From NCBI GenBank assembly GCA_045545475.1, contig JAZQAZ010000041.1:32001-96000 (forward strand): a stretch of 64,000 nt of DNA. The letters are read 5' to 3'. A program made the position numbers and the translations under genes. Shown one piece after another: positions 1 to 64,000 of the stretch (within the stretch, counting starts at the first letter, position 1; every line of letters begins with the position of its first letter). The DNA is from Clostridia bacterium. Its GTDB lineage: Bacteria; Bacillota; Clostridia; CAKSNL01; HGM11501. The notes under the pieces were generated by a model that ran no database searches, had not been told where the DNA came from, and saw only the letters and a list, made by a program, of their open reading frames with translations.

Positions 1-2139
1 AAATATACCGTCACTTTGGGCTACAACATTTTGGTCAACGGCGACTTTTCCTCTTCTCCCGAAGGAAGCGGATGGGATAAAAGAAATTCATCCCATTTTA
101 CTCTGAAAAATTCAGTCCTTACCTTTGACCTTAACGAATCTGGAAGTGCCACCTATCTCCTTATGCAGGAAGATAAAATTTTTCTTGAAACCGAAACTCT
201 TTACGAATGTTCTTTCGAAATAAGAACTTTCACAACAGATAAACCCTACGAAGAACCCGAAATTTATTCAGAAACAATCGGTGAGTCTGCAGTTGTATAT
301 CTTACAAATCCGCACTATCCCGAATGGACCACATTAAAAACGCCTTTAAGGGTTTCTGAAAACGGTGATTTCATTTTCACGTTAGCTATTACTCCTGAAG
401 ATTCTCCCATTCACGTTTCTTTAAGAAACGTATGCTTAAAAAAAGCGGTCTCCCATCCCACATCTCTGGAACTTTATATCCCGCAGGCATTCAGCGTTCC
501 CAAGACAGAATTTATAACAGCTCCTCTTGACATATATGTCCTTGACCAGGAAGGAAATGTCACTGTCGCAGAAATTCTTTACGAATCTCTTTCCGCATCA
601 GAATTTGTAACTGTTGAAGATGAGACCATAACCATAACAAATTCCGCCCTTCCCGGAGAATATCAGTTCAAAGCATACCTTAAAAGGTATCCTGAAATCA
701 GCGAAATTTTCACCATCAGAATTACCGACTCCGGCATAGATAACGGAAACTTCGAATCCGACCAGAGTGAAGAATCCTGGATTGCTTCAGGCAACGGCGA
801 ATATTCCATAATAAAAGATAACAGCAATTCCTACGCAGCTTTTGCTCCAGGCAGTGACGTGGGCGTTATGTATAATAATGCATATGTTTCATTCAAAGCA
901 CAGCAAAGCTACGTATTCAAGGCCGATTTAAGAACAAAATATTCAGACTTAGACGTGTTTGTTACTTTTATTATAGAAGATAAGGATAACCCCGAAAATT
1001 TAATTCTATGTGCATATTTTGAACCTGATACCGCATGGAATTCATATAAGGCCGTATTCACTCCCGAATATGATATCAACGGTCGCTTTATTGTTGCCAC
1101 TAACATCCCCGGCGGAAGCGACGAGCAGGTTTTATATCTTGATGATATTGAAGTTGTATCTGCCATAATTGCCGCAGAACGCGTAAAAATCAAAGGGACT
1201 CCTTCCCGTGGAAATACCCTTACAGGCTCCTTTGAATTCATAAACAACTTTGACGGAGAAAGTGCCAGCATCACAAACTGGGCATTGGCTCCTTCTGCTG
1301 ACGGTCCGTATACAACACTGAGCTATTCAAATATATCGGAAATTGAAGTCACGGAAGATATGGAAGGAAGTTACCTTCGTTTTGAAGTTACCCCCATTTC
1401 CTTAACCGCCGGAATCTTTGGTGAAACCGTATATTCAAAGCCTGTCAAAATCCAGAAAAAACGTCCAAACGTGACATACGAGGATCCGGATGACGAAGAA
1501 AATACCGGAATTCACGACGAAGAAAAAAAGCCACGCAAGGATTCCCCTGAATATATCTCTCCGGTTAAAATCCCGGATGAGCCAATAACTGAACATTATT
1601 TCACTGACATGCATGGCCATTGGGCAGAAGACTCTGCCCATATACTTGCCTCTGCCGGTGTGGTAGAAGGTTATTCCACAGGCTCCTTTGCTCCCGATAA
1701 GCTGGTTACAAGGGCAGAGTTTTGCGCATTCCTTATGCGAAGTCTCGGTCTTGAAGAAGGAATTTATTCGGGTCGTTTTTCAGACGTATCTCCTCAGTCC
1801 TGGTACGCCGGAATAATACAGACAATATATAACTGTTCACTCATAACAGGCATAAGCGAAAACGAATTTGCTCCCAACGCTCCCATAACGAGGGAGCAGA
1901 TTGTCACCATACTGATGCGTGCCTATAACCTTATTAAGACAGACTCTTCTGTTGTGGCATCCACTCTTCCTTATACCGACAGTGGAGAAATTTCCCCCTA
2001 CGCTTTAACAAGCGTAACCAAGGCATATTCTCTTGGACTATTAGAAAATTCAGATGGACTTTTACGTCCACTTGATCCTGCCACGAGAGCTGAGACAATA
2101 ACTCTTTTGACAGAATTTTTATCTCTTATTGGTACTTGA
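1..2139 (+). CDS. S-layer homology (SLH) domain surface protein with CBM4/9-like and Ig-like domains (5' end outside window)
   Basis: Frame is open from base 1 (KYTVTLGYN...). Three C-terminal SLH repeats (FTDMHGHWA...TRAEF; FSDVSPQSWY...TREQI; YTDSGEISPYA...TRAET). Two NGxFE/NGDF-start galactose-binding-like domains. Confidence 0.8.
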   Translation, partial: KYTVTLGYNILVNGDFSSSPEGSGWDKRNSSHFTLKNSVLTFDLNESGSATYLLMQEDKIFLETETLYECSFEIRTFTTDKPYEEPEIYSETIGESAVVYLTNPHYPEWTTLKTPLRVSENGDFIFTLAITPEDSPIHVSLRNVCLKKAVSHPTSLELYIPQAFSVPKTEFITAPLDIYVLDQEGNVTVAEILYESLSASEFVTVEDETITITNSALPGEYQFKAYLKRYPEISEIFTIRITDSGIDNGNFESDQSEESWIASGNGEYSIIKDNSNSYAAFAPGSDVGVMYNNAYVSFKAQQSYVFKADLRTKYSDLDVFVTFIIEDKDNPENLILCAYFEPDTAWNSYKAVFTPEYDINGRFIVATNIPGGSDEQVLYLDDIEVVSAIIAAERVKIKGTPSRGNTLTGSFEFINNFDGESASITNWALAPSADGPYTTLSYSNISEIEVTEDMEGSYLRFEVTPISLTAGIFGETVYSKPVKIQKKRPNVTYEDPDDEENTGIHDEEKKPRKDSPEYISPVKIPDEPITEHYFTDMHGHWAEDSAHILASAGVVEGYSTGSFAPDKLVTRAEFCAFLMRSLGLEEGIYSGRFSDVSPQSWYAGIIQTIYNCSLITGISENEFAPNAPITREQIVTILMRAYNLIKTDSSVVASTLPYTDSGEISPYALTSVTKAYSLGLLENSDGLLRPLDPATRAETITLLTEFLSLIGT

Positions 2140-2164
2140 CAAAAAGTATTCCGAGTGCTATAAT
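2136..2164 (+). promoter_or_regulatory. sigmaA promoter of the thrS leader
   Basis: TTGACA (2136-2141, overlapping the upstream stop codon), 17 bp spacer, TG-n-TATAAT (2156-2164): perfect consensus. Confidence 0.85.
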
Positions 2165-2180
2165 AACCAATGAATTAAAT

Positions 2181-2395
2181 AAAAAGCGATGAAGGAAAGA
2201 GTAGTAAATTTAAGTTTGTTCAGAGAGAGAAACAAATGGCTGTGAGTTTCTTACAAGCACTTTTATGAAAACCGCTCCAGAGCTGCTTTGCCGAAAATAA
2301 GTAAGCATTGCCGTAGCCTTTCGTTAAAGGAAATCAAGTTAAAACCAAGGTGGAACCGTGTATTATGCACCCTTGAATTTCAAGGGTGCTTTTTA
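2181..2395 (+). promoter_or_regulatory. T-box riboswitch (Thr)
   Basis: AGTA and AGAGA/GGCTGTGA stem I motifs; GAAA-ACC specifier (Thr codon ACC, 2271-2273); T-box AAGGTGGAACCGTG (2347-2360); terminator GCACCCTTGA/TCAAGGGTGC plus T-tract; lies directly upstream of thrS. Confidence 0.93.
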
Positions 2396-2424
2396 TTTTG
2401 TAATTAATTGAAAGGATTGATAAT

Positions 2425-4203
2425 ATGTCAGAAGAATTAAACGTACAGGTATCAGCGGAGGAAGAGCTTAAGACTCTCCGCCACTCTGCATCCCACATTA
2501 TGGCACAGGCTGTAAAGAGACTTTTCCCGAATGTTAAGCTTGCAATAGGCCCCGCCATTGATACAGGCTTTTACTATGACTTTGATACCGAAACCCCCTT
2601 CTCTCCCGAAGACCTTGAAAAGATTGAAGCGGAGATGAAGAAGATTGCAAAGGAAAACTTAAAGATTGAACGCTTTGAGCTTTCCAGAGCCGAAGCACTT
2701 GAGCTTATGAAGGACGAGCCATATAAGACCGAGCTTATCAACGAGCTCCCCGAAGGCGAAGTAATTTCCTTCTACAAACAGGGCGAATTTACAGACCTTT
2801 GTGCAGGTCCTCACGTTAACTATACATCTAAGGTAAAGGCATTTAAGTTGCTTTCTGCAACCGGTGCTTACTGGAGAGGAAGCGAAAAGAACAAGATGCT
2901 CACCCGTATCTACGGTGTTGCATATAAGACAAAGGATGAGCTTGAAGCAGACCTTGCTCAGAGAGAAGAAGCTAAAAAGAGAGACCATAATAAGCTTGGC
3001 CGTGAGCTTGAATTTTTCACAACAAGCGACCTTATCGGTCAGGGTCTTCCCATCCTTCTTCCCAAGGGTGCAAGAGTAATTCAGCTTCTTCAGCGTTTCG
3101 TTGAGGATACAGAGCAGTCTAAAGGCTGGCTCCTTACAAAAACTCCCTATATGGCAAAGAGCGATCTTTATAAGGTATCCGGTCACTGGGATCACTATCT
3201 TGACGGTATGTTCGTTTTAGGCGATCCCGAAAGCGACAAGGAAGTTTTCGCACTCCGTCCCATGACTTGTCCTTTCCAGTATCAGGCATATCTTAACAGA
3301 GCACGTTCCTACCGAGATCTTCCCTTAAGATACAACGAAACCTCCACCCTCTTTAGAAACGAAGCATCCGGAGAAATGCACGGTCTTATCAGAGTTCGTC
3401 AGTTCACAATTTCCGAAGGTCACTTGATGTGTACTCCCGATCAGCTTGAAGAAGAATTCAAAAACTGCCTTGAGCTTGCAATTTATATGCTTAAGACTCT
3501 TGGTCTTTACGAAGATATTTCCTACCGTTTCTCACAGTGGGATCCTGCTGATAACGAAAAGTACATCGGAACAGCCGAAGACTGGGATGAAGCTCAGGGT
3601 ATGATGAAGAGAATTTTGGATCACCTCGAAATCCCCTACAAGGTTGGCATTGGCGAAGCTGCTTTCTACGGCCCCAAGCTTGACATTCAGATTAAGAACG
3701 TATTCGGTAAGGAAGATACACTCATCACCATCCAGATTGACCAGTTCTTAGCTTCCAAGTTCGGTATGGAATATGTTGATGCAGAAGGCAACAAGAAAAA
3801 CCCCTACATCATCCACCGCACATCCATCGGTTGCTATGAAAGAACACTTGCCCTTCTCATCGAGAAATATGCAGGTGCATTCCCCACATGGCTTGCACCC
3901 ACTCAGGTTAAGGTTATGTCCCTTTCCGAAAGACATGCTGACTATGTTTCAGATATCGCAAAGGAAATGGAAAAAGCAGGAATCAGAGTTGAGCTTGATA
4001 CAAGAAATGAAAAAATCGGTTACAAAATCAGAGAAGCTCAGCTTGAAAAGGTACCTTACATGGTTGTTTGCGGCGATAAGGATATCGAGGCAGGCACAAT
4101 CTCCGTAAGAAGCCGTAAGGGCGGCGAGCAGGAATCCATGACGCTCGACCAGTTTATCGCAAAGATTCAGAAGGAAGTAGCAGAAAAAACATTAAACATA
4201 TAA
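2425..4203 (+). CDS. thrS: Threonine--tRNA ligase
   Basis: HSASHIMAQA and DLCAGPH editing motifs, RPMTCP, GEAAFYGPK, IIHRT, anticodon-binding KIREAQ; Thr T-box upstream. Confidence 0.98.
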   Translation: MSEELNVQVSAEEELKTLRHSASHIMAQAVKRLFPNVKLAIGPAIDTGFYYDFDTETPFSPEDLEKIEAEMKKIAKENLKIERFELSRAEALELMKDEPYKTELINELPEGEVISFYKQGEFTDLCAGPHVNYTSKVKAFKLLSATGAYWRGSEKNKMLTRIYGVAYKTKDELEADLAQREEAKKRDHNKLGRELEFFTTSDLIGQGLPILLPKGARVIQLLQRFVEDTEQSKGWLLTKTPYMAKSDLYKVSGHWDHYLDGMFVLGDPESDKEVFALRPMTCPFQYQAYLNRARSYRDLPLRYNETSTLFRNEASGEMHGLIRVRQFTISEGHLMCTPDQLEEEFKNCLELAIYMLKTLGLYEDISYRFSQWDPADNEKYIGTAEDWDEAQGMMKRILDHLEIPYKVGIGEAAFYGPKLDIQIKNVFGKEDTLITIQIDQFLASKFGMEYVDAEGNKKNPYIIHRTSIGCYERTLALLIEKYAGAFPTWLAPTQVKVMSLSERHADYVSDIAKEMEKAGIRVELDTRNEKIGYKIREAQLEKVPYMVVCGDKDIEAGTISVRSRKGGEQESMTLDQFIAKIQKEVAEKTLNI

Positions 4204-4209
4204 AAAATC

Positions 4210-4245
4210 AAAAACGCCTTGAGCCAATGGCCCAAGGCGTTTTTT
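4210..4245. terminator. Bidirectional intrinsic terminator
   Basis: AAAACGCCTTG...CAAGGCGTTTT between convergent genes. Confidence 0.8.
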
Positions 4246-5486
4246 CATACCTCTTTCGTTTCAAAAGCCAGTTCTTTTTCTCTGTCGTTTTCAAGGAAAA
4301 GTGCTGTAGCTTTTTTATTTGTGCAAAGTATATTTCCGAATGTAACATTTTCAATTTCGCTCTTTTTAAGGTGTGTGTGGCAAAATCCGAATCCGACTCT
4401 TCCTTCTTCTCCGACTACAATGTTGCCGATATATGAATCCTTTAAGGTCTTGCACATTGAAACCGCATAAGTTCCGTTGCCGTATACGTTTTTAATGCTG
4501 ATATTGTAAATTTCGCCCATCACGGAGTGGCGTGTACTTACATAAGCATCAGCCGAATCCCCTATTCGCACATTGTACTGACTCTTGTATTCCTTCCGCC
4601 TGCGCATATCCGTAACGCCGTCAATGTCAATATTATAAATCTTATTGCCGTTTTCGTTTAAAAGTCTTACGTTTGAACAGATATAGCAATCCGTTGCCAC
4701 ATTTCTTATTTTAACGTCGTGAATATCCGTATCCTTTCCCGTTACAAGATAGCCTAGCCTTGTTTCAAAGCCGCCAAGTGCCGTTAATGCAACAGAATCA
4801 TCCTCAGTAAAACCCGTGATATTTTCAATCAGTATATTATTGCAACCCACACGAAGGTCAAGTCCGTCGGCATTTTTTATGTAAGTTTCCTTGTAATTTT
4901 TCGGAAGTTCATTTTCATAATGCACGCCGTTTTCGTCAATTCTCGAAAGGTCAGCGCAAAAATTTATATTTCTGAAAACCGAATCTCTTACACAGATGTT
5001 TGTTATTGCCCACCAGCGCTGTTTTTCGATGCGGATGTTTTCAACCGTAAGATTTCTCACATTTACCATTAAAATAACGGTGTTTTTCGATATGTGCGGA
5101 AGTCCGTTTTTAAGGCTTGTGGATTCGGAAAGTCCGTTGTAGTTACCACCGGATAAACAAGCATTTCCGATCCCTCTTATAGTAATATTCTTCTGTTCAT
5201 CTGCAAGGGTCCTTTCCCCTTCTTCTTTAACCTTTTCATTTGCAAACATATTGGCATATACCCCGTCAGCCAAAACCAAAAAGGCATTATCAATTATGAT
5301 TTCTATATCCGAAGGAAGATAGATGGTTTCTTCTATCACCCACTTATTTCCCCCTGTTCTTTCGTTAAGCTTTGGAATTAATACGGAGTTAACTCCTTCT
5401 TTCTTTGCTTTTTTTATAGCAAGAGTTATACTTTCAGAATCGTTTTCACCTAATGTTTCATTCGGTGTAATATACATAAAAGCCAC
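4245..5486 (-). CDS. Parallel beta-helix glycoside hydrolase, GH28-like, no signal peptide
   Basis: N-terminal DSESITLAI...VLIP pectate-lyase-3-type start; NADGLD and TEDDSVAL resemble the GH28 NTDG/GDD catalytic Asp motifs. Own promoter TTGACA-17-TAAACT at 5503-5531. Confidence 0.65.
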   Translation of the reverse strand: MAFMYITPNETLGENDSESITLAIKKAKKEGVNSVLIPKLNERTGGNKWVIEETIYLPSDIEIIIDNAFLVLADGVYANMFANEKVKEEGERTLADEQKNITIRGIGNACLSGGNYNGLSESTSLKNGLPHISKNTVILMVNVRNLTVENIRIEKQRWWAITNICVRDSVFRNINFCADLSRIDENGVHYENELPKNYKETYIKNADGLDLRVGCNNILIENITGFTEDDSVALTALGGFETRLGYLVTGKDTDIHDVKIRNVATDCYICSNVRLLNENGNKIYNIDIDGVTDMRRRKEYKSQYNVRIGDSADAYVSTRHSVMGEIYNISIKNVYGNGTYAVSMCKTLKDSYIGNIVVGEEGRVGFGFCHTHLKKSEIENVTFGNILCTNKKATALFLENDREKELAFETKEV

Positions 5487-5531
5487 ATCCTTTCACATTC
5501 CGAGTTTAGCATACATCCCTTTCCTTGTCAA

Positions 5532-5562
5532 TAAAAAAACCGCCGAAAACTTGCGGTTTTTA
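5532..5562 (-). terminator. Intrinsic terminator of module copy 1
   Basis: AAAAAACCGC...GCGGTTTTT hairpin with a long T-tract on the minus strand. Confidence 0.7.
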
Positions 5563-5565
5563 TCA

Positions 5566-7944
5566 TTATTTCGTTATCGTAATTTCTCTCGTTTCGCCGT
5601 TCCACTCTACATTGTAGCCGAGCTGTTCAGATACGAAGCGAAGCGGAATAAAGGTTCTCGAATCCTTGATTTCAGGAGCAACCCGAAGTGTATAACGGAC
5701 AGGTCCGTAAGTAGGATCATCCACATACACAAGATTGTTTCTGATCTGCATGGTTATATTCCCTGTTGCAGTTTTTATCGTTACAGTCTGATTGTAACCT
5801 TCCCACGAAATTTCCGCACCCATTTCCTCAAGGAGTCCTCTTAACGGAATAAGCGTGGAACTTGATGCCGGATCTATGAAAGGAGCTACATCCATTACCT
5901 TTGTCGTGGTTTCTCCATTTTTTTCCACTACAATTTCGTTAGAATCTATTTTAAGTTTGTAGCTTTCCTTTTTTGCAATCAGTTCATCTTCATAATCGTC
6001 CTTCGCCTGGAAAAAGTTGATATCAGAACAAGCAGCTCTTCCCGAATAGCCCGATAATATGTAGAATCTTATATATCTTGCAGTTACCCTATCGGTAAAC
6101 CTGTACATTCTTGTTTCAAGGCTGTTTTTATTGGTGTAATCGGAAAATACAAACTCCCAGTTTTTACCGTCAAGAGATGCTTCCACTTCGAAGTCGTGCC
6201 ATACTCCGTGAAAATCATCGGTCTGACGCGGTGTATAGGAAAATCCCACAAGTGTGTAGGTATCATTCATATCAATTGTATATGTCCAGGGAGCTTCCAC
6301 ACCGGTCTCTGTCTGCCAAAAGGTTTCATTTGATTTATCCAGTGCCGCTACGGCCTTGCCACCCCAGGTATCAAAATCAGTTTCAGCAGAAAATCTCGTT
6401 TTATCAACCAGATAGAGCTTATTTTTCTCTTCCAGATTGATAAACTCATCATAACTTATCATATCGAGATTTTTATCTTCCTCCATAAAATCAAGCTCTG
6501 CAACAGTTGCAACTCCACCCCTGGAGGATGTAATATTCATTCTTACCTTTCTGACCTTTATATTGCCGTAAAACTTAATATCAGCCCTGCTTTCACTTCC
6601 CGAAAACTCCAGGTCTCTTATTTTTTTAAACTCGCCATCCGCTGTATCAGATACCCAAAGTTCTGCTTCCGTAAATCTTCCTGATGGGCTGTCCTGACGA
6701 GGCAGATATGACAATCCCGAAATCACCACATCCTCCGGGAAGGTTATATCAAGAGTGTAAGGAGGTTCTTCCATCCATACAACAATAGCATCATTTGCGG
6801 TAAACTTAGAATGCCAGTAGGAGTTTTTATCGTCGTCTATGGCACGCTCCGGTCCCACAGATGATGAATTTGATTTTATTGTCCAGTTGTTTTTATCCTT
6901 TAATACAGGCTTTTTCTCTTCGGTAACCGCATTTTTGCTTCCCGGTGCAAAAACATCGATTTCTGCTGCTGTGCAAAAGTCGTCTACGGATTCTGTTATT
7001 ACTATTCTCAGTGCCTTATAAAAGCCTTCTTCAAGATATGCGTCCACAGTCTCCCTTGTTGCCGTAAGGTTATTAGGATATGCCTTTTCTCCTATTTTCT
7101 TGTAGTTTACGCCGTCAACGCTTCCGTAAAATTCTGCCCTTTTCCATATTCCTGCGCCGGAATTATCAATCGTAAGCTGACGCGGTACGTACCTTACTCC
7201 GCCAACATTTAAGGGTTCAGGGAACACAATATCGATTGTAAAAGGAGGCTTGTCCTGACCTGTTATTTCACCGTTTTCCACAGTATAGGCAGAATGCCAC
7301 AGCCACTTCATATCGTCATTAAAGGCGTTATATATACTGTCCTTTTCACTTAAGGTAGAGCTTGCAGTTACAACCCAGCCTTTGGAATCGTATATTTCAC
7401 CAATATCCGATGTCACGCCTTCCGTGCTTTTAAGTACCTCGATTTCTGCCGCGGTACAAAAGTCGCTTTCGGACTGTGTTATAATTATTTTTATTGCCTT
7501 GTATGTTCCGTTTTTCACGGGGATATCTGTGATTTTTCTTGTTGTAATTATATCATTGGGCATCGCAAAGCTTCCTATTTCAAAGAAATCAATGCCGTTG
7601 GTACTGCCTTCAACCTTACCCTTTTGCCATATTCCTGCCGCAGAATTTCCCTGATTTAACTGTCTTGGTGTATAGCGGATTCCGCCTACCTCAATTGCTT
7701 CGGGGAATACTATATCCACATAGAAAGGTGCCTTATCCTGACCGGTAATTTCCCCGTCTTTATCAGTATAGTCAGAATGCCAGAGGTAGTTTGCTTCTCC
7801 GTCAAAGGCATTTCTTATGGTTGAGTTCCCTTTTTCGCTTGATGCCTTAACAGTAAAATTTTTACTGTCGTAAACCTCGGATGCAAAAGAGGGTACCGCA
7901 AGCAAAGTAAACATAATTAAAAATGCTGTTATAAACTTTTTCAT
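5566..7944 (-). CDS. Secreted protein with 4 F5/8 type C (discoidin/CBM32-like) domains and C-terminal copper amine oxidase N-terminal (stalk) domain
   Basis: Signal peptide MKKFITAFL...SFA; four D-x(6)-W(H/Q)(S/T)...PRQ...AE(I/L)-type repeats; C-terminal TLIPLRGLLEEMGAEISW and RTFIPLRFVSEQLGYNVEW. Confidence 0.85.
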   Translation of the reverse strand: MKKFITAFLIMFTLLAVPSFASEVYDSKNFTVKASSEKGNSTIRNAFDGEANYLWHSDYTDKDGEITGQDKAPFYVDIVFPEAIEVGGIRYTPRQLNQGNSAAGIWQKGKVEGSTNGIDFFEIGSFAMPNDIITTRKITDIPVKNGTYKAIKIIITQSESDFCTAAEIEVLKSTEGVTSDIGEIYDSKGWVVTASSTLSEKDSIYNAFNDDMKWLWHSAYTVENGEITGQDKPPFTIDIVFPEPLNVGGVRYVPRQLTIDNSGAGIWKRAEFYGSVDGVNYKKIGEKAYPNNLTATRETVDAYLEEGFYKALRIVITESVDDFCTAAEIDVFAPGSKNAVTEEKKPVLKDKNNWTIKSNSSSVGPERAIDDDKNSYWHSKFTANDAIVVWMEEPPYTLDITFPEDVVISGLSYLPRQDSPSGRFTEAELWVSDTADGEFKKIRDLEFSGSESRADIKFYGNIKVRKVRMNITSSRGGVATVAELDFMEEDKNLDMISYDEFINLEEKNKLYLVDKTRFSAETDFDTWGGKAVAALDKSNETFWQTETGVEAPWTYTIDMNDTYTLVGFSYTPRQTDDFHGVWHDFEVEASLDGKNWEFVFSDYTNKNSLETRMYRFTDRVTARYIRFYILSGYSGRAACSDINFFQAKDDYEDELIAKKESYKLKIDSNEIVVEKNGETTTKVMDVAPFIDPASSSTLIPLRGLLEEMGAEISWEGYNQTVTIKTATGNITMQIRNNLVYVDDPTYGPVRYTLRVAPEIKDSRTFIPLRFVSEQLGYNVEWNGETREITITK

Positions 7945-7957
7945 TTTGTCGCCCTCC

Positions 7958-10675
7958 TTATCCTAAATGATATGCTACGCTCTTTGCCATAGCAACATCT
8001 GCTGTTTTACCTCTTCCGAGAAGGTATAATCCGCTATCAACCGTAATAGTCCAGTCAAAGCAATCGGAAAGATATGTAACGGGAACATAAACCATTCCGC
8101 CCTCTGCGATTGCAGGTGCCGTAAGAGTTCCGATAACTCCGTTTATTCTTACTTCATTGCTTCCGAGTGTTGTATAAGTCCATCTGTAATCGGTGATTTC
8201 ACGGTCAACAAGACGGAACGCCTTTACATATAAAAGATTTCTTGCAGCATCGTATTCAAGCTTTGATTCACCGTACATCATCTCAGCAATAGTGTCCATA
8301 GGAACATAAAGTGTTCCGTTTCTCTCAATGGGTGCAATTCTTATGTCAGGCTCGTAGACAAACACCTTTGCTCCGTCAACAATCATTTTAGTTTTTCCCG
8401 GAGCTAAAATTACGGTATCCGAAAGCGCCTTTCTTTCTTCCTCCGAAAGAGTTGTTTCGGGAATTTCTGTATATACATAATTGAATCTTCCCATAGGTGC
8501 ACTGTTTCCGTCTCTGTATACGTCAAGTATATTTCCGCTTGCGATTTCTCCTGCACCATCAACCCACTTAAATTCCATATCAATTGTTCCCGCAAGGTTT
8601 AAGTCATTTCTGGGTATTGCAACCTGAAGTACATTTCCTTTTACGGTATAATCAATATCCGAAACAGTATTCCATGTGCCGTTTTCCCATTTTTCAAGTT
8701 TTTTATCTGCTCGGTTAAAAGCAAAATCATAGCCTTCCCATCCTGTCGCTCTGTTACGGTCTATATTTATGTAAAGGTGAATAAATTCATTTGTACCCGT
8801 CTTTATAGCTTCCTCTGTCTTTACATAGAAGTAGAGATTTTCGCTGTCACGAGCCACCTTTGCACGGCTTATTGCATTGTTAAGAGTTGTTGTAATTTCT
8901 TTTCCGCCCACAAGTATTCCGTTACGTGCGCTTTGCGCCTTATCGTTTATAAATTCAGGAGTAACACTGTCCCAGGCAGATACATCGCCTGTTATATCAA
9001 TTGTCTTTTCGCTTCCTGCCACAGGCACCGGGCGCACACCTTTATATTTTCTTACAAAGTCGCAAAGGAGGTTGTAATAGTCATCCTTAAGCGCACCGTT
9101 TGATGGTTCCATATCACGGCTGTTTTCATCATCGAAGGTGTCAACGAAAGCATTTTCATAGTTTCCGTAAATCTTGTTACGGATTGCAGTCCATTCATTC
9201 CATCCGTCAATATAACAGAAGGCAGGGTCTGTATCTAAAATCTGTGCCGCCTGCTCACGCATAAAAATAGCGCTTCTTGCGTTGTTGGGGCTGTAATCTT
9301 CGCCGAAGACTTCAGAATATCCCCTTCCCTTTGTATCGGCATTTGACATAATTCCGACCTCGTTATATCCGTAGATATAGGAGTGGTTGATTGCTGTTCC
9401 GAGTGTCATAGCCTCAACTCTTCCATCAGCTCTGTCAGTTCTTCCCCAATGGTGGAGAGGATAGTTTTCAAGCCACTGCCACTGTGGATCCGGCACTTCA
9501 TCGCTGATGCCAAATTCACGGCTTCCGTTTGTTCGTATGTTTACATTGTCAAATATTTCCGTAAGCAAGGCTATAAGCTCGGGATCCTTCTCCTTTTTAG
9601 CCTCATGCATAACCGCGTCTCTTCCGGGAGAGCACACAAGCGGTTTTCCCTCCCACATAAACACAAGGTCGGAATAGGATTCATTTTTAATTACATTAAA
9701 GTAAAATGCCGAAAGAGAATCAAAGGCATACCTTGCATTGAATATGTAGCAGGAAACCTTCGGAGCATCAATCCCGTCCTCTCTTGCATCGTGAAATGCC
9801 GAAAGAAGAACATTCTGAGGACCGACAAAAGTCATATCATTATTGGTGTAATCAAGAAAAATTGCATCTATTCCTGCATTGGCAAGCCACTGGGCGTGAC
9901 GGCGATATACCCAGTATTCATAGGAGGAGTAATAGCCAAGAAGAGGCTCTGCCCAGTAATATACGCCATTTTTGTCCCAGGCTTCATGCTCATAATCGTC
10001 CTTTGAATCGGGATATTTCTTTATTATTTCAGCAGGAATATAGGGATTTACATTACTGCGCTCAAACCAGTTCCAGTACATAATCCCCGTAACGTGTTCG
10101 CCCTCTTTTACGGGACCTGCTTCTTCAAAGGAAGCAACTTTTCGTCCAAGGTCGTCTGTTGCCGCCCAGGTATCTGAATAGTTATCTATAATATTTTCAT
10201 CAGGCACAGGCAGAATTTCAGGAGTATAGCTTTCCTTATTGAAGGTAATGCTCTTTATTTTCACATAATTATCGTGAGCATAGGTTGAGGTTAAATAAAT
10301 ATCGTGTACACCTGATATTTCCTTAATGTTGGCTGTAAACTTACTTTTTTCGGCGTGGTTAACCAAAACATATCCTAAAATTTCTCCTTCGGGATCATCC
10401 GCCTTAACCTTTACGGCATCGCCGTTGGAACCATAGGGCAACAAACAGGACGCTTCAATTGTAACAGATTTTATCCCGGTCATATCAATGCCCTTAAAGC
10501 CTAAATATGCCTTATCTTCAATTACGACATAGCCGTCCTGAACAAAGCGTGCTGTTCCCCTGTCTTCTGCATCCGTTACATTTTTGGTAAGCCCTTCTGC
10601 ATTTATATTAAATGCAAAAAACGATGCTGTAAGACAAAGAATTGTGAGTAATGCAAGTATTTTTTTCATCGCCAT
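7958..10675 (-). CDS. Secreted GH99/GH71-like glycoside hydrolase with N-terminal CBM6-like and C-terminal degenerate stalk domain
   Basis: Signal peptide; FKGIDMTG...SGVHDIYL (CBM6-like); YWNW, EPLLGYY, HAQWLANAGID, GKPLV, GWNEW, RDMEP; C-terminal NGTLYVP/GGMVYVPV. Start placed at the ATG after GAGGGAAGG. Confidence 0.7.
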   Translation of the reverse strand: MAMKKILALLTILCLTASFFAFNINAEGLTKNVTDAEDRGTARFVQDGYVVIEDKAYLGFKGIDMTGIKSVTIEASCLLPYGSNGDAVKVKADDPEGEILGYVLVNHAEKSKFTANIKEISGVHDIYLTSTYAHDNYVKIKSITFNKESYTPEILPVPDENIIDNYSDTWAATDDLGRKVASFEEAGPVKEGEHVTGIMYWNWFERSNVNPYIPAEIIKKYPDSKDDYEHEAWDKNGVYYWAEPLLGYYSSYEYWVYRRHAQWLANAGIDAIFLDYTNNDMTFVGPQNVLLSAFHDAREDGIDAPKVSCYIFNARYAFDSLSAFYFNVIKNESYSDLVFMWEGKPLVCSPGRDAVMHEAKKEKDPELIALLTEIFDNVNIRTNGSREFGISDEVPDPQWQWLENYPLHHWGRTDRADGRVEAMTLGTAINHSYIYGYNEVGIMSNADTKGRGYSEVFGEDYSPNNARSAIFMREQAAQILDTDPAFCYIDGWNEWTAIRNKIYGNYENAFVDTFDDENSRDMEPSNGALKDDYYNLLCDFVRKYKGVRPVPVAGSEKTIDITGDVSAWDSVTPEFINDKAQSARNGILVGGKEITTTLNNAISRAKVARDSENLYFYVKTEEAIKTGTNEFIHLYINIDRNRATGWEGYDFAFNRADKKLEKWENGTWNTVSDIDYTVKGNVLQVAIPRNDLNLAGTIDMEFKWVDGAGEIASGNILDVYRDGNSAPMGRFNYVYTEIPETTLSEEERKALSDTVILAPGKTKMIVDGAKVFVYEPDIRIAPIERNGTLYVPMDTIAEMMYGESKLEYDAARNLLYVKAFRLVDREITDYRWTYTTLGSNEVRINGVIGTLTAPAIAEGGMVYVPVTYLSDCFDWTITVDSGLYLLGRGKTADVAMAKSVAYHLG

Positions 10676-10747
10676 AAAACATCCTTCCCTCATAGCTGTT
10701 TTATCACATCCGTGATATTATCACGGTGTTATATTATGTTTTTTTCA

Positions 10748-10775
10748 TTATACTATCACGAAAAAAAAAAGTCAA
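10748..10775 (-). promoter_or_regulatory. sigmaA promoter of module copy 1
   Basis: TTGACT, 17 bp spacer containing a T10 run, TATAAT on the minus strand. Confidence 0.75.
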
Positions 10776-10860
10776 TATCTATTTAAATTATGACACAATT
10801 TAATAAATTTCAAAATAAGTAAAACGGCAATTCTTGCACAAACTAAGCCTTAAGAATAAC

Positions 10861-10899
10861 AAAAGAGGCTTGTCGATGAAACCACCGACAAGCCTCTTT
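10861..10899 (-). terminator. Intrinsic terminator of module copy 2
   Basis: AAAGAGGCTTGTCG...CGACAAGCCTCTTT inverted repeat. Confidence 0.8.
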
Positions 10900-10900
10900 A

Positions 10901-13825
10901 TTACTTTGTTATTGTAATTTCCCTTGTTTCGCCGTTCCACTCAACCTTATAGCCGAGCTGTTCAGATACGAATCTTAAGGGGATAAAGGTTCTTCCGTCG
11001 TAAATTCTGGGAGGTGCAATTAAAGTATATCTTACCTTATCGTACTTTGCAGGATCGCCGTCGGATACATACACACGATCATCCCATATTCTCATTGTTA
11101 TGGTAATTTTACCTTTTCCGTCTTCTTTGGTTATGCCTATCTCCTGCTTTTCGCCGTCCCAGGTAATAGTTGCTCCCATTTGTTCAAGAAGAACACGAAG
11201 AGGAATAAATGTGATATCGCTCTTTATAAAGGGCGCAACATCGCTTGTTACTGTGTAAGCTTCTCCTGCCTTTTCGGCTAAAATTTCATTTTTACCGATG
11301 GTAAGAACATACTTTTCACTTTCTGACTTTATGAAGCTTTCCTGTCCTTCCTTGCTTCTGTAAACGGAAATTTCAGATGCTGATATACCGTCGCCGATTC
11401 CTGTGTAAACAGTAATTTCAACATACTTTGCCTTTGCGGGAGCAGGAAGATATATAATCTGCTCACGAAGAGCCTTTTCCATCTTTCCTCCGCTTAAGGC
11501 AAGGTCATAGTTTTCGCCGTCCGTGCTTACCGCTATGTCAAAGTCCTCCCACAGACCGCTGAATGCGTAGTGTCTTAAGGGGAATACGGAAATAGCCGCA
11601 ATTTCTGTTTCGGTGGGAAGTGTGATTTTTATGGTGTCGCCCTTCTTACCTGTCCAGTTTGTTGTATAAATTCCGTCATTAAGCTTCTTTATCTGCTCGC
11701 CCGCAGCATCTTCAACAACAGCATTTTCAATTTCGTGTATTCTCACCGAATCATATGCAGAAGCTTCCACGGTTTTAAGCTTTTCGTCGGCTGCGAAGAA
11801 ATTAACTTCCGCCATCATTCCGTAGCCTGCAGGAGTTTCCTTTATCACAACCTTAAGACGCTTTACAATAACATTTGCATGGAATGCTACATACATATCT
11901 CTTTCGGTTTTATCACCTGTGTATTCTCCGATGTGATAAAATTCTCCTGTATCATCGCCGGATACATAAACATCATATAAAGTCGGTCTTCCTCCGACAG
12001 AATCCTGACGTGGAGTCATAACGAAGCCCGAAAGTGCCACAGCCTCTTTTGCCGTAAAGAGCATATCGTGTGGAGGATCTACCTTGCTTGTAATTGTCGA
12101 GCCTTCGTTGGTATAATCGGAATGCCAGTAGCTTTTCTTGTTGCCGTCAAGCGCTCTGTCAAGTTGCTGCCCTTCCTTTGCATTTGATGCAACCGCTGTC
12201 CAGTTTTTCTGAGGAACTATTTTTACGTTTCCGAAGTAGGTATCATCACTGCTTGTGGCAAGAGATGCCATAGCACTTCCCGTCGGAACCGTTCCGTCCT
12301 GTCCTTCTCTGAAGTCAACTTCTCCGGCAGTTGCGAAACCTCCGTTACTCTGTGTAATTTCAATTACAATTTTCTTTGCAAGATAAGTTGTTCCAAGGTC
12401 TATAAAAGCGTCATTTTTTTCCTCTGCATTTATAGTTCCGCTTTTTATCAGAACGGGAGTTTTATCATCATTTTCTGCTGCATATATGTTATACTCTTCC
12501 CATCTTCCCGTTGCAAGATCCTGACGGGGGCTATATATAATAGCATTTATATTTCTTGCCACAGGGAAAGTAAATGTAAGTCTGAATGGTGCTTCGTCAC
12601 GGCTTACGATTGTGCTTCCTTCTGCAGTATAGGCTGAATGCCAGTAGGAATTTCTGTCGCCGTCAATAAGCTTTTTAAGAGAATCATCAGCACCGCTTCC
12701 CTCTATTTTCCACTTCGTCTTATCAGCGCCCTCGCTTGTTGCCTTTTCCGGTTCGCCCAAATCAGCTGTGCCGCCATAACTTTCGGGAGAAACGGTATCA
12801 ACGCCGTCTTTCGCTTTTATAAAATTCATTTCAGCGCAGGTGCCGTAGCTTGCCGAGCTTTCAACTATTTCATACTTAATCTTTTTCACTTCAATATTCT
12901 TTGAAAATTCAGCCACCTTATCAGAGGCATCATCCTTTGCCGTGCCCTTATAAATAAGTACATATGGAGATGAGTCGCTGCTTGCTGCGTAGATATTGTA
13001 TTTTGTTGCACGTCCCACATTCATATCCTGACGGGGTACATAGACAACGCCCGATATTGCAGTGGATGCCGGGAAGGTGTATTCCAATGTGAAAGGCGGG
13101 AAACCATTCACGTCTCCGTCCTTTCTTACATAGCTGTGCCAGTAAGTACTCTTATCTCCGTCGATAGTGTTTTCAGCCTTGTAAAAGTTATCTGTAACAA
13201 CGCTTGAAACAGAAACTTTTACTCCTTTTAAATCAACGCCGTCAAAATTCTTCTTAAGGTCTACACCGTTAACGGTAAATTCCTTTATAGGCTCGCCATC
13301 CGGCTTAACACCGTTTTTTCCCTTTAAGAAGCCAAGCTCTGCTGCAGTGCCGTATTTTCCCTCGCTGGCGAAAATTTCAAGTACAGCAACCTTTGCCCTG
13401 TAGGTTTTATCGAAGTTTGCAACATATTCCGTTTTATATCCTATTGCAATATAGCCTGTATGTACCGCAACCGGTGTGTCTGTTTCATTTTCCGCGAGAT
13501 ACATTGTATAGCCGTGAATTCTTCCAAGCTGCATATCCTGTCTGGGTGTGTAGCAAAATCCCGATATATCACGCACGTCTGGGAATTTCACGGTAATTCT
13601 GTAGGGTGCTTCATGGCGGGCTGTAATTACGCCGTTTTCAGCCTCATAGTATGAGTGCCAATAGGTGTTTATATCGCCATCTATTATATTTTTTATGGAA
13701 TTCTGATAGGATTCGCCGGTAACTTCCCAGGAAGCTTTATCAGTATATTCATTATCTGCCGCAAGGGACATAAATGTTCCCATTGCAAGGGTAAGAGCAA
13801 TTAAAAGTGCTAATATTTTCTTCAT
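10901..13825 (-). CDS. Secreted protein with 5 F5/8 type C (CBM32-like) domains and C-terminal stalk domain
   Basis: Signal peptide; four DG-x(5)-WHS...PRQD repeats plus a divergent fifth (NDGIYTTNW); C-terminal RTFIPLRFVSEQLGYKVEW. Confidence 0.85.
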   Translation of the reverse strand: MKKILALLIALTLAMGTFMSLAADNEYTDKASWEVTGESYQNSIKNIIDGDINTYWHSYYEAENGVITARHEAPYRITVKFPDVRDISGFCYTPRQDMQLGRIHGYTMYLAENETDTPVAVHTGYIAIGYKTEYVANFDKTYRAKVAVLEIFASEGKYGTAAELGFLKGKNGVKPDGEPIKEFTVNGVDLKKNFDGVDLKGVKVSVSSVVTDNFYKAENTIDGDKSTYWHSYVRKDGDVNGFPPFTLEYTFPASTAISGVVYVPRQDMNVGRATKYNIYAASSDSSPYVLIYKGTAKDDASDKVAEFSKNIEVKKIKYEIVESSASYGTCAEMNFIKAKDGVDTVSPESYGGTADLGEPEKATSEGADKTKWKIEGSGADDSLKKLIDGDRNSYWHSAYTAEGSTIVSRDEAPFRLTFTFPVARNINAIIYSPRQDLATGRWEEYNIYAAENDDKTPVLIKSGTINAEEKNDAFIDLGTTYLAKKIVIEITQSNGGFATAGEVDFREGQDGTVPTGSAMASLATSSDDTYFGNVKIVPQKNWTAVASNAKEGQQLDRALDGNKKSYWHSDYTNEGSTITSKVDPPHDMLFTAKEAVALSGFVMTPRQDSVGGRPTLYDVYVSGDDTGEFYHIGEYTGDKTERDMYVAFHANVIVKRLKVVIKETPAGYGMMAEVNFFAADEKLKTVEASAYDSVRIHEIENAVVEDAAGEQIKKLNDGIYTTNWTGKKGDTIKITLPTETEIAAISVFPLRHYAFSGLWEDFDIAVSTDGENYDLALSGGKMEKALREQIIYLPAPAKAKYVEITVYTGIGDGISASEISVYRSKEGQESFIKSESEKYVLTIGKNEILAEKAGEAYTVTSDVAPFIKSDITFIPLRVLLEQMGATITWDGEKQEIGITKEDGKGKITITMRIWDDRVYVSDGDPAKYDKVRYTLIAPPRIYDGRTFIPLRFVSEQLGYKVEWNGETREITITK

Positions 13826-13840
13826 TTTAAGTCCCCTCCT

Positions 13841-16522
13841 TTAGTTTAAGTAAGTTGCCGCAGTTTCTGCAACAGCTGTATTAATATCCGCTCTTGACAA
13901 AGCAACAGCACCGCTTGAAAGCGTTACTGTCTTGAAGCCAAAGCATTCTGAAAGCAGGCTTACGGGAATTAATACAAGTCCGTTTTCTTCAATTATTGTA
14001 TTTGAAAGCACGGTGTATTTTCCGTTTACGTGGGCAAAGCCCTCTCCAACCTTGGCGTAAACATGCATATCGTTTACGATTGTTTCATTTTCAAGACCGT
14101 GGTTTTTAAGAAGTACCATTTTTTCTTCCGCATCCATATATACCTTGGATACGCCGTATCCTAGAATTTCTTCAACGGCTGTCATGTGAAGATAAATATT
14201 TCCGTTTATTTCCTTTGCAAAAATTCTTGTGTCGGGCTCATAAACGTTCATAACAGCACCTGATACAGCCATTTTGTTTGAGCCTGCCTTAATAACGGTT
14301 GTTCCTTTAAGTGCGGCTCTTTCCGAAGCTGTCATCGTCTTTAAGTCAATTGTTGTATAGAGATAGTTAAAGCGACCTGCGGGAGCAACAACGCCGTGCT
14401 CGTAAAATCTTAAAATATCGCCGTTTTCTTCCGATGCATCTGCCCACTTAAATTCAAACTGAGCATAATCTCCGCCAATTAAACTCTTAGGAAGTGCAAT
14501 CTGAAGGATGTTACCCTTTACTGTGTAAGCAGCTTTGCCGATTTCGTTCCAGGTATATCCGCCGGCATTTGCTGAAACTGCTCCCATAGCGTTTAAGTTA
14601 AGAGCATAGTCATATCCTTCCCAGCCTGTTGCACGGTTTCTGTCGGTATTAAGATAAAGATGGAAGCTCTTACCTTCGTTTATCTTTATATCTTCCAAGG
14701 TTTCTGCATAGAAATAGTAATGATCCGAATCCCTTGCAACCTTAGATTTTATTATGCTATTTTCAACTGTATTGGTATAGGTGTTTCCGTGTGCTGCAGA
14801 ATCTCTCACATATTCAATCTTATCGTTTCTGTATTCAGGTAAAACTGATGCCCAATCTGTTGCATTACCGTTTATGTCAATTGTAATTTCAGCAGATGCT
14901 GTTGCAACCTTTCTTACGCCCTTATATTTTCTTATAAAGTCGCAAAGCAGGTTATAATAATCGTCACGAAGTGCTCCCTTTACAGGCTCGATATCACGGC
15001 TGTTTTCAGAGTCATAAAGATCAACAAAGCCGTTTGCCCATTTTCCTCCATAGTTATTCTGACGGTTTGTCTTGAATTCGTTCCAACCGTCAATCATTAT
15101 GAATGTGGGATCAATTTCCAGAGCACGGGAAATCTGTTCTTTAAAGAAATAACCCTCGTTCATGGCACCTGAACGGTAATCTTCACCGAAGGCCTCGGTA
15201 TAGCTTCTTCCCTTGGCATAAGGATCTGAGAAGCACCAGGTTCCGCTTCCGACATAGGAGTGGTTTCTCGCAATACCTGCTGTGGTAAATTCAACTCTTC
15301 CGTCTCTTTCTCCCCTTGCCTTTTGCGGATAGTCTTCAAGCCATTCCCATTCGTTGGCGTGATCACGGTTTGAGAAGTGTTCTTTTACTTTAGCCATAAG
15401 ATACTTATCTTCTGTTGAGCATGTAGCAGAATCTATGGCATTTTCTATTTCGCCGAAGATTAAAGGCTTTCCGTCACGGTAATACCAGATGTCGGAATAA
15501 TCATCCTCAACAAAGAAGTTAAGATAATATGCCTTTGCCTGCTTAATTGCCCAATCCCAGTAGTTTGAGGTGTAACCCGAAATTCTCGGAATGTCAACGC
15601 CCGCTTCCTTAGCATCACGAAAAGCCTCGGCCATAACCTTAGTTTGCTTTAAGAAGATATAGTCCGCATTGGACCAGTCAAAGAAAAGTGCATCAACCCC
15701 GGCGTTTGCAAGCATTTCGGCATGACGACGATATACCCAGTAGTCATTGCTTCCGTAAAAACCGAAAAGAGGTTCATCCCAATAAAGCACACTCGCTCTG
15801 CTTCCGAGCTCCCACGCCTTATTGTAATAGTCATCCTTTGCTTCGGGATGTGCCTTTATTACATTTTCAATAATATAGGCATCGGCTATATCATAAGCAG
15901 TATGCCATGTCCAGTAAAGCACACCTATTTCTCTTTCGCCTTCTTTAACTTCTCCTGCCTCTTCATAGGACGCAACAGTTCTTCCGAGAGCATCGGTTGC
16001 AACCCAGGTATCAGAGAAGTTATCAACTATTTTTTCATCGGGAACAAATCTTGTTTCCGCTCTTTTATACTCTTCCTTTGAAAGCGTAAGGCTCTTTATA
16101 TAAACCTTATAACTCTCAAATTCGTTAAGGCCGTAGCATGAATATATGTAAAGATCGTGAGCACCCGATATTTCCTTATCAACAGGAACAGAGAAGGTGG
16201 TCTTTTCATCATCTCCCACGGTGATAACGCCAAGCACCTCTCCGGTCTTGGGATTGTCGGCACGAACCATAAATGCATCGCCGTTTCTGCCTCCGCCCCA
16301 GAATGCATTCATATGAAGTGACTTAACGCCCGTCAGATCCACATTCTTAAAACAGATGTAGCCTCCTGCGGGAATCCACGCTCCGCTTCCGGAGATTACT
16401 TCCTTTTCACTTTGCTCTGCACTTATGCTCTCTGCATTAAGCACAGTTTCTCCTGCAGCCATTATTCCAACCATCTGTAAAGCCAGAATCAATGTAAGCA
16501 GGATGCAAACAAATTTTTTCAT
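13841..16522 (-). CDS. Secreted GH99/GH71-like glycoside hydrolase with CBM6-like and stalk domains (paralog of 7958-10675)
   Basis: Signal peptide; FKNVDLTG...SGAHDLY; DTWVATDALGR, EPLFGFY, HAEMLANAGVD, GWNEF, RDIEP, NRATGWEGYDY. Confidence 0.7.
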   Translation of the reverse strand: MKKFVCILLTLILALQMVGIMAAGETVLNAESISAEQSEKEVISGSGAWIPAGGYICFKNVDLTGVKSLHMNAFWGGGRNGDAFMVRADNPKTGEVLGVITVGDDEKTTFSVPVDKEISGAHDLYIYSCYGLNEFESYKVYIKSLTLSKEEYKRAETRFVPDEKIVDNFSDTWVATDALGRTVASYEEAGEVKEGEREIGVLYWTWHTAYDIADAYIIENVIKAHPEAKDDYYNKAWELGSRASVLYWDEPLFGFYGSNDYWVYRRHAEMLANAGVDALFFDWSNADYIFLKQTKVMAEAFRDAKEAGVDIPRISGYTSNYWDWAIKQAKAYYLNFFVEDDYSDIWYYRDGKPLIFGEIENAIDSATCSTEDKYLMAKVKEHFSNRDHANEWEWLEDYPQKARGERDGRVEFTTAGIARNHSYVGSGTWCFSDPYAKGRSYTEAFGEDYRSGAMNEGYFFKEQISRALEIDPTFIMIDGWNEFKTNRQNNYGGKWANGFVDLYDSENSRDIEPVKGALRDDYYNLLCDFIRKYKGVRKVATASAEITIDINGNATDWASVLPEYRNDKIEYVRDSAAHGNTYTNTVENSIIKSKVARDSDHYYFYAETLEDIKINEGKSFHLYLNTDRNRATGWEGYDYALNLNAMGAVSANAGGYTWNEIGKAAYTVKGNILQIALPKSLIGGDYAQFEFKWADASEENGDILRFYEHGVVAPAGRFNYLYTTIDLKTMTASERAALKGTTVIKAGSNKMAVSGAVMNVYEPDTRIFAKEINGNIYLHMTAVEEILGYGVSKVYMDAEEKMVLLKNHGLENETIVNDMHVYAKVGEGFAHVNGKYTVLSNTIIEENGLVLIPVSLLSECFGFKTVTLSSGAVALSRADINTAVAETAATYLN

Positions 16523-16555
16523 AATTTTATTCCTCCTTTTTTAATGTCTATTATT

Positions 16556-16584
16556 ATTTTACCACAAAAAAATGTCCTTTTCAA
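16556..16584 (-). promoter_or_regulatory. sigmaA promoter of module copy 2, overlapping the upstream gene's terminator hairpin
   Basis: TTGAAA-17-TG-n-TAAAAT; hairpin AAATGTCCTTT...AAAGGACATTT at about 16570-16600. Confidence 0.6.
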
Positions 16585-16611
16585 GGACGAAAGGACATTT
16601 TTCAGGTACTT

Positions 16612-17952
16612 TTAGATACAAACGTAAATTATATCTTCAATGGGGTTTTCTACGCTGTCAAGACGAAGAAGGACTCCGCTTGAGGCATTGATGCAGAGGC
16701 CGATAGTGTCAGTTCCTTCGTTTATAAGATGCTGAAGACCGTCTTTTCCCGATACCTCGTATATTCTCATCTTTTCTTTAAGCTTAATACTGAAGGTGTT
16801 TCCGACATTATAGTCACGGTTAAGAATGTAGATGTAATTATTTCCATATCCGTCTTTGAATGTCCCCACAGAGCATCTTTTGGGAAGACTTTCCATATCA
16901 AAAATGTCGGATGTGCCGATGTCTTCCCTGAAGTGTGTGTTGAAATATTCGTCTTCTTTAAGCACTTCATCACTGTGGTATATATGCTCACTTGTCAAAG
17001 CCATAAAGGTTTTGCCGAGCTGTTCCGCTTCTCCTAAGGCCTCTTTTATTGTATCGTAGAAATATTCCTTTTCTCCCTCAAAGGAAAGCATTTTACGGGG
17101 TTCATCATATCCGTCGGGCCCGCAGCCGCAGCCCGTAGCACCGTATACCTGAAGTGCCTTTGCTCCGTACATAAGAGCATAGAAAATCTGAAGGCGAATC
17201 TGTCCCTTTTCAAGGAGCTGGGGATAGTTTTTATGCGTTCTTATTGCTGACCAGTAAAACCAGAAGGGCGTATTCCTCTTAAGGGACTCTTCCCTTGCAA
17301 CGCCCAAATCCTTCCATAAAAGGGAATTGTCAAGCTGATCTTCTGTGTTTGCATTTATGGGCGGTGCACCGTAGGGATAATGGTCAAAGCACACAACGGG
17401 AGGTTTAACTTCATCAAGGAATTTCTTGACATAATAAGGATATAAATTATTCTTCCAGTTATATTTCGGATTGTACCATGGATTGTAAATTGCAAGATTT
17501 AATTTCCCCGGAGCATGCTTGAAAAACCAGTCCGTCTGCTCTGCGGCTGAGGCTATATCCTCATCCTCCCATGGCTCATCCCATATGTAATAGCCTTTTA
17601 CGCAAGGCTCATCCCCATAAAGCTTTATGACATTTATAACATCCTCTTCCGTGGTCTTAAGGCGGGGCTTACACTGGAAGCCTCCGAAAAGGTCTAAATT
17701 CTGCACAATTAAATCAAGTCCCTCTTCGTTGCAGACCTTTATGGCCTTGGGAATTGTATCGGGATGCGTCCACCCAAGCTCAATCTGATTAAGGTGAGCT
17801 TCCTTTAAGTTTTTGATTATTCGCTCTGTTGCTTCATAGCTTAAATCCTCTGAGCTTTTTCCCGCAACCTTAAATGTGGAAATGATGAATTTATCCTGAC
17901 GGTAGTCTCTTAAAGGATTTCCTATAGGTGCATAGGTAAGTTTTTTGGTCAT
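16612..17952 (-). CDS. Uncharacterised cytoplasmic glycoside-hydrolase-like TIM-barrel protein
   Basis: GYYIWDEP, CFDHYP and ALMYGAK motifs shared with 18056-19258; no signal peptide. Confidence 0.5.
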   Translation of the reverse strand: MTKKLTYAPIGNPLRDYRQDKFIISTFKVAGKSSEDLSYEATERIIKNLKEAHLNQIELGWTHPDTIPKAIKVCNEEGLDLIVQNLDLFGGFQCKPRLKTTEEDVINVIKLYGDEPCVKGYYIWDEPWEDEDIASAAEQTDWFFKHAPGKLNLAIYNPWYNPKYNWKNNLYPYYVKKFLDEVKPPVVCFDHYPYGAPPINANTEDQLDNSLLWKDLGVAREESLKRNTPFWFYWSAIRTHKNYPQLLEKGQIRLQIFYALMYGAKALQVYGATGCGCGPDGYDEPRKMLSFEGEKEYFYDTIKEALGEAEQLGKTFMALTSEHIYHSDEVLKEDEYFNTHFREDIGTSDIFDMESLPKRCSVGTFKDGYGNNYIYILNRDYNVGNTFSIKLKEKMRIYEVSGKDGLQHLINEGTDTIGLCINASSGVLLRLDSVENPIEDIIYVCI

Positions 17953-18055
17953 AACAATTCCCCCAATAAATTTAAGTTTATTTCAGTATATCACAAAAAA
18001 GGTTAAAAGCAATAGTAAAAAACGAAACGTTTTTATAAAAAAGCCGCAGCTTCCC

Positions 18056-19258
18056 TTAGCATATCTTGATTAATCCCCCTTCTCCGGGCTGAAGATTTAC
18101 TGTCAGCTTTTTTCCTGACAGTATAAAATCTCCCTCAGAATATAACGAAAGCGCCTCCTTTGAATAAATTGTAAGGCTGTTTTCGTTTTTATAATCGTAG
18201 TTTACAAGATAGATATATCCGTCTTCAAAAAAGCCTGCCACGGCATTTTTACCCTCGATTGTTTCTATGGCGCCGAAGGAGGTAAATTCCTCCGCGCCCT
18301 TTTCCCCTGTTCCGATATGGAAGACAGCCAAAGACTCCTTATCAAAAAGGATATCTCCTATGGGCTTTATTATTTTGTTTATTGCCTGCGCATCATAATA
18401 ATGCGCCATCTTATTTCCTTCACGGTCGCAGAAGGCGTTGTCCCACCGCCAGAAATCATCATAAGGCACCAGCCAGTAGGTAAAGTAGGAAATCCTCTTC
18501 ATTCCGTAGGCAAGGCTCATATTCACTTCCCATGATATTTCGGCTCTCGTTAAATCACGGTAAGGGCCGTGGCAAATTAAAAGCACTATAAGCATTGCGG
18601 GGATGTTGTACTTTTTGGCTTTTTCGCGCACCATTGAGATATTTTCAAAAAATCCGCCTCTGTCATCCTCTTTTTCTGCCGCTATGCGAATAAGTCTTTC
18701 ACGCTCCGAAATACCTGAGTCTGATTTTATCTCATCCCTTGCATCACGGCCGCGGAAATGATAGTGGTCATAGCTTATGAATGGTGGCTTTACGATTTTT
18801 ATGAATTCTTCAAGATATTCTTCATAGCCCTCTGTTCCGAGCTGCTTGTTACTTGCATAGTTGGGGAAAAGATTTATAACGCATTTCCTTTCGCTGTCAT
18901 AACGGCGGAAAGCATCAACCATTTTTGAAAGAATGGAAAAATTCTCTTTTCCCGGCTCATCTGTTAAATCGTAGCCTATCACAGTAGGACAGTCCTTATA
19001 CTCAGAAACTATGCGCTTTACAATTGCTTCAACTTTATCCTCTGCATTTTCCCAGTATGCATTTTTCAGCTCCGCATCCTCCACATATGCCCTTATTCCG
19101 TATTTTTCAAGGAGCGGAATTACCTTTTTATTTACTTCATATCCGAAATTAAGTGTTGCCAGAGTTATGCCCGCTTCTGCCATATCGCGGATACACTCTT
19201 CCTTTACAGCGTGTTCGCCATCCGGCCCGTAAAAATATGTAATATCAAATTTATCCAT
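18056..19258 (-). CDS. Uncharacterised cytoplasmic glycoside-hydrolase-like TIM-barrel protein
   Basis: GYDLTDEP, INLFPNYA, ISYDHY, SLAYGMKRISYFTYW; distant paralog of 16612-17952. Confidence 0.5.
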   Translation of the reverse strand: MDKFDITYFYGPDGEHAVKEECIRDMAEAGITLATLNFGYEVNKKVIPLLEKYGIRAYVEDAELKNAYWENAEDKVEAIVKRIVSEYKDCPTVIGYDLTDEPGKENFSILSKMVDAFRRYDSERKCVINLFPNYASNKQLGTEGYEEYLEEFIKIVKPPFISYDHYHFRGRDARDEIKSDSGISERERLIRIAAEKEDDRGGFFENISMVREKAKKYNIPAMLIVLLICHGPYRDLTRAEISWEVNMSLAYGMKRISYFTYWLVPYDDFWRWDNAFCDREGNKMAHYYDAQAINKIIKPIGDILFDKESLAVFHIGTGEKGAEEFTSFGAIETIEGKNAVAGFFEDGYIYLVNYDYKNENSLTIYSKEALSLYSEGDFILSGKKLTVNLQPGEGGLIKIC

Positions 19259-19324
19259 AGCTTCACTCCCCTATAGAATCAGTTAACGATTCAGATTTCT
19301 ATGTTTTTGAGATAATCCGCAGAC

Positions 19325-19407
19325 GAAGACAAGGGGACGGTTCTATTGTCTCATCGCATCACATACCGTAACAGTTTTCAAGACAGCAGAACCGTCCCTT
19401 TGTCTTC
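19325..19407. repeat. REP-like inverted-repeat pair
   Basis: GAAGACAAGGGGACGGTTCT (19325-19344) and AGAACCGTCCCTTTGTCTTC (19388-19407), 19/20 complementary. Confidence 0.75.
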
Positions 19408-19420
19408 AGCTACGAAGTAA

Positions 19421-19495
19421 TTTAGCGTGCATCAGCACATTTAGCTCGCCGTAGGCGAATTTAGCTGAATAGATTTAACTTTGTTAAATCTATTC
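19421..19495. repeat. Composite short-palindrome element
   Basis: TTTAGC occurs three times, separated by mini-hairpins GTGC-atca-GCAC and TCGCC-gta-GGCGA, followed by a perfect 13-bp inverted repeat GAATAGATTTAAC/GTTAAATCTATTC. Confidence 0.6.
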
Positions 19496-19534
19496 TACCA
19501 TATATTCCCGCCAAATTCAAGAGGCTGATATCCA

Positions 19535-19570
19535 AAAGAACACGGACTTCTTTGGAAGTCCGTGTTCTTT
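19535..19570 (-). terminator. Terminator after azlD
   Basis: AAAGAACACGGACTTC...GAAGTCCGTGTTCTTT. Confidence 0.8.
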
Positions 19571-19878
19571 CACATAAATTTCATTATTGTTTCTGCAATA
19601 AAAACTGTGATGCAGCCTGCCGCCGCAACGGTAAGTAAGCTCTTTTCCATATAGGAAAGAATGAGTGCCACCAAAAAGCCGGAAAGTGCCGAAATCCACG
19701 ATTCCGTAGAATAAAAAATCGCAGGAATTGTCATTACCGTAAGTACCGCATAAGGCACATAATAAAGAAATGACAAAACAAATCTCGATTTAATTTTTTT
19801 CTTGAATAAAACAAGGGGAAGCATTCTTATAAGATATGTAATTCCCGCCATTACCAAGAGATAAATCCAAAAACTCAT
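19570..19878 (-). CDS. azlD: AzlD domain branched-chain amino acid exporter subunit
   Basis: TYLIRMLPL...FLYYVPYAVL motif; small hydrophobic protein directly after azlC. Confidence 0.88.
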   Translation of the reverse strand: MSFWIYLLVMAGITYLIRMLPLVLFKKKIKSRFVLSFLYYVPYAVLTVMTIPAIFYSTESWISALSGFLVALILSYMEKSLLTVAAAGCITVFIAETIMKFM

Positions 19879-19890
19879 ACCTACGCCTCC

Positions 19891-20598
19891 TTACGCCGCT
19901 TCTTCCACATCAACAGGATGCAGGAAGGCAAATACTGCACTTGCCAAAACAGCACAGATAATTACCGAGAATCCATTTGGAACGGTTGACAAAAGCGGTA
20001 TATATTTAAACATACAGCTTAATACAATGGCAAAAAGCACGCAAAGTGCCGTTGCACCATGCTTTTTGCAGGGAGGAACAACGATTGCAATGAACATTGC
20101 ATAAATTGCAATACCGAGTGCCGATGTTATAGAATCAGGAAGTATGTCACCCGCCCAGGCACCAAGAAGAGTCCCGAGGCTCCATCCGAAGTAAGGTGTT
20201 ATAATAAGACCGTATAAAAACCGTTTCCCCACGCTTCCCTTAAGGCTTGATGCCACGGCAAAAACCTCGTCGGTATTGACAAAGGAAATGACAAATCGGT
20301 CAAAAAGATTTACCTTATCCGAAAGCTTCTGTGAAAGGGAAATCGACATAAGAGCGTATCTTAAGTTTATTATTATCTGGGAAAGTGCCAGTTCAAAAAG
20401 TGTCCCTCCTGCGGCAATTATGGGCACTGCCGCAAGCTGACCTGCCGAGGTCACATTTGTCATTGATATAAAAAGTGTTTCAAGTATGGAAAGGCCCTGC
20501 CCTACGGTGAAAATACCAAAAGCAAAGGATACTGAAAAATAGCCGAGGCAGATGGGAATTCCTGCAACGAGGCCTTTCTTAAAACTGTTGTTGTCCAA
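19891..20598 (-). CDS. azlC: AzlC family branched-chain amino acid exporter
   Basis: PICLGY, SAGQLA, INLRYALMS, TDEVFA motifs. Likely TTG start at 20598 (ORF track starts at 20643). Confidence 0.9.
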   Translation of the reverse strand: MDNNSFKKGLVAGIPICLGYFSVSFAFGIFTVGQGLSILETLFISMTNVTSAGQLAAVPIIAAGGTLFELALSQIIINLRYALMSISLSQKLSDKVNLFDRFVISFVNTDEVFAVASSLKGSVGKRFLYGLIITPYFGWSLGTLLGAWAGDILPDSITSALGIAIYAMFIAIVVPPCKKHGATALCVLFAIVLSCMFKYIPLLSTVPNGFSVIICAVLASAVFAFLHPVDVEEAA

Positions 20599-20662
20599 AA
20601 TAAAACCTTCTCTCAAAATTTTGCAAAGAAACCGCCGTGCCATAAGGCACGGCAGTTAAATG

Positions 20663-22048
20663 TCAAACTTTAATAACGCCGATTCCCTCTAATACGGAGA
20701 ATCCGAGAATTAAAAGGATACAAATAGGTGCTACATATTTTATCATGAATGAGAACATCTTCTTTTTCTTGAATTTACCCGTAAGTTCCACCTCTTCAAC
20801 CAAAGCAGAAGGCTTCAAGACGTAGCCTACAAAAATACAGGTGCAGAATGCAACAATCGGCATAAGCACACTGTTGCTGATAAAGTCAAAGAAAGATAAG
20901 AAGTCCATTCCTATAGGCTTTACATTGCCCCATAATCCAAAGCCAAGCGATGAGGGAACACCCATAAGAAGGCAAAGTATAAATACGAAAATACAAGAGA
21001 AATTTCTGTTCCACTTAAACTTATCGCAGAAAATGGATACTATAGTCTCCATAAGGCTTATGGACGATGTAAGAGCTGCAAAAAGCACAAGAATGAAAAA
21101 TGCTGCACCGATAATATGGCCGCCGGGCATCTTTTCAAATACCTGAGGAAGAGTTGCGAACATAAGACCGGGACCTTTGCCAAGCTGATCGGCTCCAAGT
21201 GTTGTGATTACTGCCGGAACTATCATAAGACCGGCAATAAAAGCTATACCCGTATCAAAAATTTCTATTTGCTTAACAGAGCCTTCTATACTTACATCTT
21301 TTTTCATATATGAACCATAGGTTATCATAATGCCCATAGCAAGGCTCATTGAATAGAAGAGCTGACCCATAGCTGCAAGCACTGTGGTTCCTGAAAACTT
21401 TGTAAAATCAGGAGTAATGTAGTAAAGAACACCTTCCATCGCGCCGTCCATACATACAGAATATACCGCAATAACGATTGAAAGAATTGCAAGTACGGGC
21501 ATCATTATCTTGCTTACTTTTTCTATGCCTTTTTCAACACCGAAAAATACAACGATTGCAGTTGCTGCCATAAATATGAAAAACCAAACCAAAGGCTCTT
21601 CAACCTTTGATATAAACGTGTCAAAGAAAGTTATTGTACTTTCATTACCTTCTACAACTTTTTTTGTGATTTCAGCCGCCGCACTTCCGTTTCCTGTAAC
21701 ATAAACTGAAAGGTACTTTGCAACCCATCCGCCGATTACAGAATAGTACGGCAGAATAATTATAGGAACTATTGCTCCTAAATATCCAATAAATGAAAAA
21801 CGTTTATCAAGAGCTCGGAATGCACCTATTGCACTTAAACCTGTTTTTCTTCCGATTGCAATTTCAGCTGTCATCAAGGCAAAGCCGAAAGTAAGTGCAA
21901 GAATTATATATGTAAGAAGGAATATACCTCCTCCGTGCTGTGCCGCAAGATAGGGAAAACGCCATATGTTTCCAAGACCGACAGCGGAACCTGCCGCCGC
22001 AAGCACAAATCCGATTTTACCGGTAAAGCTGCTTCTTTTAGTTTCCAT
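20663..22048 (-). CDS. Sodium-dependent transporter, NSS/SNF family
   Basis: GSAVGLGNIWRFPY signature, QLFYSMSLAMG, FAALTSSISLME. Confidence 0.95.
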   Translation of the reverse strand: METKRSSFTGKIGFVLAAAGSAVGLGNIWRFPYLAAQHGGGIFLLTYIILALTFGFALMTAEIAIGRKTGLSAIGAFRALDKRFSFIGYLGAIVPIIILPYYSVIGGWVAKYLSVYVTGNGSAAAEITKKVVEGNESTITFFDTFISKVEEPLVWFFIFMAATAIVVFFGVEKGIEKVSKIMMPVLAILSIVIAVYSVCMDGAMEGVLYYITPDFTKFSGTTVLAAMGQLFYSMSLAMGIMITYGSYMKKDVSIEGSVKQIEIFDTGIAFIAGLMIVPAVITTLGADQLGKGPGLMFATLPQVFEKMPGGHIIGAAFFILVLFAALTSSISLMETIVSIFCDKFKWNRNFSCIFVFILCLLMGVPSSLGFGLWGNVKPIGMDFLSFFDFISNSVLMPIVAFCTCIFVGYVLKPSALVEEVELTGKFKKKKMFSFMIKYVAPICILLILGFSVLEGIGVIKV

Positions 22049-22114
22049 TCAATCTCCTCCAAAAGTAATTATCGACTTAGTATAGCACAAAAGTCAATTT
22101 ATGTCAATTTTTGT

Positions 22115-22930
22115 TTATCTTACAAAATCAAGAATATCTTCTTCCTTAAGCGAAAGAACTTTTACCATCATTTCACACTTAGGCAAATAATACTCATCAT
22201 AATTATGAACGTTATGTGAATCGCTTCCGAAAACGAACTTACATCCGCATTCCTTTGCAATATTAAACATTCTTATTTCCTCAGCCTTTTCTATTGTTGT
22301 CTCATCAAAAACCTTCATTGAGCCGATGTTTATTTCCACGGCAATCCCCTTTTCTGCCGTAGCAGAAAAAAGATACTTCATTTTATCGTCGGTAAGCATT
22401 CTTTTAAGTTCGTTATTGTCATAGGGACAGCAAACCGCATCAAAGGGATGTGCCATAGATAGAATTTTTCCGCTTACGGGGCTGTTTAATATATTGTAAT
22501 ACGCCCTTTCCATAAATTCAAGATGCACCGCTTTGTAGTCCGGTTTTGCATACTCAGCAGGCATGGTCTTATGAGTGTGGGAATTAGGAACAATTATAAA
22601 ATCAAACTTTTCTGCACACTCCTCTGTTATTGCCACTCCATGTTCAGGACTGTATTCCGCTTCGCAACCGAAGTAAACCTCTATTCCTTCTTTATCCGCT
22701 TTTTCTATTTCTTCTTTAATTGTTGCAAGATGGTCATAGTTCTGTATTTCGTAAAAGATAAAGTCAAGAGGTTTATACGATGCATCCCAAAAATGATCCG
22801 CAAAACCAATTTTTTTAAGGCCCATTTTTCTTGCCTTTTCTATGTATTCCTTTGCATAAGCATCACGGTATGCACAAAGCGAGCGTTCCGTATGAATATG
22901 AAAATCGTGCTTAATTTCCATCATTATCAC
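22115..22930 (-). CDS. PHP domain phosphoesterase
   Basis: HDFHIHT, ADH, AHP and GSDSH metal-binding motifs. Confidence 0.88.
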   Translation of the reverse strand: MIMMEIKHDFHIHTERSLCAYRDAYAKEYIEKARKMGLKKIGFADHFWDASYKPLDFIFYEIQNYDHLATIKEEIEKADKEGIEVYFGCEAEYSPEHGVAITEECAEKFDFIIVPNSHTHKTMPAEYAKPDYKAVHLEFMERAYYNILNSPVSGKILSMAHPFDAVCCPYDNNELKRMLTDDKMKYLFSATAEKGIAVEINIGSMKVFDETTIEKAEEIRMFNIAKECGCKFVFGSDSHNVHNYDEYYLPKCEMMVKVLSLKEEDILDFVR

Positions 22931-22931
22931 C

Positions 22932-24881
22932 TCACTGTACCTTTATGGTATAAGTTTTTCCTGCACACAGTGCACCCTTTGAATCAAAAGCCCGGCATGT
23001 AAGTTCAAGCGTCTTATCCTTATAGGGTGAAAAATCAACATTGATTGTATACGGAATTCCGTAACCTACTCCGATATCCACACCGTTCAAAGAATAAACA
23101 ACATAGGCGAAATCGTTTTCAAGTGTCTTCACATAAGCATGAAGAGAAATCATTTCCGCAGGAACTGTCACATTGTTTCCGACTTCAAAGCTGTAGGTAG
23201 CATTTGTCGCTTCCTCTCCCGAAATATAGGCACTGTTTCCAACAGCATTTTTGAAAGATTCATAATATGTAGCATTTCCGGAAAATTCGAATTTACGTCC
23301 GCCGGCATCTTGTGTTTCAAAAAGATATGCCGCAACCACACCGGGATATTTTATCGGGAGATAGGTAAAGAGATCCTTTATCTGTGAAGAAGAATATTCG
23401 GTAAGGTCGGCCCCGGTTTTTCTGTCTATGTATGACGCTCCGCTTTCCGAAATCATAATAGGCTTTTTATGTCCATAAAGAGACACAATCGTATCCAAAA
23501 GTGATGCAAAGCGGCTCCTGTCAACGCCTTGTCCAAGGGGATCGGTTTCCGGCTGATATTCAGCATAAAGCGATATGCCGACATAATCAACATAAGCATC
23601 TCCGGGATAATAAAATTCCATATTGTTGGCGGGATAGAAATTGGGAGACCAGACCATCGCACAGTTTGGGGCATATTTATGGAAAATATCTGCCACATAG
23701 CGGAATCTCTGGATGTACGCTCCGTAATCGGTGGTATACCAACTGTTTGTTTCGTCATTCATTTCGCACGCAAAACGTATTAAGGTTTTTGTACCAAGTG
23801 CTTTTATATCCTCAGCCAGTTTTACATAACGTGAATCTTCGGGGGTAATACTCAAAAGGTCATTAAGGTCTTTAACCTGAAGAGCATACTGTATAATTTT
23901 ACCTTGCTCTGCTGCAGCCTTGAAAGCCTGCTCGTAAGGCTTTATGTCATCGTAACCGTAAACAATGAATCCCGCTGCTTCTTTGCCTATAAGGTTTTCA
24001 AACTGCTGCATATAAGAAGGTTCGCTTCCCATAAGCGTAACACCAAGCTGAACTCCTGAATCCGGCTCGTAAAGTGCACCAAACTTTTTTCTTCCCGAAT
24101 AATTTTCATTACCCGAAGTAACAAAAATCTGCACAGTACTTCCGCTTAAATCTCCTCTTCTCGATGCATCGATTGCCGCCTGAGGAAGACCTGCAATTTC
24201 CCAATAATAGGATTCTCTTTTATAACATGCAACAGTTTCGTCCACCATTCCCAATGCATTATAGCACTTGCCAAGATGGTTATAGAGCATAGCATCACTA
24301 TATGCATCACTCTTCTCCAGGAATACCGGAGCAACTTCTCTGAATTTTTCAATTGCCGCTGCATAGTTGCCACTGTTTTCAAGATTAATGGCTTCCGACC
24401 ATACCTTCCAGAAGTTAGATACTTTTATACCGCTGTTCTCTATTTCATAAACCAAATTTCCTGCACCGGGACTTTCAACCTTTACGCTTCCGTCCCAGGA
24501 TACTTTTGCATCAAGTGCCTCAAGCACCGCACGAATGGGAAGATATGTTCTTCCGTTAACAATGGTTGCTGCGGCATCATTATAAATTTTCGTTCCGTTT
24601 CTGTAAATTGCCGACTCACCAATTTTGCATGTAACGGTAGTTACGCCCTTTGTCACAATCGCCGTACTCTGCTCAGCGTCCCAACGTACAGTTGCACCGT
24701 AAGCTTCCATCGCAGCACGCAAAGGAACCATTGTTCTTCCCTCCGCACTTATAAACGGATAGCCTGTGGAATCGTTGAATCCCACCTTGACATTGTCTAT
24801 AACAACATCAGTTGCCATAGCAGGAACCATTCCGAAAACGATACTTAACAAAAGTACTGTCGCCAAAAAAATCCTTTTCAT
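22932..24881 (-). CDS. Secreted protein: N-terminal stalk domain, TPR-like helix region, GH26-like catalytic domain
   Basis: Signal peptide; GRTMVPLR and GRTYLPIR stalk motifs; RFACEMN (acid/base), YYPGDAYVDYVG, KPIMISESG (nucleophile). Promoter TTGACA-17-TATAAT at about 24918-24946. Confidence 0.78.
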   Translation of the reverse strand: MKRIFLATVLLLSIVFGMVPAMATDVVIDNVKVGFNDSTGYPFISAEGRTMVPLRAAMEAYGATVRWDAEQSTAIVTKGVTTVTCKIGESAIYRNGTKIYNDAAATIVNGRTYLPIRAVLEALDAKVSWDGSVKVESPGAGNLVYEIENSGIKVSNFWKVWSEAINLENSGNYAAAIEKFREVAPVFLEKSDAYSDAMLYNHLGKCYNALGMVDETVACYKRESYYWEIAGLPQAAIDASRRGDLSGSTVQIFVTSGNENYSGRKKFGALYEPDSGVQLGVTLMGSEPSYMQQFENLIGKEAAGFIVYGYDDIKPYEQAFKAAAEQGKIIQYALQVKDLNDLLSITPEDSRYVKLAEDIKALGTKTLIRFACEMNDETNSWYTTDYGAYIQRFRYVADIFHKYAPNCAMVWSPNFYPANNMEFYYPGDAYVDYVGISLYAEYQPETDPLGQGVDRSRFASLLDTIVSLYGHKKPIMISESGASYIDRKTGADLTEYSSSQIKDLFTYLPIKYPGVVAAYLFETQDAGGRKFEFSGNATYYESFKNAVGNSAYISGEEATNATYSFEVGNNVTVPAEMISLHAYVKTLENDFAYVVYSLNGVDIGVGYGIPYTINVDFSPYKDKTLELTCRAFDSKGALCAGKTYTIKVQ

Positions 24882-24949
24882 TTACCTTACCTCTGTTTCT
24901 CATATTATCGGTTATGTATTATATCACTTATTCAAGTTTATGTCAAACA

Positions 24950-24974
24950 AAAAGCACCCATAGGGTGCTTTTGT
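24950..24974 (-). terminator. Terminator of his operon
   Basis: AAAAGCACCC-ata-GGGTGCTTTT. Confidence 0.75.
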
Positions 24975-25760
24975 TTATCTTAATTTTTCAACCACTTTTA
25001 CTCCTGTTGACCTTATCTTATCTTCCCATTTCGAAAATTCGTACATAATAGTATCCTTTGCGTGGGAATCGCTGGAAAAAATTACGCTTCCGCCCTTTTC
25101 TTTTATATATTCAATCATTTCAAAGGAAGGATAAGGCACGGTTCTGTAGCCGCGGGAAATCGCTCCCGTATTTATTTCAAAAGGAACGCCCGAAGGAATA
25201 AGCACATCAACCGCCTTTTTCCATGCTTTTTTGTAGCGCTCGCTTTCCGTATCGAATATAGGTGTTTTTTCCTCGAACTTTTCAAGCAGATTAAAATGGC
25301 CTATGATATCACAGTTTAATTTATTTACAACATCTGCAACCACTTCATAATACCTTTCCGCAAAAGAAAGAGTGTCTCCTCCGAAATATTTATCCGCTGC
25401 TTTTTTCATGGTTTCCGCATCAGAATCTACCACCACATATTCATCCTCTATTTTAACATAGTGAACCGAGCCTATGACATAATCGTACATAGAAACATTC
25501 TCGGAGGAATAGTAGTCGCTCTCAACGCCCAGGTATATCTTTATTTTATCCTTGTATTTTTCCTTCAGTGCTTTTATCTCCTCTATGTAAAGAGGCTTTT
25601 TTTCACACTTTATGCAGTAGCTTTTGTCATAAAACGTAATTCCGTGGACGGAAAAGCCCATTTCCTCCATTCCCATTTCAATGGCAGATAAAACCATTTC
25701 CTCGGGAGAATTTTTTCCGTCACAGAAGGTTGTATGCATATGGTAATCTGTTTTAATCAA
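24975..25760 (-). CDS. hisK: Histidinol-phosphatase, PHP family (HisJ/HisK)
   Basis: DYHMHT, IGSVH, IIGH and SSDSH motifs; last gene of the his operon. Confidence 0.85.
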
Positions 25761-26407
25761 TTTGTCATCTTCTCCTGCTTGACTTTTTTATCTATAACGT
25801 GACGGGAGGCAAGTTCTTTATGGATGTCCTCTAAAGAAATGCCCGCTTCAATCATTAATACCATAACGTGATAGCAAAGGTCTGCAATTTCGTAAATTGT
25901 TTCCTTTTTATCCTCAGCCTTTGCCGCAATAATAACCTCGGTGCACTCCTCGCCCACCTTCTTTAAAATCTTATCAATACCCTTTTCAAAAAGATAGGTA
26001 GTGTATGAGCCTTCCTTCTTTTCCGTCTTTCTGCCTTTTATAAGCTCCAGTAAGCCTTCATAGGAAAATTCCTTAAGTTCTTCACTCTCCCATATAGATT
26101 TGGTAAAGCAGGAATCCGTTCCGGTGTGGCAGGCAGGTCCATCCTTTTCCACCATCACAACCAGGGCATCATTGTCACAGTCTGCCGTGATTGACACAAT
26201 ATGCTGATAGTTTCCGCTGGTTTCGCCCTTTAACCAGAGCTCATTTCTGCTTCTGCTGTAAAAGCAGGTAAGTCCCTTCTCCATGGAAATTTTAAGACTT
26301 TCTTCGTTCATATATGCAAGGGTTAAAACCTTTTTAGTTACAGCATCCACCACTATTGCGGGAATTAACCCCTTTTCGTCAAATTTAAGTTCTTTAATAT
26401 CAAGCAT
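25757..26407 (-). CDS. hisIE: Bifunctional phosphoribosyl-AMP cyclohydrolase / phosphoribosyl-ATP diphosphatase
   Basis: [32 protein letters not shown]. Confidence 0.96.
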
Positions 26408-26425
26408 TGTTAAGTCCGTCCTTTC

Positions 26426-27184
26426 TTATAATCTAACGGGTATATTTTCTTTTTTAAGTGATTCTTTAAGCGTTTTTATTTCTACTTCGCCGAAGTGGAA
26501 AATTGATGCAGCCAAGCCTGCATCCACCTTGGGAAGAGTCTTAAAGAGCGTAGTGAAATCTTCAACACAGCCCGCACCGCCCGATGCGATAACAGGAACA
26601 TTTACGGCCTCGCATACAGCATCAAGCATTTCAAGGTCAAAGCCTTTTTTAACTCCGTCTGTGTCAATGGAATTAAGCACAACCTCGCCCGCTCCCATAT
26701 CCACACATCTTTTAATCCAGCTGATGGCTTCCATCCCGGTGTTTTCACGTCCGCCCTTGGCAAACACCCGGAAAACTCCGTCAACTCTTTTAACATCAGC
26801 AGAAATTACAACGCACTGATTTCCGTAAAGCTTTGCCGCTTCTTCAATAAGTCCGGGATTTCTGATTGCACCAGAATTTACGCTTACTTTATCCGCACCG
26901 CATTTTAACACTCTGTCAAAATCCGTCACTGTATTTATTCCACCGCCAACGGTCAGAGGGATAAATATCTTTCTTGCAACCTCAGTAAGTATATCGGTGA
27001 AAAGTGCCCTTCCTTCGCTGGAAGCGGTAATGTCATAAAACACCAACTCATCGGCTCCCATATCGCTGTAATATTTTGCCAACTCAACGGGAGAAGACAC
27101 GTCTGAAAGACCTTTAAAATTAACACCCTTTACCACCCTTCCGTCCTTAACATCCAGGCAGGGAATTATTCTTTTCGTTATCAT
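26426..27184 (-). CDS. hisF: Imidazole glycerol phosphate synthase cyclase subunit
   Basis: KRIIPCLDV, GADELVFYDITAS, VIASGGAG. Confidence 0.97.
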   Translation of the reverse strand: MITKRIIPCLDVKDGRVVKGVNFKGLSDVSSPVELAKYYSDMGADELVFYDITASSEGRALFTDILTEVARKIFIPLTVGGGINTVTDFDRVLKCGADKVSVNSGAIRNPGLIEEAAKLYGNQCVVISADVKRVDGVFRVFAKGGRENTGMEAISWIKRCVDMGAGEVVLNSIDTDGVKKGFDLEMLDAVCEAVNVPVIASGGAGCVEDFTTLFKTLPKVDAGLAASIFHFGEVEIKTLKESLKKENIPVRL

Positions 27185-27894
27185 TTTGCCACCTCAATTG
27201 CTTCCTTAAGGTCAATTGCACCAATGTAGTATGCCTTTCCTATAATGGCCCCGTAAATATCAAGTGCTCGTAGTTTTTTCACGTCTTCAATAGAGGAAAC
27301 TCCACCGGATGCTGTAATGTTTACGGAAAACTTTTCTGAAAGCTCCTTATAAAGAGCGTGGTTTGTTCCCTGCATCGCGCCGTCCTTTGAAATGTCGGTG
27401 CAGATAAGGGTTGAAACCCCAATTTTTTCCATTTTTTCGCAGAAGGAAAAAGCATCGTGACTGCTTTTTTCCGTCCATCCCGAAATTGCTACAAAGCCGT
27501 CCTTTATGTCAACTCCGACGGCAATTTTTTCACCGTACTTCTCTACCGCCGCCTTTAAGAATTCCTCATCCTTTACTGCCGCCGTACCTAAAATCACCCT
27601 ATCAAGACCAATGTTTATATACTTATCAACGGTTTCCATATTTCTTATTCCGCCGCCAAGCTCGGCGAGAAGATTGGTGTTTTTAATTATGTTTTCTACG
27701 GTTTCAAGATTCGGAGTTGTTCCGTCCTTTGCACCCTCCAAGTCCACAAGGTGAATACAGGTCGCACCGCAGGCTTCAAACTCTTTTGCAACAAGTAAAG
27801 GATTTTCATTATAAACTGTCATTTCGTCGTAATTGCCCTTATAAAGACGAACCGCCTTGCCTCCGTATAAATCTATTGCAGGAAATATAAGCAT
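27181..27894 (-). CDS. hisA: ProFAR isomerase
   Basis: IFPAIDL, HLVDLEGA, GGGIR, TDISKDG. Confidence 0.97.
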   Translation of the reverse strand: MLIFPAIDLYGGKAVRLYKGNYDEMTVYNENPLLVAKEFEACGATCIHLVDLEGAKDGTTPNLETVENIIKNTNLLAELGGGIRNMETVDKYINIGLDRVILGTAAVKDEEFLKAAVEKYGEKIAVGVDIKDGFVAISGWTEKSSHDAFSFCEKMEKIGVSTLICTDISKDGAMQGTNHALYKELSEKFSVNITASGGVSSIEDVKKLRALDIYGAIIGKAYYIGAIDLKEAIEVAK

Positions 27895-27897
27895 CCG

Positions 27898-28509
27898 TCA
27901 TCCCTCACTTTCACAAAAAGCCTTAAGTATTTTAAGTCCCACGTCTCCGCTTTTTTCAGGATGGAACTGACAGCCCGATACATTTCCCTTTTCAACTGCC
28001 GCTGTCAGGGGAGCACCATAGTCGCTTACAGCGATTACACTGTCACATTCTGCTCCGTAATAAGAATGAACGAAGTAAACAAAATCCCCATCCTTTATAT
28101 ACTTAAAAAGCTTTGAATCTTTAGTAAACTTAAGTGCATTCCAACCTATATGAGGAATTTTAAGCTCTTTCGGAATAACCCCTTCAATCGGACGAATTTC
28201 TCCCTTTATTAACCCCAGTCCTTCATGTTCCCCGTACTCATAGCTTTTTTCAAAAAGCATTTGCATGCCGAGGCATATTCCCATTATGGGTTTACCCTTT
28301 GCAGCTTCTTCTTTTATTACGTCAAAAAGACCTGTATCACGAAGCTTTTTTGCCGCATCTCCAAAAGCACCAACGCCGGGAAGAATTATTTTTTCAGCAT
28401 TCTTTATTTCTTCGGCTTCTCCTGTAACAAACGCCTTTGCACCAATCATATCAAGGGAGCTTTTAAGTGAGAAAAGATTCCCCACTCCGTAGTCAACTAT
28501 CGCAATCAT
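27898..28509 (-). CDS. hisH: Imidazole glycerol phosphate synthase glutaminase subunit
   Basis: LPGVGAF, GICLGMQ, QFHPEKS. Confidence 0.97.
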   Translation of the reverse strand: MIAIVDYGVGNLFSLKSSLDMIGAKAFVTGEAEEIKNAEKIILPGVGAFGDAAKKLRDTGLFDVIKEEAAKGKPIMGICLGMQMLFEKSYEYGEHEGLGLIKGEIRPIEGVIPKELKIPHIGWNALKFTKDSKLFKYIKDGDFVYFVHSYYGAECDSVIAVSDYGAPLTAAVEKGNVSGCQFHPEKSGDVGLKILKAFCESEG

Positions 28510-29105
28510 TAAAGCACTCCCTTTGTTGAAGGTATTTCGTTTTTCGCCGCTTCGTCTATTGACACGGCAGTTCTCAAGCTTCTGGCAACCGATTTATAAA
28601 TTCCCTCAATAATGTGATGAGAATTCATGCCGGAAAGCATTTTAATATGGAGATTGCATTTTGCATTGTCGGAAAATGCAAGAAAAAACTCCCTTACAAG
28701 TTCCGTATCAAAGTCCCCCACCTTTTCTGTGGGGATTTGGGCATCAAATACCAGATAGCTTCTGCCGGATAAGTCCACTGCAGAAAGAATAAGTGCTTCA
28801 TCCATAGGAAGAATCATAGAGCCGTAGCGGCAGATTCCCTTTTTGTCGGAAAGTGCATTTGCAAAAGCATCTCCCAGGGCAATTCCGATATCCTCTGTTG
28901 TGTGGTGATAGTCAACAAAGGTATCTCCCTTGCAGGTAAGCTCTATATCAAATCTTCCGTGCTTTGCAAAAAGCGTCATCATGTGATCCAAAAAGCCACA
29001 GCCGGTATTGATTTTGCTTTCTCCCTTACCGTCTAAATCTATCTTAAGATAAATATCTGTTTCATTTGTTTTTCTTTTTATTTCTGCTGTTCTCAAAGTT
29101 ATCAC
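28509..29105 (-). CDS. hisB: Imidazoleglycerol-phosphate dehydratase
   Basis: FLDHM, DYHHTTED, NSHHIIE, PSTKGVL. Confidence 0.97.
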   Translation of the reverse strand: MITLRTAEIKRKTNETDIYLKIDLDGKGESKINTGCGFLDHMMTLFAKHGRFDIELTCKGDTFVDYHHTTEDIGIALGDAFANALSDKKGICRYGSMILPMDEALILSAVDLSGRSYLVFDAQIPTEKVGDFDTELVREFFLAFSDNAKCNLHIKMLSGMNSHHIIEGIYKSVARSLRTAVSIDEAAKNEIPSTKGVL

Positions 29106-29107
29106 CC

Positions 29108-30163
29108 TTATTTTATTATTTCGGAAAGTGCCGCTAAAAGTGCTTCCATCTCCTCACGGCTTCCCACGGTTATTCTGTTATAATCCTTTATTCTTTCCTT
29201 TGTGAAATGGCGTACAAGTATGCCCTTTTCACGAAGCTTTATATATATTGCTTCTCCGCTCAAAACACTATGCTTTGCAAAAATGAAATTTGCTTTTGAA
29301 TCCGTAAGGGTAAATCCAAGTTTTTCAAGCTCTTTCTTGGTGTATTCCCTGGTATCAACAATTTTTTCAAGATTTGCTTTTGTATATTCCTCATCGTTTA
29401 ATACACCAAGACCCGATGCCTGAGTCATCATGTTTACGTTATAGGGATTGGTGGAATACTTAATGGTATTAAGATCTCGTATCAGTTCAGGATTTCCGCA
29501 ACCGAAGCCAAGGCGTGCTCCTGCCATGGAACGGGACTTTGAAAATGTTCCCGTAACCAGAAGATTGTCGTATTTTCTTACCAGTGAAACTGCACTTTCG
29601 TTTCCGAAATCCACGTAAGCTTCGTCAATTACCACCACGTTGTCTCTATTATTTTTAACGATTTCCTCAATTTCGGAAAGCGTCAGATAAATTCCCGTGG
29701 GTGCATTGGGGTTTGCTATTATAATGGTTTTTCCCGCATTAAAGTATTTTTTAATGTCTATAGAAAAATCCTCTTCAAGCGGAATTTCCTCATAGGGTAC
29801 GCCGTTTAAATCCGCAAACACCGGATAAAAGCCATAAGTTATGTCAGGAAATACCGCAGGGGTATTTTTATCGCAAAACGCCATAAATGCAAAATTAAGT
29901 ATTTCATCAGAGCCGTTGGTCATAAGTACTTCATCATAGGAAAGTCCCAGTATTTCCGCCATTTTCTCGGTAAGTGCCCTGCATTCCGGATCAGAATAAA
30001 GCATAAGCTTTTCCGCTGCCTCGCTTGCTGCTTTAACAGCCTTTTCGGAAGGCGGATAGGGCGATTCGTTGGTATTTAGCTTTATATACTTACGCTCTTT
30101 GGGCTGCTCCCCCGGTGTATAGGGCGTAAGGCTTTTTACTCTTTCATTTTGAAATCTGCTCAT
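29108..30163 (-). CDS. hisC: Histidinol-phosphate aminotransferase
   Basis: KLNTNESP, NGSDE, NPNAPTG, DEAY, TFSK...AGARLG. Confidence 0.96.
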   Translation of the reverse strand: MSRFQNERVKSLTPYTPGEQPKERKYIKLNTNESPYPPSEKAVKAASEAAEKLMLYSDPECRALTEKMAEILGLSYDEVLMTNGSDEILNFAFMAFCDKNTPAVFPDITYGFYPVFADLNGVPYEEIPLEEDFSIDIKKYFNAGKTIIIANPNAPTGIYLTLSEIEEIVKNNRDNVVVIDEAYVDFGNESAVSLVRKYDNLLVTGTFSKSRSMAGARLGFGCGNPELIRDLNTIKYSTNPYNVNMMTQASGLGVLNDEEYTKANLEKIVDTREYTKKELEKLGFTLTDSKANFIFAKHSVLSGEAIYIKLREKGILVRHFTKERIKDYNRITVGSREEMEALLAALSEIIK

Positions 30164-31437
30164 ACTTCCTCCGTACGGATCACCGCACTTTTTGCGTGAG
30201 CGGTAAGTCCTTCCTTTTTTGCGAAAAGTTCAACATCCTTTGCCACATCAGCCAGTGCATCTTTAGTAAAGTAAGTATATTGTGTTTTCTTTATGAAATC
30301 GTCAACGGACAGGGGGCTTGAAAACTTAGCTGTACCGCTTGTGGGAAGTGTGTGGTTGGGACCTGCAAGGTAATCGCCCAGTGCTTCGGGGCAGTTTCTT
30401 CCCATAAATATGGATCCTGCATGGCGGATTGAATCAAGATAGTCAAAGGGATTATCCACACAAAGCTCCAGATGCTCGGGAGCAATTTCGTTGGCAATTT
30501 CAATTGCCGCATAAAGATTTTCCGCAACAATAATTTTTCCGTTATTGTCAATGGATTCCCTTGCAATTTCACTCCTTAAAAGAAGGGGAATCTGTTTTTC
30601 CAGTTCTTCCGATACGGCCATTGCAAGTTCATATGAATCCGTAACTAAAACCGCACTCGCAAGCTTATCATGCTCTGCCTGGGAAAGAAGGTCCGCCGCA
30701 ACATGAGATGCGTCGGAGGCACCGTCAGCCACAATTAAAATTTCGCTGGGGCCTGCAATCATGTCAATGGAAACCATGCCGAATACCTGCTTTTTAGCCT
30801 CCGCAACAAAGGCGTTTCCGGGGCCTACGATTTTGTCAACCTTGGGCACAGACTCTGTTCCGTAAGCAAGTGCCGCAATCGCCTGTGCTCCGCCCACCTT
30901 TATAATTTTATCAACACCTGCAACATATGCCGCAGCAAGTATTACAGGATTCACCTTACCATCCTTACCGGGAGGTGTTACCATAACCACCTCCGGGCAT
31001 CCTGCAATTTTCGCAGGGATTGAATCCATTAAAACAGTGGAAGGATAAGCCGCCGTACCTCCGGGAACATAAAGCCCCGCTCTGTCTACCGGAATGATTT
31101 TCTGTCCCATTACGATTCCCGGCTCGTCATTTATTATAAAGCTTGTCCTTTTCTGCTTTTCATGAAACTTTCTTATGTTTGATGCGGCTTTTTCAAGCAC
31201 TCTGATAAACTCCGGTTCAACGGATGCCACCGCTTCCTTTATCTCCTCATTTGTAACAACCATGTAAGAAAGCTTAGCACCGTCAAACTTTTCGGTGTAT
31301 TCCAAAAGTGCCTTATCTCCATTTTTTCTTACATTATCTATTATATCGGAAACAATGGCAGTAACGTCAACCTTTGGTTCTACTCTTGCGAAGATTTCCG
31401 ATGCGGGAACCTCGCCGTATTTCATTATTTTAATCAT
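30160..31437 (-). CDS. hisD: Histidinol dehydrogenase
   Basis: [36 protein letters not shown]. Confidence 0.97.
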
Positions 31438-31438
31438 C

Positions 31439-32068
31439 TTATTTATCCTCCGCTGTCTGTTTCTTTAAAGATTCAATTACCTTTTCCATAAGATCTCCTT
31501 TGAACTTGAATGCAGACTTATTGGCAATAAGTCTTGCACTTATGGGAACTATTTCCTCTTTTACCTCAAGGTCGTTTTCTTTTAATGTAGTTCCTGTTTC
31601 AACTATGTCAACTATCACATCCGACAAGGATAAAATCGGGGCAATTTCAATTGAGCCGTTTAAGTGAATGATGTCAATATCTCTTCCCTTAGCCGCATAA
31701 TATGCCTTTGTAATATTGGAAAACTTAGTAGCAACCCTTAAAGGGCGCTCGGTATTTTCCCTGAAATCACGCTTTGCGGCAACCGCCATGCGACATTTTC
31801 CGATATCAAGATCCAGAAGCTCATAAACCTCAGGTTCATACTCAAGCAGTATGTCTTTTCCCGCAACTCCGATATCAGCGGCTCCCCTCTCCACATAAAT
31901 CGCAACATCGGAAGGCTTTACCCAGAAGTATCTTACACACTTTTCTTCGTTTACAAAGATCAGTTTTCTGTTCTGTTCCTTTATCGAGGGACACGGAAAA
32001 CCGGCTTTTTCAAACATATCATAAACCTTTTCGCCAAGTCTTCCTTTCGGAAGTGCAACATTAAGCAT
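31439..32068 (-). CDS. hisG: ATP phosphoribosyltransferase, short form
   Basis: ALPKGRL, GSIEIAP, DIVETGTTL. Likely ATG start at 32068, overlapping the hisZ end. Confidence 0.95.
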   Translation of the reverse strand: MLNVALPKGRLGEKVYDMFEKAGFPCPSIKEQNRKLIFVNEEKCVRYFWVKPSDVAIYVERGAADIGVAGKDILLEYEPEVYELLDLDIGKCRMAVAAKRDFRENTERPLRVATKFSNITKAYYAAKGRDIDIIHLNGSIEIAPILSLSDVIVDIVETGTTLKENDLEVKEEIVPISARLIANKSAFKFKGDLMEKVIESLKKQTAEDK

Positions 32069-33179
32069 GGTTTTCAATGATTTCAACCCCTCTCTCATTC
32101 ATTTTAAGAAGTTTATTGTATCTTAAATCAGCCGGAATTTCCTTTAAGGCCAGGGCACTTTTTCCGTCTGCCGTAAAAAGTCTTACGGTATCAGAAAGAG
32201 CTTTCATATCGCAATTGTCATCGTAAAGTATAACTGTATCCACATCAAAAGCTGCTTCATCTTCTGAAAGAGCGTAAAGAGAATCAAGATAAACGGCAAA
32301 ACCGATTGCCTCGCTCTTTTTACCCATTTTTTTCATAAGCTTGTCATACTGTCCGCCGGAAAGAATTCCTGTGGCAATTCCGTTTATAAAGCCTTTAAAA
32401 ACAAAGCCGTTATAATAATTCATGTCATTTATAACAGAAAAATCTATATTGATTTTCCCCTCTAGTCCCGCTTCTTCAAGAGCCATGGTGATTTTTTTAA
32501 GCTTTGAAAGGGCCTCAGTTTCTTTGCATAAAAGCCCGGATAACGCAGGCAGAACCTTAGAAGGTGCTCCATACAAGGACACAAGTTTCATAAGTGCTGT
32601 TCCGTCTATCCCTTCTTTTTTACAAATCTCTCCTATTCCGTGAGCATTCTTTTCGCCGATGCATTTCAGTATTTCCTTTTCGGCAGATGGATTAACGCCC
32701 ATATCCGAGAGTATATCGGATATAACCGTGAGATTTGAAATATCAAGAACAAAATCATCAGATATTGTTTTAAGGCTCATGGCTGCAAGATAGATAACCT
32801 CGTAAACAGAATAGTCATCGGAGTTTCCGATGCACTCAAGCCCCAGTTGCATAATTTCCTTAAAAGAATGACTTCCCTTGGAAACTCTGTAAACGTTTTC
32901 ATTATAATAAAGCTTCTGCACCGAAGTGTCATCCTTGCTGTTTTTTATGATTGACAAAGTTACGTCAGGCTTTAATGCCATTAATTTCCCGTCTGTATCC
33001 GTAAAGGTGATAATGTGATCGGATATCAAAAAATCCTTATTTCTGACATATAAATCATATTCCTCGAACTTACTCATTCTGTAACGGGAATATCCGTATT
33101 TCGAATAAAGGCTTCTGAGTGCGAAAACCGCCTTTTCGTCATTTCTTAAAACAGAATCTTCTATTTTCATTAAAGTCAC
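32061..33179 (-). CDS. hisZ: ATP phosphoribosyltransferase regulatory subunit
   Basis: LKPDVT, QLGLE, YYNGFVF, GGQYD; HisRS-like protein adjacent to short hisG. Confidence 0.93.
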   Translation of the reverse strand: MTLMKIEDSVLRNDEKAVFALRSLYSKYGYSRYRMSKFEEYDLYVRNKDFLISDHIITFTDTDGKLMALKPDVTLSIIKNSKDDTSVQKLYYNENVYRVSKGSHSFKEIMQLGLECIGNSDDYSVYEVIYLAAMSLKTISDDFVLDISNLTVISDILSDMGVNPSAEKEILKCIGEKNAHGIGEICKKEGIDGTALMKLVSLYGAPSKVLPALSGLLCKETEALSKLKKITMALEEAGLEGKINIDFSVINDMNYYNGFVFKGFINGIATGILSGGQYDKLMKKMGKKSEAIGFAVYLDSLYALSEDEAAFDVDTVILYDDNCDMKALSDTVRLFTADGKSALALKEIPADLRYNKLLKMNERGVEIIENHA

Positions 33180-33184
33180 CCCAA

Positions 33185-33475
33185 TCAGTCGTTTTCAGAA
33201 AGTTTCTTAAGCATTTTTTCATAACCGCCACTTCCGTATAAAAGGCAACGGTTAACACGGCTTATGGTTGTGGTGCTTGCACCTGTTTCCTTTGATATAT
33301 CCTGATAGCTTTTTCCTTTTTTAAGCTCCATAGCCACAGTAAGACGAAGCGACAAATCCTGAATTTCCTTGACCGTGCATATGTCTTCAAGGAAGTTTAT
33401 ACATTCTTCTTCATTTTCAAGCATTAAAATGGCTTTTATAAGCTCCTTCGCCGATTCAAAAAGCTTCTTTTCCAT
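33185..33475 (-). CDS. yerC: TrpR-like YerC/YecD family regulator (HisR)
   Basis: FLEDICTVKE...ETGASTTTISRVNRCLLYGSGGY; first gene of the his operon. Confidence 0.9.
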   Translation of the reverse strand: MEKKLFESAKELIKAILMLENEEECINFLEDICTVKEIQDLSLRLTVAMELKKGKSYQDISKETGASTTTISRVNRCLLYGSGGYEKMLKKLSEND

Positions 33476-33500
33476 TAAAACCCTTCTTTCATCGTTTTAT

Positions 33501-33538
33501 CACTTTACTATAGTAACACGACAGAGCGGTAAAGTCAA
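33501..33538 (-). promoter_or_regulatory. his operon promoter with overlapping candidate HisR operator
   Basis: TTGACT-17-TG-n-TACTAT on the minus strand; CACTTTAC...GTAAAGTC half-sites and a TTACTATAGTAA palindrome cover the -10 and -35. Confidence 0.7.
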
Positions 33539-33684
33539 TGCTTTTTTTGATTTTTGTGGCAATTTAACAAACAGAGGTATATTTTCACTTTTTTTCTTTA
33601 CTTTTTAACAACTATCTATTATAATATCCCTATACACCTTGCAGGACAGAATTTAATTTTCCCCTAAGGGAGAAAGGACTTCAT

Positions 33685-35043
33685 ATGAATATTATTATAG
33701 TAGGTGCAGGAAAGGTAGGCTTAAAGCTTGCCGAAAAACTGAATCAGGAAAATGAACATGACATAACTTTAATAGATTTAAAATATCAGAACATTGAGCA
33801 CGCCGTTAACCAGTATGATGTTATGGGTGTTACTGGCGATGCCATAAGCCAGGAAACGTTAAAAGAAGCAGGCATCGAAAAAGCAGACTTACTCATTGCC
33901 GTAACAGGTAATGATGAGCTTAACCTGATTACATGCCTCATCGCAAAAAAATGCGGTCATTTGAAAACCATAGCAAGAATAAGGCGTCCCGAATACAATA
34001 AGGACATTCATCTTATAAGGGAAGATTTAGGCCTTGCAATGGTTATAAATCCGGAGCAGGCGGCGGCCCACGAAATGGCGAGAGTTTTAAGATTTCCCTC
34101 TGCCATTCAGATTGATACCTTCTCAAAAGGAAGAGTTGAAATCTTAAAATTCCGTATTCACGAGGATTCTCCCCTTGACAATATGCGTATTGCCGATTTA
34201 ACTCCCAAACTTAACTGCGACATCCTCGTATGTGGTGTTGAGCGCGGTGACGAAGCCTTTATTCCCGGCGGTGATTTTGTCCTTAAGGAAGGAGACTATA
34301 TAAGCATAGTTTCCTCTGTTTCAAACGGTGCATATTTCTTTAAAAAAATCGGCATCAAAACTTCAAGTGTAAAAGATACCATCATTGTAGGCGGAGGTGA
34401 CACGGCATATTACCTTGCCAACCGACTTATCCAGACCGGTATTTCCGTAAAAATTATCGAACAGGACGAAAAGCGCTGCGATGAGCTTTTCCAGCTCCTG
34501 CCGAAAGCAACTATAATAAACGGCGACGGTACCGACAAGACTACATTACTTGAAGCAGGGCTTGAATATGCAGAGTCCTTCGTTGCCCTCACAAATATAG
34601 ACGAAGAAAATGTGCTTCTTTCCCTTTATGCCAAAAGCAAGGATATCAAAAAAATCGTAACCAAGGTTAACCGTATTGAATACGATAATGTATTGAATTC
34701 CCTTGAGCTTGACTCGATTTTCTACCCCAAAAACATAACCGCAGAATATATCTTGAGATTTGTCCGTGCAAGAAACCAGTCAAGAAGCTCAAACATTGAG
34801 ACGGTACACCTTATTCTTGACGGCAAAGCCGAAGCACTGGAATTCAGAATCAAAAAAGACTCCCCCATTTCGGATATTCCGATTATGAAGCTTCATCTTA
34901 AACCCAACATATTAATCGCCTGCATAACCCGCGGCGGTCAGATCATTATTCCCAGAGGTCATGACATAATCAAAGAAGGAGATTCCGTTATCATCGTAAC
35001 AACCGAAACAGGCTTTGACGATATCTCGGACATTCTCCAGTAG
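33685..35043 (+). CDS. trkA: Trk potassium uptake regulatory subunit
   Basis: Two RCK-N GxGxxG domains (GAGKVG, GGGDTA) with RCK-C domains. Confidence 0.95.
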   Translation: MNIIIVGAGKVGLKLAEKLNQENEHDITLIDLKYQNIEHAVNQYDVMGVTGDAISQETLKEAGIEKADLLIAVTGNDELNLITCLIAKKCGHLKTIARIRRPEYNKDIHLIREDLGLAMVINPEQAAAHEMARVLRFPSAIQIDTFSKGRVEILKFRIHEDSPLDNMRIADLTPKLNCDILVCGVERGDEAFIPGGDFVLKEGDYISIVSSVSNGAYFFKKIGIKTSSVKDTIIVGGGDTAYYLANRLIQTGISVKIIEQDEKRCDELFQLLPKATIINGDGTDKTTLLEAGLEYAESFVALTNIDEENVLLSLYAKSKDIKKIVTKVNRIEYDNVLNSLELDSIFYPKNITAEYILRFVRARNQSRSSNIETVHLILDGKAEALEFRIKKDSPISDIPIMKLHLKPNILIACITRGGQIIIPRGHDIIKEGDSVIIVTTETGFDDISDILQ

Positions 35044-35053
35044 AGGATAAATT

Positions 35054-36493
35054 ATGAATCGCAAAATTATATTTTACACACTGGGCACCGTGCTTTATAT
35101 TGAAGCTATATTTATGCTTCTTCCGATAATCTGCTCCATAGTCTATAAGGAGCCGTATATTTTAGGTTCTTTTGCCATTTCGGCATTACTTTGCACTTTG
35201 ACAGGGGTGCTTTTCACAGTCAAGCCTCCTGACAACAAAGCAATGTTCGCCAAAGAAGGCTATATAACGGTTGCACTTTCATGGATTTTAATAAGTCTTT
35301 TCGGATGCCTCCCCTTTATTTTTTCGGGATATATTCCGAATTTCATTGATGCTTTTTTTGAAACCGTATCCGGATTCACAACAACAGGTGCATCCATCCT
35401 TTCTGATGTGGAAGCCCTTCCGAAAAGTCTTTTGTTCTGGCGAAGCTTTACCCACTGGATAGGCGGTATGGGTGTTCTGGTTTTTCTTGTTGCCATTCTC
35501 CCCCTTTTCGGCGGAACAAATCTTAATCTTATAAAAGCAGAAAGCCCCGGTCCCGCTGTTTCAAAGCTTGTTCCCAAGGTTAAGTCCACAGCGAAAATTT
35601 TGTATACCATATATATTGCAATGACGCTTTTAATGATTGTTCTTCTCTTATTCGGCGGAATGAATTTATTTGAAGCACTGACCACAGCTTTCGGTACAGC
35701 CGGCACCGGCGGCTTCGGAATTAAAAATTCAAGCCTTGCCGGTTATTCTCCCTACATTCAGAATGTAGTTACCATTTTTATGATATTTTTCGGAATAGAC
35801 TTTTCTATTTATTATCTTATACTTATGAAAAAGTTTTCCGCCGTGCTTAAATCCAACGAAGTAAGAACATATCTTTTAATCATTCTTTCTTCAATTCTTG
35901 TAATCGGATTTAATATAAGACATCTTTTCCCATCTGTTTCTGAAGCACTTCACCACAGCAGCTTTCAGGTTGCATCCATCATTACGACAACCGGCTTTGC
36001 AACTGCAGATTTTGACCTGTGGCCTTCTCTTTCAAAAACAATACTTGTGGTGCTTATGTTTATCGGTGCCTGTGCCGGAAGCACAGGCGGCGGAATGAAG
36101 GTTTCCAGAATAATAATTCTGTTCAAGAGTATTATAAAAGAAATCAAAATTCTTGCTCATCCGAAAAGTACAATTAAAATCACTATGAACGGCAGACCTG
36201 TTGAACACGAGACAGTCCGCTCCGTAAATGTATTCACAGTGGCTTATCTTTCAATCTTTGTGCTTGCCCTTCTTCTGATAAGTCTTGACAATTTTGATTT
36301 CACCACTAACTTTACAGCAGTTGCGGCAACCATAAACAACATAGGTCCCGGTCTTTCCAAAGTCGGCCCCACAATGAATTTTTCAGAGTTTTCATCCTTT
36401 TCAAAGCTTGTCCTGTCAGCAGCAATGCTTATCGGACGACTTGAAATTTTCCCGATGCTTGTACTGTTTTCTCCCGCAACCTGGAAAAAATAA
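35054..36493 (+). CDS. trkH: Trk potassium uptake membrane subunit
   Basis: SGFTTTG, TGGFG, TTTGF, NNIGPG pore motifs; GRLEIFP. Confidence 0.95.
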   Translation: MNRKIIFYTLGTVLYIEAIFMLLPIICSIVYKEPYILGSFAISALLCTLTGVLFTVKPPDNKAMFAKEGYITVALSWILISLFGCLPFIFSGYIPNFIDAFFETVSGFTTTGASILSDVEALPKSLLFWRSFTHWIGGMGVLVFLVAILPLFGGTNLNLIKAESPGPAVSKLVPKVKSTAKILYTIYIAMTLLMIVLLLFGGMNLFEALTTAFGTAGTGGFGIKNSSLAGYSPYIQNVVTIFMIFFGIDFSIYYLILMKKFSAVLKSNEVRTYLLIILSSILVIGFNIRHLFPSVSEALHHSSFQVASIITTTGFATADFDLWPSLSKTILVVLMFIGACAGSTGGGMKVSRIIILFKSIIKEIKILAHPKSTIKITMNGRPVEHETVRSVNVFTVAYLSIFVLALLLISLDNFDFTTNFTAVAATINNIGPGLSKVGPTMNFSEFSSFSKLVLSAAMLIGRLEIFPMLVLFSPATWKK

Positions 36494-36528
36494 AAAATAA
36501 AGCCACCCGATGGGTGGCTTTATTTTTT
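36493..36528. terminator. Bidirectional terminator
   Basis: AAAAATAAAGCCACCC-gat-GGGTGGCTTTATTTTT. Confidence 0.85.
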
Positions 36529-37288
36529 ATTTAAGTTCTGCGCACAATGGATAATGGTCTGAAAGGTAAATTCCGTTTTCTTCATCGTCCCATACGGTAA
36601 GCTTTTCAAACTCGGTTTTAAGATTATCGCTTAAATAAATGTAGTCTATTTTTGCTTCACTCTGTCTTCCGAAGTCGTGGAAGGTAAAAGGAAGCCCCTT
36701 TGTTACATCTCCCATACCGGGGAAGCTTTCACAAAGCTTTATGGTTTCTTCCTTTTCCGATGCATTGAAATCGCCAAGGATAACAAAATCCATCTCGTTT
36801 TTTTCATTTAAGGATTTTACGGTATCAAGCACCATTTTCATTCCCATAGCTCTTACTTCGGGAGTTTTCTCATCCAGATGCACGTTGAAAATCCTTATCA
36901 TTCTGCCGTCGGACTTTCTTCTTACCGTTGTAATATTAAGCGTTCTGGGACAAGGACTCTGACCGGGGAATTTACTTTCCGGCTCATAAGGGTCGGGACC
37001 TATCCAAAGCACTTCATTTCCCACAAGTTGAAGGGTTGAAGTTTTAATCGCCGTGAAAACACCCTCTGAATTATAGCTCTTTGTTCTGCCGTGGCCGGTT
37101 ATTATGTATTCGGGGAAAACCCTCTGCATAAATTCCAAGGATTCCGGCACCATTTCCTGAAATGCGATAATGTCGGGCATTTCTTTTTTCACCTTATCAT
37201 AAATCATCCCTGCTCTGTTTATAAAGCTGTTTATACCGTCCCCTCTGTAGCGGTAACGGATATTGAATGTTACTATATTAAAAGACAT
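36527..37288 (-). CDS. Endonuclease/exonuclease/phosphatase family protein
   Basis: TFNIR, DIIAFQE, NVHLD, GDFN, IDYI, SDHYP. Confidence 0.9.
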   Translation of the reverse strand: MSFNIVTFNIRYRYRGDGINSFINRAGMIYDKVKKEMPDIIAFQEMVPESLEFMQRVFPEYIITGHGRTKSYNSEGVFTAIKTSTLQLVGNEVLWIGPDPYEPESKFPGQSPCPRTLNITTVRRKSDGRMIRIFNVHLDEKTPEVRAMGMKMVLDTVKSLNEKNEMDFVILGDFNASEKEETIKLCESFPGMGDVTKGLPFTFHDFGRQSEAKIDYIYLSDNLKTEFEKLTVWDDEENGIYLSDHYPLCAELK

Positions 37289-37470
37289 AAAAAAACCTCC
37301 GTACTTTATTTTGCATCATTATACCCCTTTACTTTGCCCGTGTCAATACACACTATATATAAAAAATTTGAATATGCCACGGTAAATAAAAATTATAAAC
37401 CTTTACTACTCCCTTGACAAAACAGCACGTGACCGCTAAAATAGCAGTATAATAAAAAGGAGGCACAAAT

Positions 37471-38838
37471 ATGATTAAAACATTTCGGGTAACAGATTTC
37501 GGAGCCATTCCTGGCTCGAACGCTCTTCAAACAGAAAAAATTCAGGCTGCAATTGATGCCTGCTTTCTTGAGGGTGGCGGCGAAGTAATAATACCTGCGG
37601 GAACCTTTATAACAGGTTCAATCCGTCTTCGCTCCAACGTAACCCTGCATTTATTAAAAAATGCCTGCCTTAAAGGCTCTAAAAATCCTGAGGATTATTA
37701 TTCCTCTTACATAAATGACAAGATTGAACCCCTTCCCGAAGAATGGATTACAGACGGGCTCTGGAACCGCTTTGGTCCGGGCTGGACAAGGGACTACCGC
37801 TTTATGCGTCTTCCCGGAAGCCGATGGAATCACGGTCTTATAAAGGCTATAAACGCCGAAAACATCGCCATAATCGGCGAAGAAGATTCTTTCATTGACG
37901 GAAGCGACTGCTTTGATGAAAAGGGCGAAGAAGAATACCGTGGTCCTCACCTTATAAATATGTTCTATTGCAAAAACGTAAGTTTTAAGGGATACACGGC
38001 AAAAGACAGTGCAAACTGGGCGCACGCCATATTTTATTCCGAAAACATAACAATGAAAAATGTAACCGTTTTAGCAGGACACGACGGAATACACGCGACG
38101 GTTTGCCGTAATATAATAATAGAAGACTCCGAATTTTATACAGGAGATGACTGTGTGGCAGGCTTTGGCAACTTAAATGTTCTTGTTAAAAACTGTGTGC
38201 TTAACTCCGCCTGCAGTGCTCTTCGCTTCGGTGGTACCAACGCCTTGATTGAAGGTTGTCATATGTATGGTCCCTGCCGCTATTTATTCCGGGGCTGTTT
38301 AACTCCAGAAGAAAAACGCAGCGGAATAAAACCCGATGTCACAACCCACAGAAACAATATGCTTTCTGCATTTACTTATTATTCCGATTTTTCCGTGGAA
38401 GTTCCCTATACCCCCGGAAACATAATAATAAAGGATTGCAAAATAGACTATGCCGACAGATTCCTGCACTTCAATTTCTCCGGGAACGAGCCATGGCAAA
38501 GAAACCGCCCGTTAACTTCCGTTACCTTTGAAAACATCACAGCAACAGATATTTCCATGCCTCTTACGGCTTATGGCGATGCTGATAATAAAATAGACCT
38601 CGTGTTCAAAAACGTATCTATAGCAATGAGAGATGGTTTTTCCGAAGTTCCTTTATTCCATATAGGCAACTTTAAAAAGCTGACCCTTGAAAACTTTACG
38701 GTTACAAATACTGCCGCCCCCTGCTTAGTCAGAACATGGACAGATGATCCTGTTGAATTTATAAATGTTTCATCTCCCATCGTGAATGAAAACCTTGTCA
38801 AAAAAGCTGAAGTTGAATTTTCCGCAAAGCCTATATAA
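37471..38838 (+). CDS. GH28-like parallel beta-helix glycoside hydrolase, no signal peptide
   Basis: VTDFGA...IQAAIDAC...GGGEVIIPAGTFITGSIRLRSNVTLHL; HDGIH, TGDDCVA. Promoter TTGACA-17-TAAAAT at about 37414-37442. Confidence 0.8.
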   Translation: MIKTFRVTDFGAIPGSNALQTEKIQAAIDACFLEGGGEVIIPAGTFITGSIRLRSNVTLHLLKNACLKGSKNPEDYYSSYINDKIEPLPEEWITDGLWNRFGPGWTRDYRFMRLPGSRWNHGLIKAINAENIAIIGEEDSFIDGSDCFDEKGEEEYRGPHLINMFYCKNVSFKGYTAKDSANWAHAIFYSENITMKNVTVLAGHDGIHATVCRNIIIEDSEFYTGDDCVAGFGNLNVLVKNCVLNSACSALRFGGTNALIEGCHMYGPCRYLFRGCLTPEEKRSGIKPDVTTHRNNMLSAFTYYSDFSVEVPYTPGNIIIKDCKIDYADRFLHFNFSGNEPWQRNRPLTSVTFENITATDISMPLTAYGDADNKIDLVFKNVSIAMRDGFSEVPLFHIGNFKKLTLENFTVTNTAAPCLVRTWTDDPVEFINVSSPIVNENLVKKAEVEFSAKPI

Positions 38839-38840
38839 TT

Positions 38841-38875
38841 AAAAAGCAGCAAGAAAAATTCTTGCTGCTTTTTCT
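38841..38875 (+). terminator. Intrinsic terminator
   Basis: AAAAAGCAGCAAGAA...TTCTTGCTGCTTTTT. Confidence 0.8.
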
Positions 38876-38995
38876 TTTTTATGTATAAAAAATCTTCCTT
38901 TGCATAAAGCTTGTCAAGTCCCTCCTCTAAACACAAGCGTTTTACTTTATATGACAAAATTTTCCTCAAAAGGCTTAGTTATGGGGCTTGAAAAG

Positions 38996-39091
38996 TTTTC
39001 CACAACCTTATAATTCACACGCTTTTTAGATGTGGAAAAAGTGGAAAAAGCTGTTGATAACTATAAAATACGGCCTTTTTGCGGTGGATAA
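38996..39091. promoter_or_regulatory. DnaA-box cluster
   Basis: TTTTCCACA (38996), TAATTCACA (39011), TGTGGAAAA (39031), AGTGGAAAA (39040), TGTTGATAA (39052), GGTGGATAA (39083): six boxes within 0-1 mismatch of TTWTNCACA in 96 bp. Confidence 0.7.
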
Positions 39092-39281
39092 TCAGCTGCC
39101 GAAAATATATTTAGATTATTTTTAGATTATGTAATTTATATATAAACGCTCATTAATATTCACGTTTACCATTTTTTCCCAAAAGTTGTTTTTTACAAAT
39201 TTCAGTTTGTTTTTACTATTGTCTTTTTTCTCCCGTTATGCTATACTCCTTTTGACGAATATAGTAAAAGAAGGTTTTCCC

Positions 39282-40709
39282 GTGAAGATAAATACTGCGA
39301 TAACTAAAAAAGAATATTATTCAGAAGTTCTCTCTCTGGCTCTGCCCGCTTTTCTTGAGAAATTATTGCTTACTCTGGTAAGTCTGGTATCCACGGTTGT
39401 TATCGGCAAAGTCGTAGGAAGCGAGGCTATGTCCTCTTTGACTATAGCCACAACTGTTACCGATATACTGCAAAGCGTTTTTATCGGTTTCGGATTTGGT
39501 GCTTCAATTATTATAGCCAGGAATGAAAGCCATCAAAGAGATTTTACAAACAAGGCAACCTTAAATTCCATTTATTTAAATGCCGCCTTTGGTCTTCTGC
39601 TCGGAACTTTATGTATGCTGTTTTTAAGGGGACTTTTAGGTTTTATGTTTTCATCAAAAACCGCTTCTGTTACGGAAGGGGCAATTTCCTATCTATACAT
39701 GATTCTTCCCTTTTCAGCCGTTGCCTCTGTGGATGTTGCAATTTCTTCCTGCTTTCGTGGTGCCCATGATGCAAAAACTCCGTTTTTTGTAACTGCTGCG
39801 GTAAATGCCGTAAACGCACTTTGCTGTATCATCTTTATAGGCTTTCTTAACATGGGAATTAAAGGTGCAGCCGTCTCCTATATAATCTCAACTCTCCTGG
39901 GCTGCACAGTAAGAATTATGCTTTTGTTCCATAAAAAGTCCGTCATCCGTCTTCACGGATTCCACAGGCCGGACTTTATGCTGATAAAGCGTATTCTTAA
40001 TGCTTCTGTTGCATCCACGCTTCAGGCTTTTTTTATAAACTTTGCCTTTTTGGGACTTCAGGCGGTAACATCGTTAATCAGTGCCGTTGCTATGGCCGGC
40101 TATCAGATAGCAAACAATATATTAAAGCTCACCTATTGTATTACTCATGGTATTGAGGCAGCACAAATTACCCTTGTGGGTAATGCACTGTCGGTCAATG
40201 ATAAGGATGCCTCAAGGCTTTATTCTTATAAGCTGCTTTCCACCTCCGAAGCCGTGTGCTTTATCTGGGCGATAATTATGTTTGTTTTTGCCCGTCCCCT
40301 TTCCGGTCTTTTTGTAGCTTCAGGCGATAGCGAAACATTAAACTCCGCAGTAAATCTGCTTCGCATCTTGTGCTTTACGGTTCCCTTTACCACTTATTAT
40401 CAAAGCAGCCAGGGCACACTTAAGGTCGGAGGAGAAACAGGAGCCATTGTCCTTTCAAGTATACTTGGCCCCTGGGCAATAAGAATTCCCCTTGCTTACT
40501 TTTTAATTACTTCCATTGAAAGCGCTTCTCTCTGGAACATGGTAAAAGGCTTTTTTTCTGCATTCCCCCTTATCTCTCCCTTTGCGGAATCCGTTTTAAC
40601 AAACGGAATAACGGGACTTATAGCAGGACTCTTTGCCGATTACATAATGCGAACTTTAGTTTATGCTTTCAAATTGCACAAAGAAAAGTGGCTCTACAAT
40701 ACGCTTTAA
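39282..40709 (+). CDS. MATE family efflux transporter
   Basis: LALPAFLE, FRGAHDAKTP, LNMGIKGAA; about 12 TM segments. GTG start after AGAAGG; promoter TTGTCT-17-TG-n-TATACT at 39219-39247. Confidence 0.85.
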   Translation: MKINTAITKKEYYSEVLSLALPAFLEKLLLTLVSLVSTVVIGKVVGSEAMSSLTIATTVTDILQSVFIGFGFGASIIIARNESHQRDFTNKATLNSIYLNAAFGLLLGTLCMLFLRGLLGFMFSSKTASVTEGAISYLYMILPFSAVASVDVAISSCFRGAHDAKTPFFVTAAVNAVNALCCIIFIGFLNMGIKGAAVSYIISTLLGCTVRIMLLFHKKSVIRLHGFHRPDFMLIKRILNASVASTLQAFFINFAFLGLQAVTSLISAVAMAGYQIANNILKLTYCITHGIEAAQITLVGNALSVNDKDASRLYSYKLLSTSEAVCFIWAIIMFVFARPLSGLFVASGDSETLNSAVNLLRILCFTVPFTTYYQSSQGTLKVGGETGAIVLSSILGPWAIRIPLAYFLITSIESASLWNMVKGFFSAFPLISPFAESVLTNGITGLIAGLFADYIMRTLVYAFKLHKEKWLYNTL

Positions 40710-40746
40710 AAAACCTTGGAATTACTTTGTAATTCCAAGGTTTTTT
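40708..40746. terminator. Bidirectional terminator overlapping the araC stop codon
   Basis: AAAAAACCTTGGAATTAC-ttt-GTAATTCCAAGGTTTTTT. Confidence 0.8.
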
Positions 40747-41525
40747 CTCTTTTTATACTCACTTGGTGATATTCCTTCAAGCTCTCTGAAATTTCTGTTA
40801 AAGCTTGCAAGAGACGAAAAGCCCGAGGCAAGTGCCACATCAACCATCGAAACCTTTTTTCCTCTTTCTGCTATAAGTTCCTTGGCATAATTTATGCGAT
40901 ATGAAGCAAGTAATCTCCTGAAGTGCATATTTGTTACCGTATGTAAAGTATAGGATAAATATTTCTCGTTATAACCCAGCTTTTTTGCCAGGTCGCTCAA
41001 TGTTATATTTTCGCAGAAGTTATCCGAAATAAAATTTATCGCCTCCTGGATAAGTTCACCGTTTCCGGTTTTCTTTTCGACCCAGGAAATGTTTTTTGCG
41101 GCATCGGAACACGCTTCATAAAGAAACGAAGCTATCATAAGATAATCATTCCTTTTTACTTTCTCCAGTTTTTCTGTCCATAGGGTTTTATCACTCACCT
41201 TATATACCGGATTTTCCGGAAGAAAGCCCTCAATTTTTTCGAAAAAGATAGGAATAAAGTCATTTGAAAATATTGCTCCGCATACAGAATTTTCTTTTTC
41301 ATTAATATATTCATGGATACGGTGAGGAAGCACTATCACCGCTTCACCTTCATGCACATAATACCTTTCGCCGTCCATTATAACGGTGAGGCAGCCTGAC
41401 TTTACATAAATAATTTCCGTGAAATCATGAAGATGTGCCGCAATCGAATAATTTTCAGAAGAAGAACTCCAGAAATGATATTTTTTACCTGAATTCTGAT
41501 TCTGATATACAATCACGTCTATCAC
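40722..41525 (-). CDS. AraC family transcriptional regulator (cupin sensor plus HTH)
   Basis: HLHDFTEIIYV...HRIH cupin; ITLSDLA...YLS and VALASGFSSLASFNRNFR...PSEY. Divergent from module copy 3. Confidence 0.93.
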   Translation of the reverse strand: MIDVIVYQNQNSGKKYHFWSSSSENYSIAAHLHDFTEIIYVKSGCLTVIMDGERYYVHEGEAVIVLPHRIHEYINEKENSVCGAIFSNDFIPIFFEKIEGFLPENPVYKVSDKTLWTEKLEKVKRNDYLMIASFLYEACSDAAKNISWVEKKTGNGELIQEAINFISDNFCENITLSDLAKKLGYNEKYLSYTLHTVTNMHFRRLLASYRINYAKELIAERGKKVSMVDVALASGFSSLASFNRNFRELEGISPSEYKKRKNLGITK

Positions 41526-41592
41526 TCCTTAATCAATTCTAAATCAAACTTTTTCTCACAGATTAATATCGAAAATCTAACCTTTTGATTAT

Positions 41593-41639
41593 ATTATATC
41601 TTTTTTTTATTAGAATGTCAATTGCAATTATGCTATACT
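41593..41639. promoter_or_regulatory. Overlapping divergent promoters (araC and module copy 3)
   Basis: Minus strand TTGACA-17-TATAAT (41593-41621); plus strand TG-n-TATACT (41631-41639) with a poor -35 (TAGAAT). Confidence 0.65.
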
Positions 41640-41679
41640 TAATACAGAAGACTGTAGATAAATTAAAGGAGGAATAAAA

Positions 41680-44439
41680 TTGAAAAAGATACTTGCATTG
41701 GCACTTGCTTTCCTTATGCTTTGCTCATCTATGTCCTTTGCGGAAGAAAGAAAGTATACCGCAGCTGACATAACAATAAACGAAGGATGCAAAATATCAG
41801 GAAATCAACTTACCCATTTAAAGAGAGGAGAATATTTCGGCATCAAAGGTGTTGACCTTACAGGAATAAAATCCCTCTCTCTCCTCGTAAGTTCAGAAAC
41901 AGAAGCAAACGGAGAAACAATTGTTATAAAGGCCGACAACCATCTCTCGGGACAGGTTTTGGGTACAATTACAATTTCAGGCTCCCATAATAAGGAATAT
42001 CTGTCCACCTCTGTTTTTGAAATGAGCGGCGTGCACGACGTCTACTTCAAAGGCCTTTACGGAAGAGACAACTATGCCATGGATATATTTATAGAAGATA
42101 TTATCTTTTCAAGTGAAGAATACCAAAAGCCGGATCCGAAAAAAGAACAGGTATCCGACTCAGCAATAAAGGATTTTTATCTTGACACATGGGTTTCCAC
42201 CGACAGTTTAGGCCGAAAGGTTGCAGACTTCCCCGAAGTCGGTGCAGTTAAAGAAGGAACCAGAGAACTGGGATTATTATACTGGAACTGGTTTGGCAGA
42301 GGTAAAGGCAGCTACGGTATACTGGAAGATTTAAGAGACGCTCATCCCGAAGCTATGGATGACTTCTACCATCCCGCCTGGATAAAGGACGCAGCTTACT
42401 GGTGGAGCGAACCTGTATTTGACGTTTATTCCTCCCACGATTACTGGGTTTACAGAAAGCATGCAGAAATGCTTTCAATGGCAGGAGTTGACGTTATCCT
42501 CTTTGACTATTCAAACTCAGGCATTGTATACTCAGATGCCGTTGAAGTTTTGGCAAAGGCATTCCGTGATGCAAAAAGTGCCGGTGTAAAAGTTCCTAAA
42601 ATAACCGGTATGTATGCAATCGGCGACGACTCTGAGAGCAATATAAAGAGCTTATCTGCAACATATCACATTTTCTTCACGGAGAACGATTATTCCGACC
42701 TTTGGTTTTATATGGACGGAAAGCCAATGGTGTACACCTATAACAACGCTATACGCTCCGCCGAAAAGGGCGATACATACGAAGCAGAGCTGACGAAAAC
42801 ATTATCCGAATTTTTCACCTACAGAAAGAGCAGCTCAAGAAATGTATATACGCCCGCGCCTAACGGCACAGATTATGAAGATGAAACCTGGTTCTGGCTT
42901 GAAAACTTCCCGCAGCCCATAAGAGGAACAACAGAAAACGGAAGACCTGCCTTTGTTGTTGTGGGTACTGCAATCAATCAGTCAACAATATACGGCACAG
43001 GCGTAACAGGTGTTTTATCCGATCCCTATTCCAAAGGCAGAGGTTTTTCCGAGGTATTCGGCGAGGATTATTCAGAAAACGGAAAGAGAATGGGTTACTT
43101 CTTCCGTGAGCAATCGGCACTGGCTCTTACAGCCGACCCCGAATTTATACTTGTTGACGGCTGGAACGAATGGCGTGCCACAAGATTTTCATCCTACGGA
43201 GTATTCTCAGGCGGCAACATCTTTGTTGACAGCTTCGACTCAGAAAACAGCCGTGACTTTGAACCCTCGAGAGGCCCTCTTAAGGATGATTATTTCAACC
43301 TTTTAGTAGACTTTTCAAGAAAATACAAAGGTGTACGTCCCGCCCCCGTAGCTGCCGGTGCAAAGACCATCGATATGACAGGCGATGCAGCTCAATGGAA
43401 TACTGTAGGGCCCACCTTTTACAATTTTGACCAGAGCTATGAACGTGATTCTTTGGGCTATTACGCTCCCGGAACCACCGAGCAGATGCATTATACCACA
43501 AATGTTGACAACGCCATAATGACCTCCAAGGCAACTTTTGATACCGAGAATATATACTTCCTTGCAAAAACCAAGGATACCCTGAAAGACTCAGAAGGCT
43601 TTATGAATCTTTATATCAACACTGACAGAAACTATGCCACCGGCTGGGAAGGCTATGACTTTGCCGTTAACCTTTCAGGAAAAGGCACTATCTCAAAGTT
43701 TTCCTCTTCCTCATTTACCCCTGAATCAATCGGAAGCGTCGCATACAAGGAAGATGTTAACTATATAATGATTTCTGTTCCGAGAGTATTGATTGGAGAA
43801 ACAGGAACCGTTGACCTTGAATTCAAGTGGACAGACGGAATTAAAAATGACGGAGACCTTTTAACTTTTTACGAGACAGGTTCTGTAGCTCCCTACGGAC
43901 GTTTTAACTATCTGTTTACAGAAATCGAACAAACCTCCCTGTCCTCAGACGAAAGAAATGCTTTAAATGGAGTATCTATACTTAAAGCTGAAGCAGACAA
44001 CATGATTGTTTCAGGCAGTAAAATGAAAATTTACGAAGCTGACTTAAGAATCAAAGCTTATGAGGCAAACGGAACTCTTTACGTTCCCGGCGATTCACTC
44101 CTTGAAATTCTCGGATATGGAAGAAGTAAGGTTGAATACGATCCTTCTTATAACAGCTACTTTATTTACTATTTTGAAATGAACGACTCACTTACAGAAG
44201 TAACAACCAACCGCTTCGCAATGAGCACTTTAGACTCATCAAGCGTATATGTTGACGGAAAAACCCTTCCCTTAAGTGCTCCGGTAACTTCAAAGAACGG
44301 AATAATTTATGTTCCTCTTTCCCTTTTATCAGAGGCTTTCGGCTTTACGGTAACAAATATCGGAGGCGGCATTTACACCGTTTCAGAAAACACACCGGAT
44401 GTAAATCTTATCACGTCCGTATCCGGACATCTTAATTAA
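41680..44439 (+). CDS. Secreted GH99/GH71-like glycoside hydrolase with CBM6-like and stalk domains (third paralog)
   Basis: TTG start after GGAGG; signal peptide; GVDLTG...SGVHDVY; YWNW, WSEP, HAEMLSMAGVD, GWNEW, RDFEP, NYATGWEGYDF, NGIIYVPL. Confidence 0.7.
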   Translation: MKKILALALAFLMLCSSMSFAEERKYTAADITINEGCKISGNQLTHLKRGEYFGIKGVDLTGIKSLSLLVSSETEANGETIVIKADNHLSGQVLGTITISGSHNKEYLSTSVFEMSGVHDVYFKGLYGRDNYAMDIFIEDIIFSSEEYQKPDPKKEQVSDSAIKDFYLDTWVSTDSLGRKVADFPEVGAVKEGTRELGLLYWNWFGRGKGSYGILEDLRDAHPEAMDDFYHPAWIKDAAYWWSEPVFDVYSSHDYWVYRKHAEMLSMAGVDVILFDYSNSGIVYSDAVEVLAKAFRDAKSAGVKVPKITGMYAIGDDSESNIKSLSATYHIFFTENDYSDLWFYMDGKPMVYTYNNAIRSAEKGDTYEAELTKTLSEFFTYRKSSSRNVYTPAPNGTDYEDETWFWLENFPQPIRGTTENGRPAFVVVGTAINQSTIYGTGVTGVLSDPYSKGRGFSEVFGEDYSENGKRMGYFFREQSALALTADPEFILVDGWNEWRATRFSSYGVFSGGNIFVDSFDSENSRDFEPSRGPLKDDYFNLLVDFSRKYKGVRPAPVAAGAKTIDMTGDAAQWNTVGPTFYNFDQSYERDSLGYYAPGTTEQMHYTTNVDNAIMTSKATFDTENIYFLAKTKDTLKDSEGFMNLYINTDRNYATGWEGYDFAVNLSGKGTISKFSSSSFTPESIGSVAYKEDVNYIMISVPRVLIGETGTVDLEFKWTDGIKNDGDLLTFYETGSVAPYGRFNYLFTEIEQTSLSSDERNALNGVSILKAEADNMIVSGSKMKIYEADLRIKAYEANGTLYVPGDSLLEILGYGRSKVEYDPSYNSYFIYYFEMNDSLTEVTTNRFAMSTLDSSSVYVDGKTLPLSAPVTSKNGIIYVPLSLLSEAFGFTVTNIGGGIYTVSENTPDVNLITSVSGHLN

Positions 44440-44453
44440 AGGAGGCGAAGATT

Positions 44454-46514
44454 ATGAAAAAAGTATTAGCTTTTATACTGGTTATAACAACGGCTTTATC
44501 ATTATGTTCCATTTTCTCCTTCGCCGAGGGCGATATGCCGGATACCACCACAACGGCAACGGCAACAGAAGGTCAGTCTCCCATTATGTCCATCACAGGC
44601 CTTCCCACAGTTGACAGAACAAACTGGACTGTCACAGTAAACACCACCCGTCCCAATTGTGCGGAAAGAGTGCTTGATGGGAATGACAAAACCTTCTGGC
44701 ATTCAAATTATATGGATGAAGGCGGCGTAATTTACGCAAGAGATGAAGCCCCCTACACCATGGAATTCACATTTCCGGAAGAAACCTCTATTTCCGGTTT
44801 CATTTTACTCCCCCGTCCTGACGGTACAACCGGAAAAATAATTTCGCTCTATTTCGAAGCATCTGAAACGGATTTCGGAGAATTCGAAAGAATCACAGAG
44901 GATATAACCTTAGGAGCACATAACAAGGAAATTATTCTTCCTTACAACATAAGTGCAAAAAGAATTAAAATGACCATCCTCTCGGGCGACAAAGGCTATG
45001 GTACCCTTGCTGAATTTTACGCAATAAAAGCAGACAGCAAAAAGACCGAAGCGTCTTACTCAGAAGTATTAGAATCAGAAGTATCCATCCCCGTTGACAA
45101 AACTGTAACAGGAAAAGCGGCCGACAATCAAACCCCGGTTTCTGCTCTTAACGGCCTTTCCTCCGTTGACAGAACAGGCTGGATTGTAAAGGTGGATTCC
45201 GCCCGTCCCAACACCGCTGAGAAAATGCTTGATGGTGACAAGTCAACCTTCTGGCATTCAAACTTTGAAACCGCAAACGAAGCTGTTGTCTCAGCCGATG
45301 AGGCTCCCTTCACCCTTGAATTCATCCTTCCAGAGGAGGCGGAAATTTCCGGATTTATATTGTTCCCGAGAACCGACCTCAATATCGGCAGAATAGCTTC
45401 CGCTTATTTTGAGGTTGCTAAAGACGATACATCGGAATATTTCAAAATTACCGACGAGCTTTCATTTGAGACAAGTGCAAATCAGCAGGAAGTGGTTTTT
45501 GCCTCCAATATAAAAGTCAAAAAGATTAAAATGACCATAACCAATGGAAGCGGTGGCAAGGGAACACTGGCTGAATTTTACTGCATTTCACCAAGCGAAG
45601 AGTACAACACCGTAAGCTACGAAGAATTTTTAGAAAATGAAAAAGAAAACAAGCTTTATATAGTTGATAAAGCCTCCATAACCGTGGAATGCGACTACCC
45701 CATATGGTCTACCAACAACATCGCCAAAGTAACTGACGGCCTTACTACCAGCATCTGGCAGACAGATACTATTTCAGAATCCTACGCTCCTCCCATTTTA
45801 ATTGATTTCGGCAAAGTTCAAAGATTGGTTCGTATGGATTACACTCCCCGTCAGACAGAGGACTACGACGGTTTCTGGTATACCTACGACGTATACGGAA
45901 GTGTCGATGGAGATAACTGGTTTGACGTTGAAACAAATGTAATGAACGAAAAAAGCCTTCTTACCCACTCCCTTATATTCGACGAAGAGATAAGCGTAAG
46001 ATACCTTGAAATTAACGTAACAAAATATCACAATAACCGTGTTTCTGCCGCAGAGCTTACATTCTATCAGACAAGGGAAGCATATGAAGCCTCCGGCGTG
46101 GGAGCTTTCGGAAACTATGAACTCACGATAGGCAAAAAATCCATCCTTATCGAAAAAGGCGGAGAGGTAACTGAAAAAGAAATTGACGTCGCTCCCTACA
46201 TTGTCGGAGGAACCACACTAATCCCCTTGAGAGGATTGCTTGAGGAAATGGGTGCAGAAATTTCCTGGAACGGTGAAAAGAGTGAAGTAACCATAAAAGC
46301 ACAGAACAAGGAAATAGTTCTTCAGATTTGGAATAAACGTGTATATGTTAAGGATAACCGCTACGGAAACATCATGTATACTCTTCTCACGTATCCGGTA
46401 ATAAAGGATTCCCGTACATTTATTCCGCTGAGATTTGTTTCGGAACAGCTTGGCTATAATGTAGAATGGATCGGCGAAACTCAAACCATAAAAATAACTG
46501 CTCCGGAAAAATAA
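44454..46514 (+). CDS. Secreted protein with 3 F5/8 type C (CBM32-like) domains and C-terminal stalk domain
   Basis: Signal peptide; LDGNDKTFWHS, LDGDKSTFWHS, TDGLTTSIWQT; TLIPLRGLLEEMGAEISW, RTFIPLRFVSEQLGYNVEW. Confidence 0.85.
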   Translation: MKKVLAFILVITTALSLCSIFSFAEGDMPDTTTTATATEGQSPIMSITGLPTVDRTNWTVTVNTTRPNCAERVLDGNDKTFWHSNYMDEGGVIYARDEAPYTMEFTFPEETSISGFILLPRPDGTTGKIISLYFEASETDFGEFERITEDITLGAHNKEIILPYNISAKRIKMTILSGDKGYGTLAEFYAIKADSKKTEASYSEVLESEVSIPVDKTVTGKAADNQTPVSALNGLSSVDRTGWIVKVDSARPNTAEKMLDGDKSTFWHSNFETANEAVVSADEAPFTLEFILPEEAEISGFILFPRTDLNIGRIASAYFEVAKDDTSEYFKITDELSFETSANQQEVVFASNIKVKKIKMTITNGSGGKGTLAEFYCISPSEEYNTVSYEEFLENEKENKLYIVDKASITVECDYPIWSTNNIAKVTDGLTTSIWQTDTISESYAPPILIDFGKVQRLVRMDYTPRQTEDYDGFWYTYDVYGSVDGDNWFDVETNVMNEKSLLTHSLIFDEEISVRYLEINVTKYHNNRVSAAELTFYQTREAYEASGVGAFGNYELTIGKKSILIEKGGEVTEKEIDVAPYIVGGTTLIPLRGLLEEMGAEISWNGEKSEVTIKAQNKEIVLQIWNKRVYVKDNRYGNIMYTLLTYPVIKDSRTFIPLRFVSEQLGYNVEWIGETQTIKITAPEK

Positions 46515-46516
46515 AG

Positions 46517-46550
46517 AAGTAAAACCGCCGAAAGGCGGTTTTACTTTTTT
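46517..46550. terminator. Bidirectional terminator
   Basis: AAGTAAAACCGCC-gaaa-GGCGGTTTTACTT. Confidence 0.85.
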
Positions 46551-48252
46551 ATTTAAGTTTAAGTTCGGCTTCTCTTTTTTCCTCATCAAAGCTTACTTCT
46601 CCATACACAGAAAGACTTCTGAAATATATGTGGGTATAGCCTTCTGCATTGAAAGATTCACATTGTTCATTATCCAGATATGCCACAATATCTGTGGAAA
46701 GCACATCTGAAATATAAGAGCCTATCTCTTCCTTTTCTCCCTCACTTGAGTAGGTGGATTTAATTTCTCCTCTATTATATATAACAGAGACCGTTCTCTT
46801 TTCTTCATCAAAAGTCACTTCAAATCCAAACTCTCTTAAGTCCTTTAACGCAATGGCCATTTTCCCGCCTATATTAACGGCTTTAATCTCTTTTCCGTTT
46901 ATATACGCTCTGATATCTGTCGAAACCACTTCTCCGATTTTTACGCCCATTTCAGGCTTTTCAGCGGGAGGTGTGTTTTCTTCTCCCGGTTTTTCCGAAG
47001 GCTTTTGATTCTCAATCCAAAGTTCGGGGTTCTTTCCGTTAAATGTCCAAACATCATCCGGAAATTCCTCAAGATTTTCCTCGGATATAAATTGATTTAA
47101 AATATAGCTTTTTATAAACGAACTATTAATTTTTTCCGCTTTCAAAGGCAGAATATCCTGATCATCCTCTTCTGCAAGAGTATATCCTAATGCCTTTTCG
47201 CATCGGTCTTCGGCATAGTAAGCATTTTCAATTTCACCGTATTCGGGTAAATCAGAATCCTCGGACAGCGGTGAATTTATCCCTACAATAGCTCCTCCAT
47301 ATTCTCCTGAGACAAATCCCTTAAAATATACCGATGTCAAAGAGCCGTAGCTTGCTCCTGCGATGCCGCCTGCAGCCTTGTCCGAAACAACACTTCCCAC
47401 AGAATACACATACTCAAGTTCACTGAACTCATCCATATATCCGGCAATTCCGCCCGAATAGCTTTCTGCCTCTATTATTTCATCGCTGTAAGCATTCCTG
47501 ATTACGCTATCTACCATGCGGCCAATAATGCCTCCTGCTGTAAGAATACCCTTTACATCACATTTTGATGTTACGGCATTGACGCTTGATAACGATACAT
47601 AGCCTGATACTCCGCCTGCGTTACCCATTGATACAATTTCCGTATTGCTTACAGCATTATTAAGTGAGCTTTTATGAAGACTTCCCGCAATACCGCCGAT
47701 ATTTTCTTTGCCGTAGGCAAAACCTTCGGAAGACACATTTTCAATTTTTGAACTCTCGGCAAATCCGACTATTACGCCGACATCGCTTCTTCCCCATAAA
47801 AAAGATTTTTCAACATTTAAGTTTTTGATTTCCCCATCTTTTACATATCCGAAAAGGCCCACATAGTTTTTTGCCGTATCGGACACATAAAGTCCTGTTA
47901 TTGTTTTTCCGTTTCCGTCAAATGTTCCCTTAAAAAATGTTCTTGCATTTCCTATGGGTTTCCAGATATTTTCAGGTGGATTTTCCTCCCATGAATAAAA
48001 TTTATCCGTCGAATTTAACGAAATATCTTCCTTAAGAAGAAAATGTTTTCCTGAAAAGCTTTCTCCGTCATAGACCATATCTGACAAAAGAGCCAGATCT
48101 TCAGCCGTTTCTATAAGATACGGCGATTTTACGCTTCCCTCTCCTTTAAAGCTTTCAGATGCCTCTCCGCTCCATATCTCACTTTCCGCAGCAACAGCAA
48201 ATAAATTAAATACAAACATTGCCGCAAACAAAAATGCAAATATTTTCTTCAT
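46549..48252 (-). CDS. Secreted GLUG-motif beta-helix surface protein with duplicated C-terminal domain
   Basis: Signal peptide from ATG 48252; GEGSVKSPYLIETAEDL, FKGTFDGNGKTITGL, repeated GGIAG; two C-terminal STDIxAY repeats. Confidence 0.75.
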   Translation of the reverse strand: MKKIFAFLFAAMFVFNLFAVAAESEIWSGEASESFKGEGSVKSPYLIETAEDLALLSDMVYDGESFSGKHFLLKEDISLNSTDKFYSWEENPPENIWKPIGNARTFFKGTFDGNGKTITGLYVSDTAKNYVGLFGYVKDGEIKNLNVEKSFLWGRSDVGVIVGFAESSKIENVSSEGFAYGKENIGGIAGSLHKSSLNNAVSNTEIVSMGNAGGVSGYVSLSSVNAVTSKCDVKGILTAGGIIGRMVDSVIRNAYSDEIIEAESYSGGIAGYMDEFSELEYVYSVGSVVSDKAAGGIAGASYGSLTSVYFKGFVSGEYGGAIVGINSPLSEDSDLPEYGEIENAYYAEDRCEKALGYTLAEEDDQDILPLKAEKINSSFIKSYILNQFISEENLEEFPDDVWTFNGKNPELWIENQKPSEKPGEENTPPAEKPEMGVKIGEVVSTDIRAYINGKEIKAVNIGGKMAIALKDLREFGFEVTFDEEKRTVSVIYNRGEIKSTYSSEGEKEEIGSYISDVLSTDIVAYLDNEQCESFNAEGYTHIYFRSLSVYGEVSFDEEKREAELKLK

Positions 48253-48323
48253 GTGTTTGCTCCTTTCTTTCCACGAAAAAGTGTAACATATTATCAAGGC
48301 TTAGTCAATGGTATATAAAGGAA

Positions 48324-48563
48324 TCACAAAACCTTATACATATCTGCCGCATTTTCCTTTCTTACGGTTTCGGCAACTGAAAGAATTTCAACCTTTACGG
48401 TTTTTTCACCAAAGGTAATTTCCAGCACATCTCCAACCTTGACATCCGCTCCCGGTTTTGCAATTTTTCCGTTTACCGTAACACGACTTCCCGAACAAGC
48501 CTCCTGAGCCACCGTTCTTCTCTTTATTATTCTGGATACCTTAAGGTATTTATCAAGTCTCAT
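48324..48563 (-). CDS. yabO: S4 domain RNA-binding protein (YabO/RqcP)
   Basis: MRLDKYLKVSRIIKRRTVA; conserved position after hup. Confidence 0.9.
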   Translation of the reverse strand: MRLDKYLKVSRIIKRRTVAQEACSGSRVTVNGKIAKPGADVKVGDVLEITFGEKTVKVEILSVAETVRKENAADMYKVL

Positions 48564-48583
48564 AACTAAACTTCCTTTCATGT

Positions 48584-48618
48584 AAAAAAATCGTCTGTCC
48601 GAAGACAGACGATTTTTT
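48584..48618 (-). terminator. Terminator after hup
   Basis: AAAAAATCGTCTGTC-cgaa-GACAGACGATTTTTT. Confidence 0.8.
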
Positions 48619-48626
48619 ATGACAAC

Positions 48627-48899
48627 TTATTTTACGATGTCTTTAAGAGCCTTACCAGCCTTAAAAGCGGGAACTGTTGTTGCAGGAATCTTAACTTCTG
48701 CACCAGTCTGGGGGTTCTTACCAACACGTGCAGCACGCTTTCTTGCTTCGAAAGTACCGAAACCAACTAAAGCGATCTTGTCACCCTTCTTAAGTGTCTC
48801 TGCTACTACATCTGTGAAAGCAGCAAGAGCCTTTTCAGCGTCCTTCTTGGAAAGGCCTGTCTTTTCTACCATTGCCATTACAAGTTCTGTCTTGTTCAT
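48627..48899 (-). CDS. hup: DNA-binding protein HU
   Basis: MNKTELV, GFGTFE...R.ARVGKNPQTG, PAFKAGKALK. Confidence 0.97.
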   Translation of the reverse strand: MNKTELVMAMVEKTGLSKKDAEKALAAFTDVVAETLKKGDKIALVGFGTFEARKRAARVGKNPQTGAEVKIPATTVPAFKAGKALKDIVK

Positions 48900-48936
48900 T
48901 TGTTTTTCCTCCTTTATAAAAAGTATTTAATATAAG

Positions 48937-48965
48937 TAATTCGCCATAAAATGCGAAATTCCTTT
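48937..48965 (-). promoter_or_regulatory. sigmaH-type promoter of hup
   Basis: AAAGGAATT-11-GGCGAATTA matches the RNAGGAWWW-11/12-RNNGAATWW consensus. Confidence 0.65.
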
Positions 48966-48992
48966 TTTTTCAAGGCTTTTTTTCCTTCATTT

Positions 48993-49766
48993 TTACAGTT
49001 TTTTAGCTTTTTCCCACAGCTCGTCTTTTATCTTCATATCAACAGAGGCAAAGTCCTCTTCTCCGTCGTAGAGCTGTTCCATTTTTTCAAAGCGTGAAAC
49101 AAACTTTTTGTTTGCAGCCATCAAAGCCTTTTCCGGATCAATGGAAAGCTTTCTTGCAAGATTTGCAACCGCAAATAGCAAATCCCCGATTTCTTCTTCC
49201 ACGTTTCCTTTACCTGCCAGGGCGTCCTCCACCTCAGCTATTTCTTCTTTGATTTTAGGAATTACGGCGTTGGCATCCTTCCAGTCAAAACCGGCTTTGC
49301 CGGCACGCTTCTGAATCTTTTCCGCACGGGTTAATGCAGGAAGAGCTTTAACCACATCTTTTAAATCCTGAGCGTAGGATGTAAAGCCTTTTTCAACGCT
49401 TTTTATCTTCTCCCATTTTACCAAAACTTCACTGCTTTTGTCAAGTGTTTTTTCGTCATTTTCCCTAAAAACATGCGGATGACGCCTTACCATCTTCTCA
49501 TAAACGTTTCCTGCCACATCATCCAGGTCATATTTACCATCTTCCTCGGCAATGATCGCATGAAATACCACCTGCATCAAAACGTCTCCAAGCTCATCCA
49601 TAGTCTTTTCATCGTTGCCTTCGTCAATGGCATCAAAGGTCTCATATGCCTCTTCGAGCATGTTCATTTTTATTGAATCGTGAGTCTGCTCTCTGTCCCA
49701 GGGGCAACCACCGGGTGCACGAAGAGTTTTTATAAGTTCCACAAATTCATACACATTCTTTTTCAT
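48993..49766 (-). CDS. mazG: Nucleoside triphosphate pyrophosphohydrolase MazG
   Basis: LRAPGGCPWDREQT, ELGDVLMQ, RRHPHVF, EEIGDLLF. Confidence 0.95.
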   Translation of the reverse strand: MKKNVYEFVELIKTLRAPGGCPWDREQTHDSIKMNMLEEAYETFDAIDEGNDEKTMDELGDVLMQVVFHAIIAEEDGKYDLDDVAGNVYEKMVRRHPHVFRENDEKTLDKSSEVLVKWEKIKSVEKGFTSYAQDLKDVVKALPALTRAEKIQKRAGKAGFDWKDANAVIPKIKEEIAEVEDALAGKGNVEEEIGDLLFAVANLARKLSIDPEKALMAANKKFVSRFEKMEQLYDGEEDFASVDMKIKDELWEKAKKL

Positions 49767-49779
49767 AATGTTCTCCTTA

Positions 49780-51480
49780 TTATATGAGATGGGCCTTTTC
49801 CATAAGCGTCAAAATTTTCTCGCCCTTGGGAAGCAGTAATATTTCTTCCTTTTTAAGGGTTTTAGTGAAAACAATCGCAGCGAAATAAACGATAACCGAC
49901 ACTCCGATGGATATAATCATCGACAATGTTTCTCCCAGAAGACCGGTAAATATGTATTTCACTCCAATGGTAAATATGCCCATAATAACTCCGCATAATA
50001 CGGGTTTTGCGATAAATCCTTTAAAGTCAGGCCTTATTCCTGAATTTTTGCAAAGGGCGATAATGTTAAGAGCCGCCACTGTAATATAACATAAAAGCGT
50101 GCCGATGGGTGCACCCATTATATTTATCTCCGGTCTTCCCACCAAAACCAAATTTACCAGAATCTTAACAGCTCCGCCTATAAGCATATTAACCACAGGA
50201 ACCCATACTTTACCCCATGACTGTAAAAGTGCATTAACAATCTGCACAAGGGTTAAAAACAGAACTGCGATTCCCATTACATTAAGCAGTACAGAAAAGC
50301 TTCCGTCACCGTAAATAAGCGAAAAAATCGGTTTAGCGAGAATACTCATTCCGATTGCACACGGCAGTGCAAGAACCACAGTTATCAAAAGAGCTGATTT
50401 TGTAAAGCTGCGACTCTTCTTTTTATCGTTCTCCGCATTGGCTGATGCAATGGCCGGCACAGCACTCGTGGCAATCGCCGAAATAATAACCGCAGGCATA
50501 TTGAAAAGCGTTATAGCCCTAACCAGATAGCCATAGACAAAAGCCGCTTTCTTTTCCTTGAGCTTTTCTCCGAATTCTTCATTTTCTCCCACCTGAAGCT
50601 TTGAAGGAATTTCTTCATAGTCTTTCGCTCTTTCTTCATTAAGATTAGAAAGAACAGACTGCTCTGCCGTTTCAGATTCAGCAATATATCCCTTCATCTG
50701 ATTGGTTACCATCGCCGTATCTATGAAAGATGTCAAAGTGAAAACCGAAACACCAAGCGTTATGGGAACAGCTATTTTCACTATATTGATAAGCACTCTT
50801 TTTGTTGTAAGTTTAGTTTTTTCTGACTTGTTCTCGTTTTTCTTTCCTTTAAGATAATAAAGGAACAGGAAAATTATTCCGAGTATACTTCCAACTGTTA
50901 CTCCGGAAATAGCCCCGGCAGAAGCGTAGAGTTTTCCCTTCGGAAGCAACAGATAAGCCAGAGATAGGCCGACAAAAAGTTTGCATGTTGCCTCAATTAC
51001 TTCGCTTATTGCTGTAGGCAGCATATTACCCTGCCCCTGAAAATATCCTCTGAAGGCACTCATGCCCGCAACAAAAAGCAAACTGGGACTCATCACCATA
51101 ACAGTTAGATATGCATCGGGGTAGCCTAAAAGACCGGAAAAAAGCCTGGAGCCTGCTCCCAGCACAATACTGCCTATTCCGCCTATGCCCAAAAGAAGCA
51201 AAAGAGAAACCTTAAGTATTTTTCTTGAGCCGTCATAATCTCCGGTTGATTCAGACTCTGCCACAAGTTTTGATATTGCTGTGGGAAGTCCAGCCGTAGA
51301 AATTACAAAAAGCAGGTTGTAAATCATATACGAGGTATTATAAAGAGCCATGCCATCCGTCTGAAGCACAAATGTATCCAGCGGAATTTTGAATACTGCC
51401 CCGATTATTTTAACCAGTATGTTTGCTACAGCAATAATCATAGCCCCTTCAATAAAGCCCATTTTTTTATTTTTGCCCAT
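49780..51480 (-). CDS. SpoVB/YabM-like MOP-family polysaccharide/lipid II flippase
   Basis: FIEGAMII...KIIGAVFKIPL, AGLPTAISK, RGYFQG, PTAISEVIE; conserved position before mazG. Confidence 0.88.
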   Translation of the reverse strand: MGKNKKMGFIEGAMIIAVANILVKIIGAVFKIPLDTFVLQTDGMALYNTSYMIYNLLFVISTAGLPTAISKLVAESESTGDYDGSRKILKVSLLLLLGIGGIGSIVLGAGSRLFSGLLGYPDAYLTVMVMSPSLLFVAGMSAFRGYFQGQGNMLPTAISEVIEATCKLFVGLSLAYLLLPKGKLYASAGAISGVTVGSILGIIFLFLYYLKGKKNENKSEKTKLTTKRVLINIVKIAVPITLGVSVFTLTSFIDTAMVTNQMKGYIAESETAEQSVLSNLNEERAKDYEEIPSKLQVGENEEFGEKLKEKKAAFVYGYLVRAITLFNMPAVIISAIATSAVPAIASANAENDKKKSRSFTKSALLITVVLALPCAIGMSILAKPIFSLIYGDGSFSVLLNVMGIAVLFLTLVQIVNALLQSWGKVWVPVVNMLIGGAVKILVNLVLVGRPEINIMGAPIGTLLCYITVAALNIIALCKNSGIRPDFKGFIAKPVLCGVIMGIFTIGVKYIFTGLLGETLSMIISIGVSVIVYFAAIVFTKTLKKEEILLLPKGEKILTLMEKAHLI

Positions 51481-51539
51481 AGGACACCTCTTTTTTTATT
51501 TTTTTGAATAAAAGCAAATTATAAGGGTATTATAATAAA

Positions 51540-51648
51540 TGTGTGGTGACACACAAGTCTTTTTCATTATTCCCTTCTCCAATATCATACAGCTATGCTG
51601 TAAACAGAAAGAGTTTCCTTAAGTAAAAGGAACTCTTTTTGTTTTTTT
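51540..51648 (+). ncRNA. Candidate small RNA with C/U-rich anti-SD segment
   Basis: Plausible plus-strand -10 at 51528-51536; hairpin TGTGTG-gtga-CACACA; unpaired TCTTTTTCATTATTCCCTTCTCC; hairpin TACAGC-tat-GCTGTA; terminator with its stronger T-tract on the plus strand where no protein gene lies. Confidence 0.45.
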
Positions 51649-51662
51649 ATTGACATATTTTT

Positions 51663-52925
51663 TCAGCCTTTTATTTTGTCAAAATAGACTTTGATTGCCT
51701 GTTCAAACTTGTTGTCTCCAGGCTCATAGTATTTTTTGTCTTTTATTTCATCAGGCAGATATTGTTGTGCCACATAATGATTCGGGAAGCTGTGGGGATA
51801 TTTATATGTAAGTCCTCTTCCCATCTTGGATGCTCCACTGTAATGAGAGTCTTTAAGATGTGGCGGAATATCTCCTGTGTTTCCCGCAGACAGGTCAGAC
51901 ATCGCAGAGTCGATTGCCGTTATGGCACTGTTGGACTTAGGTGCTGTTGCAAGAAGCAACGTCGCCTCTGCAAGGGGAATACGTGCTTCGGGGAATCCCA
52001 GCTGAAACGCCGCATCCACACAGGACTTAACAATACTTATTGCCTGCGGATAAGCAAGCCCCACATCCTCTGCAGCTATTACAAGAAGACGCCTTGCAAT
52101 AATCTGCAAATCGTCGGATGCCACAAGTCTTGCAAGATAATGCATCGCGGCATCAGGATCGCTTCCCCTGATAGATTTTTGAAAAGCACTTATTATATCA
52201 TAATGGCTGTCTCCGTCCTTATCATATCTCAGTGCCTTTTTTTGAGTACAATCCTCTGCTGTTTCCAACGTCACATGAATTTTTCCGTCACTATCGGGAT
52301 TTGCGGCAAGCATACAGACTTCAACAGAGTTAAGGGCTTTCCTCACATCACCCCCGGAAAGATGAGCAATATGTGTAATGGCATCATCATCGAAGGATAC
52401 ATTCTTTTCTCCTGACACAATTCCTATTGCCCTTCTTACCGCTTTCTCTGTTTCTTTTGGTGAAACTTCCTTAAATTCAAACACCGTACATCTGGATAAA
52501 ATAGCGTTATATATGTAAAAATAAGGATTTTCCGTTGTGCTGGCAATAAGGGTTATTTTTCCGTTTTCGATAAATTCAAGAAGCGACTGTTGCTGTTTCT
52601 TATTGAAATTCTGAATCTCGTCAAGGTACAAAAGAACTCCGTCCATTCCAAGCATGGAATCAAGTTCGTTTATTATACTTTTAATATCGCTTACTCCGGC
52701 AGTTGTTGCATTTAAGCGGTAAAGCCTTTTATTGCTCTTTTCCGCAGCAATGTTTGCAACTGTGGTTTTCCCTGTACCGGAAGGGCCGTAAAATATCATA
52801 TTAGAAATATTTCCCGACTCTAGGATATTCCTAAGAGCTTTGCCTTCCGAGAGTAAATGTTCCTGACCAACCACATCGGATATTAAAGACGGACGCATTC
52901 TGTCAGCCAATGGTCTTGATGCCAT
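51663..52925 (-). CDS. rarA: Replication-associated recombination protein A (MgsA/RarA)
   Basis: PLADRMRP, GPSGTGKTT, STTENPYF, KSIRGSDPDA, YKYPH. Confidence 0.96.
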   Translation of the reverse strand: MASRPLADRMRPSLISDVVGQEHLLSEGKALRNILESGNISNMIFYGPSGTGKTTVANIAAEKSNKRLYRLNATTAGVSDIKSIINELDSMLGMDGVLLYLDEIQNFNKKQQQSLLEFIENGKITLIASTTENPYFYIYNAILSRCTVFEFKEVSPKETEKAVRRAIGIVSGEKNVSFDDDAITHIAHLSGGDVRKALNSVEVCMLAANPDSDGKIHVTLETAEDCTQKKALRYDKDGDSHYDIISAFQKSIRGSDPDAAMHYLARLVASDDLQIIARRLLVIAAEDVGLAYPQAISIVKSCVDAAFQLGFPEARIPLAEATLLLATAPKSNSAITAIDSAMSDLSAGNTGDIPPHLKDSHYSGASKMGRGLTYKYPHSFPNHYVAQQYLPDEIKDKKYYEPGDNKFEQAIKVYFDKIKG

Positions 52926-52992
52926 AATCTGCCTCCTTTCCGTAAAATCTCTTTGCCAAAGCCTAAGGCTTTGGCAAAGTCATCATCAGTAA

Positions 52993-54228
52993 TTAATAAA
53001 GAGGATATTTATCGCAAAGAGCTTTAACTCTTGCTCTTGCCTCATCATACTTGGATTCGTCTCCAAGTGCTGCAATCTTAATAATCTTCGCAACTTCCTT
53101 CATATCATCTTCCTTGAAACCTCTCGTCGTAACAGCAGGGCTTCCGAGACGGATACCGCTTGTAACAAAGGGTTTTTCAGGATCAAAAGGTATAGCATTC
53201 TTATTACAGGTCACTCCGATATCGTCAAGTCTTCTTTCAAGTTCTTTACCTGTAAGAGAAAACTTTCTCACATCAACCAGCATAAGATGGTTGTCCGTTC
53301 CGCCGGAAACTATATCAAAACCTTCTTCGATAAGACTCTCAGAAAGTGTTTTTGCATTCTTTATAACCTGTGCCTGGTATGCTTTGAAATCTTCGCTTAA
53401 AGCTTCCTTGAAGCACATAGCCTTACCTGCAATAACGTGCATCAAAGGGCCTCCCTGTATTCCGGGGAATATAGCTTTGTCGATTCTCTTTGCAAGCTCT
53501 TCGTCATTTGTCAAAATAAGACCGCCTCTTGGACCTCTTAAGGTCTTGTGGGTTGTACTTGTAACAACATCTGCATACTCCACGGGATTGGGATGAAGAC
53601 CTGCCGCAACAAGTCCTGCAATGTGGGCCATGTCAACCATAAGATATGCTCCCACTTCTTTTGCAATTTCAGAAAAACGGGCAAAATCAATTGTTCTTGA
53701 ATATGCACTAGCACCCGCAAGAATCATCTTAGGCTTTACCTCAAGAGCAATTCTTCTTACCTCATCATAATCTATCATTCCGGTTTCTTCAGAAACTCCG
53801 TAAGGTACAACATTAAAATACTTACCAGACATATTAACGGGAGAACCGTGGCTCAAATGTCCGCCATGTGCAAGATTCATTCCCATGTATGTGTCGCCGG
53901 GTTCTAAAAGTGCAAAGAATACCGCCATATTTGCCTGAGCACCGCTGTGAGGCTGGACGTTTGCGAACTTCGCACCAAAAAGCTCTTTTGCTCTGTCACG
54001 AGCCAAATCTTCCACCACATCAACATGCTCACAACCACCATAATAACGCTTTCCGGGATAGCCTTCGGCATATTTATTGGTAAGTGGTGAACCCATTGCC
54101 TCCATTATTTCTCTTGTAACAAAGTTTTCAGATGCAATAAGCTCAATTTTATTCTGCTGTCTTTTTACTTCGTTTTCTATGGCCAGAGCCAATTCTGGAT
54201 CTACTTTTGAAACTCTCTCTGTAAACAT
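52993..54228 (-). CDS. glyA: Serine hydroxymethyltransferase
   Basis: [35 protein letters not shown]. Confidence 0.98.
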
Positions 54229-54230
54229 TA

Positions 54231-54653
54231 TTATTCCTCCGTATTAATTATTTCGTATGAACGGTCAAGTATAAATTTTAACCGCTCATAATTTTTGCTT
54301 AAATATAAATATCCGATTAAAGCTTCGAATCCTGTGGCATGTCGGTAGGTTGTAACATCCGTATTTTTTGGAGCAGTGTAGCTTTTTGCATTTCTGCCCC
54401 TTTTATAAATTGCTTCCTCTTCTTCCGTAAGCAAAGGAAGAAGTACATGAATAGCATCGCTTTGAGCCTTTGCTTTTACAAACCTGGAACAAAGCTTATG
54501 AAGCTCATTTACCTTTTTATCGCCAATTGCCATAATCTTTGTCCTTATATATAATGTATGAACCGAGTCCCCGATATAAGCAAGCGAAAGCGGGGCATAG
54601 CTTTTCACGTTTTCCGGCATAACGCCTGATAAATCACTTACGCTTTTTTCCAT
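54231..54653 (-). CDS. mrnC: Mini-ribonuclease III
   Basis: [31 protein letters not shown]; follows cysS. Confidence 0.94.
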
Positions 54654-56026
54654 TTTACACCCTGAGCAGTATCTTCCAAAACGATACCCATAGCTTTAAG
54701 CTCATCTCTGATTTCATCGGCTCTCTTATAATTTTTCTCGCTTCTTGCCTTTGTTCTTTCTGCAATTAAAGCTTCAACCTTTTCCGATAAATCTTCTTTT
54801 TCTTCCGATGCGATTACGCCGAGAACCGAGCAAAGCTCTTCTATCGTATCCTTTGCGTATGCAAGGCTTTCTTTGGAAAGATTGTTTGCATTCGAGTTTG
54901 CTTCCTTAACGGCATCGAAAATAGCCGCAATACCGTCAGCTGTGTTAAGATCGTCATCCATACCCTTTTTGAAAGCTTCCTTGAAGGAATCCATCTTTGC
55001 CGCAAAATCTTCGGATACGCCCTCTTCTTTTGCATTCTCCATTAAAAATTCAAGATTGGAAACACAGGTTGTGATTCTTTCAAGACCGCTCTTTGATGCT
55101 TCCATAAGCTCATCTGAGAAGTTCATTGGACTTCTGTAATGTGCACTCAATAGGAAGAAACGGATTACATTATAGCTGTATTTTGCCGCAACATCACGCA
55201 CGGTAAAGAAGTTATTTAATGACTTAGACATTTTCCTGTTGTCAACGTTTATATAAGCATTATGCATCCAGTAATTAACAAAGTTACAGCCGTTGGCACA
55301 TTCGCTCTGTGCAATTTCATTTGTATGGTGAGGGAAAATAAGGTCAATCGCACCGCCATGGATGTCAATTGTTTTACCCAAGTACTTTGTACTCATGGCA
55401 CTGCACTCAATGTGCCATCCGGGTCTTCCTTTACCCCATGGGCTGTCCCAACAAGGCTCACCGGGCTTTACTGCCTTCCAGAGTGCAAAGTCCAAAGGAG
55501 ATTTTTTTCTTTCATCAACGTCAATTCTCGCACCGCTTTTTAAGTCATCAAGGCTTTGGTGTATAAGCTTGCCGTAATTTTTACATTTTTCAACCTCGAA
55601 ATATACATCGCCTTCAACTTCATAGGCATAACCCTTTTCCACAAGCTCGGAAACTATTTCAATGATTGCATCAATATTTTCTGTCGCCTTAGGGTGAACT
55701 GTTGCCTTTTTTATGTTAAGGCCTTCTGCATCAGTAAAATACTCTCCTATGTATTTTTCGGCAATTTCAGCAACAGTTGTTCCGTCCTCATTTGCCTTTT
55801 TAATCATCTTGTCATCAATATCTGTAAAGTTCTGGACAAAGTTTACTTTATAGCCTATATATTCAAGATAACGGCGGAGAGTGTCGAATACAACAAACAT
55901 TCTGGCATTTCCGATATGGAAAAAGTTATATACTGTAGGACCGCAGGCATAGATACTTACTTCGCCCGGTTTAATGGGCACAAGTTCTTCTTTTTTTGCA
56001 GTCATTGTGTTAAATACTCTCATCAT
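54638..56026 (-). CDS. cysS: Cysteine--tRNA ligase
   Basis: CGPTVY, HIGN, GWHIECS, KMSKS. Confidence 0.98.
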   Translation of the reverse strand: MMRVFNTMTAKKEELVPIKPGEVSIYACGPTVYNFFHIGNARMFVVFDTLRRYLEYIGYKVNFVQNFTDIDDKMIKKANEDGTTVAEIAEKYIGEYFTDAEGLNIKKATVHPKATENIDAIIEIVSELVEKGYAYEVEGDVYFEVEKCKNYGKLIHQSLDDLKSGARIDVDERKKSPLDFALWKAVKPGEPCWDSPWGKGRPGWHIECSAMSTKYLGKTIDIHGGAIDLIFPHHTNEIAQSECANGCNFVNYWMHNAYINVDNRKMSKSLNNFFTVRDVAAKYSYNVIRFFLLSAHYRSPMNFSDELMEASKSGLERITTCVSNLEFLMENAKEEGVSEDFAAKMDSFKEAFKKGMDDDLNTADGIAAIFDAVKEANSNANNLSKESLAYAKDTIEELCSVLGVIASEEKEDLSEKVEALIAERTKARSEKNYKRADEIRDELKAMGIVLEDTAQGVKWKKA

Positions 56027-56652
56027 TTATTCTCCTTTAATTCTTTTATTATCGCTTTAAGGTCATCAATTTCCTTTTGCATACGGCAAAACTCCTGTGA
56101 AACAGGGTCGGGAATATGAATCTGGTCAAGATCCACTTTCTTTTCACCCTTCTTAACAATTCTTCCGGGAACGCCCACACAGGTACAGTCCGGCGGAACT
56201 TCGTTTAATACCACGGCATTTGCCGCAATCTTACTGCGGTCGCCAACCTTGAAAGGTCCAAGCACCTTTGCACCCGCACCTATCATAACATTGTTGCCGA
56301 TGGTTGGATGACGTTTTCCCGTATCCTTACCGGTACCTCCCAATGTTACTCCCTGATATATGGTACAGTTATCGCCTATTTCCGTAGTTTCACCGATTAT
56401 TACTCCGCATCCGTGGTCTATTAAAAGATTCTTTCCGATGGTTGCACCAGGGTGAATTTCAATTAATGTAAACCACCTTACCAACTGCGAGATTAATCTT
56501 GCAAGAAAATAGAAATGTATTTTATAGAAAAAGTGTGCAATCCTGTGCCAGAATATGGCGTGAACGCAAGGATAATTAAAGAAAATACTTATTATGCTTC
56601 TTGCTGCGGGATCACGTTCTTTTATGGATTTGAAATATCGGAACACAAACAT
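56023..56652 (-). CDS. cysE: Serine O-acetyltransferase
   Basis: RDPAA, EIHPGA, IDHG, VTLGGTGKDTGKRHP. Confidence 0.95.
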   Translation of the reverse strand: MFVFRYFKSIKERDPAARSIISIFFNYPCVHAIFWHRIAHFFYKIHFYFLARLISQLVRWFTLIEIHPGATIGKNLLIDHGCGVIIGETTEIGDNCTIYQGVTLGGTGKDTGKRHPTIGNNVMIGAGAKVLGPFKVGDRSKIAANAVVLNEVPPDCTCVGVPGRIVKKGEKKVDLDQIHIPDPVSQEFCRMQKEIDDLKAIIKELKENK

Positions 56653-56714
56653 TTCTCCTTATAGCATACTCTATATTATTATACATAAAAAACGCCTCTC
56701 TTGCAACACATTTT

Positions 56715-56746
56715 TAAAAAAACCGCCGAAAAATTCGGCGGTTTTT
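56715..56746 (-). terminator. Terminator after spoIIR
   Basis: AAAAACCGCCGAA...TTCGGCGGTTTTT. Confidence 0.8.
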
Positions 56747-57345
56747 CAAAATAGTTCCAATATTTTGAATTTTATATTGATTTTTTTGTCTTTTGTTTCT
56801 GTTATAAGCGAAAATCGTTCTTCTCCAAGCTCTTCCTTAAGAACATTTTCTCCATCTTTGTCAAGCTTTGCCGTGACGTTGTCGGTAAAACACAACATTG
56901 GGTACATTATGCACCACCAGTTTTCACCCTTAGCCTCGCCGATTTTGATATTTACAGCGTCATAAACTCCTCCGGGAAGGCGGATATTTTCGTAAATTTT
57001 CAGCGGAAATGAAGTTTTCCCCACATTTACAGTAACAGGATAATTGCATCCTTCTTCCCTTAAAGTTTTTTCTGCCACACTCACAAAAAGATTTTCGTTT
57101 TCCTTTACAATGGTTTTGGCCTCTTCTTTATTTTCCGCCGCAGAAAGCAAAGCTTTCGCTTCTCTTAACACTGCATCACGGACCTTAAGCTTAAGTTCCT
57201 GGTCGTTTTTTCCGTTGCTTTGTGCCACAACGTGCAATCTTAAAACCGAAGAAGCTATTATCATTTTTTCTCTTTGTGCGTAGATATAGAGAGAAAAAAT
57301 CAATGCCATAGATACCACAATACCTAAAGTAAAAAGCTTTTTCAT
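56746..57345 (-). CDS. spoIIR: Stage II sporulation protein R
   Basis: LRLHVVAQSN...DQELKLKVRD, GENWWCIMYPMLC. Confidence 0.95.
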   Translation of the reverse strand: MKKLFTLGIVVSMALIFSLYIYAQREKMIIASSVLRLHVVAQSNGKNDQELKLKVRDAVLREAKALLSAAENKEEAKTIVKENENLFVSVAEKTLREEGCNYPVTVNVGKTSFPLKIYENIRLPGGVYDAVNIKIGEAKGENWWCIMYPMLCFTDNVTAKLDKDGENVLKEELGEERFSLITETKDKKINIKFKILELF

Positions 57346-57370
57346 AAGTTACTCCTTCTCTTTTTTCTTT

Positions 57371-57399
57371 AAGTATACCCTTTTGATAAGTACTTATAC
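57371..57399 (-). promoter_or_regulatory. sigmaF-type promoter of spoIIR
   Basis: GTATA-14/15-GGGTATACTT; the -35 overlaps the spoIIIAH stop codon. Confidence 0.7.
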
Positions 57400-57918
57400 C
57401 TTTTTATATACCGATATTCCTATATTTGAACTGTCGGTTCCTGTTATTCTTATTATAATTTCCTGGATTATGATTGCTTCTTTGGCCGTAAGTTCTTCTT
57501 CTTTTTCAATTATCACGCTGACAGAGCCTGTATTTATATACACCACCGCATCGGAAAAACCTTTTGCTTTTATTTCTGCTTCCGCAGCAGCTTCCTTCTC
57601 CATCCGCTCCGCCATATCCACAAGACGCATTTCCGCCTCTTTTTTGGATTCCGGCGTACTTTCAGGATTTTCGGCAACTTCTTTAAGGCTTTCCATTGCT
57701 CTGCTTCTTCCTGTGTCTCTTTCTCTTTTACAATCTCCGAAATAATCGCTGCTCTCTGTTATATTTTCTCCGGAAACAAGCCGTGCTTCACCTAAAGAAT
57801 TATCCTCCGTATCATTTACAACCCCATTCTCAGAATGCTGATACGACCAGTTGAAATATCCTGCAAGGCCTATCATGGCAACAAGCACGGCTAAAAGAGC
57901 CTGCTTTTTCTTAAACAA
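57394..57918 (-). CDS. spoIIIAH: Stage III sporulation protein AH
   Basis: N-terminal TM ending AGYFNW; DYF...R.R; EIKAKGFSDAVV; operon position. Confidence 0.9.
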   Translation of the reverse strand: MFKKKQALLAVLVAMIGLAGYFNWSYQHSENGVVNDTEDNSLGEARLVSGENITESSDYFGDCKRERDTGRSRAMESLKEVAENPESTPESKKEAEMRLVDMAERMEKEAAAEAEIKAKGFSDAVVYINTGSVSVIIEKEEELTAKEAIIIQEIIIRITGTDSSNIGISVYKKV

Positions 57919-57920
57919 AT

Positions 57921-58379
57921 CTATCCCTCCATTTTAAATATTTTTATATTGTGAAACGGTGCTCCGGTAAGAGCTGACACAGCTTCCAATATATCATTTT
58001 TCACTTTTTTGTCATCTCCGCCTTCGCATACTACCACGACGCCTCTTACAGAAGGATATTCCTCTTTAAGAAGTACAACATCACCTGACGCAGACACGGT
58101 TTTCTCACTTGTAGCATCTTTGTTTTCCGTCTTATCCGTAAGCGGAACCTTAGTGCCTTTATCATAAAAGCTCATCATAACCGAAACTCTTCCCGCCCCG
58201 CTTATTTCCTCCAGTATGCTCTCCGTTTTCTCAAGAAGTTCCTTTTCATAACTGCCTTCATAAGATACTTTTTCTTCTTTTTCCGCGGGAATAAAAAGAA
58301 ATACAATCCCTATTATCAATATGAGCCAGATAAGTTTATTATTCTTAAATTTCTCAAGCGTTTTTTTAATATTCTCCAT
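57921..58379 (-). CDS. spoIIIAG: Stage III sporulation protein AG
   Basis: LEEISGAGRVSVM, YPSVRGVVVVCEGG. Likely ATG start at 58379. Confidence 0.88.
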   Translation of the reverse strand: MENIKKTLEKFKNNKLIWLILIIGIVFLFIPAEKEEKVSYEGSYEKELLEKTESILEEISGAGRVSVMMSFYDKGTKVPLTDKTENKDATSEKTVSASGDVVLLKEEYPSVRGVVVVCEGGDDKKVKNDILEAVSALTGAPFHNIKIFKMEG

Positions 58380-58797
58380 ATATAATTTCAAGCCTTTCAG
58401 GTTGATACAACTCTTTGATTTTCTCCTTTTCTTCTTCCGGGACAATCTCTTTTGTATAAATTTCTATGCTTTTTACTGTATGCTCATCAGACACTTTAAC
58501 GTATACATTACCGTAATGTGAAAGTGCTTCTTCAATGCTGTTTTCAAGTTCTGCTTTAAGATTATCCGAATATATTTTTTCAGCTTCTTCTCTTGACATT
58601 TCAAAGGATTCAATATTGTCAAATTCAAAAATTTCAGATATGTCAAGAACGGATTTCAACGGTGCAATAAGAGCAAGAGATATTATTACCGAGCTTACAA
58701 GATGGGCATACTTTTTCACGTTGCCTTCAGGAAGAACTACAGAACTTACAGTTACGATAACAGCCGATGCCAGAAGCGTCATAATATATCCTTCCAT
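58366..58797 (-). CDS. spoIIIAF: Stage III sporulation protein AF
   Basis: LPEGNVKKY...IAPL; position between AE and AG. Confidence 0.82.
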   Translation of the reverse strand: MEGYIMTLLASAVIVTVSSVVLPEGNVKKYAHLVSSVIISLALIAPLKSVLDISEIFEFDNIESFEMSREEAEKIYSDNLKAELENSIEEALSHYGNVYVKVSDEHTVKSIEIYTKEIVPEEEKEKIKELYQPERLEIIYGEY

Positions 58798-58800
58798 AGC

Positions 58801-59916
58801 TCACCCCTTGTATGAAAAAAGTAATATAGCAGCGGAAATCACATATTGTGCCGCCGTAACAGATACTATTCCGAAAAGCATTCCCATAACCTCGCCCACA
58901 GACGTTACAGCCTTTGAAAGCCTGGTATCGCATATAGGTTCAAGCACGGCTCCCGTAAGATTATATATAAAACTTACTGCGGCACATTTTATAACAGGAT
59001 ATGCCGCTATAAGAAGAATAGCAATAATCCCCGCTATCCCGGCGGAATTTTTAATCATTCCCATCGATGCCGTAATTGCCGATATACTGTCTGCAAGTGC
59101 ACCGCCTGCCACCGGCACAAAGGTGCCTACCGCAAACCGAGCTGTTTTAATTCCCATATTTTCAGCGGTTCCGGCGGCGAATCCGGAAAGGCTTAATACC
59201 GCCGTAAAAATCAGCAAAGTAAATCCCAAAATTCTTCGCATAAACTTATCCGCCATCACGCTAAGATTTGTAAGACTTTTGCTCCCTGTCATATTATTTA
59301 TAAATTTCAGGGCAAAAGAAGCGTAAAGAAGAGGAAGAATAACATTTTCTGTTATGTATGAGCTTATCGCAATCGCCGTCAGTATTTCAGTATGCAAAAC
59401 GGATGCGGAAATAACCCTCCCTTCAGAGGCGGACAGCACCGAAAGCATCGGTATAAGCGATTTCATAAAGACTCCCATATCTTCTATACTTGCCTTTGCA
59501 CATTCTGATATTTCATTAAATCCGGTGGCTGAAATCCCGGCAAGAAGGGCATAGCAACATAAAAAGGCCGCATCACTTACTCCGCCTGAACCAAAGCCTG
59601 ATGCAAGATTTGACACAAAGGAACAAAGGATTCCCAAAAGCATTACAGCTCCCATTATTTTTACGTTTGAACGCACCTCGGAAAATATCATATCAACGCC
59701 TTTCATAACCACTCCCTTTAAACTTGCATCATAGTTTCCGCTCTTAATTTTTTCCGCAGTTTCGTAAAACGAAAACTCAGGATAAACATTTATTATATTA
59801 TCCATTGCTCTTGCACTGATTGAGCTTTCCACTTCTCTTACCATTTCTGTTTCTGCACCCAGGGCCGTAAAATGAAAAAGTGCAGTAAATATCAAAATAA
59901 TCGCAGGTATCTTCAT
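58801..59916 (-). CDS. spoIIIAE: Stage III sporulation protein AE
   Basis: KTARFAVGTFVPVAGGALADS, MIKNSAG, EPICD. Confidence 0.92.
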   Translation of the reverse strand: MKIPAIILIFTALFHFTALGAETEMVREVESSISARAMDNIINVYPEFSFYETAEKIKSGNYDASLKGVVMKGVDMIFSEVRSNVKIMGAVMLLGILCSFVSNLASGFGSGGVSDAAFLCCYALLAGISATGFNEISECAKASIEDMGVFMKSLIPMLSVLSASEGRVISASVLHTEILTAIAISSYITENVILPLLYASFALKFINNMTGSKSLTNLSVMADKFMRRILGFTLLIFTAVLSLSGFAAGTAENMGIKTARFAVGTFVPVAGGALADSISAITASMGMIKNSAGIAGIIAILLIAAYPVIKCAAVSFIYNLTGAVLEPICDTRLSKAVTSVGEVMGMLFGIVSVTAAQYVISAAILLFSYKG

Positions 59917-59931
59917 ATCTTCCTCCGTAGA

Positions 59932-60315
59932 TTAAATCATATCAGAAATCACTCTCATAAGGGCACTTACTGCAGGAAGGGCCGAGGCACATATCAAAAC
60001 CTTTCCAAACAGTTCCACCTTCCCAGACAAAGCTACTTCTCCGGCATCTTTGCATAATTCCGAGGCACTTTGAGTTATGTAGGCAATCCCTGTTATTTTT
60101 ATAACTGTTTTATATATTCCTGTATCAAGTCCTGTTTTTTCGGCAAGGGATTTCAATGTTTCTATTATGCCTGACACTTCTGAAAATGTTATAAAAAGGA
60201 CATATGTGCTTATGGCAAGTGCAGTTAAAAGAGCCCATTCTCCCCTTAGAATCTGCTTAAAAAACATGCACATAACACTTCCCAGTATGCATATTCCCGC
60301 AACTTTTAAAATCAT
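59932..60315 (-). CDS. spoIIIAD: Stage III sporulation protein AD
   Basis: KITGIAYITQ...CKDAGE...KVELFGK. Confidence 0.93.
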   Translation of the reverse strand: MILKVAGICILGSVMCMFFKQILRGEWALLTALAISTYVLFITFSEVSGIIETLKSLAEKTGLDTGIYKTVIKITGIAYITQSASELCKDAGEVALSGKVELFGKVLICASALPAVSALMRVISDMI

Positions 60316-60506
60316 AGGCCAAATACCGCTTTTATGTTTTCAAAAAGCTCTCCTACCTCCGGAATTACAATCGCAAGAACTACTATAAGTCCCGCTATTG
60401 TAACAAGCAAAGCCTGTTCGTCCCTCCCGGATTTTCCCACAATCATATTAAGAACGGCCACAATAAGTCCGACTCCTGCCACCTTAAAAACAAATTCAAT
60501 ACCCAT
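60312..60506 (-). CDS. spoIIIAC: Stage III sporulation protein AC
   Basis: FKVAGVGLIVAVLN...KSGRDEQA. Confidence 0.93.
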   Translation of the reverse strand: MGIEFVFKVAGVGLIVAVLNMIVGKSGRDEQALLVTIAGLIVVLAIVIPEVGELFENIKAVFGL

Positions 60507-60518
60507 AAAGTCCTCCGA

Positions 60519-60932
60519 TTATATAAGCACAACCGTGATTAAAAGTCCGAAAAGCAGAAACCCGCCCTTTATGAGCTTCGCTTCTTTTTTGTATTTCTTC
60601 CTTTCCTCTTCCTCTTCGCAAAGAAGCTTCCTTTCATATGCGGCTATGTTTGAAAGCTGACCTTCCGCAGTTTCCGATTTTATCCCTTGAAGGAAATTGA
60701 TAAAATCTTTTTCATCTTCACCCGAAACCCGACCCTCGTATCCCCGGATACCGCTTTTTTCAAGTGCCTTTGGCAAAGGAAGTGAAAAAACTTCCACCGC
60801 CATCTTAAAATCCGAAAGAGCAATAAGCATACTTTCTATAAATTCAAGCCGTTCCCTTTTGCTTTCTGCCAGTTTTTGCCCTATCGCATAAACAGCAACG
60901 ACAATTAATACCGAACCCCAAAGCTTTAACAT
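60519..60932 (-). CDS. spoIIIAB: Stage III sporulation protein AB (short)
   Basis: MLKLWGSVLI N-terminal TM, PLPKAL, C-terminal TM; position after AA. Confidence 0.8.
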   Translation of the reverse strand: MLKLWGSVLIVVAVYAIGQKLAESKRERLEFIESMLIALSDFKMAVEVFSLPLPKALEKSGIRGYEGRVSGEDEKDFINFLQGIKSETAEGQLSNIAAYERKLLCEEEEERKKYKKEAKLIKGGFLLFGLLITVVLI

Positions 60933-61849
60933 AAATCTAAAATCTCCTCAACGGTACCGGGCCCTTTTTTTCTGCTTAAAATAATTACTTTTTCAAATGC
61001 TCCTTCGGACAGCAGTTCTTTTATGCCGCTTTTTCTCTTTACATCAGAAACAGAAAAGCCATGGGCGGAGGCGATAACAGAAACGCCGGAATTAAGTGCT
61101 TGCATAACGGCATAAACATCTTCTTTAGTTCCTATTTCGTCTGTAATCACAATATCGGGATTCATCGCCCTGATAAGTGAAACAATTCCCTCTGCTTTTG
61201 GGCAGTTGTCCATAACAAAGGATAGGCTCCCTATGTCGTTTTCCGCAATTCCTTCAAAGCAGGCGGCAATTTCTCCTCTCTCATCTGCGATTGCCACTTT
61301 TTTCATGAAAAAAGGACTTCCAAGCTTTCTTGCAATATCACGAAGCATTGTGGTTTTTCCGCATCCAGGTGGCGAAACTATAAGAGTGTTTAATACTCTT
61401 TTGCCGTTATAAATATGTGGCATCACGCTATCTGCCGCCCCTTTGATTTCCCGAGCAATTCTTATATTTACAGCAGAAAAATCCGTTATATATTTTATTT
61501 TCCCGTTTTCTTCTATGCACCGCCCCGTTATTCCTGCACGGTGCCCTCCTCGTAGCGGAATAAAGCCCTTTTTGATATGCTCCTGATTTGAATACACAGA
61601 GTTTTCGCAAAGCAAAGTTACGATTTCAGAAAGTTCCTCCTTTGAAAAAAAAGCTGCTTTTTCATATTCTGTGGTTTCTCCGTTTTCTCCCAAAAAATAA
61701 AGTCCGCTTTTTTTCAGAACACATACGGCATCGTTTGCTTTAATTCTTATTTCCTCCGTACGTTCGGGAGCTGCCAAATCTGCCAGCATAATTTTTTTAA
61801 GTCTCTCTGGAAAATAGTTTTCTGACAAAAACTTAAGTCCTTTGTCCAT
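60926..61849 (-). CDS. spoIIIAA: Stage III sporulation protein AA ATPase
   Basis: EEIRI, GGHRAG, SPPGCGKTT, DERGEI, ITDEIG. Confidence 0.96.
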   Translation of the reverse strand: MDKGLKFLSENYFPERLKKIMLADLAAPERTEEIRIKANDAVCVLKKSGLYFLGENGETTEYEKAAFFSKEELSEIVTLLCENSVYSNQEHIKKGFIPLRGGHRAGITGRCIEENGKIKYITDFSAVNIRIAREIKGAADSVMPHIYNGKRVLNTLIVSPPGCGKTTMLRDIARKLGSPFFMKKVAIADERGEIAACFEGIAENDIGSLSFVMDNCPKAEGIVSLIRAMNPDIVITDEIGTKEDVYAVMQALNSGVSVIASAHGFSVSDVKRKSGIKELLSEGAFEKVIILSRKKGPGTVEEILDLC

Positions 61850-61880
61850 TAAATCTCCGCCTTTATCTTAGTCTTACCTC

Positions 61881-61909
61881 ATTATATTAGCATGTCCTCA
61901 TTATTAGAA
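61881..61909 (-). promoter_or_regulatory. sigmaE-type promoter of spoIIIA operon
   Basis: TTCTAAT-14-AATATAAT on the minus strand. Confidence 0.55.
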
Positions 61910-61977
61910 CAAAAAAGAGCTGTAAAAAATTACAGCCCCAATCCTCTTTTGATTTTTTCTTATGTATGCAGATGGCT

Positions 61978-62049
61978 TTATTTTATCTTAAACGCTTTCT
62001 TAAGTATTGCACCCACGAATTTTGACGGTTTGATAACTACTACCTTCAT
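61978..62049 (-). CDS. spoVM: SpoVM-like spore coat morphogenetic peptide (23 aa, MKVVVIKPSKFVGAILKKAFKIK)
   Basis: Translated by hand; GGAGG RBS at 62056-62060; amphipathic pattern like B. subtilis SpoVM (MKFYTIKLPKFLGGIVR...). Below the ORF-track size cutoff. Confidence 0.8.
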   Translation of the reverse strand: MKVVVIKPSKFVGAILKKAFKIK

Positions 62050-62059
62050 AAAAACCCTC

Positions 62060-62212
62060 CTAACATCCGAAAAAGAGTATATAGCCGAAGATTAGAATTA
62101 TAATTGCCTCCATAGCGGCAATAAACCACACGGGCATTATAAATGCAAGAAGTGCTCCGAGAGCAAATGCCACGGCACAGGTGCATAAAGATGTTCCTTT
62201 TCTTCTCTTCAA
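62060..62212 (-). CDS. 50-aa hydrophobic membrane peptide (MKRRKGTSLCTCAVAFALGALLAFIMPVWFIAAMEAIIILIFGYILFFGC)
   Basis: TTG start 8 nt after GGAGGG; basic N-terminus then two hydrophobic stretches; its TAG stop overlaps the spoVM RBS. Confidence 0.7.
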   Translation of the reverse strand: MKRRKGTSLCTCAVAFALGALLAFIMPVWFIAAMEAIIILIFGYILFFGC

Positions 62213-62235
62213 CTCAATCTCCCTCCTACAAAACC

Positions 62236-62263
62236 ATATTATGTAAAAAGGGAAAATGTGTGA
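62236..62263 (-). promoter_or_regulatory. Mother-cell (sigmaE/sigmaK-type) promoter for the peptide-spoVM unit
   Basis: AC-16-CATAATAT on the minus strand. Confidence 0.5.
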
Positions 62264-62267
62264 ATAG

Positions 62268-62300
62268 AAAAGCGACTGTGAATTTCACAGTCGCAAAAAA
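62268..62300 (-). terminator. Terminator after acyl-CoA synthetase
   Basis: GCGACTGTGAA-t-TTCACAGTCGC with T-tract on the minus strand. Confidence 0.75.
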
Positions 62301-62301
62301 A

Positions 62302-64000
62302 TCATTTTCTGTTTTTATCGTTTTCTCTTATTTCTACTCGTCTTACCTTACCGCTGATGGTTTTGGGAAGTTCTGCCACGAAGTCAACAATTCTGGGATA
62401 TTTGTAAGGAGCGGTTCTCTTCTTTACATATTCCTGAATTTCCTTCTTAAGTTCGTCAGAGCCTTCCTTGCCCTTTACCAGAACGATTGTAGCCTTTACA
62501 ATCTGACCTCTGATTTCGTCGGGTACTGCGGTGATTGCACATTCAAGAACATAGGGAAGCTCCATAATTACGCTCTCAATTTCGAAGGGTCCGATTCTGT
62601 AACCGGAGGACTTTATAACGTCGTCGATTCTACCCACGTAGAAGAAATATCCTTCCTCGTCACGTGTTGCCTGGTCGCCGGTGTGATAGAAACCATCGTG
62701 CCAAGCTTCCTTCGTCTTAGCCTCGTCAAGATAGTACCCCTTAAAGAGTCCTGCGGGAACCTCCTCGCTTGTTCTGATACAGATTTCACCTGCTTCACCG
62801 GGTGCACATTCTTTGCCATCCGCATCAAGAAGGGTTACATCGTAAAGAGGACTGGGAAGTCCCATAGAACCAAGCTTCGGATGTGTGCCCACAAGGTTGC
62901 CGATCGCAAGGGTTGTTTCCGTCTGTCCGAAGCCTTCCATAATTGTAAGACCTGTCGCCTCACGGAACTTGTTGCTTACTTCGGGATTTAATGCCTCACC
63001 TGCTGTTGTAGCATATTCAATAGAAGACAAATCATACTTTGACAAATCTTCTTTTATAAAGAAGCGGTACATTGTGGGAGGTGCGCAGAATGTTGGGATG
63101 TTGTATTTTGCAAACATGGGAAGAATTTCTTCAGACTTAAAGCGGTCAAAGTCATAGGTGAATACACCTGCTTCGCAGAGCCACTGTCCGTAGAACTTGC
63201 CCCAGAGTGCCTTACCCCAACCGGTGTCGGAAATGGTAAAGTGGAGTCCGTCGGGATTTACATTATGCCAGTATTTAGCTGTGATATAGTGACCCAGTGC
63301 GTATTTATAGGAGTGTGCCGCAATTCTGGGATATCCAGTTGTACCTGAGGTAAAGAGCATAAGCATTGTGTCATCGCCGCAGGGAGAATTTTCTGTGCGT
63401 TCATAAACGTCAGAGAATTTTTCCATTTCGACGTTAAAGTCGTGCCATCCTTCCTTACATCCGCCCACCATAATTTTAGTGATGTTTCTGCCTTCTGCCG
63501 CCTTTGCTGCATGGTCTGATACCTCGCCGTCAGCAGTACAGATTACAGCCGCAACACCTGCCGCCTTATAGCGATACTCAAAGTCATGTTCAACCAACTG
63601 ATTTGTAGCAGGGATTGTTACCGCTCCGATTTTATGAAGGGCAAGCATTGTAAACCAGAACTGATAATGACGCTTAAGAACGATCATTACCGTATCGCCC
63701 TTCTTTATTCCGAGACTTTCAAAGTAGTTTGCGGTCATATTGGAATATTTCTTCATATCGCCGAAGGTAAAGCGTCTGTCCACTCCGTCCCCTGATACCC
63801 ACATCATAGCAGTCTTATCAGGAGTTTTGTCGGCAATAGCGTCAACACAGTCAAATGCAAAGTTGAACTTATCGGCATTTTTGAAGCTTATCTTCTGAAG
63901 CACACCTTCTTCATTTGTTACGCAGTCGATAAAGTCATCTGCCACGGTTTTTCCGGTGCTCTTTCTTACGGTAACGGCCTTTTTCTCTGTTTCAGCCTTT
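62302..64000 (-). CDS. AMP-binding acyl-/acetyl-CoA synthetase (5' end outside window)
   Basis: FTSGTTGYP, EGFGQTE, YHTGD, GRIDDVIKSSGYRIGP, LPKTISGK; frame stays open to base 64000. Confidence 0.92.
   Translation of the reverse strand, partial: KAETEKKAVTVRKSTGKTVADDFIDCVTNEEGVLQKISFKNADKFNFAFDCVDAIADKTPDKTAMMWVSGDGVDRRFTFGDMKKYSNMTANYFESLGIKKGDTVMIVLKRHYQFWFTMLALHKIGAVTIPATNQLVEHDFEYRYKAAGVAAVICTADGEVSDHAAKAAEGRNITKIMVGGCKEGWHDFNVEMEKFSDVYERTENSPCGDDTMLMLFTSGTTGYPRIAAHSYKYALGHYITAKYWHNVNPDGLHFTISDTGWGKALWGKFYGQWLCEAGVFTYDFDRFKSEEILPMFAKYNIPTFCAPPTMYRFFIKEDLSKYDLSSIEYATTAGEALNPEVSNKFREATGLTIMEGFGQTETTLAIGNLVGTHPKLGSMGLPSPLYDVTLLDADGKECAPGEAGEICIRTSEEVPAGLFKGYYLDEAKTKEAWHDGFYHTGDQATRDEEGYFFYVGRIDDVIKSSGYRIGPFEIESVIMELPYVLECAITAVPDEIRGQIVKATIVLVKGKEGSDELKKEIQEYVKKRTAPYKYPRIVDFVAELPKTISGKVRRVEIRENDKNRK

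Follow-up and report, generated by a model that had tools for sequence, protein, structure and literature searches.

The question raised by this locus is why the same ordered two-gene unit occurs three times in one window (the whole stretch of DNA analysed, 64,000 nucleotides) from an uncultured, likely gut-dwelling Clostridia bacterium, and what the two products do together. The first gene of each unit, A, encodes a signal peptide, a CBM6-like domain, a GH99-like barrel, a beta-sandwich and an A-type stalk. The second gene, B, encodes a signal peptide, an array of F5/8C (CBM32-like) domains and a B-type stalk. On balance, the units probably encode secreted enzyme-lectin heterodimers which dock one-to-one through their C-terminal stalks and which capture and cut diverse extracellular glycans.

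ORF and domain searches placed A1 (905 aa) at 7958..10675, B1 (792 aa, four F5/8C domains) at 5566..7944, A2 (893 aa, with the architecture of A1) at 13841..16522 and B2 (974 aa, five F5/8C domains) at 10901..13825, all on the minus strand. On the plus strand, A3 (919 aa, TTG start), defined by its ORF and an AlphaFold model, is at 41680..44439 and B3 (686 aa, three F5/8C domains) is at 44454..46514. All six genes and the three to five F5/8C domains per B protein are thus as given in the original prediction. The open frame of A1 reaches 10693, and the start at 10675 is favoured by an RBS-like GGAAGGA. The gaps between A and B are 13, 15 and 14 bases in pairs 1, 2 and 3, respectively, with GGAGG ahead of every B start, in agreement with the predicted 13-15 bp. 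All six proteins pass the PF07833 cut-off of 24.2 bits (B, 102-131 bits; A, 26-39 bits), which confirms a stalk on both partners. The A proteins of the window are 41-42% identical in pairwise comparisons and the B proteins 30-37%, and NCBIfam has no name for any of the six.

The claim that each pair has its own promoter and terminator held in part. A sigma-70-like consensus match (TTGACT-17-TATAAT, 11/12) precedes A1 at 10747..10775 and a promoter-like match with an extended TG (10/12 plus TG) precedes A2 at 16556..16584, both on the minus strand, whereas the scan of the plus strand just ahead of A3 found none and a TG-n-TATACT was noticed there by eye only. Promoter-like sites in the region numbered 31 against 31.0 in shuffles, and so are not in excess. 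Terminator-like hairpins were found by the scan 3' of B2 (10862..10899, minus strand, 17 pairs) and between B3 and the convergent gene (46517..46546, no strand assigned). The hairpin 3' of B1 (5533..5561, minus strand; 9-pair stem, 9-base loop and T run) is weaker, was missed by the scan and was seen by eye, and the 70 bases of this region give -9.9 kcal/mol. In a search for expression, no sequencing run contained half of the query words. A contig from an RNA library covers the A3/B3 junction (44200-44596) with three differences; an assembled contig of this kind is evidence neither of transcription nor of one transcript for both genes.

The description of the pairs as triplicated is correct for the window and understates the genome, in which 42 copies of gene A were found. 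B comes directly after A for 41 of these, and in the remaining copy one inserted 274-aa ORF separates the two; together the pairs make up 8% of the DNA of this 2.7-Mb genome. In relatives, B was next for 140 of 143 A genes with an A-type stalk, compared with 0 of 20 homologues without that stalk. An exception is L148, an A gene whose stalk is apparently intact and which has no B behind it. That neither gene occurs without the other, as first noted for the window, holds almost without exception for stalk-bearing A genes. The A and B trees, the congruence of which had been proposed as a check, share 18 of 38 splits (at most 3 in shuffles), and in 27 of 41 pairs A and B have their nearest paralogues in one and the same other pair. 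Neither of the two computable conditions that would have refuted the original prediction, unlinked genes and incongruent trees, was thus borne out for stalk-bearing A genes. Strong conflicts come only from two A genes, in which the barrel belongs with one clade and the stalk with the clade of B; the breakpoint is near residue 745-765, in a case that was picked out after the fact and falls short of significance (AU p=0.056). The A-B order is obligate, the genes have duplicated as a unit to 42 copies, and in the genomes searched the A-type stalk occurs in a single family. Linkage and congruence of this kind are expected from co-duplication of any operon, however, which counts against docking.

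A weak search of longer proteins found no full-length A-B fusion. Its single match carries a PF18657 annotation only, with no F5/8C domain or stalk by our own profiles. The tails of P0117 and P0125, which are about 1,510 aa long, are of other kinds. In P0084, a deletion that removes the A stalk joins in frame one pair like those of this genome (98.7% and 95.7% identity); this protein is not counted as a fusion and may have arisen in assembly.

The folds of A and B are established as predicted models. The AlphaFold model of A3 (pLDDT 93.5, pTM 0.93) comprises four regions, all on the plus strand. First, residues 23-147 (41746..42120) form the CBM6-like domain, on which profile search and fold match agree (2v4v; Z 17.4, rmsd 1.8, 117 aligned), as had been predicted. 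Second, residues 165-552 (42172..43335) form a predicted (beta/alpha)8 barrel of GH99/GH71-like fold (6zdc; Z 18.7, rmsd 4.1, 270 aligned). Third, residues 553-747 (43336..43920) form a CBM9-like or Sas6-like beta-sandwich (7uwu, Z 11.9; 1i82, Z 10.6). Lastly, residues 748-919 (43921..44436) form the A-type, PF07833-like stalk, by profile and by fold match (1d6u; Z 10.9, rmsd 1.6, 74 aligned). PDB 5ngw is also among the fold matches of A3 (Z 16.9). By sequence, A1 had no match in the PDB at E<=1.

The GH99 endo-alpha-1,2-mannosidases/mannanases human MANEA (6zdc) and BxGH99 (4ad5) resemble A in the barrel, where 6zdc is the best match, and in an N-E motif after a late strand. Weak matches to PF16317 occur in distant A homologues (19.5-29.8 bits against a 33-bit cut-off), with no match in A1-A3. 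However, identity to GH99 is 14-15%, A lacks EW[H/G]E, the catalytic motif described for GH99 (PMC11025385), and A adds a CBM6 domain, a beta-sandwich, a stalk and an obligate partner gene. The GH71 alpha-1,3-glucanases Agn1 (8yfh) and AnGH71C (9fnf) also match the barrel (Z 15.2 and 14.4) and, like A, have a barrel followed by a beta-sandwich. In contrast to them, the A copies lack the DYGE catalytic motif, and the A sandwich resembles CBM9 and Sas6 folds; in the search with the A3 model, the GH71 structures align with residues 190-555 only.

The predicted active-site stretch of A3 (43162..43230, plus strand; paralogue alignment) contains W495-N496-E497 and D517 and has no acid at E+3. All 41 A paralogues keep W495, N496, E497, D517, R525 and D526 unchanged; the binding loops of the barrel are variable. 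None of the 42 copies has an acid three residues past the invariant Glu, where the D/E-x-x-E pair has its second acid, and among wider representatives only 2 of 150 matches to the motif do; E497 is here equated with the first Glu of the GH99 motif by motif and position and not by residue-level superposition. GH99 and GH71 are described as needing the E+3 acid (PMC12394665, PMC11025385). Since A lacks the acid-x-x-Glu pair of both families, it belongs to neither, and of the predicted GH99/71-like enzyme the fold stands and the catalytic motif does not. A is best described as a predicted glycoside hydrolase whose GH99/GH71-like family is unclassified.

The missing acid would also fit a catalytically dead barrel that acts as a glycan receptor, which would make the unit a two-part lectin or sensor. 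This seems quite unlikely, as the six invariant residues argue against it, and so does the free-standing occurrence of the same module, as in secreted enzymes, with CBM6, CBM35 or CBM32 arrays, with a dockerin or with a tail for type IX secretion. The catalytic module comprises 708 clusters at 50% identity (E<=1e-30). Without the A-type stalk it is common elsewhere and unpaired. In favour of a docked pair, it is joined to F5/8C domains in one chain in 6 of 151 representatives by our own profile, and additionally in P0192 by Pfam. Atlas clusters for the barrel query are unnamed or loosely labelled GH99/WbsX and those for the sandwich query are unnamed, and both serve as leads only. In the catalytic-enzyme reading that we prefer, E497 would act with D517 or another acid that replaces the missing E+3 residue. 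By analogy with GH99 and GH71 the substrates may be alpha-linked glycans; this assignment and cell attachment are among the weakest steps of the proposal.

The B proteins contain F5/8 type C beta-sandwiches (PF00754, 127-172 bits), and the B3 model (pLDDT 87.7, pTM 0.54) matches CBM32 structure 2v72 (Z 20.7, rmsd 1.5). The CBM32 domains of Clostridium perfringens NanJ (2v72), GH31 (4lks) and ZmpB (7jnb) share this fold (Z 19-21), and their His and Arg are kept in most B domains. In B, by contrast, the domains are on a protein of their own in which no catalytic domain was recognised, and the last of them mostly lacks the His. All B copies end in F5/8C-F5/8C-stalk; the front is variable, and some variants carry long non-lectin repeats. 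Counts for the His and Arg positions gave the W-H motif in all 41 penultimate domains, in 69 of 75 front domains and in only 6 of 41 last domains, and P-R in 33 of 41, 67 of 75 and 37 of 41, respectively. The canonical galactose site of CBM32 is described as His, Arg and Asn plus two aromatics (PMC5291390). Because the last domain so seldom keeps the binding His, the Gal/GalNAc binding originally proposed cannot be assumed.

The B-type stalk of B3 (residues 550-686; 46101..46511, plus strand; alignment and model) contains a lineage-specific hairpin at residues 629-643. Of 157 paired B stalks, 104 have the hairpin motif, whereas of the genome's 29 other stalk proteins only one has it, a contig-edge fragment.

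Covariation between A and B was concentrated in the stalks. Among 157 pairs, the inter-protein couplings that passed two filters were 4 of 9,594 stalk-by-stalk and 0 of 174,534 elsewhere, at thresholds chosen post hoc, an effective depth of about 94, and with columns and sequences that are not independent. Couplings with z>4 occurred at 4.8 per 10,000 between stalks and at no more than 1.6 in the 11 other inter-protein region pairs. The coupled residues are 819, 824, 826, 828 and 857 of A3 and 584, 610, 626, 628 and 649 of B3, and the four couplings mostly join complementary residues. The pairs 828-626 and 857-610 stayed within the top 0.2% and the top 0.91%, respectively, in 6 of 6 split halves and ranked 17th and 3rd of 184,339 on a stalk-free tree, on which 824-649 fell to rank 293. 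Like charges were avoided (observed versus expected, 1 versus 7.0 and 1 versus 22.2; for 819-628, 2 versus 20.2). The tree-based co-change test alone gave no regional enrichment, with 18.9 per 10,000 for stalk-by-stalk and 19.1 for barrel-by-B-stalk. As judged from these alignments, the stalks of A and B have co-evolved. Of the two options first proposed, docking or co-anchoring through the stalks, the covariation thus backs docking, although the tree-based filter by itself does not.

Co-anchoring without docking would have both stalks bind one wall or S-layer receptor separately, with A and B cooperating through co-production and proximity. It accords with the lack of enrichment in the co-change test and with the 29 other proteins of this genome that carry ordinary stalks, many of them partnerless. 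PF07833 proteins are reported in a Firmicute surfaceome (PMC4137172), and the domain lies beside cohesin in cell-surface OlpC and in ScaG (PMC3413522). No alternative anchor was detected: LPXTG motifs and membrane segments were absent from 42 A and 42 B proteins, and a lipobox-like motif occurred in one A. Nevertheless, a shared receptor would predict neither pair-specific, charge-complementary changes between stalks nor a hairpin limited to paired B stalks and missing from unpaired F5/8C-stalk proteins, and we regard co-anchoring as unlikely.

Docking also has a structural precedent. The stalks of A and B share family and fold with those of E. coli amine oxidase (1d6u) and Paenibacillus PaSOD-1 (8IMD), and in PaSOD a Firmicute PF07833-like half-domain is reported to be a homodimerisation module (PMC10432803). 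In contrast to that homodimer, A and B carry two diverged, co-varying stalk subtypes on two proteins, which points to a heterodimer. Each stalk consists of two repeats, however, and these may pair within one chain like the two PaSOD subunits, which counts against docking. In the preferred reading, A and B would be co-transcribed and Sec-exported, and their stalks would bind directly with roughly two-fold pseudo-symmetry, the A hairpin 819-828 and A857 lying against B residues 584, 610, 626, 628 and 649. B would then be an interchangeable targeting arm whose CBM32-type domains serve A. Variable barrel loops would tune the paralogues to separate substrates, and a neighbouring AraC activator would further tune some of them.

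AraC genes are enriched ahead of A: 12 of the 42 copies have one upstream, compared with 72 of 652 operon-first ORFs (p=0.002). For example, a cupin-AraC regulator identified by profile search is divergent from A3 (40722..41525, minus strand) and is a candidate inducer-sensing activator of pair 3. No shared operator was evident by eye upstream of the 42 A genes. The docked pair might instead serve no feeding role, as a diversified surface family that attaches to or attacks other microbes at their capsules and walls, or as a changeable coat that protects from phages or from host defences. Such a role would suit the 3-47 matches per genome in close relatives, the variable binding loops, the B variants with non-lectin repeats and the few ABC sugar-binding proteins (5 PF01547 matches in the genome, none adjoining a pair). 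It is improbable in view of the AraC enrichment, the glycosidase-like appearance by eye of some neighbouring genes, and the long divergence of the copies (mean barrel identity 44.5%) with near-identical counterparts retained across species at 88-91%, a pattern unlike antigenic cassettes.

In cellulosomes and amylosomes, an enzyme is bound non-covalently to a non-catalytic partner bearing binding modules. A and B would share this working principle if docking holds. However, the six proteins of the window had neither a cohesin nor a dockerin in Pfam scans (four dockerin matches genome-wide lie in three other ORFs), as predicted; the docking fold is unrelated; and there is apparently one enzyme per partner in 42 operons. 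Polysaccharide utilization loci (Bacteroidetes Sus and Gram-positive) likewise form many parallel units of enzyme and binding protein, some beside sugar-type regulators, but the present unit has no transporter gene and repeats one enzyme family 42 times in place of a mixed set. Searches of the openly accessible literature found no description of the A-B pair or of a stalk heterodimer, in line with the original prediction; supplements of MAG catalogues may list the genes. Stalk docking of an enzyme with a lectin partner has apparently not been described before.

PF07833 occurs on many Firmicute surface proteins without a settled role, and the more than 150 cognate pairs are a natural library in which the question can be addressed. 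The five residue pairs named here for mutation make docking directly testable. If docking is true, the stalk is a module unrelated to cohesin-dockerin and possibly a set of orthogonal protein connectors. A bolder extension, which we hold only tentatively, is that the stalk is a programmable, pair-specific docking system and a third route of extracellular enzyme assembly in addition to cohesin-dockerin and Sus. About ten facing residues would then form a code by which up to about 45 pairs assemble within one envelope with little cross-talk, around a new GH family with an acid pair unlike that of GH99/GH71. The role of the stalk on many other Firmicute secreted proteins would be explained as well. 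With its altered active site, the catalytic module represents a large unclassified family adjacent to GH99/GH71. Since so large a share of the genome is devoted to one unit, the bacterium likely lives on a glycan class still to be assigned.

Each of the three gene pairs in the window encodes a protein A (A1-A3: CBM6-like domain, GH99-like barrel, beta-sandwich and A-type stalk) and, directly after it, a partner protein B (B1-B3: F5/8C, CBM32-like, domains and a B-type stalk), the stalk being the PF07833 domain (copper amine oxidase N-terminal). The six ORFs and their order were found as originally predicted, with GGAGG sites present and 13, 15 and 14 bases between A and B. The predicted three to five F5/8C domains were counted as 4 in B1, 5 in B2 and 3 in B3, and PF07833 was strong in all three B proteins. 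In A1-A3 the Pfam match to this stalk was weak, and the barrel gave zero Pfam matches. Identity among the three pairs is 41-42% for A and 30-37% for B. The prediction that each pair has its own promoter and terminator held only in part. Promoter-like sites lie 5' of A1 and A2, but such sites were no more frequent than in shuffled sequences, and none was found on the plus strand immediately 5' of A3; hairpins follow B2 and B3, with a weaker one after B1. Glycan-related ORFs in the window include a stalk plus GH26-like ORF (22932-24881, minus strand), a polygalacturonase-PglB-like ORF immediately after pair 1 (4245-5486, minus) and a GH28-like ORF (37471-38838, plus). A secreted GLUG-repeat protein with an unannotated C-terminal domain (46549-48297, minus) is convergent on B3. 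Two ORFs upstream of pair 2 (16612-17952 and 18056-19258, both minus) belong to no Pfam family, the second having a faint GH42 match (E 0.031).

The source genome (G000; 2.74 Mb, 95% complete) contains 42 full-length A genes, and the next gene has F5/8C domains in 41 of them. In the 42nd unit, a 274-aa xylose-isomerase-like TIM-barrel ORF (PF01261; L105:5519-6343) lies between A and B. The A genes and their following genes occupy 220,567 bases, or 8.05% of the genome. The 70 bases 3' of B fold at -15 kcal/mol or below in 35 of 41 cases, a count that has no shuffle control. All complete B proteins end in F5/8C-F5/8C-stalk, with a single exception that has an extra C-terminal extension. The region in front is variable: it can be empty, add as many as three F5/8C domains or contain other repeats that span as much as 900 residues. 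For example, in the variants at L105:6394-10416, L106:5010-8924, L107:4809-7988, L108:4900-7215, L018, L021 and L043, 300-900 unannotated residues, partly repeats and with weak pectate-lyase-like adhesive matches, replace the front F5/8C domains while F5/8C-F5/8C-stalk is retained. The B protein at L109:4939-8520 has a degenerate stalk followed by Listeria-Bacteroides/InlB B-type repeats. G000 also has a third gene immediately after B (C30:120999-122534; F5/8C-F5/8C-ordinary stalk), a truncated copy of the N-terminal part of A roughly 2 kb 5' of a complete A gene (C8:104979-105689) and four proteins of 108-148 aa that are nearly all stalk domain (C3:17267, C24:47471, C24:47912 and C50:5279), which are candidate adaptors or fragments.

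Outside G000, every one of 13 genomes from its family has the barrel, with 3-47 matches each (a match count that does not give copy number), as does 1 of 27 genomes from other families. For the A-type stalk, the count was 9 of 9 within the family against 0 of 390 other scored genomes of the class; no more than 8 candidates per genome were scored, and one genome was left unscored. Related loci come from MAGs labelled Clostridia, Bacillota or uncultured Ruminococcus, and a gut habitat is inferred because several record titles name goat or sheep colon. Linkage was counted in loci L001-L200 after removal of 9 own-genome loci, 37 duplicates, 10 genes truncated at the 3' end and 8 with fewer than 600 bases of space. 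The proposed pairing was borne out in these pooled relatives: of 143 genes that carry the A-type stalk, 140 precede an F5/8C gene, versus 0 of 20 that lack it, these 20 coming mostly from two genomes in regions picked by the analyst. In one of the three exceptions B is cut by the locus end and is 65% identical to a known B; in another the B region is split into two ORFs (L142:1738-4508). The third is a true orphan (A at L148:178-2877), with a class II aldolase next instead of B. Taken alone, the catalytic module has a wide distribution, with 2,101 clusters at E<=0.001 and 708 at E<=1e-30; it usually lacks a stalk and is often fused to CBM6, CBM35 or F5/8C domains, to a dockerin or to a type IX secretion tail. 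Stalk-less modules include a separate expansion in one genome (G027, 17 matches; L083-L092) and 1,640-aa forms in another (G012; L074-L077). Two A-family enzymes (L067:5332-8649 and L078:627-3728) are without a B gene and carry an ordinary stalk, possibly the ancestral, self-pairing state. In the representative protein P0084, the A gene is joined in-frame to its own B gene by a deletion, with loss of the A stalk, which is either a real variant or a misassembly.

The A3 model (pLDDT 93.5, pTM 0.93) is confident and predicts a rigid protein. Compared with known structures, residues 23-147 resemble CBM6 (Z 17.4), residues 555-753 the Sas6 and CBM9 folds (Z 11.9 and 10.6) and residues 801-889 the E. 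coli amine oxidase stalk (Z 10.9, rmsd 1.6). The barrel (residues 165-552) best matches GH99 MANEA (Z 18.7, rmsd 4.1, 270 aligned), then 5ngw (Z 16.9) and GH71 (Z 15.2 and 14.4); Foldseek concurs on CBM6 and GH99/GH71. The catalytic motifs described are EW[H/G]E for GH99 and DYGE for GH71 (PMC11025385, PMC12394665, PMC13421300). The predicted GH99/GH71-like assignment stands for the modelled fold but not for the motif: an acid at E+3 is found in 0 of 42 A copies, and A is therefore a relative of GH99 and GH71 and a member of neither. All 41 paralogues compared keep W495-N496-E497, D517, R525 and D526 unchanged, and D517 is the inferred candidate for the second acid. That A is a catalytically dead enzyme serving as a receptor was judged quite improbable.

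The B3 model (pLDDT 87.7, pTM 0.54) predicts beads on a string, its domains having CBM32 folds (2v72, Z 20.7). The binding His is retained in 41 of 41 penultimate F5/8C domains, 69 of 75 front domains and 6 of 41 last domains. Since CBM32 specificity is described as poorly predictable from sequence (PMC5291390), Gal/GalNAc is a mere default guess for B. Neither an LPXTG motif nor a membrane segment was found in the 42 A and 42 B proteins, among which one A has a lipobox-like motif. In G000, dockerin matches occur in 3 other ORFs and SLH repeats in other proteins. That A and B are anchored side by side independently of each other was judged unlikely, given the stalk couplings described below.

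A-B distances are correlated across 41 pairs (Mantel r 0.19-0.54, the maximum for A stalk versus B core), and the nearest paralogue is the same for A and B in 27 of 41. Tree congruence, proposed as a check, was observed: catalytic-part and B-core trees have 18 of 38 splits in common, compared with at most 3 in shuffles. These shared splits show co-duplication, not binding. Four strongly supported conflicts all come from two A genes (C10_148828 and C19_1237), in which the barrel groups with one clade and the stalk and B with another. In C10_148828 the switch falls around residues 745-765, where sandwich and stalk meet, and it is less clear in C19_1237; the AU test gave p=0.056.

Covariation was calculated from 157 cognate A-B pairs (about 94 effective), with residues numbered as in A3 and B3. 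For corrected mutual information at z>4, stalk x stalk gave 4.8 pairs per 10,000, similar to most single domains (3.7-7.0), versus at most 1.6 for the other 11 inter-protein region pairs. Tree-based co-change alone did not single out stalk x stalk (18.9 vs 7.7-19.1). With both scores required to exceed 3.5, and columns restricted to those having 20 or more changes and less than 10% gaps, all four inter-protein survivors were stalk x stalk (4/9,594 vs 0/174,534), although these thresholds are post hoc and the columns are not independent. The survivors are A828-B626 (K-E 29 times, F-W 21, Y-R 17), A857-B610, A826-B626 and A824-B649; A824-B584 and A819-B628 follow closely. The strongest within-protein pairs (A121-A143, A296 Arg-A337 Asp, A752-A917 and B240-B376) look like true contacts, as judged from secondary structure. 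Split-half analysis (six halves) never placed 828-626 outside the top 0.2%, 857-610 outside the top 0.91% or 824-649 outside the top 2.4%; 826-626 dropped once to 8%. With a stalk-free tree, the couplings ranked as follows out of 184,339 pairs: 3 (857-610), 13 (826-626), 17 (828-626), 66 (819-628), 293 (824-649) and 305 (824-584). Like charges were scarce at three couplings (1 vs 7.0 expected, 1 vs 22.2 and 2 vs 20.2) and not as scarce at the remaining two that were tested. In an alignment read by eye, A826-828 corresponds to B611-613 and A857 to B631; the couplings therefore run both ways across matching patches, as expected of a pseudo-two-fold heterodimer. A hairpin motif is present in 104 of 157 paired B stalks versus 1 of 29 other stalk proteins, the one being a contig-edge fragment. 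Two unpaired G000 proteins (C10:135334-138285 and C24:159-3083) do not have this motif; each combines three F5/8C domains with an ordinary stalk and a tail that, by eye, resembles an SGNH hydrolase. The five coupled A positions form 39 different strings in 41 pairs; some paralogues share strings, and thus strict insulation between pairs is not established.

Of the 42 A genes, 12 have an AraC gene no more than 1.3 kb upstream, compared with 72 of 652 ORFs that come first in an operon (p=0.002); G000 has 90 AraC-family matches in its 2.74 Mb. None of the five PF01547 sugar-binding-protein matches in G000 adjoins a pair. A surface family with a non-nutritional role was considered improbable.

A PF07833-like half-domain from a Firmicute is described as homodimerising (PMC10432803), and PF07833 is reported on surface proteins and scaffoldins (PMC4137172, PMC3413522, PMC11557425). 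Outside subscription papers and supplements, literature searches returned no paper on the A-B pair or on stalk heterodimers. The A-B stalks may, tentatively, be a new pair-specific docking system. The system is likened to a minimal cellulosome, but without cohesin or dockerin and resting instead on an unclassified hydrolase-like family. In the proposed mechanism, A would be a rigid CBM6-barrel-sandwich-stalk enzyme whose stalk docks on the B stalk, and B a flexible CBM32 string that tethers docked A to substrate. On this reading, judged the most probable, each operon would yield an exported 1:1 A-B complex, and duplication of the whole unit, with changes in barrel loops and matched changes in both stalks, would have produced a panel of specificities.
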